Origin: Octopus vulgaris
Taxonomy: Eukaryota
Assembly: GCA_951406725.2 (NCBI GenBank)
Contig: OX597829.1
Span: forward strand, 53,754,001 to 53,818,000
DNA length: 64,000 nt
Direction: 5' to 3'
Positions 1-64,000 of this stretch are shown here, piece after piece (the stretch's first letter is position 1; each line of letters opens with the position of its first letter). The position numbers and the translations under genes are program-made. The notes under the pieces were generated by a model. That model worked only from the letters and a program-made list of their open reading frames with translations, was not told where the DNA came from and searched no databases.

Positions 1-227
1 CCTGATTTTTCTCACAAAATGTCACCCATGCTCACTTTCATCGCACATCCATATAGAGAATGGTAACGGTCTGTATCTCACTACCATGCAACCAAAAAGA
101 AAGAGAAAGGAGAATAAATTCAAGTGTAATGTTATATTGTAAAATTGATAGATCACCTTTCAGTTGGGTTATGCATTTTTAGAATTTTTACAAGGAATCG
201 GTCGACAGTTACTTTGAAGTTTCAGCC

Positions 228-373
228 ACACACCTACCCTACAATGTCATTCTAAAAACAAACAATCACATCACTGAAATTTCAAAGTGACAACATTATG
301 CAAAATTAATACAAAACAAAGAGAATATATAAGTATAGCATTTGACAGAATAATCTGAAAGCTAAAGGGTTAA
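228..373. mobile_element. Partial TTAA-terminated MITE (piggyBac-like), same family as 56731-56956
   Basis: Ends ...gctaaagggTTAA and is similar in reverse complement to the 56731 copy. Confidence 0.55.
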
Positions 374-3214
374 ACAAACTTATTTCACTCACATAAACAG
401 AACCTTCATACACACTTGGTCAATAAATTTTTCCCAATTTCATTTTAAAAACCAAATGCCATGAAAACAATACCCAAAGTCAAAATTAAAATTTATTTAA
501 AATATAAGATCTAAATAAAAGTCCTTTTATTTTAATATTTTTTGATAAATTTGGATATGTTGATGAGGATGGAAATTTACAAAATATAGCATGTTTTGTG
601 TAATTTAAGACGAAGTGAGGCATTTATACATAAATAAAAACACTAAATTGAGATAAGTGAAATTAACCTGTTTTCACCTACATGTAAATATTTAAGGAAA
701 GTGTTGTTTGTTTTTTTATTATTATTATTAGTAGCAGTGAATACTAATAACTAATATGGAAACAGAAATAAAGAAACAGGAGTCAAAGTCGCAATTTTGA
801 TTACGGAAAAGTTATTTTTGGTAGAAAATGTCACATTGCATTTAAATTTCGTAACTATTATAGCGAATGAACGAATATTTTAAGTATCATAACTGACATT
901 ACGATCCGTAAATGTTGACAGCAATTTATATAATTGCAATGAATTTACGGGAACAAAATCATGTTTTATTCAATATTATAAATAAAACATTGAAATAAAA
1001 AAAATAATAAGTTGTTTCTTGAAGTTTTCTGCAGCCTTTTATACAATTTGGTTTTCTGTGGCATTTTTTTTCCGGCAGTTATTTAATAAACTGAACGCAA
1101 AATAAAATAGGTCATCGTCACCTACAAATTACTGAAATGTAGAACTTAACTATTTTCTGACATCTCTCTTTGCATGGAATTTATATATGTGCAAGAAAAT
1201 GATAATACTAATACTAATAATAACAATAATAATAATAATTTGTTTTTAGGACCCCTCCCTCCAAGAAAAACACTACTGTTTGCCTTTACCTGTATATAAC
1301 AAAATTATAATAAACGCTCTGACAACTAGGTAAAACATTAGTGAGTATTTTCTAATTATCTAGAATTATCTTTTTTGCAGTCACTGTCTTACTTCACACA
1401 ATAAATCATTTCCTTAGCACAACAACATGAAATTATTTGGATGAAAAGGTATTTGATATTACAATATAAGTTTTCTAACTGCTTCTATGGTACCGGTTAA
1501 ATTGGCCTCACTGAAAACTGAAACAAGGTTGCAAGCTTGTCATACTAAAAGTTTATTACTTGCTATAGCAAAGACATAAAACTACGAATATTTTGGAGCA
1601 AACAGTCAAGTTATTTTGAATATAATACTTATGAAGACTAGCTACAAAAATAATGGATTTTTTTTTTTACAACTAGAAACAGTAATTTCTCTTTTAAGCA
1701 AGAAATAATGACAAAGAGAAAAGCTACATCCTCATGGTGTCAGCTAATATGAATGAAATTCTGAGAAAATAAAACCTTGCAAAAAATATTAGAAATTGGT
1801 TGTAAACGCCAGAGAAAATTAGCATAGGAATAACTAGAAGAATTTAGTAGTTAGTAGCAACTTTTGAGTATGATTTATGTATGCATAATAAACACTTATA
1901 TCCTTCAAATTTTTAGACTTAAAAATTAAGATTCAAACGTAATTATAAAATTTGTTTTATGTAAATGGAACAAAAATAACAATTATTTTAATACCAATAT
2001 ATAATGTGCATTATATATAAGGGATTTTTTTCTGAGATTTCTTTACTAAGAATTACAGGTGCAATTAAACAGAAAACAAAATAGGATGTTAATTTATCTA
2101 GGTCTATTTACAAGTTTGCTCGCATTAATTGTAGCCATAATAGGATGTTATACACACGTAAAGACTAGACCAACTTTATTCACTTCTTGAATGTCCAACG
2201 CTATAATAAACTAAATATTCTTTTCCATTTACCTTCTTTGCAGGTACAAGCAGTTTCCTTGGTGGATTATATTTAGCTCTTCTTTTAGACAATACATTTT
2301 GTCTAAAATGCAATATAATTCCATAAGATTACCCAATTGTTTCTTATCAAAAGAATGCAATTCACTGTCTAGTAGGTGGATTCCTGGGTCTTTTATTCAT
2401 AAAAACAAATTAAAATTGGTAAAAGATGGCAGCACAGCTTCATAAAAAACATCAATATGTCTTTAACACAATATTTAAAAGGCCTGCTTTCAAAAAAAAT
2501 TCATCTCAGATTCTTATCACTTATGAAGCCTCTGTTGTACTGGGTGTGAAGAATTCTGCAGTACATAAAAGAGTAGAAAAACTATATTAATTGCATTTCA
2601 TGATATAACCATCATTTTTGACAGAATCCTTATAATTTCTCTGCATTTAGTATCACAAAAGTCACAAAACCTTTCCAATGATTGTGAAAGTGCAACACAA
2701 TGCAATAATGGAAAAATGTGTCAATAGTTTAGAAAATATAATTGCAAAATTTGCATTTTCTAGAAGGTCGGTATTTGGTTGCCAGAGAATCAATAAGAGA
2801 TGAAGTATTTACTGGCCCAAAATAGGGCCGTTTACTACAACTAAAGGCAAACACATTTCAAAAATTATTGCAACTACATTGTGATTTCCCTCAGAGAAAC
2901 ATGTACCAATTACAAATTTAGTACCACCTATCTGACAGACTAACAGATTATTAATTCAACTCTTTCCATGTTCTATCATTTCCCCAAAACCATATTTCAA
3001 ATTCTGCAGAGCTCTAAAAACAAATGAAAATGAAATTAGCATTTGAGGGGAAACAAATCCTAAAAATAAAGGCTAAAAGAATGAGAAACTTTAAATATCC
3101 AAATTCTAAAATAACTTTCTGAAGAATGTTTAGTTCAGTGAGCATAGCTTTGGTAAAATGGAAAACAAACTAGTTTATTTCTGGAAAATTTGTTTTAATA
3201 TTGATTTCAAATAT

Positions 3215-3600
3215 TGGAACAAGGCCTGAAATTTTGGAGGAGGGGTAAGTCAATTACATCAACCCCAGTATTCAGCTGGTACTTATCAACTGCAAAAGGA
3301 TGAAAGGCAAAATTGACTTGAGAATATAAAGACAGATTAAATACCTATTTCTATTTCTTTACTACCCACAAGGGGCTAAACACAGAGAGGACAAACAAGG
3401 ACGGACAAATAGACTAAGTCGATTATATCAACTCTAGTGCGTAACTGGTACTTATTTAATCGACCCTGAAAGGATGAAAGGCAAAGTCAACCTCGGCAGA
3501 ATTTGAACTCAAAACATAGCGGGAGACAAAATACTGCTAAGCATTTCACCTGGCATGCTAACGTTTCTGCCAGCTCGCCGCCTTAGACAGATTAAATACC
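3215..3600 (-). mobile_element. tRNA-headed SINE, family 1 (GGCGGCGAGCTGGCAGAA... head), nested/dimeric
   Basis: Reverse complement shows the A-box/B-box head (GAGTTCAAATTC) and the body CTTTGCCTTTCATCCTTTC...AAGTACCAG, which recurs at 4190 and 58637. Confidence 0.8.
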
Positions 3601-4189
3601 ACTAACCATTTTGCCTGGTGTGCAAACAGTTCTTTCAGCTCATCACCATAAATTTGTCAGAATATTCAAAGAAGATCATAAAATGACTTGCATACTTTTT
3701 CAAAATATTTTGAATACCAAAAATAAGTTTGAAATACTGGGTGGAGAAAGAAAAGAAGAAAAGGAAAAAAAACAAATTATAAGTATTAGTATTAGTTACA
3801 GTGACTGTGACTATGCAACCTAAAGTAGTTATTTCCCAAAAAGAAGGACATTGCAGTCTTTTTTGCTGAACCACCAAATCATAGGGACATAAACAAGCCT
3901 ACACTGGTTGTCAAACACATACACAAACTCACACACACACACACACATATATATTTATATATATATAAAATAGTAAATCCAAAAAATGAAGAATAAACAC
4001 AAAAAAAAAAGCACGAGGATGTGGTACATGTAAAATATTAGAAGACGCTCAGGAAAGGAAAGAAAGGTGGCTTAATGTTTCGAGCAGACGCTCTGCTTCA
4101 GAAACAAGAGATAGAGGAAAGTCCAACAGAAAAAGAAGATGGAGGAAAAAAATCGCCAACGATTCACATGTGGTTACATGTATATATGA

Positions 4190-4390
4190 GGGCGGTGAGC
4201 TGGCAGAATCATTAGCACACTGGGCAAAATGCTTAGCAGTATTTCGTCAGCCGTTACATTCTGAGTTCAAATTCCACTGAGGTTGATTTTGTTTTTCATC
4301 CTTTTGGTGTCAATTAAATAAGTACCAATTAATCCCTTTGTCTGCCCTTGTTTGTCCCCTCTATGTTTAGCCCCTTGTGGGCAATAAAGA
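4190..4390 (+). mobile_element. tRNA-headed SINE, family 1
   Basis: GGCGGTGAGCTGGCAGAATC...GAGTTCAAATTCC...AAGTACC...GCCCCTTGTGGG. Confidence 0.8.
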
Positions 4391-4684
4391 TATATATATA
4401 TATATACATAGGTGTGTGTGTAAGTATGTGTCAAAGTTAGATAAGGCTAGTTTATGGGAGTCATTGCTCTTCATCCGTCTGGAGTAGCTAGGCTTGCTAG
4501 CTGTTGATGCTTGTTCACCTTTGGAAACTTAAGGACACAGAACACTTGTATCACATAGCCAACTGGAAACGGTGTTTCCTGGGGCTAAATAACAGTAGCA
4601 TTCTTCCCTTTCATGGGACTTCCACATTAAGTTGGCAACAAACCATCACTTTATATATATATATGTGTGTGTGTGTACACACAC

Positions 4685-4846
4685 AGTGGGCTGCTTTCAG
4701 GTTCTGTGTACCAAATCCCCAAACAAGGCTTGGTCAGCACAGGACTAGAGTAAGTGACATTTGCCAAACATGTTACACAATGAGATCGAACCTGAGACCA
4801 TGTGGTCAAGAAGCAAACTTCTTACCACACAGCCATGCCTGCACCT
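4685..4846 (-). mobile_element. tRNA-headed SINE, family 2 (5' part, diverged)
   Basis: Reverse complement resembles GGCGCAGGAGTGGCTGTGTGGTAAG... of the 36729 copy. Confidence 0.7.
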
Positions 4847-5258
4847 ATTTTAAATTAAATAAAAATTCTAACATACTACTTTATTGAAGACATTATAATT
4901 ATTTAATTACCAATTCATTTTTTTTTTCAAAGCCAATTTTCCTATTCAATTATTCATTTCTTGCATTTTTTTTATGGGTTGAAATTTTTCTTCATAGCAA
5001 TTACTTTATACTTTTATTTGCCATTTGTGGGAGCTTTCTGATGGCCAGGATATTTTTTTTTTAATGACCACACGTTTTTCTGAGAAGTTGTTACATATTT
5101 TGACTTTTGTTTTGACTGAATTCATTCGCAGAGAATGAACTCAAGATGTAGATGTGATATTCTGATATTCTGTGTGAACATAACAGTATATATAAGGATA
5201 TGCATACTGAGTGAACATTGCTTTATATAAGCACTAAACTTTTCAGACTTAGCAAATA

Positions 5259-5766
5259 CAGTGATACCTCGCAGTACAAGTTTAATTTGTTCCATGACCG
5301 ACCTTGTCTTACGATTTACTCATTTTACAAATCAATTTTCCCCTTTGAAATTAACTAAAATATAATTAATTCATTCCAGCCCCCAAAAGACACTCAAAAA
5401 TAATCTTCTGTGGATTTTAAAACAAAAAAGGTGTAGCTACAAGTAAAATCACAATTATAAAAAAAAGAATGCATAAGAAATACATAAACTGGTTTTGGGG
5501 GTTGTGTTTTATGCCTTGACCTGAGCATAGAACGGGGCTTGCTCCTTTGAGCTGGGAAATGAATGGAATGCCTAGTGTGCGTCTTGCCACCTAAGAAAAA
5601 ATGGGAATAGGCCTGAGTATATGATATGATATGATTATTAATGAATTACCTTAAAGATGGGATGATTTGTGTGCTCATATTATGGATTTCCACTTGTACT
5701 TCAAGACAATAATTTGCATGAGTCTCAGCTCACACAGTAAATTACTTGTACTGTGAGGTCCTACTG
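5259..5766. mobile_element. Non-autonomous Tc1/mariner (Tigger-like) MITE
   Basis: Imperfect TIRs CAGTGATACCTCGCAGTACAAGT / ACTTGTACTGTGAGGTCCTACTG, both flanked by TA. Confidence 0.7.
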
Positions 5767-6049
5767 TAATTTAAAGTAATACTCTTTGTTATGATTATCT
5801 ATAGTCTTACAAGTATTGATAATTGCCTCTGCAATTCCATACTCTTCCTATAATTCACTCACATCAAGATCTCAAAGGTTACGGGCTGTGACTACATCAC
5901 TTAAGGAAAAATGGGAATAGGCCTGGGTATATGATATGATATGATTATTAATGAATTACCTTAAAGATGGGATGATTTGTGTGCTCATATTATGGATATT
6001 CTGCTTTACATTTTTTTAGATGCATCTAGAGTATTCCGAGTAAGGTTGG

Positions 6050-7540
6050 TGCTTGCTGCAAAGGTCCTACTGTAATTTAAAGTAAAACTCTTTGTTATGA
6101 TTATCTATAGTCTTCTCAAGTATTTACTTAATTGCCTTTGCAATTCAATATTAGCTCTTATAATTCACTCACATCAGATTCAAATGAATACAGGCTGGCT
6201 TCACAGAAGGTAGGGAACTTGTTACAAAACTGCTTTCCAAGAAGTGATTTACCAGTGATGTCCAACAGAAAGTAATGAATTCTGCTTTACATTTTTTTAG
6301 AAACATCTAGAGGTATCTTCAGAAGGTTTATGCTTGCATCTCCAAAAATAAAAGTAACCCTTCTCTCTGTGTTTGTCTTTTAGTCTGTGCCAGTATTTAT
6401 TGAAATAATGAAAGAAAGACGTGGCTCTGTAAAGTTTCTTCAAAACTGAGAATGATTTATAAGTGTAACTAAGTAAGAAGAAAGAAACTCTTGGTAATTC
6501 AGACATTTTCTTCATCTCTTTAACCCTTTCGTTACTGTATTTATTTTGAGATGCTCTGTGTTTCTTCCAGTTATTTTAAATATAACAAAGAATTTAGTAA
6601 AAAGAATTTAGCAAAATAACATCGTTATCATTAGGAACATAAATTGTGACTAAGATTTGGTGAAGATTTGAATTTAAAACTTATGAAAACAAGACATTTA
6701 TACTAAAGACCCAGAGCCGGTTTCAGCCGGGTTGGTAACAAAAGGGTTAAAGTTCACCCATAGTGCATTGAGCCCTGAAAACTGCATTCCAGGACTCCCC
6801 AGCATTTAAGTATTTCATCATTTGATGCAAAAAGAGAAAGAGAACCATTGAGTTACAATACAAGATGACAATTATCAACATCTACAAGTTCACAAAATTT
6901 CCCTTCAGCTGAGACACTTAAAAGATTGTCCACTGATCAAAATCGATTTCTGTTTTTCCAAGTCAAATCTCAGAACATTGTGCAAAATAATGGTTTGACA
7001 GTTTGCAAGAATAAATGTCCTTTTGAACTATTTTCAATTTTTGACAAATGCTGATGCATTTTCTTTAGTTTGTAAAACTTGCATTGTCGTTGGATACTTT
7101 ATTCAGATCTAGATGTGACGTCACTAATTAAATTAAATCAATTTGTCATCACTAATTAAATTAATGGCCAATTTGTCATTTGCGTTCGATGATTCACTGC
7201 CGTACAAATCACATAAAACATCACATGCTGCTCATCCTTTTTAAAACGGATGCGTCTCTGAAGGACTGAGAAATTCTTTGTTGCATTTTTGCTTGATGCA
7301 TCAATTCCTACTGAAGGGAGCAAACCATACTCTTTGATATATTCCATAGGATTTTATACAGAAAGCTAGTGCTGGAATATTTTCTTCACACAGAACTTTT
7401 GCATTAGTGGTCCCACATCTTACACTTTTCACAATCCCTGAATCACTGCACATTCCTATGTCAACTTTTCTGTGTAAATGATGACGTTTCATAGAATAGT
7501 TTCACTTCACACATCAAAGATTTTGTCATCTTTAGTTGAT
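6050..7540 (-). pseudogene. Decayed hAT-superfamily transposase
   Basis: Frameshifted peptides DSGIVKSVRCGTTNAK, SVGIDASSK, ILANCQTIILHN and IVTQWFSL resemble the hAT motifs (CgrTK, first catalytic D, CxxH..HN, TRWLS). Interrupted by a MITE at 6520-6750. Confidence 0.6.
6520..6750. mobile_element. TTAA-flanked MITE (piggyBac-like)
   Basis: TTAA-CCCTTTCGTTAC ... GTAACAAAAGGG-TTAA. Confidence 0.85.
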
Positions 7541-9782
7541 TAAGCTGGGACAAACAATTGTGAAAATAGCAACATACAAACAACACAAGTGATAACTTTA
7601 TTACCTGTCATACTATGTCGCTCACCTTCACTCTTTCCTGTATCAACAATTTCCACATGACAATGGCTTCATTTTTAAAAAGACTATATTTGCCTTATTT
7701 TGTTACTAATATAGAGCAGTAAAAGTTTGGTGTTAATATCTTAAAAACTGAGGTATACTAAAGCTGGATGCCTGGTAGTTATAATTTGGGGGTCTCCAAA
7801 AAGGGGAAAACACTTGGCTAAAGATGTCAACAAACAGGTTAGGATGCTTGGAACTACACTGTCAGATCTTAAGCTGGAAGTTTAACTATTCCAACATAAG
7901 CCTTTTTTTATTGTAATGTATCTAGTTATTTAGTCAAATATTAATTATAATAATAACAAAAAGTTTTAATTGATTTTCTTTCTTCTGCTAGCTTATTATG
8001 TATTCTCAGAGAATTTATGGTGGTAATAGTGTTTTTTGATGTCTATTTTTTAGTGCTTGGTGACACACAAGCCGGGCCCTTGTTATAATTATAAAATAGT
8101 TATTTAGTCATCTATATTTATAGCTACCACTCCTATATAATTATTTATCAACTTCGTTTAGTCATCTACTACTTGTAAGACAAATATTTAAATAACTTTA
8201 CTTGACACAAGAATTTTGCAACTTAATCTATCAAAAATTAAGCTCATTCCCAACTCATTATTTTAATATTTGGTCATCTGAAGTTTCAGAGTTCTCTCCC
8301 TTATCCACTTTTAGTTGAATCTTTAATGTTAATGAGTTTTCTCATTAAGAATATATAAATTCAATTGATTAAAAATTATTTTGGTCCCTATTTTAAATAC
8401 GTTTACCCATACTTAACTATATTTTCTTCAAGCAGAAGGCTTCCTTCAGAAATTTTACATATTTTGCATTTCATTTCATTTGAAAGGATACAATAAATTA
8501 AATATATAAAACAGTGACTAATTTGAGAATGGATTAAATATTGATAAAAATGTTTTGACTAAGTGCCAACACTTTTTCAAAGTCAAGAAATACTGTGCAT
8601 TTGAAGTAAGATAGCTTTAGAGAAGAATCAAAGCAATTATATCGTGAATTAGAGTCTTATTTCATATTGCTCATTGCAGATATTTGAAATGGTCAAAAGA
8701 GTGCTTTAATCCTTTTGCCAGAGATCAACCTCGGTTCCCTGATAGAAATTACCTGTTATAAATTTACCTAAATTAAAGCATTCCACCAAGATTTCATATT
8801 AATTAACATTCCAAACACCAGCTTAATAATAACCAAATTATTTTACTAAACTCTTTATTATTTTCAGAATAAACTTAAATAAAAGGTTTTAACAGAAATA
8901 AGGTAATAAAAGAGTTCAGATAAAATGATATATGCAAGATTTCCCCTTCAGATGTGAAACTATCTACAAACTATAAATGATAGTAAGGAAGATAGAATTT
9001 TAATATCTAATTACAATTAAAAATGCAAGTCAATGATTTTTCCCCCATTTATTTTAATCAAAATGTTCTGATTAAAATGTCCCATAATTTTTATGCAGAT
9101 AGGATTTGATATAAACATCTTTATCTTCCATCATAATTCCATTTACATCAAAGATCAGATACAGTTATACAATAGAAACCCTTCAACTTGGGCAGATTCT
9201 TCCACATTCTATACATGGCAGTAAACACCTCCAGTGGATCACTCATTACTGCATTTCAAAAAGCAAAGAACGCAGTATGTAATGTCTTGAAAAAAATGGC
9301 CCATCCCTATAAGCAAGACAGGTTTTAGTCAGTAATGCAACTCCTTCAAGACCAGCATCCAAAATGTGAAGGATGCAGTTGTGCATTATTCAGCCCACAA
9401 GCTTTCCTGCCTTTCAAATTGCAGCTTTTAATCTCTTGCCAAAAGGATATCTACCGATTTTGTGGGATCCTCATAATAATTTTGTAAGGAATATTTCCAG
9501 AGATAGTCCCAACATTTGCTACCTACTTTACATGCACCTAACAACACTACATATACCAGATAAATCTTCCCCAAACTATCCCTACACAGTTAAGTTCACT
9601 ACCACATACACCAAAAGCAAAAACAATTGCATTTCAATACAACAGGGCCACCAGCCCTAACAATATTCTTTCAATAACCCTCAAACACTATGTATCACAT
9701 CTAGCACTTATCCTTGGCAAGCAAGCTTTCCAGTCTCTCTACAGAGATAATATCCGGATTTTTGGAAACATACTTTAGTATA

Positions 9783-10176
9783 TTTACATTTGACAGATAT
9801 TTGTCCTTATCTTTGTTGTTAACACATTTTGGCTGATTTACCCTCCAGCCTTCATCAGGTGTCTTGGGGAAATTTTAAACCTGGGTTCTCATTCATAAGG
9901 TATTTTTTGATGTTATTATTCAAGTTACTGCCTGGAATCTTGAGGTTAGTAGCCCACGCTCTTAATCAATACACCATATACCCATGGGTATATGACCTGA
10001 ATAATAATAACATCGAAAAATACCTTGGGAATGAGAACCCAGGTTTTAAATTTCCCCAAGATACCTTAAGAAGCCTGGAGGGTATATCAGCTGAAATGTT
10101 GTGTTAACAGCAAACAAGATGAGGACAAATATCCACCAAATGTAAATAATTCCTCACCTCTTAAATATAGAACTGT
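9783..10176. mobile_element. Head-to-head dimer of a tRNA-headed, hammerhead-bearing short element with a 13-bp TSD
   Basis: Inverted arms at about 9783-9925 and 9995-10147, a central palindrome CATATACCCATGGGTATATG (9975-9994), and flanking direct repeats ATACTTTAGTATA at 9770-9782 and 10177-10189. Confidence 0.75.
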
Positions 10177-13100
10177 ATACTTTAGTATAGCCTGTTCCAA
10201 AAGCAGTCAATGCTTCTGATCCGGCAAACTATTACACTGAAGTTAATGGAAATTGCCGTCAACCTTCTCTGTTATTCTGAATCCTTCTTCTTCCTTAATG
10301 ACCATTAGTATGTAGGTTTTTATAAAGTCAGATCCATTGGAGACCTGTTGTCCAGTGTTACTACCAGTGGGCTCTTGCCCCTCAAGAAATTTGGCAGAAA
10401 CAGTGTTATTGCACGAGACATGAGCAGAGCATTTGATCAGGTGTGGCAAGTAAATCTCCTAGCAAACCTGGTTGCCCGTGCGGTTCAACCAGTTTCTTAT
10501 ATCAGTGACTTCTATTAAGCTGCAGCTTCATGGGATATGCAGAAGTAGACCAATGAGCTGCATTCTTTTAACTCTACAGTAATTCAATGTTCAATTCTAT
10601 CTCCTCTCAAACATTCTTTCCTACCCATCAATGGCCTACTTGCTATCACTCCCAGTAATCACTACACATATCAAGAAAACAATTACTTACAACTAGAATC
10701 TTCAATGTTTTACAAGTACTAGGCCTCACTATCATCGCTGAAGGTCTCTGCTGGAGAATACATTACCCTCAACAAAGACTAGGCTTTCTTTCTGGGTGAA
10801 AAAACAGAAATACATCAGCCCTCAACTACTAATCTCTTAAAATGGGAGTGCTGCTTCCACCTCTCGGATGGCGCTACTGTCAGTACACACACACACAGAC
10901 ATCAAAAGAAAGGTCCATCTACTCGAGTGATTGGCATGAAGGTTGCATGCAAACATACTCCAATACTCAACTTGTATCTTATCTTACCTGGATGGCTTTG
11001 TACTACTTCGATTATTCATTTTGTCAATCTCAATCCCTCTTTTCCAGATCACTCCTCATTCATTCCCCGATAGATATCGACTTGCAATTGTTCACTAACA
11101 TTATCTGCACCAATATAAATTAATCCGATTTGTGTGGTACTTTATCAACATGGGAACAATAAAAGAGAAAAACTGATTTTGGAGGGACCTATACTCAAAA
11201 TATGACAAGAACATAAACCAGCCCCTAATGATTTAGCTAATCTACCACTTTAATCACTGCAGTGAATACTTGATAGAATCAATCGTAAGATGACAACAGT
11301 ATTTATTTTGTTAATGCCAGAGAGATGTAGAATGACGACATCTACAAGTGAAATAATGAAAACCATCTAAACAATGCTTTGTTTCTGCCACCATTTTGCT
11401 ATTTTTGTAAGAATTGTGCAAGAGGAATGGTTCAATGTGAAAATCCAAATTCCATGTTTTAGCTGCTTTCATTTTGTGTGAGAGAGGAGGGAAAGAACTG
11501 CAAAAGGTCTGATTCTTGATTCTTAACAATAAAAGTCTTACATGAAAAGTAGATAAAATGAGAATCATTAATATATTTAGAACTTATTCTATCAACTTTC
11601 ATGGAATTTGTATATAAAATATGAAGAGATGAAATCTAGCTATTTCTCAACATTATTTTTTAAAACTTTTTTTTATCAAAAAGAATGAAAGACTAATTCT
11701 GAATTTAATAATGTAGTACCAAACGATGTTGACACTAAATAATATATCAGTAGAACAAACAATATTAAAGCTGATTTTGTTATGATCTTTAAGCAAAGCA
11801 TCTATTCTCAACACACCGAAATATTATCCCAATCACTTCACCTACAAGGAATAACAGTCAATTTTCCCATTTGACAGTTGTGGCAAGAATTCCTCTGATC
11901 ACAAACCACTTCAATCAAGACTAAACAACAAAGCAAAAAACAAACTTGCGATGGTTAATGTCTCCTCTCACAGCACACAAACTTATTTTACAAATTTCAA
12001 AGCATCCAAGTTAGCTGCAAACAATGCGAAAGATTTGTTATTTGCCTCAAAATGACAGGTCATAGATGCAAGAACCAAATATTTTCTAGCAGTATCTTTA
12101 GACCAAATCATCCAAACAGAATCCATACTGCTCTTCAAGTTATATGTTGAAATCTGCAAAGCAAAATGTTACTTGGCAATCTATATGAATGTGGTTTCCT
12201 TTTTTTTTTTTTTTCCAATCACTTTCTGTAAACCTGTTCATTTCAACGAGCAATTCCAGTTGTTTGAATAACTACAAACCAATTGAATTACATTGTACAT
12301 ATCTGAGCATTTCACATTTCTACACCATTAATATAATAATGCCCAGACAGAATCAGTGACAAGGCTGATCTTTTTTTCAAGTAGAAGTACAATTCATTCA
12401 ATGGGTTTCTATTTACCCAATTTTACTGACAAAGCATGGGTTAAACCCTAGACAATGGTAAAAGAGAATTGCCCAACATGCCAAGCAGTGGAATTGAACC
12501 CAGGATGAAATGACAGCAAAGCGAACCTTTTGACTTGACTATGTCTGATAAAGTAAGTGAATTGTCATTTCAGATTTAAACATTGTTCACTACACTATGC
12601 AAATGACAAAATATAAATTACTAATAGGGCAGCAAAATGATTGTCTGTTGCTCTACCGCCCAGGCCCAGCCCTTTGCATTCTGTGCCCAAGATGGATTTA
12701 CCTGTATATTTTAGACAAGTCATACGATTGAGTCACCCTGTGTACCTTAGACAAAACCAACAACACAAGTAAACCAGATCAACCTCATCAAGTGCAGCTA
12801 TTACTTTGAAATTTGATTTGCTAGTTTCAGGAAACTTTAAGAACTACGAGTCTATATTTTTTGTCTAAATATTGAATAGATTAAGAAAGGACCTTTTGGT
12901 AATTTGTTTGTGCAACAGGAGACAGACCAAACCAACTGGAATGAATATCAAAACATGGAAAGAAAAATCCACCAAAAAAACAAACAAACAAGAAAAGCTA
13001 ATGTTAACAGTACACAGGATTGATGAAATGAAAAGCAAAGTCAAACCTGACAATATCTGCAGTTCAAACATTAAGAGACATAACTAAAATCCACAAAGCA

Positions 13101-13981
13101 ATCGTTTGTCATGCTATTGATTTCCAACTTAAGAGCAAAACCACAACTTTTTAGTGGTAGGGAACAGCCGATTACCTTTCATCTTTCCTGGGTTGATTTT
13201 AAAGCTGACCTCAGAAGAGATGCAAGTAAATACTGACACTACCAACTCTGCTGTCATCAGTTTAAAAGATATGGCTGGGTAAAACCTGAAGTAAATTTAA
13301 TAAAACTACAAATTTACATAGTATCAAATCTTCAACAGAATTAAAAAAAAAAAAAAGACACGAGAAAAATAATGAGATCATAGTTTACTTGCCACTAATT
13401 CTTATGAAAGGGCAGTGTTTTAACATCTAGTCATCACTAAATACTTTTTGAAGGGTACCCAACTATAAACTAAAAGAAGCCAAGCAAAAAAAATAATTCC
13501 TTGGAAACAAGACTTCTAAATCTGCACATCTAAGGGGACCAAGCAACTCTGAATAAAAACTAATACAAGGTAGAAGGGACAAGTTCTTTAATGTTAGTGG
13601 TGTAGTGAAAATGCACTCAATCCATATTGTATAGTGTGATGAGCATTTCACGATTAGAAAAACTGACATATGCAACAAAGACTCATGGTTTTCTGTTGCT
13701 ACATGCTTGATGACTAAAGACTAGTGAGTTATACTACTGGGAAACCAGTCTAATGCATACCAGCATGGAAAAAAACTCTGGACAATAAATGATAAATCTG
13801 AAGATAGTTCATTAAAATGGATAACCAAACCACTAATTTTGCTACCAAGCTGACACATGACTATGAAATAACACTCAGTTGATTTGGATCTAACCACAAA
13901 TCATACATTGATCAGATTAGCTAAAGTTGAATTTAATTTTAGTAATACTCCAGGGACTGTAGTTTGTAAAATGTAGATACA

Positions 13982-14190
13982 TTAACCGTTTCGTTACCAA
14001 CCTAGCTGAAACCGCCTCCGGCTTTATAGTACAAATGTCTTGTTTTCATTAGTTTTGAATTCAAATCTTCCACCAAACCTTAGTCACAATTTATGTTCCT
14101 AGCTCTAGCTTAATCATAACTAAATTATATTTAAAGTAATTGAAAGAAACAGAGAGCATCTCAACAGAAATACAGTAACAAAAGGGTCAA
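13982..14190. mobile_element. TTAA-flanked MITE, same family as 6520-6750 (opposite orientation)
   Basis: TTAACCGTTTCGTTACC ... GTAACAAAAGGGTCAA. Confidence 0.8.
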
Positions 14191-14450
14191 GGAGACGTGT
14201 TAAGTAATTAGGCAAGGCCATTATTAAATAAAGCAATTTAGACAATGTTATACTTTAAAAATTTAAATGAAAAAATTGGAAGCTCAAAAGCAAAATCAAT
14301 TAGATTAGCTTATAACAATTACATGTTCACAACTTGAATTATTGGCTACTTCTCAAAGAGTTTTTCAGTATTTATCTCACTCACAAGAGGTACATTGTAC
14401 TATAACGGTATCTACCAGTAGTTTTGTTTTGCCCTTACAAAACTCACATT

Positions 14451-14647
14451 TTAACCCATTTGTTACCAACCTGGCTCTGGCTCTGAGTACAAATGTCTTG
14501 TTTTCATAAGTTTGGAATTAAAATCTGCCACCAAACCTTAGTCACAATAAATGTTCCTAACACGAGCTTAATCATAACTAAGTTATTTTACTAAATCCTT
14601 TGTTATGCTTAAAGTAATTGAAAGAAACACAGTAACGAAAGGGTTAA
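14451..14647. mobile_element. TTAA-flanked MITE, same family as 6520-6750
   Basis: TTAACCCATTTGTTACC ... GTAACGAAAGGGTTAA. Confidence 0.8.
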
Positions 14648-14814
14648 GATGCTTATTTACTTAGTAATAGAGACCAACCCCAGCAGAGTACCATTAACAG
14701 TTGTGTTTGGCAGTCTGTGCAAATATAACTGAATACTCTTACATTACTGAAAATAGTGAAAGCCTAAAACCAGGTCTTTTAGACAGCATTAACCAAGTTT
14801 CTTTTGAGGCCAGG

Positions 14815-15165
14815 AAGGATGGCTAATTATTTCTCCGGAAAAATGTGTGCTGCAAATGTCCCTTCATCAACTGATATAACATTCAGTTAAATAATTGCAA
14901 TTGTTAATTTTATTTACGTTGTAAGCTAACTAAATAGTAAAAAACCAATGTCTCTCCGAGATGAAGTGACATATAGCAAACTATTTAAAAGGATGGCTAA
15001 TTATTTCTCCGGAAAAATGTGTGCTGCAAATGTCCCTTCATCAACTGATATAACATTCAGTTAAATAATTGCAATTGTTAATTTTATTTACGTTGTAAGC
15101 TAACTGAATAGTAAAAAACCAATGTCTCTCTGAGATGAAGTGACATATAGCAAACTATTTAAAAG
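14815..15165. repeat. Near-perfect tandem duplication, unit about 175 bp
   Basis: AAGGATGGCTAATTATTT...CTATTTAAAA occurs twice head-to-tail with few differences. Confidence 0.9.
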
Positions 15166-17615
15166 TCTAGCTAATATAATTTGCAACATCTCTGCTCATG
15201 CTGATGTATTTCGGGGGTCTTTTTTTTATAGCACATCAATCTCAATTTAAGCAGGCATACAATCAAAGTCTTTCTCACCATAAACATCTCATTTTTTTTA
15301 AAGAGTCTTGTCCACAACGTGATTAGGTTTCATGTACATCTAAACTTGCATATCTTAGCTGATCAAATATTGCAAGCTCAATTTTTAGCTTGCATCAGTG
15401 AACCAAGTATGATTCTAAAAGAGTCACTTGGCATCTTTACTATGGCTAAGCAGTTTTATCAAACTGTTTAAATATCCAAATATAATTTTAATACTATTAA
15501 ATTCAGCATAACTAATCAGTATGGATATTTGACATGACAGATTTTTATCGAATTAAAATTAACTCTGAAATAACGAACCAATTTTTAAAATTGATTTCAG
15601 AATTCATTTACTGCCAAGTCCACTGGATATCAACAGCGTCAATGGAATTTTTTTTTTACCAGAAAGGAAGAGAAAATAAAAAGGGTAAAAAAAAAGCTAT
15701 ATTTCAGCTACAAGTTGCATATCAAAAGACCATAGTTAATCTATTTCACCACGATAAATATACAAATATCTTAAAAATATGGAATTTAAAATTCCTATTA
15801 ATCAAGTCCAAACATTTATATTTTTAATTTTAAAAAATCTTAATTGATAAATGGAGAGATATATCCTACGAGAAGAAAAAGCAATTAGTTATGTGGTGAA
15901 AGAGTTAACTATTAAAAAATACCACAACCTGAATATTTGAAATTAGAATGATAATCTTTATTTAAAATGTTGGCAAAGAAAGTTTTGGAATGATTTTAGT
16001 ACTATATCGACCAATATGGTTATATTATCTTCATGAAATAAAATTTCATAGAGACTAAGAGAAATTCAAAGAAAATTAAACTACTGGTAAGTATCGCATT
16101 TATTAACTGTAAAGAAAACGTCATTATAATTAACCAGTGCATGGATGTAAAAGCAGTTTTGGTATTAATTTCTTTATGGCCAACTATGCAGCATTTTCTT
16201 TGGAACAAATACCATTTTTCAAGTAAATTACATTCTAATGAGAAATATAAAATATGGCAAGAAATTAACAAGTGTGATCAAAAGCTGAAACAGTTATAAA
16301 CTTCTTCCAGTCAAAAATTTAATTTGTATGTAAACAGCAATCTTGAGGTTTTCAAAATTGAGAAATTTATTTTTCTTTAAATACATATGTACTTTTTGGT
16401 TTTTGTTTTTCAGCAAAGTACTGAAATACAAATGATTAGGGCGAAAATAGAAATAAATAAAGTGAAATAAAGAAGAAAATTCTAAAATTTGTAAGTGTCG
16501 AGAGAGATAGATAGGGAGGGATAGAGAAAGAGAGAACTGTTAACCACTGGTATTAAATTTCTGGTCCCAATCACAAGGTTTGCTATTATACATTTTGACA
16601 ATAGAATAACAAATAGCATGTAATATTTAAATTATTTATTTTTCCAAACTTAGAATTACTAATAATCCTTTCAAACAGAATAAAATATAAATATAGTTTT
16701 AATTTCCTTAATTCCTTATTGCATACTCAGAATTAGAGACTTTTCAATAATTTCAATTACTTTCTAAGAGAAACATTTAATTTGAGGTCTGAAGCAAGGT
16801 ATATTATATATATATATTTATATATATATAAATATACATACGTACATATATATAATGTAATTCTTTAGTTGCATTCAGTTAAACATTAACATAAGCCACA
16901 ACAGTTTACCTGAAGCAACTAATAATTGAGAGAGAGAGAGGAGAACGAGGAAATTTCCTTCATAAAATGTATGCATATATATATATACACATATATATAT
17001 ATATATATATATATGTGAGGGGAAGGGGAACTAATTAATATGCAGAACTATTTAATTTGTGTTAACTCAACATTAAAATGTCAAACACAAAGAGACAAAT
17101 ATCTATACAATTTCTTCAAGTTTTAAAAAATGGTCATCTACTCAAAATTTGCACATGTAATTTTATTTTTCATAGATATTGTGAAAGTTTGTGGGTAGCA
17201 ATAAACAGAATAAAACCATCTGAATGAATGCAGAAAGCAAGATGAAATGTTCATTTCAAGAATGGATACTTCTTTAACAACTTGATGAAATAGGAAAAGC
17301 TGGCAAAAAATTAAACTGAACAGGCACTTCCAACAGACATTCCAAGTTTGGATGAAAAGTCAATTTCTCCTTAACCATTGTGGCGTAATATGATAAATCA
17401 GAGAAAAAAAAAAGAAAAGAAACAAAACAAAAGATTGTTAGGAAAAGGTCCCTCTCGACAAAGTTATTAGATTGCATTTATATTTTCATGTCTCCCCAAC
17501 TATGTATAAATTTACAATGATTGTTTGGGTTGTCTGTAGCTTGTTCAATCGTTTTGAAGCCTCAATTCGCCTTGCCTTCATGTTTTCATTTTTTTTCCGC
17601 AAGTTTTCCTTTTTC

Positions 17616-25325
<7,710 letters not shown>

Positions 25326-25439
25326 TTTTCGTGAAAGCATTCAATGGAACAAATATTTTTTGGTTTTGGTGTTTGTTTGGACCAACGTAAAAGGAATAAT
25401 AATAATAATAATAAAGGGAGGAGGCTGTGGTGGTGAGAA

Positions 25440-25640
25440 TAAAAGTGGATTCTTCGAGTGGCGGCGACGATACGCTTATTTATTGCTGCATAAAAGCACA
25501 CAGCTTACTCTCTCGACAATGGACACGACTATCGCGGAGTACGGACGACGTGGATATATCACATATACACATATATATACACACACACATATATGTATAT
25601 ATATATATATATGTATGTATGTATATGTCTGTATAGAGGT

Positions 25641-25673
<33 letters not shown>

Positions 25674-26150
25674 CACACACACGCACACACACCTACTTCT
25701 GCTTTCTGGATGTATGTGACAAGACTATCACCTAGGGGAACGGTTCCTCAGTGCCGATCTAGCTTGTGTTCCTATGCTGTATTATTAGCACAGCCACAGT
25801 CCTTCTTCTTCTTCCCGTTCTCTTGAGTTTGGCTTAAAAAACAAAGATGGCTTCCTGTTCCACAATGAAATAATGTAAGCTATGACGTCACTGCTCGACG
25901 TGGCATCACGAGACATTTAACATAAAACCGTGCGGAGGAGAGTGAGAGGAAGCAAAAGCAGAGAGAGTGGCGCTTGACTTAATAATAATGACAAGAGCAG
26001 CCAGCAAATAGCAGTAAACATAAGAAAGAGAGAGAGTACTTGTGTGAGTTGATCGAAAAACTTTCACACGGACACGAACACACTACTACACCGAAACGAA
26101 ACGAAATCAATGCTTGCTTAATGCACAGGTGTTCATTTCAGCTTGTCATC
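25440..26150 (-). promoter_or_regulatory. Probable Rab1 promoter / 5' UTR region
   Basis: CpG-retaining stretch directly upstream of the ATG. It carries YY1-like AAGATGGC (25844-25851), ETS-like CTTCCTG (25851-25857), a perfect CRE TGACGTCA (25883-25890) and two CCACGTC motifs on the minus strand (25897-25903, 25547-25553). The TSS cannot be determined. Confidence 0.55.
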
Positions 26151-27704
26151 TCTTGGTATACGAAACCATGAGGGAAATATTTCTAAAAAATCTTCAAGAA
26201 CCGATCATTTGGGTATTGAAGCAATTACACCTCAATTAACCAAAAGGTTGAAAGAAATTTAAACCTTAATTAATCTTTCCCCATCTAATCACTATATTTA
26301 ATTCTAGCAATTTATTAAGTTAATTGATAGTTTTTCATCAGTACTATAGTTTATATAATCATTAGAAAAAGAATAACTTTTTCTTCAACGATACCTTAAA
26401 ATATTGAGGCATTCTTTCTGGAGAAGCGAATCAAACTTTCCAGGAATTAAATATAATTACATATAATTAGCTAACGATTATTTATATCACTTTCTTTCAA
26501 AGTTATGAAACATTTTTAAGATAATTTCATCAAAATATTATTTAGCTAATTTTTATTTATTATTATTATTATTATTATTTAAAAATTACTTCCTAAAAAC
26601 TTGCATTGTTTCTGTTTAACCAGGTGATACTTTCATCCCATGTATTTTGGTTTTTGATCATCAAAACAGACCCAACACAAATCCCATTAATCTCTACATC
26701 GTCCCTAAAGAATTGTCTGAGTCTTTCATGAGACAATCACTTGTTTTCCTTCTACCCATGTTTCTGACACATCGTTTTTCGTAATTCTATTTTATTACAA
26801 AGACCATTTTGTGAAAGGATAAAAAAAAAAAATTGCACGAAGCTTTCATTTTTCATTTATATCATCTGAGCTATTGACTTTAATTTCTCAGGTCATAGTT
26901 CGTCCAATGTAGCAGCTTGTCAGATTCACACTACTACATGTAGTGCAGTCTACTGAAAGACAACTCAGTCCACTCCAGTTTTTGCTGGCCACTCACCTTT
27001 ACTGTTTACATTCTACTGTTACACCATACACCACTTATATAAACGGTATGCAACAATCCCCTGAAAGATTTCTTTGATGCAAATAGCATAAGGTTAAGCC
27101 TCTCACTTCATATACAACTTTCTACCGCAGTACCTATGTAATCGATCGAAACAGAATACCTTTAAAAAAGATGGGATAGTCACAGCTGGAATGCCTTTGA
27201 TCAGAGGTTAAACAACACCCCCACCTGTTGTTTGATTAGGTAATTAGTCACACTTGTTAACTACTTGTGACTATATAAATGAGGATTTTATAAGAAATAC
27301 TTTATTTTAACAGTAGTCCAGTTCGCTAAGCAATTAGTTCAAATGATGGTAGCCTGCACGACCAGTTTAGTACTTTGAGAGTTGTCTGTTGGTAATTATA
27401 TCACTCTGACCAAGTGATGGTTTTGACCCTTGTAGTGTTCTTGGAAAAGGCAAGGTTGTTACTCACATCTCTTAAGAAATAACATTTAAACGACCTGTCC
27501 CAATCACTTTTCGAAAACACTTGGGTCTCAACAAAAAAATGTATATTTTGAAGCGAAAAAAAAAAACGAAGGGTTGAGTATTTTCATTTAATACGTCCTA
27601 TTAGAAACAACAGCTAAATGTCTCTTAAATGACCATCCTACCATCTTATATACAAAGATAGGATATAGATAACGTACTCCGAAAAGGATTAGAGAAATTA
27701 GAAG

Positions 27705-27780
27705 GATTGCTTTGGTCCAATGGCAGAATGTATATCGTGTTTGCAGTTGTAGATTGTGGGTTCAAGTTCCACTGGCAACT
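27705..27780 (+). mobile_element. tRNA-derived SINE-like head (not a functional tRNA)
   Basis: A-box TGGTCCAATGG (27713-27723), B-box GGTTCAAGTTCC (27759-27770) and a partial acceptor stem; the cloverleaf is broken. Confidence 0.55.
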
Positions 27781-28348
27781 TTCGATCTACCCATGGGGCT
27801 TTTTAACTCCGCTTTATTTACTTCGAGATCCATCTTTCTAATATATAAATATACGTATATTTTAATGTTTCGCTTAGGCATCACGATACTAATAACCTGA
27901 TGTAGAACTCAATATACATATGGTTGAGAACGAAGCGTTAGTCGAGTACAGGGTTGTAATGAAAAATTGAGATGACAAAGGAATGGACAATTAATCTTGT
28001 GAATTTCCTTACAGTGGTCTCATAGTTGAGTGCTCGATTATCACTTTATAGCTTGATCAGAGCCTCACACATGAACTGCATATTTATTTGCGAAAACATT
28101 TACATTTATGCATATATACTCAGAAAAGCATTAACCACGTATGTGGTGTATGGAATCCAGGAGGTCTTCCCATAATCAGAATAAGATTACTTTTAAAGTG
28201 TGTATAAGAATAGATATACTAAGATGTAGAGAAACAGTAATAAGAAGTATCAGTAAAAATATGTGTACACACACACACACATACTCCGCTGCGTCTTAAA
28301 GCAGAAACAGCTGTAAGCTACAGTAGTTCGTTTATTCCTTTGTCAGCT

Positions 28349-28380
<32 letters not shown>

Positions 28381-28444
28381 CACACACACATATATATATA
28401 CACACACACATATATATATATACACACATATATATATATATTCT

Positions 28445-28827
28445 CTTTTTCTACTTGTTTCGGTCATTTGACTGTGGCCATGCTGGAGCACAAACTTTTG
28501 GTCGAGCAAATCGATCCCAGGGCTTATTCTTTGTAAGCCCAGTACTTATTCTATCGGTCTTTTTTTGCCGAACCGCTAAGTTACGGGGACTTAAACACAC
28601 CAGCATCAGTTGTCAAGCGATATTGGGGGGACAACAAACACAGACACACAAACAGATATATATACATATATACGACGGGCTTCTTTCAGTTTCCGTCTAC
28701 CAAATCCACTCACAAGGCTTTGGTTGGCCCGAGGCTATAGTAGAAGACACTTGCCCAAGGTGCCATGCAGTGGGACTGGACCCGGAACCATGTGGTTGGT
28801 AAGCAAGCTACTTACCACACAGCCACT

Positions 28828-28830
<3 letters not shown>
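28445..28830 (-). mobile_element. tRNA-headed SINE, family 2, near full length
   Basis: Reverse complement of the 36729-37135 copy. Confidence 0.85.
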
Positions 28831-28863
<33 letters not shown>

Positions 28864-28960
28864 TATATATGTATATGCATATATATGTATATGCATATAT
28901 GTATATGCATATATATGTATATGCATATATGTATATGCATATATATGTATATGTATATGC

Positions 28961-29021
<61 letters not shown>

Positions 29022-29550
29022 TGAAAGATAATACAGACTTTCACACTGTTTCCGTCTACCAAATTTCAATTCGCAAAAGCACGTCTGGACTTTTTGACAT
29101 ATGCGATCTTTGTAAATAAAGGGCTTATTCATGTGGAATTGTTTGTTTACAATTTGCAGAGAGCGTGTCTGGGCTGTTTCTTGTTGAACACACTGGGAGG
29201 TTATTACATCACTTGGAAACAAATGTGGGTCAGACACAGGAAGGACATCCAACCAATGGAAACACTACCGCCAATATACTCTCATCTGGCCCATACAAGC
29301 ATGGAAAAGTAGATGATGAATACATACATCTTTTATCTTTTACTTGTTTCAGTCACTAGACTGCAGCCATGCTGGGGTACCACCTTAAACCCCAGCACTT
29401 ATTTTTTGAGCCTGGTACTTATTCTATTGGTCTCCTTTTGCTGAACCACTAAGTTACAGGGATCCAAACACACCACGCCAACACTAATTGTCAAGTAGTG
29501 GTGGGAGGCAAACAGAGACACACACACGTAGATATGTGCATATATATATA

Positions 29551-31464
29551 GGTAAAGGTGATGCCCTAGATACAAATAACTACAGGGGTATCAAAGTGTT
29601 GGATCAAGTAATGAAGGTTACGGAGAGGGTTATAGCCCAACTAATTAGAGAGAGAGTTAGTTTAGATGAGATGCAGTTTGGGTTCGTGCCAAGGAAAAGT
29701 ACTACTGATGCTATATTTCTGGTGAGACAGCTGCAGGAGAAATACCTAGCCAAGGATAAGGCCCTGTACCTGGCTTTTGTTGACATGGAGAAAGGCTTCA
29801 ACAGGGTCCCCCGATCCTTTATCTGGTGGTCAATGAGGAAGCTAGGGATAGATGAATGGTTAGTGAGAGCTGTGCGAGCCATGTACAGGGATGCTGCTAG
29901 TAAGGTGAAGGTTGGCAACGAGTACAGTGAAGAATTCCGGGTAGAGGTTGGGGTCCACCAAGGTTCAGTCCTCAGCCCCCTCCTATTTATCATAGTCCTC
30001 CAGGCAATAACAGAGGAATTCAAGACAGGATGCCCCTGGGAGCTCATCTATGCTGATGACCTTGCTCTAATTGCTGAGTCACTATCAGAACTGGAGGAGA
30101 AGTTTCAGGTGTGGAAACAAGGATTAGAATCGAGGGCCTTAGAGTCAACCTAGCTAAAACCAAAGTTCTAATAAGTAGGAAGGTAGACAAATCACAAACG
30201 CCTTCAGGTAGATGGCCCTGCTTGATCTGTTGAAAAGGCGTAGGTAGAAACTCTATAAGATGCACTAAGTGTAAGCTATGGACACATAAGAGGTGCAGCA
30301 ATGTCAAAGGAAGGCTAACTAGGAAAATAGTTTTTGTATGTGGCAGGTGCTCAGGAGCAATAAACACTGAAAATGTGCAGAGACCAACTTCCACCACATT
30401 CCAGGGAGAAAAACTAGAAATAGGTGATAGCTTCTGTTACCTAGGTGACCAAGTCAGTAGCGGGGGTAGGTGTGCTGAAAGTGTAACTGCTAGAGTAAGA
30501 ATAGCTTGGACAAAGTTCAGGGAGCTCTTACCTCTGCTGGTGACAAAAGGCCTCTCGCTCAGAGTAAAAGGCAGACTGTATGGTGCATGTGTATGAACAG
30601 CCATGCTACATGGCAGTGAAACATGGGCCATGACTGCTGAGGACATGCATAAGCTGGCAAGGAATGAAGCCAGTATGCTCCGATGGATGTGCAATGTCAG
30701 TGTTCATACTTGACAGAGAGTAAGTACCTTGAGAGAGAAGTTGGACCTAAGAAGCATCAGTTGTGGTGTGCAAGAGAGACATTTGTGCTGGTATGGTTAT
30801 GTGACGAGAATGGATGAGGATAGTTGTGTGAAAAAGTGCCACACCCTAGCGGCTGAGGGAACCTGTGGAAGAGGTAGACCCAGGAAAACCTGGGATGAGG
30901 TGGTGAAGCACGACCTTCGAACTTTAGGTCTCACCGAGGAAATGACTAGAGACCGAGACCTATGGAAGTATGCCGTGCGTGAGAAGACCCGGCATACAAG
31001 TGAGACCATAACCCATGGCCTCTACCTGGGATGTAGCCAGTCCACTTATGCATACCTTTCCTTCTTGGGACACAAAACTCTACATGTGAAGACTTGAGGC
31101 AAGTGAGAATCAAAATCGAAATTGATCAACATCAATGGACATTGCAGCTGTGATACCAGTGCTGGTGGCACGTAAGCGAACCATCCAAACGTGGCCGTTG
31201 CCAGCCTCGACTGGCCCCTGTGCCAGTTGCATGTAAAAAGCACCATCCGACCGTGGCTGTTTGCCAGCCCCGTCTAGCACCTGTGCTGGTGGCACATAAA
31301 AAGCACCCACTACACTCACGGAGTGGTTGGCATTAGGAAGGGTATCCAGCCATAGAAACATTGCTAGATCAGACTGGGCCTGGTGCAGCCTTCGGGCTTC
31401 CCAGACTCCAGTTGAACCATCGAACCCATGCTAGCATGGAAAGTGGACGCTAAACGATGATGAT
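29551..31464 (+). mobile_element. 5'-truncated RTE-clade LINE (RT, 3' UTR, (GAT)n tail), frameshifted
   Basis: ORFs 29488..30153 (QFGF, AFVDMEK, GVHQGSVLSPLLF, YADD), 30375..30596 and 30729..31097 (GRGRPRKTW); ends ...GGACGCTAAACGATGATGAT. Confidence 0.93.
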
Positions 31465-31888
31465 ATATGATGGTCTCCTTCCTGTTTCTGTCTACCAAAT
31501 CCAATCACATGGCTTTGGTCAGCCCAAGGCTATAACAGAAGACATTTACCCTAGATGCCACAGAATGGGACTGAACCCAGAACCATGTGGCAGGGAAACA
31601 AGCTTCTTACCACACAGCCGCACCTGTGCCTATGTATATTTCATTTAGGTACAGTGTTAGAATGTTAGCACTTGGTATACACATGCTTCAAAGAAAAGTG
31701 TTACTCAAGTACAGAGTGTAATAAGAGATTATATAAATGACAAGAGAACAAGGAATTATATTATGAACTTCATTAGCTTACAGCTGTTTCTGCTACAGGA
31801 TACAATGCACTCATAGATGAATGTTTGTGTATGACCTTGTAGCTTCAGAGCTTCAAAAACACACACACACATATATATATATTTATAT

Positions 31889-32125
31889 ATTAGAAAAAAA
31901 CACCTTTTATCAATTCAACAATGAAAAAATTAAATCATACCATATAGAAAAAAATAACATCCTATAGAAAAAATTAAATACAAGATAAAAATATATACGT
32001 TTTATTTATTATTTTGCACATTACTTAATCATTGGTATATGTTTTTATCTTATATTTAATTTTTTCTATATGGTATAATTTAATTTTTTCATTGTTGAAT
32101 TGATAAAAGGTGTTTTTTTTCTAAT
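31889..32125. repeat. AT-rich fold-back inverted repeat
   Basis: ATTAGAAAAAAACACCTTTTATCAATTCAACAATGAAAAAATT... versus its reverse complement at about 32042-32125. Confidence 0.8.
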
Positions 32126-32244
32126 TTATATATATATATATATATTATATTTTGGGAAATTTGATTTAGTGTTTCTAAATTGAATTTTTCCCTGTAAGTT
32201 TGGAATAATATTCCCTATTATTATTATTATTATTATTATTATTA

Positions 32245-33524
32245 CTTTTTTTTTCTTCTTCCAAATTTGCTTCCATTTCTTGCCGAGTGTCTTCCCGACT
32301 CCTAGGGCAAAGAAACTCATAGTATACAATGGTAGGCCATTAAACCAAAGTCAGTAGTTCGTTCATTTTTTTTTTTCATTTTTTTTTTTTTTAAAGTTAA
32401 ATTAAAATACATGAGCAGCAACAGTTCTCACATCGACAATGCTCTTCTCAATACGTGTGATGTACCAGTTAAGACAATCTTTTGCACTTCTTGCAGGGAT
32501 GGTAAGCCAGGGATCATTCTCATATAATTTTTGGTTCCCTTCTTGATCATTCCTAGTGCTCCTACGATCACTGGTATTGTAACCGCCTTGAGATGCCACA
32601 TTTTCTCAATTTCAATGAGTAGGTCTTTATATTTTCTGAGCTTGTCAAACTCTTTCGCTGAGATATTATGATCACAGGGGATGCTCATGTCGATCAATAA
32701 GCAAACTTTATTGTTTTGGTCTTTCACAACAATATCTGGTTTATTGGCCTTGATGGTTCGGTCTGTATGTACTGGAAAGTCCCACAGAATGATTACATTT
32801 TCTCCTTCAGTTACAGCCTCAGGGTGGTGATTATACCACTTGTCGGCAGTTTTGATATTGTAATGCCGACTTATTAGCCAGTGGAGATATTGGCCAACTC
32901 TGTCATTTCTTAATTTATACTCCACTGGTGCTAAGACTTTACATCCAGAGATTAGATGGTCCACTGTTTCAATCATGTCGTTGCAGAATCGGCATTTTGG
33001 GTCTGCTCCATTTTTCATCACATTGGCCTGGTAGTTCCGAGTTAATAGGCTTTGATCTTGAGCAGCCAGGATGAAACCTTCGCTCTCTGCTTTTAGCCCT
33101 GAGCTCCGTAGCCACTGATGGGTTTGCATCTGGTCAACATCAGCTTGTTTGCTGCGGGTCACATATTTGCCGTGCAGAGGTTTCTCCTCCCACCTATCAG
33201 CCAATTGCTCGTGCGCTTTTTTCGTTGCCATCATTTTCACCTTCTTTGCAACAATAGTTGCCATACTTCCCTCGGGTTGTTCAGTTTGGGTATCCTGCAC
33301 GAGATCAATAGCAAATTTTTTGCTTTCCTTTATGATAGAATGAAGCTTCTTTCGTCTCTCGTGATTTTCCACGAGCTTTAGCATCCAGTCATTCGATATT
33401 TCGAGATATTTGGCCAGTCCAATTGTGGTTGTTTTGTAAGCTAGTTCACATTGGATCAGGCCTCGACCTCCTTGGGCTCTGGGAAGGTAAGGGCGATCTA
33501 CGTCTGCCTTTGGGTGGTGCATCC
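32245..33524 (-). mobile_element. 5'-truncated R4/Dong-type non-LTR retrotransposon (zinc knuckle + restriction-like endonuclease) in a (TAA)n tract
   Basis: Uninterrupted 364-aa ORF 32428..33522 with GGRGL, CRFC...HLISGC, R.D.V, KPDIVV..LLIDMSIP..K..KY; (TTA)n on both sides (32216-32244, 33528-33567). Confidence 0.9.
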
Positions 33525-33526
33525 TA

Positions 33527-33573
<47 letters not shown>

Positions 33574-33689
33574 GTTATTAGTTATTTAATATATACGATA
33601 ACTCTCACACACAAAAAGAAAATAATTGCCCTCTCTCTCTCTCTCTCTCTTTCACACACACACATGCACACACACATATCCTTGAATAA

Positions 33690-34050
33690 GAAGACCTTTG
33701 ACAAGGCATGCCCCTCCCACCTCTAATTACTACAAAGCTAGAGTCCATCGTATATGAGGCTAAAGTCAAGCCCAAAGGGCTGAATGACACATCCAGCATA
33801 AGGCAGAATATCAGATCGACAGAGAGTCTCTTCACAAAACGACTGCACAACCAGGCTGCGTCCATCAAGAGTTTTGAAAAGTGGAATATCACTACATCGG
33901 TCAAGTGCGTATAATGTATAGTTATTGAAGGAAAAGGTTTGAAATTATGGTATGAAATAGAGATGGTGAGAAAAATGCAAGCCTTACAACAACAGCAGCA
34001 GCAGCAAATGTAGATTGTGTTTGCCAAAGAAGTGACAAATACTTTTAAGA
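33690..34050 (+). pseudogene. Penelope-like element GIY-YIG endonuclease remnant
   Basis: SIVYEAKV...NIRSTESLFTKRLHNQAASIK...ITT, then in another frame KCKPYNNSSSSKCRLCLPKK, matching the ivY..YiG.te..FK.R..nH..S and CxLC pattern of PLE endonucleases. Confidence 0.65.
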
Positions 34051-34858
34051 ACTACCTCATTATTTGCATGATGGGAGGGCTGGAGTATATCCCAGTATAT
34101 TGGTCTAAGTGAATTTTGGGGGATTCTTTTTTTCTTGAGCTACATTCTCAAGTTTATCTTTATTTGGCAAGGAACTAATTTTTCAGTCCTCAACAATGTC
34201 TACACACACACATTTGCATACACACATATATATATGCACATATATATATATATGTATGTATATATATACACACACATATGTGGATATGTGATAAGAAGTC
34301 CCATTGCAGGACACCTTGGGCAAATGTTTTCTACAATAACCATGGGCCTACTTTGAGTGGAATTGGTAAATGGAAACTGAAAGAACCCCTCCATATACAT
34401 ACATACACACACGTGTGTGTCTGTGTTTGTCCCCCTTCTTGACAACAGTGTCAGTATGCTTACAACCCTGTAACTTAGGAGTTCAGCAAAAAGAGACTGA
34501 ATAAATACCAGGCTTAAAAACTAGAAAAACAAGTACTGGGGTTGATTCATTCAACTAAAACCCTTTGAGGTGGTGCCCCAGCATGGCCACAGTCCAAAGA
34601 CTAAAACAAGTAAAATATAAAAGATATATAAGCACATATATATATACATACATATATATTATATATATATATATATATATAATATATATATACTTGTTTT
34701 TCTAGTTTTTAAGCCTGGTATTTATTCAGTCTCTTTTTGCTGAACTCCTAAGTTACAGGGTTGTAAGCATACTGACACTGTTGTCAAGAAGGGGGACAAA
34801 CACAGACACGCACATGTGTGTATGTATGTATATGGAGGGGTTCTTACATATATATATA

Positions 34859-36094
34859 CAGGGTTGGACAAAATAATGGAAACACCTTAAAATTTCAAAC
34901 ATATTAATTTAATATGGGGTAGGACCACCTTTGGTAGTAATTACAGCTTGAATTCTATGAGCTATGGACTCCTACAAAATTTGAATTGTTTCCAAAGGAA
35001 TTTTTGTCCATTCTTCAGCTAAAACAGTCTCCAGTTCTTGTAGTGATGATGGTGGAGGATATCGAATCCTTACTTGTTTTCCCAAAATGCATCATAAATG
35101 TTCAATAATATTGAGATCTGGGGACTGTGATGGCCAGATAAGATGTTCAACTTCACTAGAATGTCCCTTGTGCAATTCAGTAACAACTTTAGCTGTGTGA
35201 ATTGGTGCATTATCATCCTGAAAGACTGTGTTTCCCTCTGGAAACCGCTCTGCAACCATAGGATGAATTTGATCAGATAAAATACTTAAATAATCTGGAC
35301 TATTAATTCTGCCATGAAGGGAAACGATTGAGTTGGCAGATTTTCAAGATACAGTCCCCCAGATCATTACAGATCCTCCTCCATGTTTAACAGTTGGAAG
35401 AAGGCAGTCTGGGTTAAATGCATCTTTTGGCTGTCTCCACACTTATACCCGGTCGGAAATAAGGTAAAGGATGACTCGTCCAAGAAAAATACATTCTTCC
35501 ACTGCTCTAGAGACCAATTCTGTAGGTTTTTACTCCACTCTAAATGCTTTGCAACATTTGTTTTTGAAAGTAGTGGTTTTCTGATTGCAGCCCTCCCATG
35601 AAATCCAGCTTTGTGCAGCTCCCAACAAACAGTTTTTGTGGAAACAAGGTTCTTGGGGTAGTCATTAAGCTCTGCAGCAATTTTGGGAGCTGTACTTTTG
35701 TGATCCTTTCTAACAATTTGTATAAGAGTCCAACAGCTCCTATTTGAAAGTTTTGGTTTTCTTCCAGAGTTTTGTTTTGATGAGGAGGTTTTTCCCTCTT
35801 TCTCTCTCATTACTTTCGAGACAGTACTTCTTGATACACCAAACATTTTGGCTGTTTTCGTTATGCTAGCGCCTACCATACAAGAACCAACAATTTGGCC
35901 TCTTTGAAAGTCTGATATATCCGTCATTTTAATGAATTTTAATTACCTTTTTCTGATGATATCTGAAAAGAAACAGCAATTTTAGCAAAATATATTAAGC
36001 AACACTAATAATAAATCAAATAACAAAAACAAACAAGCTTTATAGATACTTCAAAATTATGATGCTAGGTTTCCATTATTTTGTCCAACCCCTG
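34859..36094 (-). mobile_element. Tc1-family DNA transposon, full length with decayed transposase
   Basis: TIRs CAGGGTTGGACAAAATAATGGAAAC / GTTTCCATTATTTTGTCCAACCCCTG with TA flanks; ORF 35367..35927 has the HTH, GRKP and F.DES motifs; downstream frames are broken. Confidence 0.92.
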
Positions 36095-36149
36095 TATATA
36101 CATACATACATATATATCATACATATACATACATACACATATATATATA

Positions 36150-36460
36150 TGCACGTGAAAAAACATTCGAGCGAGGTCGTTGCCAGTGCCGCTGGGCAGG
36201 CTCCTGTGCAGGTGACACATAAAAACACCATTTGAGCGTGGCCATTGCCAGTACCACCTGACTGGCCTTTGTGCCAGTGGCACGTAAAAGCATGCACTCT
36301 CAGAGTGGTTGGCATTAGGAAGGGCATCCAGCTGTAGAAACTCTGCCAGATCAAGATTGGAGCCTGGTGCAGCCATCCGGTTCACCAGTCCTCAGTCAAA
36401 TCGTCCAACCCAGGCTAGCACGGAAAGCGGACGTTAAATGATGATGATGATGATGATGAT
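36150..36460 (+). mobile_element. RTE LINE 3' UTR fragment with (GAT)n tail
   Basis: GTGGTTGGCATTAGGAAGGGCATCCAG...GGACGTTAAATGATGATGAT. Confidence 0.8.
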
Positions 36461-36728
36461 GATATATATATATATAAAGTTAATAAAAGAAACCGGAGGA
36501 TAAAAAGTATAGTGGATACTTAGTTTCATTTTTTTGTATCACAATGAAAAGTACATAAAAGACTCAGGATGTAAAATTAATATAGACAGCAGTTTGCAAT
36601 GTTTTACCAAAAAGGAAGACTTTAATTGTTACTAAATGTGACTAAGGTATTAGAAGCACCTGCATTGCTAGAAAGAAGAGATAAAAAGCTCTGATGCTGT
36701 AGTTAAAGTACATAATTGTTTACTTATA

Positions 36729-36893
36729 GGCGCAGGAGTGGCTGTGTGGTAAGTAGCTTGTTTACCAACCACATGGTTCCGGGTTCAGTCCCACTACGTG
36801 GCACCTTGGGCAGGTGTCTTCTACTATAGCCTCAGGCCGACCAAAGCCTTGTGAGTGGATTTGGTAGACAGAAACTGAAAGAAGCCCATCGTA

Positions 36894-36933
<40 letters not shown>

Positions 36934-37135
36934 TTTGTGTGTCTGTGTTTGTCCCCCTAGCATTGCTTGACAACCAAAGCTGGTGTGTTTATGTCCCTGT
37001 TACTTAGCGGTTCGGCAAAAGAGACCGATAGAATAAGTACTGGGCTTACAAAAGAATAAGTCCCGGGGTCGAGTTGCTCGATTAAAGGCAGTGCTCCAGC
37101 ATGGCCGCAGTCAAATGACTGAAACAAGTAAAAGA
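36729..37135 (+). mobile_element. tRNA-headed SINE, family 2, full length with internal (TA)n
   Basis: GGCGCAGGAGTGGCTGTGTGGTAAG...GGGTTCAGTCCC...CAGCATGGCCGCAGTCAAATGACTGAAACAAGTAAAAG. Confidence 0.88.
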
Positions 37136-37336
37136 GTATGTACTGACAGGAACCGTAATAGCCTGAAAGCAGCAGTCCAAATTAGCTAGTTAGAAAATTT
37201 CTATACGACATGACAGCAGTAACTAACAAACAGTTATGCTGAAGTGGTGACAAGCATTACTCAGTATAGTCAGAGATTTTCTTCTTAACGAGCTAATTTG
37301 CTTGTTGCAAGACCAGCGACTGGTTGCCACTTATTT

Positions 37337-37440
<104 letters not shown>

Positions 37441-37739
37441 CAAGCTGGAGTGAACTACAGCTGTCTCCAGCACAAATAGCTCAAAATCATACAGTCTGGT
37501 GGTCCCATCATTAGATGATGGTTGGGGTTCACTGCCTTGCTTGCAATATAAATCAAGTGAAGATTGCATTGAATAACCAGCTGGAGGAGGTATCCTCCTA
37601 GGGTTAAAATGGTAGTATTGTCGGTTTTTACGGAACAGCCATATAGAAGTGGCAATCAGCATTACTTCTCTCCCCCTCCCTCTCTCTCTTTCTATATATA
37701 CATATACATATACATTATATATATATATATTTATATATA

Positions 37740-38974
37740 TGAGGTGTAGTCAAAAAGTATCCAACCTTGATTTTTTTTCACAAAATGATAATGCGTGAGC
37801 AAAATCTGCATGGGTATTAGGTGGCCGTGTCCTTCTTGAGCATGTGCAAAAGTTTTCATATCTGTAGGTTGTGCCATTCATCCACAGTGATGTGTTCAGT
37901 ACAGATGTAAAGAGTGTGCTGTGTGATTTTTCTTTTTGGATCAAGATGACTGCGGGCATTGAGCAAAGATACTGTATCAAATCCTGCCAAAAACTTGGTG
38001 ATACACAAGCCAAGATTATTGAGAAAAATCAGAAGACCCTTGGAGATGATGCTATGGGAAAAAAACAAATAAAGGAGTGGTTCAAAGGTGGCCCCACCTC
38101 AGTGGACAGTGAGCCATGTTGTGGCAGACCATCGGCTAGCAGAAATGGCAAAATGGTTGCAAAGTTTCGAGATTGTTGCCAAAGTTAGAATCAGCCATGG
38201 ATCTGTTTAGTCAATTATAACAGAAGATTTGTACATGAGGAGGGTGTCGGTCAAGTTCATACCAAAGTTGCTGTCTGACCAGCAGGAAGAAAGCAGAAAG
38301 GAAATCTCCCAGGATATGCTGGAGTGTGCTAGCCAAGATCAAAACTTTATGAACACTATCATCACAGGTGATGAGATGTGGGTATATGGCTATGACCCTG
38401 GAACAAAACTGCAACTATCCCAATGGAAGCATCCGTCCTTGCAAAGATCAAAGAAAGCAAGACAGGTGTGCAGCAATATTAAACTGATGATGACTACAGA
38501 AGTATTGTGCACCATAAGGTCAGACAATTAACAAAGAATACTACCTGGATTTTCTCTGTTGCCTTCATGAAGCTGTGCAGCAAAAATGGCCCAACCTGTT
38601 GGCAGCAAAGAACTGACAACTGCATCATGACAATGCACCTGCTCATTCCGCCCACATCATCCAAGCAAAACACACCACTTGTATGTCAGGTTTGCTACTC
38701 CCCAGACTTGGCTCCATGTGACTTTTGGATATTCTCAAAGCTCAAAAAGATACTCAAAGGGAGAAGATTTGAGTCAACAGAGGACATTAAGCAAAATCTG
38801 ACAGCACAGCTCTACAGCATCTGGAAAAGTGATTTCCAGAAATGTTTCCAGCAGTAGCAGGAATGCTGGCAGAAATGTGTAGACTCACTTTGGAGGAGAC
38901 TCAATCAATTTGGTGATTTTTTTAATATTACTTGTTTTTTGACCAAGGGTCAGATACTTTTTGATTATACATCA
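37740..38974 (+). mobile_element. mariner-family DNA transposon with decayed transposase
   Basis: TIRs TGAGGTGTAGTCAAAAAGTATC / GATACTTTTTGATTATACATCA with TA flanks; peptides EQRYCIK, IITGDEMWVYGYDP, HDNAPAH, YSPDLAPCDFWIFSKLK. Confidence 0.92.
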
Positions 38975-39161
38975 TAAGCAATAATTATAACGAGAGAGCT
39001 GCCAACCACTCCAAGAGTGTAATTGGTATTTTTAAGTGCCACTAGCATTGGTGCCATTTACATGACACTGGCAACCGCCATGACTATGATTTCACAGCTG
39101 CCATTTACATATACACACACACACACATAAATATATATATATATATATATATAATATAACA

Positions 39162-40095
39162 AATATTATTAAGCAAGAAAAAGGAGAGATTTAATGAATA
39201 AAATTAATTTAATAATTAATTAATATTGCCTACAATTGTGTCTATTTGCAGTCAATTGAAGATTTTGGGTGGAATATCGGGTTGAGACATTTTAACAGAT
39301 TGAGTAGATGAGAGGATGTTTAGTTATTTGCATGTGTGTGTGTGAATTAATATTTTTCTTAAAATATATAAAAGTATTAAAATATGTAATATGCGCATGT
39401 AAAAATACAAATACAAATAAAATAAAATATGTAAAAGTAAATAATATTATCTTTTATTTACTATTTAATAACATACACATATTTAATACACACGCACACA
39501 CACACATACAAATTAACATCTATTTGTAACAGTTTTATTTTTAGTTGAATTTTTACTTTATTTTATTTATATTTAATTTTATTTTTACTTCTATTTTTAT
39601 TTTTATTCATTTATTATTTTTATTTATTTATATTATATATATTTTTCATCTTATCCTTATTTTTTATTTTATTTTATTTATTTCCATATTAATTTTTATT
39701 TATTTTATTACATTTATTACCTTTTATTATTATTTTTATTATTTTATTTATGTCTGTATGTTCATACTCTGAATATTTTTTATCTTTATTTTTATAAGTT
39801 TTATTAATATTTATCATTTTTATTTTATTTTTATATGTGCATATTACATATTTTAATACTTTTATACATTTTATTTTATATCTCAAGAAAAATATTAACA
39901 CCCACACACACACCCACATCCTCTCATCTACTAACTCTTTTAAAATGTCTCAACTGGTCAACATGTAATTTCCTTAACGTCCTTTCACCCTGATGATATT
40001 CCACTCAAAATCTTCAACTGAGTGTGAATTGAAACAATTGTAATTAATACATTAATTTTATTCATTAAATCTCTACCTTTTTTTGCTTAGATATT
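39162..40095. mobile_element. Fold-back element with inverted arms, each carrying a hammerhead-like motif (Penelope pLTR-like)
   Basis: Arms at about 39162-39420 and 39815-40095 are reverse complements around an AT-rich spacer. Confidence 0.7.
39987..40045 (+). ncRNA. Hammerhead ribozyme-like motif
   Basis: CUGAUGA-UAUUC-CACUCA[loop]UGAGUG-U-GAAUU-GAAA-CAAUUG-UA; catalytic core intact, but the stem I 3' strand is lost in this arm. Confidence 0.55.
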
Positions 40096-40344
40096 AGATA
40101 TTTATAATATATTTATTAAAGAGGTATCTCTTCACAGTATAATATATTAAACCAGTGTAACTAGAATGAAATCATCCCTATAGGAGGTTTATATCCTCAA
40201 ATTGATTATGTGTATATATATATACACACACACACACACATATATACATATACATATATATTTCTTTACTGCCCACAAGGGGCTAAACATAGAGGGGACA
40301 AACAAGGACAGACAAAGGGATTAAATTGATTATACATATACATA

Positions 40345-40482
40345 TATATGTATGTATTATGTATGTATGCATGCATGCATGTATGTATGTATGTATGTAT
40401 GTATGTATGTATGTATGTATGTATGTATGTATGTATGTATGTATGTATGTATGTATGTATGTATGTATGTATGTATGTATAT
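40345..40482. repeat. (TATG)n microsatellite
   Basis: Direct observation. Confidence 0.95.
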
Positions 40483-41682
40483 GGCGTAGGTAGTAACTCT
40501 ATAAAATGTACCCAGTGTAAGCTATGGACAAATGAGAGGGTGCAGCAATATCAAAGGAAGGCTAACTGGGAAGATAGTTTTTGTATGTGGCAGATGCTCG
40601 GGAGGAATAAACACTGAAAATGTGCAGAGAACAACTTCCGTCACATTCTAGGTGGGGGGGGGGACTAGAAGTAGTTGATAGCTTCCATTACCCAGGGGAC
40701 CTAGTCAGTAGCAGGTTGAATGCTCTGATAGTGTAGCTGCTAGAATAAGAATAGCCTGGGCAAAGTTCAGAGAGCTCTTACCTCTGCTTGTGACAAAGGG
40801 CCTCTTGCTCAGAGTAAAAGGTAGACTGTATGACTCATATGTACGAACAGCCATGCTACATGGCAGTGAAACATGGGCCATGACTGCTGAGGACATGTGT
40901 AAGCTTGCAAGGAATGAAGCCAGTATGCTCCACTGGATGTGTAATGTCAACATATATATACTCGACAGAGTGTAAGCGCCCTGAGAGAAAAGTTGGATTT
41001 AAGAAGCATCAGATGTGGTGTGCAAGAGAGACGACTGTGCTGGTATGGTCATGTGGCATGAATGAATGAGGATAGCTGTGAGGAAAAGTGTTACACCCTA
41101 GCAGTTGAGGGAACCTGTGGAAGAGGTGTAAACCCAGGAAGACCTGGTATGAGGTGGTGAAGCATGATCTTTGAACATTAGGTCTCACTGAGGCAATGAC
41201 AAGTGCCTGAGGCCTTTGGAGATATGCTGTACTTGAGAAGAGCTAGCAAGCCAATTGAAACCATAGCCATAGCCTATGCCGGTGCTGTATATCCAGCCCA
41301 TGTAAGAGTACCCTTCAATCATAGGACAATAAACTATGCTTGCAAAGACCTGTTGAGGTAAGTGAATTCATTGTCGTGGCTGATGACAGTACCACTTGAT
41401 TGGCATTCATGCCAGTAGAACGTTGAAAGCACCATGTGAGTGTGATCGTTGCCAGAGCCGCTGACTGGCTCCCTTGCCAGTAGCATGTAAAAAGCACCAT
41501 TAGAGTATGATTGTTGCCAGCGTTGCCTGAGTGGCACATAAAAACATCATTCGAATATGGCTGTTGCCAGTGCTGCTGGACTGGCTCCTGTGCAGCTGGC
41601 ACATAAAAAGTACCATTTGAGTGTGGCCAATGACAGTACTGCCTGTGGCACATAAAAGCAATCACTACATAGTGGTTGGTGT
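40483..41682 (+). mobile_element. RTE LINE 3' fragment (decayed)
   Basis: Similar to 30237-31340 (VKGRLYD..VRTAMLHGSETW). Confidence 0.85.
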
Positions 41683-41739
41683 TATATATATATATATATA
41701 TATATATATAGATATAGATATGATATGTATACATACATA

Positions 41740-42441
41740 CAGTAGTGGTTCATATATAGGAACTGTGGAACTGCAGCACCCCCTATTTCCACTCGATATT
41801 GTTGATAACATTTAATATAATGAGTCCTTTTTTCTTTAATTCATTCTTTATACTTGTACATTAAATAATCCTTAAACTTAATGTCTGTAGCCATCCCCTA
41901 GTTTATGAAAAAAATACAGAAATCCTTGTATAGAACTGTGCGTTTCACAGCTCCAGTGATGCGGTGTTTGGCTATTGTGTGCATGATCACATGTCCGAGA
42001 TAGGAAGCTTCATACTAGGGAGAGAGAACACTGTGGTTCACACAGTCTCGAGTGAAAGGTAGTGCTTCTTTTTCACTTTGCGTGTGTTGTGCTTAAAAAC
42101 ATGTTTATATTTTTGAATGTGATAAAGTGTAGAATTAGATTATTATTCTGCTTCCAGATACAATATTGCTGTCAGAATTTGAAAAATAGGGCAGATTTCA
42201 CACACCCCACTCCTTATTTTGTGATTTAGGGGCTATTTTTGAAAAACAAAGAGGAATTTACGGCAGTGTTCAGCGAACAAATTAAACATACTCCCTGGCA
42301 GAGACTAAAACGTGAACTGATCAAGTTTATGTATAAATTTTCGTTTTATACATTGGTTTCCTTTTACATAATATTAAAACAAGAGCTAAAAATTTTCTGA
42401 AGCAGCACCACCACTAATTTTATCTTCGAGTGCCTCCACTG
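41740..42441. mobile_element. Non-autonomous hAT-type element
   Basis: Short TIRs CAGTAGTGG / CCTCCACTG and an 8-bp direct repeat CATACATA at 41732-41739 and 42442-42449 (in a simple-repeat context). Confidence 0.6.
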
Positions 42442-42469
42442 CATACATACACACACACACACACACATT

Positions 42470-43148
42470 CTTGTATGTAAACAAACAGCAATTGTACATG
42501 GGAGCAAGACATGGGCCCTGAATGCAGAGGACATGAGAAGGCAAGGGAGAAATGGAGCTAGTATGTCCCACTGGATGTGTAATGTAAGTGTACATGTTCA
42601 ACAGACTGATAGTGTATTGAGAGAGAAGTTAAGTATAAGAGGAATTAGATGCTGTGTGCAAGAGAGAAAACTGTGCTGGTTCGGTCATGTGATGCAGATG
42701 GATGCTGACCGGTTCATAAAAAAGTGCTAATCTCTCAAAGTGGGTGGAACATGTAGAAGAAGAAAACATGGGACAAAGTAATGAAGGATAACCTCAAGAT
42801 GCTGAAGCTTTCAGACAAGATGATGAAAGCCTGAGGAAGACCTGTGCTCCACAGCAGAAGCGTTAAGGCTGGTTCCTCTGATGAGGAGGATTGGCCTGCA
42901 AGAGTCCTATGCTGGTGCCAAGAAAAAAAGTGCTTGTGCCCATGCCATGTAAAAGCACTTTTGCTGGTGCCACATCATAAGCACCCAGCACACACTGTAA
43001 AGTGCTTAGCATTAGGAAGGGCATCCAGCCGTAGAAACCAGGTCACATCAGATTGAAACCTGGTGCAGCTCTCCAGCTTACCAGTTCCAGTCAAGTTGTC
43101 TAACCCATGCCAGTATGGAAAATGGACATTAAGTGATGATGATGATGA
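42470..43148 (+). mobile_element. RTE LINE 3' fragment with (GAT)n tail
   Basis: WMCNVSV...LCWFGHVM peptide plus the conserved 3' UTR. Confidence 0.8.
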
Positions 43149-43399
43149 AGATTATATATATATATGGAAAAAAAGTCAAGATAGAAAATGCTAAAACAAT
43201 TTTATAAAAAAACATTTCAGTACCGGTTTCAGTCATTGAGACTTTTTCAACTTTAAGTATGGAAAACAATTAAATTTGGAAAAGTTAAAAGAAAAGTTTT
43301 TTTAAAAGAATATTGGCATAGTATTCAAATCCAAGTGGCATTTTCCTTGTTTCTGCCTGTCTCTGTCTCTCTTGTTTACTCTTGTGGGTTCGAGGTAGG

Positions 43400-43783
43400 G
43401 AAGAAGAAGAAGAAGAAGAAGAAGAAGAAGAAGAAGAAGAAGAAGAAGAAGAAGAAGAAGAAGAAGAAGAAGAAGAAGAAGAAGAAGAAGAAGAAGAAGA
43501 AGAAGAAGAAGAAGAAGAAGAAGAAGAAGAAGAAGAAGAAGAAGAAGAAGAAGAAGAAGAAGAAGAAGAAGAAGAAGAAGAAGAAGAAGAAGAAGAAGAA
43601 GAAGAAGAAGAAGAAGAAGAAGAAGAAGAAGAAGAAGAAGAAGAAGAAGAAGAAGAAGAAGAAGAAGAAGAAGAAGAAGAAGAAGAAGAAGAAGAAGAAG
43701 AAGAAGAAGAAGAAGAAGAAGAAGAAGAAGAAGAAGAAGAAGAAGAAGAAGAAGAAGAAGAAGAAGAAGAAGAAGAAGAAGAA
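43400..43783. repeat. Pure (GAA)n tract, about 128 units
   Basis: 384 bp uninterrupted. Confidence 0.97.
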
Positions 43784-43899
43784 GGAACCAATGTGGGAGT
43801 ACCATGACAGTCGTATGGTCAGACCCGAAAATGTGGAGGGTAGTAGTAACTGTTCAATTCATGAAACATCTCTTTTGAATGTTTTGTTTATAAAATTTG

Positions 43900-45082
43900 C
43901 ATAGGTGTTATCCATCCGTGTGGGATACAGCCTAGTTACTTGCATAGTTAATCAGGTTATTCAGGAAGATGTCATCTCCAGAGACTGGTGTAGTTGTATT
44001 ATAGTCAGCTGCTGCAAGGGTAAATGTGATGGCTTAGATTGAAACAACTTCAGAGGTATCAAACTGCTAGACCAAGTCAGGAAAATTACTGAAAGGGTTA
44101 TTATAGCACAATTGATTAGAAATAGAATTAAACTAGACAAGATGCAGTTTGGTTTTGTACCTGGGAAGAGATGCCATCTTCTTAGTGAGACAGCTGCAGG
44201 AAAAAGTAGGTCATTATACTTAGCTTTCTTCAACCTGGAGAAAGCTTTCAACAGAGCCATCACTCTGGTGGTCTCTGAGGAAGTTAGGAGGAGAGGAGTG
44301 ACTTTTTAGAACTGTACAAGTGATGTACAGTGGTGCTGTCAGTAAGGTGAGACTTGGCTACGAATACAGTGATGAATTTAGTGTACAAGTAGGGGTTCAC
44401 CAAGGTTCAGTTCTCATCCCACTCTTATTCATTATAGTCCTCCAGGCCATAACAGAGGAATTCAAAACTTGATGCCCGTGGGAACTGCTTTATGCTGATG
44501 ACCTCACTTTTATTGCAAAATCTGTAGAAGAAATTCCAGGTGTGAAAGCAAAAGAGCCTTAAAGTTGACCTAGCAAAGACCAAAGGGCCTTGAAGTTAAC
44601 CTAGCAAACACCAAATTTGTTGTTAAATGGCCCTGCTCAAGATGTGGGCAAGGAGTTGGAAGTAATTTTACTCACTGCAGCCATTGTTAGCTATGGACAC
44701 ATATGAGGTGCAGTGGAATCACAGGTAGATTATTAGATAAAGTAGTCGTCATATGTGGCAGATGTGCAGGAACAATAAGCACTTCTCTCAAATGCCCACG
44801 AGGCTCTCTTGAGGTTGTAGATAGTTTCTGTTACCTAAGTGACCAAATTAGCAATGGTGGAGGATGGTTTGAAAGCATTATTTCTAGAATAAGAATTCAG
44901 GGAACTATTAGCTCTGTTGGTGTCAAAATGACTCTCTCTCAGAATGAAAGGTAGACTATCTGATGCTTTTGTGCAAACAGTTGTACTCCATTGTAGTGAG
45001 ACATGGGCTCTGAATGCAGAAGACAGGCATAGACTGGATGATAAATGAAGACAATATATTCCACTGGATGTGCAACATCAGT
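43900..45082 (+). mobile_element. Decayed RTE LINE RT region
   Basis: MQFGFVPG, GVHQGSVL, YADD remnants with many frameshifts. Confidence 0.85.
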
Positions 45083-46193
45083 GTGTGTGTGTGTGAGGGG
45101 GAGACAGCAAGAGTGCAGGAGGGAGTGGTGGTCATGGTAGTGATGGTCTCCCTCCATTACTTTAGTGTGCACAGAAAGCAATGAAGTGGTTTGTATCTCC
45201 ACATAAGTGACACCCCAGCTTTTTGCTTTCAATGGCTTCATGTAATTTTGTACCTTCTGGTAGATCAATCAGGTCCATAGCAACTTCTGTGCTTTGGTGA
45301 TGTATCTGGATCAGTTGCTCCATCAACTTGTCTGACCAATTTTGTTTCTGCAACCTCTGAACTAGCAGAATAGTGATTTCCTCCAATCACCTGTTGATTT
45401 CTGGAGACACATTGACTATTTTTATTTTAAACACCCAACAGTGAAGGTAAATTGATATAAGGGTGGTTGTGGAGTGTTTTCTGACCTCATGCTGAGTAGT
45501 TAATCTCACCTCTACTGTTCTGAACTTCTCTCTGGCTATTCATGTTTCTGTTCCTGAGTAGTCTGAGGTATTTTTCAATCTCTTGGTGTGTTTCCTGTTC
45601 TAATTTTTTGCCTTTTGTTGCTTTAGTTTTATATATGACTGTTCTATGTATTGATTTGATGTTGGATGGATCTTGGGGTGTTGAGTGCCATGCTTAGGTC
45701 ACTTTTCTCCAATATAATTTTCAAATTTTTTAGGTCTTTTAAATCAATAAAAACCTCTTTGTTCATTCGACACATCCCATCAGTAAAACTGCTAACACTA
45801 GATTTGCAAGTTTTTTTTTTTTTTGTATTAGTGTGAATGGTGTTGGTTGTGGTGGAGGTGGAGTTTGAACTCTGTAAAGTGTAATATTGAGAGGATCCTT
45901 TCATTTTGTCAAGAACATGATACCTCTTTAGTGACGGTGCAATAAGAAAAAAAAAGCATGCACATTGTGCAGTCTGTAAAATGTTTGAAACAGCTTACTT
46001 AGATCACCACTTTAGAATTACGACCCATATGTATTACAATGAAAGGCAAAGGCCAGCAATAAGAAATCAACCATGTCACTATAAAAGGTATCAATACTTT
46101 TATGAATGTGGTTTGACCAATGTGATTAGCTGGTGTGTAGCCATGTAGCAGTAGACATAAAAAGTAGGCTACATGAATTTCCCCATCAGATAG

Positions 46194-46436
46194 TTCTAGA
46201 AGTTTAACTAAATGTTATAAAAAGTTGGGATATTGAACTCCCAAACAGAACAACCTCATGTGCTACACAAAACTCTGTTGGTCAGTTTTGTGATTTGGTG
46301 TTCTCAGTTTTTCTGCTTATTCTGTCTTTGATAACAATGAACAATTTTTGTATAAATAGCCAAAGTATTTTATGCAATGAAGAGTTTTAACTATCACATT
46401 CATGCATGATCTTGTATTCAAATAATTATTGTACAT

Positions 46437-46481
<45 letters not shown>

Positions 46482-47056
46482 GTTTAACGTCCGTTTTCCG
46501 CGCTAGCACAGGTTGGACGGTTCGACCGGGGTCTGGGAAGCCAGGGGCTGCACCAGGCTCCAGTCTGATCTGGAGGTTTCTACAGCTGGATGCCCTTCCT
46601 AACGCCAACCACTCCTGCGAGTGTAGTATGTGAATACTTCTAGAAGTTTAACTAAATGTTATAAAAAGTTGGGATATTGAACTCCCAAACAGAACAACCT
46701 CATGTGCTGCACAAAACTCTGTTGGTCAGTTTTGTGATTTGATGTTCTCAGTTTTTCTACTTATTCTGTCTTTAATAACAATGAACAATTTTTGTATAAA
46801 TAGCCAAAGTATTTTATGCAACGAAGAGTTTTAACTATCACATTCATGCATGATCTTGTATTCAAATAATTATTGTACATATCATCATCATCATCATCAT
46901 CGTTTAACATCCGTTTTCCGTGCTAGCACGGGTTGGACGGTTCGACCGGGGTCTGGGAAGCCAGGGGCTGCACCAGGCTCCAGTCTGATCTGGCAGAGTT
47001 TCTACAGCTGGATGCCCTTCATAACGCCAACCACTCCGCGAGTGTAGTATGTGAAT
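46194..47056. repeat. Tandem duplication of about 430-444 bp, each copy including a minus-strand RTE tail
   Basis: TTCTAGAAGTTTAACTAAATG... at 46194 and 46638; copies differ mainly in (CAT)n length. Confidence 0.9.
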
Positions 47057-47719
47057 GCAAATATATAAGGTAATAAAAAATATGGAAACTTATTAAAAAT
47101 ATTAGAATGGTTATCTTTGCCTTCACACTGCCTAACTAATATTGTGTACTAATGACAGTGAATTAATAACTAAAACCTACAAAAAAGTAACTGAGGTTGT
47201 CAGAGTGAGCAATAAGATAATTAACAGGAGACTAGTTATGGGCACCACACCAGCTATATTTCCACTTATACCCCACAGTCAAGATTGGCAGAGGAAGAGA
47301 ACCATATCAATGAGACCCTTCAGCAGACTACCTCAATAACGACCAAAGGTATCTTCGTTATCATGGCCGGTGATATTAATGGGTATCATCATCATCATCG
47401 TTTAACGTCCGTTTTCCATGCTGGCATGGGTTGGACGGTTAAACTGGGGTCTGTGAAGCCAGAAGGCTGCACCAGGCCCAGTCTGATCTGGCAATGTTTC
47501 TACAGCCCTTCCTAACGCCAACCACTCCGTGAGTGTAGTGGGTGCTTTTTGCATGCCACCGGCACAGGGGCCAGGTGAGGCTGGCAACGGCCACGAACGG
47601 ATGGTGCTTTTTACGTGCCACCAGCACGTTGGTCATATCTTCAGAGAAATTCTAATTGATGTGTATAACAGTGCAAAGAAGTAGTTAGATTCCTATGGTA
47701 CAGACAACAACTAGGAGTT

Positions 47720-49770
47720 AACACACATTTCAAGAAACTGACCGGCCACCTTATCACTGACCATTCCAGTGAGCACACAAGTCAGATGATAGATTTCATT
47801 TTCACCAGGAAATGTGAATAGACAGGTCATTGTAAATGCCAAAACTTTTCCAAGTAAAGAAGGTACAGTCCTTCGTAAATTAGTGGCTTATGACTTCAGA
47901 ACGAAAGCTAGACAGACACAGAGGCAGAAGACAATATGGAAGAGGAAGGAATGAAAGCTGAAAGATCCTGCAGTTGGTCATATCTTCAGAGAAATTCTAA
48001 TTGATGTGTATAACAGTGCAAAGAAGTAGTTAGATTCCTATGGTACAGACAACAACTAGGAGTCCCAGCAAAATAACCTGCAAAGGGCTACAGACCCAGA
48101 CATGTGGCTGGTACAAGGTCTCAGCCACACCAAAAATAGGCAGGGCTGTAAAAGCTAAGAGTCTGCAAAATATGGAAGGAAGGTAAAAATAAAGAACATT
48201 ACCAGGAAAGCTAGAAAGGGAGCTTGGCATCAGATATTCTTAGCTAGGGAAGAAGCAGAAGAGAAGGATTTGCTCATGTTCTTCAAAGTGAGGATGAGAG
48301 GCATCAGCAGTTCAGAGTTGTTCTCGCTAACATACTAAGTTAGGCGGTAGAGAGACATCGTTAGGGAGATGTGTATGTGAAATGAAGAAGGCACATATGT
48401 CTTTACTGCTGATGACAATAAAGAGACACAGAACTGCTCTTATCAGAGGCTGTTAAATGTAGAGAGTGCATTGGATAAAGAGGGGAAACCTTATGCTGAT
48501 CCTATAGAGGGGCCAGCAATTCAAATTGACATCAGTGTGGTAGATAATATGATTAACAACATGATGGTGAAGAAAGTTGCTCAAGAATAGGTGCTGAGAA
48601 GCTCGAAATATCTGGTGAGGTAGTCACACAACATTTGAATCAACTATACAAAAAATATCATACCTGATAGCTTACTTAGCAAAATCTTTGTAAACTGTTA
48701 TGAGGATGATTTAGAGAAAAATTGAATTGCTGGATCAGAAATTATGGCGAGAGTCATAGTACAACAGATCAGACAGCTAGTCTGGCTTCATGTGAGGCAC
48801 CACACATGCAATTTTTCTGATAAGACAAATGTAGGAGAAATAGTTAGCTAAGAGTAAACAAATGTATCTGGAATTTATTGATTTGGAGAAGGCCTTTGAT
48901 AGAGTGTCACACTCCATATTCTGGTGGTCCCTAAGGAAACTAGATGTGGTTGAATGTCTTGTGAGGGCAATTCAAACTCTGTACAGAGGTGCTTAAAGTA
49001 AGATATTACAGAATATGCGCAATAGCTTCGGTAATGAATTTAACATGAAGGTAGAGGTTCATCAAAGCTTCTCCTATCTATCAGGTGAGTTTGAGACTGA
49101 CTGTCCATGGGATCTCTTATGTGCTGATGATCTAGTCCTTATGGCTAGATTTATGGTGGGATTAGAAGAAATTCCAGGCATGGAAGCTAAACCAGGAATC
49201 AAGAGCCTTAAGGTCAACTTAACAACAACAAAAGTTTTAGTAAGTAGGAAAGAAAACAGGATATCGGTACCATAAAGAAAATGGCCTATTTCAATTTTCA
49301 GAAAAGGAGTAGGTATAAATTCCGTAAACTACGCAATGTAAGCTCTAGACAATCAAGAAGTGTTGTGGGATTACAGCTGGACTATCAGGTACAGCATGCT
49401 TCCTATGTGGCACTGATGCACTTGAACAGTAAGCACTGAGAACACACAGGAAATAGACTCTCCTAAATGCTTGGCTGACTCACTGGAAATAGTCGATAAC
49501 TTTTGTTACCTTGGTGATATAATTAGCAAGGAAGGTGATTGTTTAGAAAAATGTAGCAACCCAAGTATGAATGAGTTGGAAAAAATTCAGGGAGCTACTA
49601 CCTCTGTTGACAATGTAAATTTCTTCCCTCAGGGTGAAAGGTAGATTGTATGATACTTGCATTAGAACTGCTACACACCAGATCTAACACAAGCCTTGAA
49701 TGCTGAAGAAATAAGATAAACATGTACTATGTTATGTATAATGTCAGTTATGCATGAATGGCAGAGAACA
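47720..49770 (+). mobile_element. Old RTE LINE remnant (endonuclease end through RT)
   Basis: QIDFI, FIDLEKAFDRV, WDLLCADDL and VKGRLYD-like remnants. Confidence 0.75.
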
Positions 49771-50259
49771 AATAAACACTCTCCTATTCATGCTAGTCGT
49801 TTTGATGTCATTCTTCTTCCTCTTCCTTCTCTCCAACCTCTCTCCTTGTCACCAGAGCAAGTGCACACACCCTAATTCACTGAATACTCTCTACGACTCT
49901 CCTATCCCTACCCTATAATAACTATTTCTCTTTTCAAATTTACATTTACTGTGTATAAAGCACATCCCACACCTACTGTTTCCCACTGAATAGCAGGAGC
50001 TAAACAAGCAAAGAAAATGCAGGTTATGAGGTCCCTCAAGTCCGAGTTGACTCCTAGTTGCCTCCCATCAGGAGCTGTAACTTTCGATGGGAGACAACTC
50101 AGATCAGGAGGCCATGTCCAACCAATTCTAGCATGGAAAGCAGACATAAAATGATGATGATATATATATATATAAATATAATAAAGGGTTAAGCAACAAG
50201 TTGCTTCACCACATACTGAAAATTTAGAAATAGCAGCCAAAAGACAGCTCATTTCTTTT

Positions 50260-50369
<110 letters not shown>

Positions 50370-50602
50370 AGAAAGATAGATAGACAGACAGATAGATATG
50401 TAGAAAATTAATATAAACAGCAGTTTGCTATGTTTCACAAAAAGGAGATTTACAAATGTCACAAGATGTGTCTAGGGTGTTAGGAAGCACCTACATTGCT
50501 AGAAATAAGAGTCAAATCGCTCTCATGCAGTAGTCAATGCACATGAAGGAAAACACATAGACCAACAAGGACCATAATTGTTCGAAAAGTACTCAGTGAG
50601 AA

Positions 50603-50658
50603 TTTTAAAAACTGATGCATCAGTTTCACAGCAATTTCTGCTGCCTCATCAGTTAAGA
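50603..50658 (-). ncRNA. Hammerhead ribozyme-like motif, best-preserved copy
   Basis: UUAA-CUGAUGA-G-GCAGCA[GAAAU]UGCUGU-GAAA-CUGAU[GC]AUCAG-UU-UUUAA: intact core, 6-bp stem II, palindromic stem III, weak stem I. Confidence 0.65.
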
Positions 50659-51129
50659 CAGCTCATCTTCAGCTCTTTCTGGACTTGCTTCGCCATTAGT
50701 ATTTATGTGTTCATCATCCAAATAATTGGATGATTTAGTGATTCACTAATATATATAAGTATATATATATTGTTTGTATTCCACCTGCCTTCGTCTTTTG
50801 TTTATTTCTGTAAACCTGCCTTCGTCTTTTGTCTATTTTCATAAAGCTTCCGTTTATATAAGTATATATATATATATGTATGTAAACATATATATATATA
50901 TATATAATGTGTGTGTATATATATATATATATCAGACTGGAGCCTGGTGCAGCCTCCTGGCTTCCCAGACCCCAGTCGAACCGTCCAACCCATGCTAGTA
51001 TGGAAAACGGACGTTAAATGATGATGATGATGATATATATATATATATATATATATATGAGTATATATGTGTATATATATATATATACACACTCACACAC
51101 GTGTAATATAAATACATACACATATGCAT

Positions 51130-52341
51130 AAAATCAGCGCAAACATACCTAGTAGTTGGTGTAAACTCTGACCATAATCCAATTATCATTAGTCTTAAAA
51201 TCAAAGTCAATACCAAAAATGACATCACCAAAGGGGGGAAAAAGGTAAACCTAAATCAATTTCAAAAGAAAGATTACAGAAAGAAATACAATGTTGATGT
51301 TAGAAATACCTATGATAAACCAGGCCAAGAAGAATCTCTGTAAAAACCTAATAATGAAGACAATATTATGGAAATGTCACAAAAACAGTGGAACATTTTA
51401 CTTAAAAAAATCAATCTGTTCAGCATCAACAATAATACTTCCTCAAAGTTAAACAAATAAAAAGAAGAAATGGATAACCAATGAGGCCTTAGCAGAGATG
51501 GAAGAAGGCAGGAAGTGGAAGGACAAAATCCTGAAAAACAGGAGACTGAACAAAGAAAGCAACTTAGAATGCAGATAAATCAAAGCTAGCTGAACGATGT
51601 AAAGAAATAGATCTTGAAGAACAGCACAAATCAAAGCAGATGCATGATAAAGTGAAAAAAAAAAAAAATAACCAACAGTAAACATATAAAAAGAGAAAGT
51701 GGATATATCAATAATAAAACTAGAAATATCTTATTTGAAGAGAAACAAATAACAGCAAAATGAGCTGAAAAGATCTCAGAACTTTATGATGGTGACAAAC
51801 CATCAATTTCTGATTTGAAGTTACAACCAGAAATAATATTCTACAGGAAGAAGTAGAAGAGACAATAGAATTAATGAAGAATAGGAAAGCGACAGGACCA
51901 GATGAAATACCAGCAGAGAGTCTAAAAGCCGTAGCTGACCAGAACAAAGACACATTAGCAAAGTTGTGCCATGTCATAAATAATATCAAACACATACCTA
52001 CTGAAATGAAGAAAAAAAATGAGAAAAAAAATCCACATTTGTTTCACTTTCCAAATAACAAAGGCCCAAGATTACTCATATTATAAAACAATAAGTCTAA
52101 TGACCCATGAAACAGAATCCCTCCTAAGGGTTCTTTAACAATGAATTACCAAAAGAATTGACAGAGAAATAAGTATATTACATAATGGGTTTTAGACCTA
52201 ATATGGGAACAAGAGAGGGAATATTCAACCTTAAAACCACCTGTGAAAGGTACATAGATGTCATTAAAGGTATTAGATATATACATATATGTGTGTGTGT
52301 GTGTGTGTGTGCATATATGTGTATGTATATATATGTATGTA

Positions 52342-52379
<38 letters not shown>

Positions 52380-52860
52380 TGGAGGCAATGACCAAGACCT
52401 TTGGCATTATGTCGTGCTTGAATAGAAGACTCATCAAGCCGAGCAAAATCGCAGTCGTAGCAGATACCAATGTCATGCAAATTGGCACCCATGTCGGTGG
52501 CACATAAAAGCACCCCAGAGTCATGCAAATGGCACCCATACTGGTGGTACGTAAAAGCATCCATTAACTCTTGGAGTGACTGACGTTAGGAAGGGTATCC
52601 AACCGTAGAAACCCATGCCAAATCAGATTGGAGTCTGGTGCAGCCTTCCAACAAACCAGCCTGGTCAAACTGTCCAACCCATGCCAGCAAGAACAACGGA
52701 CGTTAAATGATGATGATGATGATGATGATGATGGTGATGGTGATGATGATGATGATGACGATGATGGTGATGATGATGATGGTGATGATGATGATGATGA
52801 CGATGATGGTGATGATGATGATGGTGATGATGATGATGGTGATGATGATGACGATGATGG

Positions 52861-52894
<34 letters not shown>

Positions 52895-53190
52895 ATGTTT
52901 TATAGATTCCACCAAGGATTTTGATGGGTGAAATACATCTGCAATGGCAAAAACTTACAGATTATAATAAAAATATTTTGGAAGCAAACAGCAGAAGTAA
53001 GAACAAAACATGGAGGAGCTAGATCAGAGTTCAAAATAAAGAGTGAGACAAGGATGTGTTATATCTTCCAGTCTCTTTAACCTGTACAAGAAAAATTATT
53101 CCAAGAAGTTAAAGACAAGTCAGGAATTATTGTTGGCAGATTTAATCTCAACAACAACCAAAAAGCTGATGGTACTGCAGTACTAACATC
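51130..53190 (+). mobile_element. Decayed LINE of a second RTE-like family, interrupted by an RTE tail and (GAT)n
   Basis: MKNRKATGPDEIPAE, GFRPNMGTREGIF and VRQGCVIS-like remnants; insertion at about 52375-52893. Confidence 0.7.
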
Positions 53191-53578
53191 ATCTTCATCA
53201 TCATCATTAGAGTCCATTTTCCATGCTGGCATGGGTTAGACAACTTGACTGGAATTGGTAAGCTGGAGAGCTGCGCCAGGTTCCAATCTGAATTTGATAT
53301 GGTTTCTATGGCTGGATGCCCTTCCTAACACCAACCACTCTAAGTATGTAGTGAGTGCCTTTTATGTGTAACCGGCACTGGCTACAACTATGATTTCACT
53401 TGGCTTGACATGTCTTAGTGCAATTGGCCAATGCAATCAGTGAAACGGGAAAACCAAATGGAACGGAAATAAACAAAGTAAAAACTATGGCAGACAAAAC
53501 TATGGAACAAACATCTCCTAACACCAATACAATCATAAATAGAACACCAATAGTACAAATACCAAACTCAGTCTGTCT

Positions 53579-54188
53579 TGAAGCACCATCCGCTCGTGTC
53601 CGTTACCAGCCTCGCCTGGCCCCCGCACCGGTAGCATGTAAAAGCACCATCCGTTCGTGTCCATTGTCAGCCGCGCCTGGCCCCCGTGCCGGTGGCACGT
53701 AAAAGCACCATCCGTTCGTGGCCGTTTGCCACCTCTGTCTGGCCCCCGTGCCGGTGGCACGTAAAAGCACCATCCGTTCGTGTCCGTTGTCAGCCTCACC
53801 TGGCCCCCGTGCCGGTGGCACGTAAAAGCACCATCCGTTCGTGGCCGTTTGTCAGCCTCTGTCTGGCCCCCGCGCCGGTAGCACGTAAAAGCACCATCCA
53901 TTCGTGGCCGTTGTCAGCCTCGCCTGGCCCCCGTGCCGGTGGCACGTAAAAGCACCATCCGTTCGTGGCCGTTTGCCAGCCCTGTCTGGCACCTGTGCAG
54001 GTGGCACATAAAAAGCACCCACTACACTCACGGAGTGGTTGGCGTTAGGAAGGGCATCCAGCTGTAGAAACATTGCCAGATCTGACTGGGCCTGGTGAAG
54101 CCTTCCAGCTTCACAGATCCCAGTTGAACCGTCCAACCCATGCTAGCATGGAAAGCGGACGCTAAACGATGATGATGATGATGATGAT
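53579..54188 (+). mobile_element. RTE LINE 3' UTR with 7 tandem ~61-bp units and a (GAT)n tail
   Basis: AAAGCACCATCC recurs at about 53581, 53641, 53702, 53765, 53826, 53888 and 53949, followed by the standard tail. Confidence 0.88.
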
Positions 54189-55524
54189 AAAATGGTAAAT
54201 GTGAAAGTGAAATTAGACGAAGAATAGAAATTATGGGGAAAACATTTCTAAAGATATTAAAAAAGCTTTAACATTAAGCAACCACCCGCTTCTTCTCAGT
54301 TAGTACCTTGCAGGGCCACATGAGCACCTCATCCCCTTTATCTATCACTTGCACCTCTTACTGATCATTTGTTTCCTTTCTCTCTCTCCCTCTTTCCCTT
54401 ATAGGAACCTGCTCTGCCCCACTGACCACCACCACCACCAATAACCACCGCTACCACCACTTCCACCACCCTCATTGTAATCCCCTCATCCTCTAGCATG
54501 AAGGTGACCTCCATCTCCCCTAGGGTTTGTAGTCTTGCAAAGTGCATGGTGACATCGATTGTGCAGGTGGTACGATAAACACACCCAGCCCATGTTGTAA
54601 ACTGTTTGGTACAAGGAAAGGCATCCAGCGATAGGAACCACGCCAGAGCAGATAATTAGAGCTCAATACAGTCCCTAGACGAATCAGTCCAGTCAAAGCA
54701 TCCAACCCATGCCAGCATGATACATGGATGTTAAATGATGATGATGATGAAGAGGAGAAGGGGGAGTGGAGGAGGAAGGAAGGAAGAGGATGATGTGAGG
54801 GGAGGAGGAGGAGGAAGGAAGGAAGGAAGGAGGAGGAGGAGGAGACAACAATGAAGAAGAAGAAGAAGAAGAAGAAGAAGAAGAAGAAGAAGAAGAAGAA
54901 GAAGAAGAAGAAGAAGAAGGGGTGAGTAAATGTTACATATGGTCCATATGCTAATATATGGTGCAGAAACATGGACATTGATGAAAACTGACAAACTGGA
55001 AGGTCTTGGAGCGGGGGGGGGGGGGACCTACAGAAGAATGTTAAGAATATCTTGGGCACAAAAAAAAATGAAATCAAGAAAAAAAAAAGAAAAGGGTGTC
55101 ACAACCAACAAACTATAAAAAAGACCTCTACTCGCAACACCACTGCCACACACACACACAAACACACACACATAATTTTCTTTCAGCTGAGCCATGTACC
55201 ATTTACCTCCCTCCTTCCACTCAGTGACAGAGTAGAACAAGCACAGACAAGAGTTTGTTGATCAAAACTGCCATCTAACAGTACAAACTTTGGTGTTTTC
55301 TTTCAATCTGTCACAGTTGTGTAAATTACATAACAATCGAATGAAATCAGTGATGCGTATAGAGTTTCCTTCCTAAATTCATTTCAATACATCCAGAAAT
55401 TATTAACCTGCTACATGCGGCCTTCTCCAACATGTATCTTACATGATACACATCACACTTGTTACATTAGTACTCGGTACCTGTTAATTAGAGAAAGATA
55501 AACTAGTCTTAATTTGTTGTATAT

Positions 55525-55785
<261 letters not shown>

Positions 55786-55789
55786 TGAC

Positions 55790-56226
55790 AACCCTAACCC
55801 TAACCCTAAAACCCTGACCCTAACCTTAAAACCTTAACCCTAACCCTAAAACCTTAACCCTAACCCTAAAACCCTACCCCTGACCCTAAAACCCTAACCA
55901 TAACCCTAAAACCTTAAAGCTAAAACCAGTATAAACGAACGAACGATGTCATATATAACAGTGACAAACGAAATATACACCACCGGAAATTCTTGTTGAC
56001 AAACAACAGGAGTAATTTTATTCAGCTGAATATACGTCATTGATTGGTTGAAATTACCGAAATACGACAACTTTGACGTGAAATAACTTCGTAAATATAA
56101 GTTTTTCTCTAAAATGCTAAGAGTAAAACATGTTCTATATGACACATTCTACCAGTGTCCGAAGTTTGAAAGTGTTTAGTTACAAAAAAATATTTTTTAA
56201 ATCTGTAGGTCAAAAGGTAAAGATCC
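55790..56226 (-). mobile_element. Repeat element with GGATCTT terminus and degenerate telomere-like (TTAGGG)n
   Basis: CCCTAA-type units at 55790-55920; 56035-56226 is homologous in reverse complement to 62832-63020. Confidence 0.6.
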
Positions 56227-56730
56227 GATGTATATCTCAAAACTGTAACAAGAATGGTTCATGAAATTATTAACATCTCTAAATACATTAAAAATAACTA
56301 AATCAAAATTAAACCCAAATGTTAGGAAATGTACCAGATAGTAAAGCTAGAAGGGCGAACCATCATCCAGTTTGTTAATTCTCCATTGGTATTATTTGCA
56401 ATTATTAAATGACTAAACAGAGAATATCTCATGTTGTCATATTCGTGGTACTCAAGATCGACAAATTTGCAAGTTTTCTCTCACCAGAAGTCGCCAAGCA
56501 AACGTCAATAAACGTGCCTATGTCATCACATTCCAAGCCAATCATTAGTCATAGTGGCCCGTTAATCCACCCAGATTTATTGGTGTCAGAAAACATATCT
56601 GTGTCACAATTTTTGCTCCAACTAACTAGTGCAACCAGTTCATAAATAAAAGTGCCAACATAATAATTTCCCCCACTAGTCAGCGATTATTATTAGCGTC
56701 ACTCATCAGAAGAGGTATTACACGGGAGCT

Positions 56731-56956
56731 TTAACCCTTTAGCATTCAGCTTAATCTGTCAAACAATGCTTAATTATTCACATTGTTTTGAATTAATCAT
56801 GTATTATCTCGTAGCTTCGAAATTTTAATAATGTGATTGTTTAATTTCAGAATGACATCGTACAGTAGGCGTGAGAGGCCAAACCTGGCTGATTTGATCA
56901 TAAAACTAGTAGAACATTTAGGATACATATGACCAGATTAAATGCTAAAGGTTCAA
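56731..56956. mobile_element. TTAA-type MITE (piggyBac-like)
   Basis: TTAACCCTTTAGCATT ... AATGCTAAAGGTTCAA. Confidence 0.7.
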
Positions 56957-57599
56957 CAACTGAAATTGTGATAGTAACCATCAGCTAGGGGCCAGACGAT
57001 TCAGTACTAAATCACAATGTACAAATAGACGCAGCGAAGATACTAGGAGTCGAAGTGCTTCTGGTGGTCATCGTGACAGTGGCAGTCATAAGAATTATGG
57101 CAGAAAGGGTCAATAGACTAGCTGCGGAATATTATACAGTTCAGCAATGGACTGCAGATTCAGACTAACGAAAACAGCAGACCAGTCATTCACTCATCAA
57201 TTCAGACACAGTTTTACCAGCAACTAAGATACCACTGTACACACACACACACACACACATACACACAAAAGAAAGAGTCATATAACAGAGCCAAAGCTGA
57301 GCTCACACAAGAACTACCATGAAATCCCCAGGCAGGCTTTTTTTATCAACGATTCAGATAACCGGCCTTTTCATGTCAGTTTCCACCAATAGTGCAGAAC
57401 TGTTTTATTCATGTTTTGCTAGTATGCATTCTTCCTTATGCGGTACAGACGCACTACATATAAACACACACACACACACACAGACACATTCAGATAAAAA
57501 CATCGTGTCAGTACAGACACGTTGGCAAAGAAGACTATTCATTCTCCCGGATAATCAATATTGTCCCCTGTAGTTTTTGCCTTTAATACAAACTTGGCA

Positions 57600-59245
57600 A
57601 AAGAAATGGTTATCTTTGAGTAAATGCGAAGAAACGACCTAATTTTTAAAAGATAGCAGTAATAATCAGGCAGTGAAATACATACCACGGGGAAAATTAC
57701 TATACATACACCATGGCGACGAAAGAACCTGGAGAGGGCTATTGCAGATTGAAGAACTATCAAGAAAAAGTCCAGGGGAGGTTTCGAATTGAACCAATAC
57801 CATCTCTACGGAAAGTTTAGGCAAGATCCCCCGATAGGCTACATTAAGAGACTTGCATCTTGGGATTAAAAAATACCCAACATTCTCAATTTTTTCAGAG
57901 AAACAAGGACGCCCCCAAACTAGAAAGGTACTGACCATAACCGATAGGATTTATACGAGAAGCAGTGGTGGTAGAGGCATGAGGCCTTTGAATGCCATAT
58001 TGTACAACTCAGACAACACCTGAACAGTAAAGAAAGAAACGAGTACATTCCATGCATACTCAAAATTGAGAGCAACAACGTCTTTAGAGTTGGAGAAGAA
58101 CTACTGTGCAGGTACTCTGAGAATACAGCTATCTCATGCGACCCAAAAGGGGGCTGAACTGGCCTGCCATGATAGATCGTTAGCTCCTAAACGCATTTTT
58201 TTCTCTCCTTGTTTTTTTTCTGTGTATCTTTCTGTTGAAGAGCGTAGGCTCGAAACATAAAAGACTTTTTCTATTTCTATTCCTGAGCGCTATACTAATG
58301 CATTTGTTTGTACTCCACCTGCCTTCGTCTTTTGTTTATTTTCGTAAATTTTCCCGTTATCTAAACAGAAGCTTTGAGAAGAGGCATCATACCAGCAAAA
58401 AGCAATGCATGCGTACATATCCTGTAAGCTAGAGGATAACAACTACATTAACAGAAAGAGTAGCCTCTCCTCAAACTGTGAAAGATACATTACATCCCAC
58501 GTAGAAGAATATGGCTTCGTTATCCCGAAACAGGAGATAGCTACTAAATATTTAGTAAACAAGAGAGACATAAATACCACCAAGCCTCTACGTTGTGATA
58601 GAAAATGTCAGTTCTGCTATACCAGAGTGGAAGATATTCTTTTCTACTCTTGGCATAAGGCACGAAATTTTGAGGGAGGGGGTCAGTCGATTAGATCAAC
58701 TCCAATACGCATCCGGTACTTAATTTATCGACCCCGAAATGATGAAAGGCAAAGTCGAGCTCGGCGGAATTTGAACTCAGAACGTAAAGACAGACGAAAT
58801 GCCTATTTCTTTACTACCCACAAGGGGCTAAACAGAGAGGACAAACAAGGATAGACAAACGGATTAAGTCGATTATATCGACCCCAGTGCGTAACTGGTA
58901 CTTATTTAATCGACCCCGAAAGGATGAAAGGCAAAGTCGACCTCGGCGGAATTTGAACTCAGAACGTAACGGCAGACGAAATACCGCTAAGCATTTCGCC
59001 CGGCGTGCTAACGAGGCAGGCACCATATCATCATCAGCTGTCCCCAACTGTCTACAAGATATTATCCACCCTGAGGCATGATATAGTTGAAATGACTATT
59101 TGCAATGTTGTCCGCAAGAAGGATTGCTCTGGCGTACATATCAAAAGCATGTATTCATACCTTTAAAAACAAGGAATACTGGTGGAACAGTAATAAGAAA
59201 CATCAGTTCGATGCAAACATAACAGACCTGATATTGTTGAAATTC
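57600..59245 (+). mobile_element. Old RLE-type (R4/Dong-like) non-LTR remnant interrupted by younger repeats
   Basis: DRIYTRSSGGRGM, KCQFCYTRVEDI | HIIS, RHD and EYWWN remnants parallel the motifs of 32428..33522. Confidence 0.6.
58637..59012 (-). mobile_element. tRNA-headed SINE, family 1, dimeric/nested
   Basis: Same structure as 3215-3600. Confidence 0.85.
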
Positions 59246-60300
59246 TTATGTGAATAGATGCACGCATGGAAGTGCATCAACAAATCAACCAACACTCAAA
59301 ACTTCTTGTCGCTTTGTTAGCGATTGGCTTAAACTTTCTTAAAAAGAACTTAAAAAACTAAAACAAGACAAAACAAAATATGAATACCTACACACACACA
59401 CGCATGAGAAAAAGATAAAAGAAAATATGCTCGCATTCATATAAATAAATGTGTGTAATTAATCAAAAAACTTGTTCAACGATGTGTTCATCTTCTCTGC
59501 ATGTACTAGTTCTGAGTATTCTTTTCTTGATGTCGAAACTGAAGCCACATATCATCTGTACCATTAATAAAATGATCGGTATTCTTGGCACAAGTACAAT
59601 ATTTATCTATAACTATGAACCACAAGAGAATGTAAATATAGCCGTTGCATATCGTTATCATGGTGTTTTGTTTATGATTTTCTAAAGTTATAAATAAAGC
59701 AAAAATGTATTCGAAGAAGCGAGGATTATTCCTACTTATTACAGAAAAGGAAATTGAAATAGAACCTTTTTTGTTTGTTTTTGCGGCCTCAAAAATAGAC
59801 CACCATCGATACTAAAAGAATTGCGCCAAATGTCTCTCAACACAGAACGGAGGGAACGAATAAGTGGTGCAAAATGATTTCTTGTTATTTTCTCCCTTCC
59901 TGTTTGAAACTATTACATTGCAAGTATTGCATCATCATTTTGTATTGCTACATTATATTTAGGATTAAAAATTGGTCAGCATAAGTTGTTGCTACTGAAG
60001 ATGAGAGAGTTGGAAACATAGTCCAGTAGTAGGTCTTTTTTTTTTCTTCCCTTTTTTTCAAGAAACTGAGGATGCTAATAAAAGATATGGATAATTTTTG
60101 TTGATTAGCAATAAAAATTCTTTTCTCTGTTGAATTCCAAATCGATCTTTTCCCACACCAAAGTCTAAATTGATAATTTTTACAAGTGTCAAAAATTGTC
60201 TAACCTGGAGCAAAATGAGTGATGGCTAATTTCTATACTTTAATAGCATGGTGCTACTCCAGCAGATCGTGAAGAAGTTCTAGAGAATATTTTATATTGA

Positions 60301-60496
60301 TACAGTTCTATATTTAAGAGATGAGGAATTATTTACATTTGACGGATAATTGTCCTCATCTTGTTTGTTGTTAACACAACGTTTCGGCTGATTTACCCTC
60401 CAGCCTTCATCAGACGAAGGCTGGAGGGTATATCTACCGAAACGTTGTGTTAACAACAAACAAGATGAGGACAAATATCCGTCAAATGTAAATAAT
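60301..60496. mobile_element. Palindromic copy of the 9783-10176 family, centred on the hammerhead
   Basis: Arms 60328-60408 and 60416-60496 are nearly perfect reverse complements with a 7-nt loop. Confidence 0.8.
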
Positions 60497-61516
60497 GTAT
60501 ATTAATATTGAGTTTTTAGATTGAGCCGAGTTTGGTTAATTTCGTGTCGTGCTGTTTTCTCATCATCTTTCATTTGACCAAGATTTGTTGATTTTCTAAT
60601 CTTTTTGATGTTTAAGAATGGATATTGATGTGTATGAATCTTTTCTCAAATGTAATTCTGGAGAATAGAAAAGGAAAATTTACCTTATTTTGTCTTACTC
60701 CTTTTGCTCCAGCTAATTTTTTTTCTTTTATATGCTCAAAAAGGACAATAATTTTCTGAAATGGTGTTCTGAATATGTAATAGTGTTTTTAATGCATTCA
60801 AAGACGGTAATTTCCTTAGCTGATATAGTTTTTTGTAAGGCGGTGAACATTTGTAAAAAATATTTTTTCTCAATCTCAAAAATGCAGTAAATATAATTCA
60901 TTGTGCCCTACCCCTTACCAAAAATTGCACCGAGTGACTCTCAACAGAATATACACAACAGAGATGACACGTGCCTTAGTAGACAATGGATATGTTAATC
61001 GCAATTAGTTCTTTACAGAAAATGTTATTAACAAAAGGGGAACTTGGATACGTAGGACGGTTACCATACAGTTTAGTGTCGTAAAATATTGAAAGTAATT
61101 ACCCTTAAAATAAATAAAAGTATTTTGCGATAGAAACCGGGTGTGACGACAGTGATATACCTAAATTTCAGGAAACACGTTTGTTATCTGATGGGTAAGG
61201 TTTCTTTTGCGAGTCTCGGCAACTTCTATACTCAGTTTTGGAGATCCAAATGACGACAGTATCCATAAAAGACTATAGAAGGGTGATGGATGCTCGCCAA
61301 GAAGAAAATTAGGCAACAATGTGGGAATACTGATGATTATTTTAACATCATATTTTCACGAGCATTTGTGGCGAAACAAATTTAGAGATCGCGAAAGACT
61401 AATTAAGAATCTCATTTCGTGCAACAATGACAGCTATGATTTCCCGTAAAAGTGATTCTTTGTTCTTATATAAATCATAAGTACGGTTTTTATGTTATAT
61501 TAAATATATATACATT

Positions 61517-61719
61517 TGTGGGTTTATCCTATATACAACACAACTGTACTTCGTAAAGGCGGGATGGGGGGCTTATCAAAGGGATCCTACATACAACACA
61601 ATTGTACTCCGTACAGGGGGACTTATCAAAGGGATAGCTACACAAAGTCTGTAGTACGTATCATTTTGACAATTCCTCTGTACGGAGTACAATTATGTTG
61701 TATGTAGGATGAACCCACG
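61517..61719. mobile_element. Short MITE-like inverted repeat with an internal tandem duplication
   Basis: GTGGGTTTATCCTATATACAAC... / ...GTTGTATGTAGGATGAACCCAC. Confidence 0.65.
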
Positions 61720-61735
61720 GGTTGACTATAAGGTT

Positions 61736-62063
61736 ATGGATGTAGTGTATCGCTGACGTTATGCTGATGGACGGTGCCAAAACATGACAACTACGTACAT
61801 TGGAGAGACTGCACGCAGCATAGGAGAGCGTATAGGTGCACATTGGCGAGAGCTCAGAGAAGAGAAAAGCTCGTCAGTTATCTACTAACATGCTCAGGCA
61901 GAACATGGAGGCTCAATTAATAGCATAGAGGTTAATGTATTATCGACGCATAGAAGTGACACGACACTCAGACAGATTACAGAGGCTACGCATAGCAGTA
62001 GATAGACCGAGCCTCAATAGAAAACACGAATGGAACAATAATACCTCCCACCACACCACATGA
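61736..62063 (+). pseudogene. Penelope-like element GIY-YIG endonuclease remnant
   Basis: DVVYR*RY...C...YIGETARSIGERIGAHW...*HAQAEH...LRQITEA(fs)I...PSLNRKHEW. Confidence 0.8.
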
Positions 62064-62669
62064 CTAAAGACAGATAGGAAGAAGAGAGAGAGAGAGAGAG
62101 AGAAAATAAATCGTAAATAACACACAGATACATACAGAGTAATACACACAATAGACATACATGCACTTACCCGTGATACATATTAGAAATAGAGAGAGAT
62201 AAATAAATAAATATATTTGTCACATACCTGTGACATGTAAAAAATAGAGATAGATAAAATATATAAATGTATAAATCTATATAAAAGGCACGGACACAGA
62301 CAACATACGAAGCGAACCCATACACACAAGAAATTTCACAAACGGCCACAACAATATCAACTACACGAATAACAACGACAGCAGCAGCGGCAGTGGCAAC
62401 GATGGCAATGACAACAACAACTACCATGATGGCAATACGCGAGGCGAACACAGAGGGATTCAGGAACTATACCAAATTTTCGGGTCTTAGGACAACAGCA
62501 GCACAATGGAGCTGAGGGGAAGGACATACTGCTGCTAAGAACAGTGACACACACACATACATACGCACGCACACAAACACGGATGCAAACGCATGCCCAC
62601 TTAAGGATATACATCATAGAAGAACAGAATGGAGTAAGTGGAGCAAGAGCACACGCAAAAACGAAAAGT

Positions 62670-62712
62670 GTCACTGAAGAGGTCACAGATGTGTGACGAA
62701 AGATTTCCGGAC
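62670..62712 (+). ncRNA. Hammerhead ribozyme-like motif downstream of the PLE endonuclease
   Basis: GUCA-CUGAAGA-G-GUCACA[GAUG]UGUGAC-GAAA-GAUU-UC-CGGAC. Confidence 0.62.
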
Positions 62713-62831
62713 GAGTTAAAATTAAGAAAAAAGAAGAACAGTAATGAATGAGTGAAGAACAAATATATATAGTGTGTGTTTATTTGGTACGTCATGAAAA
62801 CAAAAGTAAAAAAATAAAATTAATTTTTTTT

Positions 62832-63250
62832 GGATCTTTTCCTTTTGAACGGCATCTCGTAACATAATTTCTAGGTAACTAAAAAGTTTTAAACTTCGTA
62901 TACTGGTAGAATATGTTTATAAACATCATTTTCTCTTGGCTTTATTGAGAAAATTCTATAGGTTGTAACATATTTCGTCTAAAATTTCTTGCATTTCGGC
63001 AATTGTAACCAATCAATTACCTCCATTGACGTAAATAACATTCTGTGCATAATGAATATGTCCCTCGTTTAAGAAACAGATTAGGTTTATTTACATTTGT
63101 GAAGAACAAAGATACCCTTCCCTCACCCCTAACCCTAACCCTAACTCTAACTCTAACTCTAAATCTAAAATAGATTGAAATGCAATAGATCGATTCTAGG
63201 GTTATAATTATGGGTGACAATTTCATACGACACCGCTACGGGAAAATGGG
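62832..63250 (+). mobile_element. Repeat element with GGATCTT terminus and internal CCCTAA/CTCTAA units
   Basis: Homologous to the 56035-56226 reverse complement; CCCTAACCCTAA at about 63127-63165. Confidence 0.55.
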
Positions 63251-63327
63251 ATTTTTTTCTAGAAAGGGACACAGAAAAAACAAGGAGAGAAAAAAAATGT
63301 GTGTAGTGGCTAACGATCTATCATGGC

Positions 63328-63398
<71 letters not shown>

Positions 63399-63597
63399 TC
63401 TGTGTTTGTCCCCCCCTCCAATATCACTTGACAACCGATGCTGGTGTGTTTATGTCCCCGTAACTTAGCGCTTCGGCAAAAAAGACTGATAGAATAAGTA
63501 CTAGGTTTACAAAGAATAAGTCCTGGGCTTGATTTGCTCGACTGAAGGCGGTGCTCCAGCATAGCCGCAGTCAAATGACTGAAACAAGTAAAAGAGA
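63328..63597 (+). mobile_element. SINE family 2, 3' half
   Basis: TGTGTCTGTGTTTGTCCCCC...GTCAAATGACTGAAACAAGTAAAAG. Confidence 0.85.
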
Positions 63598-64000
63598 GAG
63601 ATTCAACAACACGTTTAATCCTTTCACTTTTGATGTTTATTAATTTTTCATTTCTTTTTAATCGAGGGTTAAGTAATTTTTTAGTTGTGGGGAGATAACC
63701 CAATTTTTTAATGGGGTGAGATAACCAAAAAGTACCCAAATTTCTATCGAGAATTACGTTTGCTTCGACAAATTCACTCGCATTCACACATATAATTAAA
63801 TATATATGAAATTAAATGTGACACTCTTTTGTTTTCACCTAACATATATACACGTTCAATTTTTCTTTCTTTCATTTTAGTCCATGCTTGCCTTTTCTGA
63901 GACTTTTTCCAAGCAAAGGATAACACATTCAGCCACGCGCGCGCGTATGCACGAACGCATACGCAAATGTATACGCATCACATGCATCGATGTATGTGTA

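Follow-up and report, generated by a model that had tools for sequence, protein, structure and literature searches.

Hammerhead-shaped RNA motifs in seven repeat families of Octopus vulgaris, four of them at the 3' ends of Penelope-like elements

Introduction

Why should several repeat families within a short stretch of octopus DNA share the layout of a hammerhead ribozyme, and by which enzymes were they copied? The window, i.e., the whole stretch analyzed here, comprises 64,000 nt of Octopus vulgaris (GCA_951406725.2, OX597829.1, positions 53,754,001 to 53,818,000 of the forward strand). Minimal type I hammerheads of metazoan Penelope-like elements were described by Lunse et al., as cited in a review (PMC6765202), and, according to the text of Cervera and de la Pena (2014; PMC4209133), an animal genome contains such motifs by the thousands, and they fall into many consensus families. 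Alone, the hammerhead of Penelope-like elements cuts poorly, and in one in vitro system it was dispensable for insertion.

Evidence for the motifs in the window and its flanks

All ten sites listed in a previous sequence-only reading read as described there, and its estimate of about a dozen motifs agrees with the approximately 14 remnants in the window, inverted partners counted (Table 1). The seven family sites all proved to be dispersed repeats, with matches in all 40 scored candidates of every family search. The window copies are mostly decayed, with the exact CUGANGA core kept by only three (60413-, 50652-, and 62674+), whereas the layout of a type I hammerhead, stem III being self-complementary, reappears in the family majorities when other copies are compared. 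Within-family covariation was left aside because copies decay after insertion, and the comparison was made on differences between families and subfamilies.

Table 1. Motif copies and associated features in the window
Position	Strand	Feature	Remarks
4070..4105	-	B-related subfamily B2	Decayed copy
9770..10189		Family A insertion, two back-to-back arms	13-bp direct repeat at 9770-9782 and 10177-10189; decayed tRNA-like heads meet near 9985; one-sided 31-nt tail on right arm only (10148-10178)
9821..9863	-	Family A hammerhead-like motif	Core intact, G12 lost, stem III decayed
10060..10105 (ends approximate)	+	Family A inverted partner	Decayed core; absent from the previous list
28301..28320	+	G-type 3' half	G-type 5' half with near-core inverted at 28010-28074
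31774..31851	-	Family G motif	Stem II long and branched; stem III ACAGCUGU; copy lacks 3 bases of the core
39194..39278	-	Family C inverted partner	Lacks the core
39987..40045	+	Family C motif	Core exact; stem II long, interrupted, and with U-U at its base; stem III ACAAUUGU; copy lacks 11 bases that include the 3' side of stem I
43218..43253	-	Family D motif	Core with the U3-A8 variant; stem II of 4 bp with A-U as closing pair; stem III ACCGGU
50603..50658	-	Family E motif	Canonical core; inside copy of 355-bp unit (about 50410-50740)
58227..58264	+	Family B motif	U6 in the core, one extra A; stem II of 4 bp, stem I of 5 bp; ACAU here, by decay, instead of the ACGU of stem III
60373..60413	-	Family A motif	Core exact, one extra A; stem II of 5 bp, stem III ACGU, H17 = U; fold-back junction in place of the 5' side of stem I
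60413..60499	+	Family A inverted partner	Begins inside core; tail on other arm (60300-60330)
about 61600..62051	+	Penelope-like element, broken GIY-YIG endonuclease frame	Stops and frameshift
62670..62712	+	Family F motif	Core exact, one extra G; stem II of 6 bp; stem III paired by wobbles

The combination of exact core, paired stem II, GAAA, self-complementary stem III, and UH occurred three times in the window, compared with a mean of 0.03 (maximum, 1) in 60 local dinucleotide shuffles. When one core mismatch was allowed and stem I was required, two matches were obtained versus a shuffle mean of 0.6, which is no enrichment, and no window position passed a stricter full descriptor (shuffle mean, 0.1). 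The flanks of 220 loci, 396,000 bases in all, gave 24 matches (about 22 places) to this strict descriptor, which was written after the families had been seen, versus 0 to 1 in each of eight shuffles, and the matches include about ten further motif types that keep the standard core. The proposed control by shuffling came out in favor of the motifs in the flanks and in the exact-core scan of the window, but not in the one-mismatch and strict scans of the window. The hammerhead search with Rfam, also proposed as a check, scored none of the motifs, either in the window or in eight loci, most of which have intact copies.

That the motifs are mere coincidences, singled out by eye from AT-rich repeat DNA, is extremely improbable. 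Such a view could draw on the defects of most window copies, the lack of strict matches, and the unenriched one-mismatch scan. It is refuted by the enrichment in the flanks, by the B-type pattern (20,003 matches versus 0 for the reversed pattern), and by the fixed position of motifs behind endonuclease frames, and the defects themselves are repaired in the family majorities. The window sites are worn remains of minimal type I hammerhead-shaped RNA motifs that belong to seven repeat families, and the scattered single copies there are likely dead passengers.

Core and stems of the families

In the majorities of families A, C, E, F, and G, the exact core is followed in order by stem II, GAAA, stem III, UH, and stem I, and the majority of family D has the published U3-A8 swap. 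Position 6 is not A in family B (U6 in 96 of the first 100 B-type matches listed, of 20,003), and position 9 is not A in a young relative of family F (C9 in 25 of 27 copies); these two are variants rather than standard members of the hammerhead class. In B-type copies, all four bases occur at position 7, and 29 of 30 copies have A, U, or C as H17, which fits what a hammerhead allows. The copies at 4070 and 58227, previously paired as one family, belong to different subfamilies (75% identity to a third copy), and the supposed half motifs at 28301 and 31774 come from a family whose core is complete and whose stem II is long.

Stem II is closed by the G10.1-C11.1 pair in families A, B, E, and F, by A-U in D, by U-U in C, and by A-A in G; in C and G, the bases that follow A9 and precede G12 stand opposite each other as a mismatch. 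An extra purine at this place, previously credited to four families, is clear in A, B, and F, but it is missing from the family form of E and there is none in D. Stem I has 3 bp in family D, and family E combines a 6-bp stem I with a 5-bp stem II and a 5-bp hairpin as stem III. The stem III palindrome noted in most sites is perfect in A, B, C, D, E, and G, but family F is self-complementary only via G-U pairs. Folding gave 0 to 2 pairs for stem III as a hairpin in seven of eight forms tested. As self-duplexes, the stem III segments of families A, B, C, D, and G had energies between -1.7 and -11.1 kcal/mol, and such duplexes were weak in F (0.0 kcal/mol) and its young relative (+1.4 kcal/mol).

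Position of the motifs relative to Penelope-like coding frames

The suggested link to Penelope-like elements proved to be direct in families A, B, D, and F, four of the seven; their motifs lie behind endonuclease frames. Among 30 B-type loci picked by protein alone, the motif was found 490 to 1,140 bases 3' of the endonuclease match on the same strand in 29 (one partial). An 826-codon frame at B loci matches Pfam RVT_1 above the cutoff (E of 1e-7 at locus L228), with GIY-YIG scoring below the cutoff. No inverted upstream copies were seen at 25 family B loci. In family D, reverse transcriptase (RT) and endonuclease frames lie upstream of the motif at L312, endonuclease profiles match upstream in 4 of 19 other loci, and 5 of 20 loci carry a second copy on the opposite strand.

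Of the two Penelope endonuclease remnants reported for the window, one was found, at a distance of about 620 bases on the 5' side of the F core; searches by motifs, by tblastn, and with two home-built profiles detected no second one in the window. Family F itself is downstream of endonuclease remnants here and in 3 of 24 other loci (with opposite-strand second copies in 6 of 25), and a related motif stands behind a second endonuclease in 27 of 30 loci. This young relative forms an array (L226-L227) of head-to-tail 4,587-bp units, 99.6% identical, with a 1,311-codon frame and an inverted end, so arranged that the motif is 3' of the RT and GIY-YIG frame and also just upstream of the next frame. 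The 1,311-codon frame had no Pfam match at an E value of 0.1 and was assigned by motifs and by BLAST to the B and D proteins (E values of 4e-8 and 7e-13).

The single frame with RT plus a GIY-YIG domain at the C terminus (L228, L226, and L312), the tandem units and inverted 5' copy (L226-L227), the one-sided tail of 30 to 40 nt (as in the insertion at 9770-10189), and the hammerhead in a pseudo-LTR all resemble endonuclease-bearing Penelope-like elements as described in PMC8557442 and for Poseidon_Ac in PMC11167929. Since the motifs of A, B, D, and F are just 3' of GIY-YIG frames, they are pseudo-LTR ends and not separate short elements. Families C and G show the Penelope-like insertion shape only: second copies on the opposite strand were present in 13 of 20 C loci (three pairs of which are the same place twice) and 6 of 20 G loci, with no endonuclease within 1.5 kb upstream in any of the 20 loci of either family.

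In family A, a second copy on the opposite strand was found in 24 of 30 loci. Of the head-bearing copies, at 30 loci chosen by the head, 25 end within 7 bases upstream of the head, and the other 5 run into the 3' end of a coding frame directly upstream; the notion of a pure SINE was therefore dropped. A box and B box consensus patterns for polymerase III match in all three heads tested. ARAGORN called no tRNA at 30 family A loci, nor at two with a lowered threshold, and Rfam matched none in the window or among the 8 loci searched. A polymerase III-type promoter followed by a hammerhead is also the arrangement of the SINE-like Sm-alpha elements of Schistosoma, as reviewed in PMC6765202; unlike these, family A has a minimal stem III and, in those five loci, physically forms the 3' repeat of a Penelope-like element with a coding frame. 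It likewise departs from the elements portrayed in PMC8557442 and from Poseidon_Ac in that its repeat opens with a tRNA-type A box and B box.

Family E is the sole family resembling a stand-alone short unit, and it has the look of a 355-bp retrozyme. In 9 of 25 loci, its approximately 355-bp unit is duplicated directly, in part or in full, with no array longer than two units among them. An endonuclease was within 1.5 kb upstream in 1 of the 25; this possible link was followed by a DNA search with the remnant, which gave no clear second copy, and is unsupported. As in the animal non-LTR retrozymes presented in PMC7229834 and bioRxiv 10.64898/2026.07.22.740005, the unit is noncoding, with a near-canonical type I ribozyme and partial tandems. 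It differs in occurring mostly as monomers with partial duplications and inverted ends.

It could be proposed that most of the families are independent noncoding retrozymes spreading via small circular RNAs, which would suit family E with its near-canonical ribozyme, 5-bp stem III, direct duplications, and likeness to the 170- to 400-nt tandem units reported in PMC7229834. However, such an origin is refuted for A, B, D, and F by the coding frames into which they extend upstream, and even E showed no long array, so we judge it improbable. The previous picture of many short ribozyme-carrying elements has to be narrowed: families A, B, D, and F are mostly 5'-truncated ends of coding elements, and family E alone has the appearance of a short unit standing by itself.

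Copying and possible function of the motifs

Very probably, then, the motifs of four families belong to the 3' ends of Penelope-like elements, and the same enzymes likely also copied those of the remaining three, in the following manner. Reverse transcription would start about 100 to 250 bases 3' of the motif and usually stop early, so that most insertions would consist of the motif-bearing end only, often with an inverted second arm and beside a microsatellite. In the source elements, the short palindromic stem III could not form within one copy; it might instead pair between two copies of a tandem transcript, or form with the element's protein, whereupon the RNA would be cut into units. Cleavage as a dimer is suggested by the literature together with the folding energies. 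Against this account stand the C and G loci and all but one of the E loci, where no endonuclease was found upstream, the B loci with no inverted upstream copies, the negative Rfam searches, the negative or below-cutoff Pfam results, the weak stem III self-duplexes of F and its young relative, and the anole element of PMC11167929, in which ribozyme mutants inserted normally in vitro and no RNA-seq reads ended at the cut site.

A different account of function, which agrees with the Penelope-like origin just proposed and differs from it only in this respect, has a lesser but still appreciable probability: the fold may persist chiefly as a signal by which the Penelope protein binds or is positioned, with cutting weak, protein dependent, or dispensable. 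The core changes of very successful families (U6 in B and C9 in the young F relative) point in this direction, as do the slow cutting of an A6C phage ribozyme (PMC3088659) and the anole element reported in PMC11167929, whose ribozyme cut only with protein and whose core mutants inserted normally in vitro. On the other hand, the compensated U3-A8 pair of family D and the avoidance of G at position 17 are as catalysis requires, and the ten or so further motif types of the flanks retain the standard core.

A bolder version is possible, if somewhat doubtful. The most prolific Penelope lineages of this genome would have spread with altered cores (U6, about 19,000 pattern matches; C9, a 99.6% identical family), and, because the core positions changed in such lineages, the fold would be a protein-dependent switch or an RT docking signal and not a free ribozyme. 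One lineage also has a tRNA-type promoter in its end repeat. This promoter would make the family A repeat a self-transcribing, SINE-like element that is copied by Penelope enzymes.

Relation to known hammerheads

The basic observation is real but largely a known phenomenon and not new, because Penelope-like elements, to which four families are tied, are already known to carry such motifs. Less familiar are the U6 of family B, the C9 of the young F relative, and the tRNA-type promoter in the family A repeat. By title and abstract, outside subscription journals, Repbase entries, and supplements, we found no description of hammerheads with octopus, of an A6U hammerhead, or of tRNA-headed Penelope repeats. 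Some repeats likely annotated as SINEs or unknowns are Penelope ends, and the genome offers a test panel of roughly 18 natural motif types, some of them in young intact elements with their own protein.

With the hammerheads described in the text of PMC4209133, the octopus motifs share the order of the core, the extra base between 9 and 10.1, the palindromic minimal stem III, the U3-A8 variant, many consensus families per genome with mostly single truncated copies, and pairs on opposite strands 100 to 700 bp apart. Unlike that text, to which the supplements may add such variants, they include U6, C9, and families (C, D, and G) without the G10.1-C11.1 pair. The U-U at the stem II base of family C is the same pair as that reported for an axolotl family among animal non-LTR retrozymes.

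Hammerhead-Like Motifs in the Window

The window (handle G000:C16:53754001-53818000 in a 2.8-Gb genome of 227 contigs) is AT-rich and contains many microsatellites and retrotransposon fragments. On reading of the window sequence, all ten hammerhead-like sites proposed by an earlier sequence-only reading matched their description, and genome searches revealed that every site belongs to a dispersed repeat, with first-look candidates numbering from at least 75 (family C) to at least 2,900 (family F). After small corrections, the earlier observation was borne out and its interpretation was supported.

Hammerhead-bearing families and other features of the window (positions in window coordinates; intact, loci with the intact family form)
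Feature	Position	Family form or content	Intact
Family A	9821, 60373	Exact core, extra A, stems I and II of 5 bp each, stem III ACGU, U at position 17	20/29
Family A copy	9770-10189	Two arms, 31-base tail on one side, 13-bp direct repeat	
Family B	58227	U at position 6, extra A, stem II of 4 bp, stem I of 5 bp; all four bases occur at position 7; A, U or C at position 17 in 29/30 copies	19/24
Related subfamily B2	4070		
Family C	39987	Exact core; long stem II, U-U at its base	5/19
Family D	43218	Compensated U3-A8 core without extra base	14/19
Family E	50603	Canonical motif, stems of 6, 5 and 5 bp	3/24
Family F	62670	Exact core, extra G, weak stem III	11/24
Family G	28301, 31774	Full core; long, branched stem II, A opposite A at its base; C at position 4 in 4 of about 10 readable copies	1/19
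Non-LTR fragments encoding reverse transcriptase (RT)	29488-31097 (+), 40800-41130, 42400-42760	RVT_1, E 3.8e-27; presumably RTE-like	
Related non-LTR 3' end with (ATG)n	36382, 43077, 50962, 52651, 54110, 54679		
Non-LTR 3' part	32428-33528 (-)	366 codons, weak zf-RVT match; taken by us to resemble a restriction-like endonuclease, R4/Dong type	
Broken transposase frames	35367-35942 (-), 37868-38857 (+)	Resemble Tc1 and mariner (by eye)	
Fold-back insertion	34378-34848	Young; 158-bp arms, 98% complementary, 155-base spacer; outside the seven families	
(GAA)n	43400-43784	Perfect, 128 units, in 3' untranslated part of family D element	
GC-rich tandem repeat	53581-54019, 31180-31307	61- to 63-bp units, part of an abundant dispersed element	
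Telomere-like (AACCCT)n	55790-55929	Interstitial, degenerate, 20-bp units	

An extra purine had been claimed for four families, the fourth of which (E) lacks it in the family form. Folded as a hairpin, stem III has 0 to 2 pairs in every family but E; the computed self-duplex comes out favourable for A, B, C, D, E, and G but not for F.

Strength of the Motif Signal

The exact core with a paired stem II, GAAA, a self-complementary stem III, and UH was found at 3 window sites, versus an average of 0.03 across 60 local shuffles. Scanning with one mismatch allowed and stem I included gave 2 window matches against 0.6 in shuffles, i.e., no enrichment, and an Rfam search found no hammerhead in the window or in the fetched loci checked; the window by itself is therefore suggestive, short of decisive. 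The majority sequence of 20 to 30 copies per family restored the motif in all seven families. The low intact counts in C, E, and G reflect either old families or strict search patterns.

A full descriptor, composed after the families were known and permitting variant cores, matched nowhere in the window and 24 times in 396,000 flank bases of the fetched loci (two being places counted already and some being partners of the selected copy), compared with 0 to 1 in each of 8 shuffles. About 10 to 11 motif types among these matches fall outside the seven families and have little sequence in common; their stems differ, stem III is palindromic, two carry U3-A8, and one carries C4. These intact types lie in the flanks of loci L265, L049, L156, L278, L279, L046, L285, L038, L097, L158, L153, and L151. 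Genome-wide, the B-type pattern gave 20,003 matches, and its reversed control gave none.

Association with Penelope-Like Frames

In loci chosen by endonuclease peptide only, the B motif lay 490 to 1,140 bases downstream of the endonuclease in 29 of 30, one of the fetched loci (L228) having a frame of 826 codons with an RT match. Of the 30 loci selected with a second endonuclease peptide, 27 have an F-related motif downstream. Upstream of family D, RT and endonuclease frames were found in locus L312; for family A, 5 of the 30 loci selected by the A head have the end of an endonuclease frame upstream. Families C and G, examined at 20 loci each, showed no frame within 1.5 kb; both have a variable 5' end and an inverted partner in common with other families.

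Loci L226-L227 (G000:C19:14370500-14388500) carry 4,587-bp units arranged head-to-tail, 99.6% identical, with an inverted end. The intact 1,311-codon frame has a long, low-complexity N-terminal part, and the motif lies about 530 bases past its stop and 126 bases ahead of the next open frame. Pfam gave no match on this frame, which can nevertheless be aligned to the proteins of families B and D. Across the endonuclease region, many copies in the genome reach the same score, so this 4.6-kb Penelope-like element, present here as a young array, may be active. A broken endonuclease copy of this kind sits 5' of the F motif in the window, for which two Penelope endonuclease remnants had been claimed; one was found, and the second was sought without success.

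Units of Families A and E

In family A, the frame and the ribozyme are separated by 76 bases that match an A box and a B box but are unrecognised by ARAGORN and Rfam, and next by a run of (AAT)n. One 26-base stretch from the A head has 1,149 exact genome matches, and 25 of 30 such copies end upstream of the head by no more than 7 bases. This end point would be accounted for by a short polymerase III transcript or, alternatively, by fold-back at a 4-bp hairpin located there. On the loci examined, family A reads better as the end repeat of a coding element than as a SINE, although SINE-like offspring may exist. Insertions within the (AAT)n run at loci L018 and L252 may be of the kind seen at window positions 32428-33528. 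The family E unit measures about 355 bp; among 25 loci, 9 show direct duplications and 6 show inverted copies. An endonuclease remnant lies upstream in one locus, and a DNA search gave no clear second example.

Relation to Known Elements and Possible Function

Minimal motifs are reported by the thousands per animal genome, in many families, and the same study already records the additional base, the palindromic stem III, U3-A8, and pairs on opposite strands (PMC4209133). For a squid genome, 235 Rfam hammerheads were counted (PMC6962438), and an octopus repeat survey lists 31 recently active Penelope-like families, its main text lacking the word "hammerhead" (PMC13282606). Our literature searches listed no paper describing these families, the A6U core, or a Penelope repeat with a tRNA-type promoter; such variants may be given in Lunse et al. 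or in supplements.

Motif position, tandem and inverted layout, truncation, and decay are read directly from the copies. On the model suggested by earlier studies (PMC4209133, PMC8557442, PMC11167929), target-primed reverse transcription would begin at an internal point of the RNA on the 3' side of the motif, stopping early would leave end fragments, and tandem RNA would be cut either by ribozymes acting in pairs or with the aid of a protein. Counting against a simple cutting role are the normal insertion of core mutants (PMC11167929), U6 in 96 of the first 100 B-type matches listed, from an abundant family, and C9 in 25 of 27 copies of the abundant F-related family. Tentatively, and with rather less than even confidence, we suggest that in the core-variant lineages the fold might be a protein-dependent switch or RT docking signal, not a free ribozyme, and that the repeat with a tRNA-type promoter in one lineage might be self-transcribing and SINE-like. 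As for variant cores in vitro and in nature, A6C is reported to cleave slowly, a U4C variant to be weakly active in vitro, and U3-A8 pairs to occur naturally (PMC3088659).
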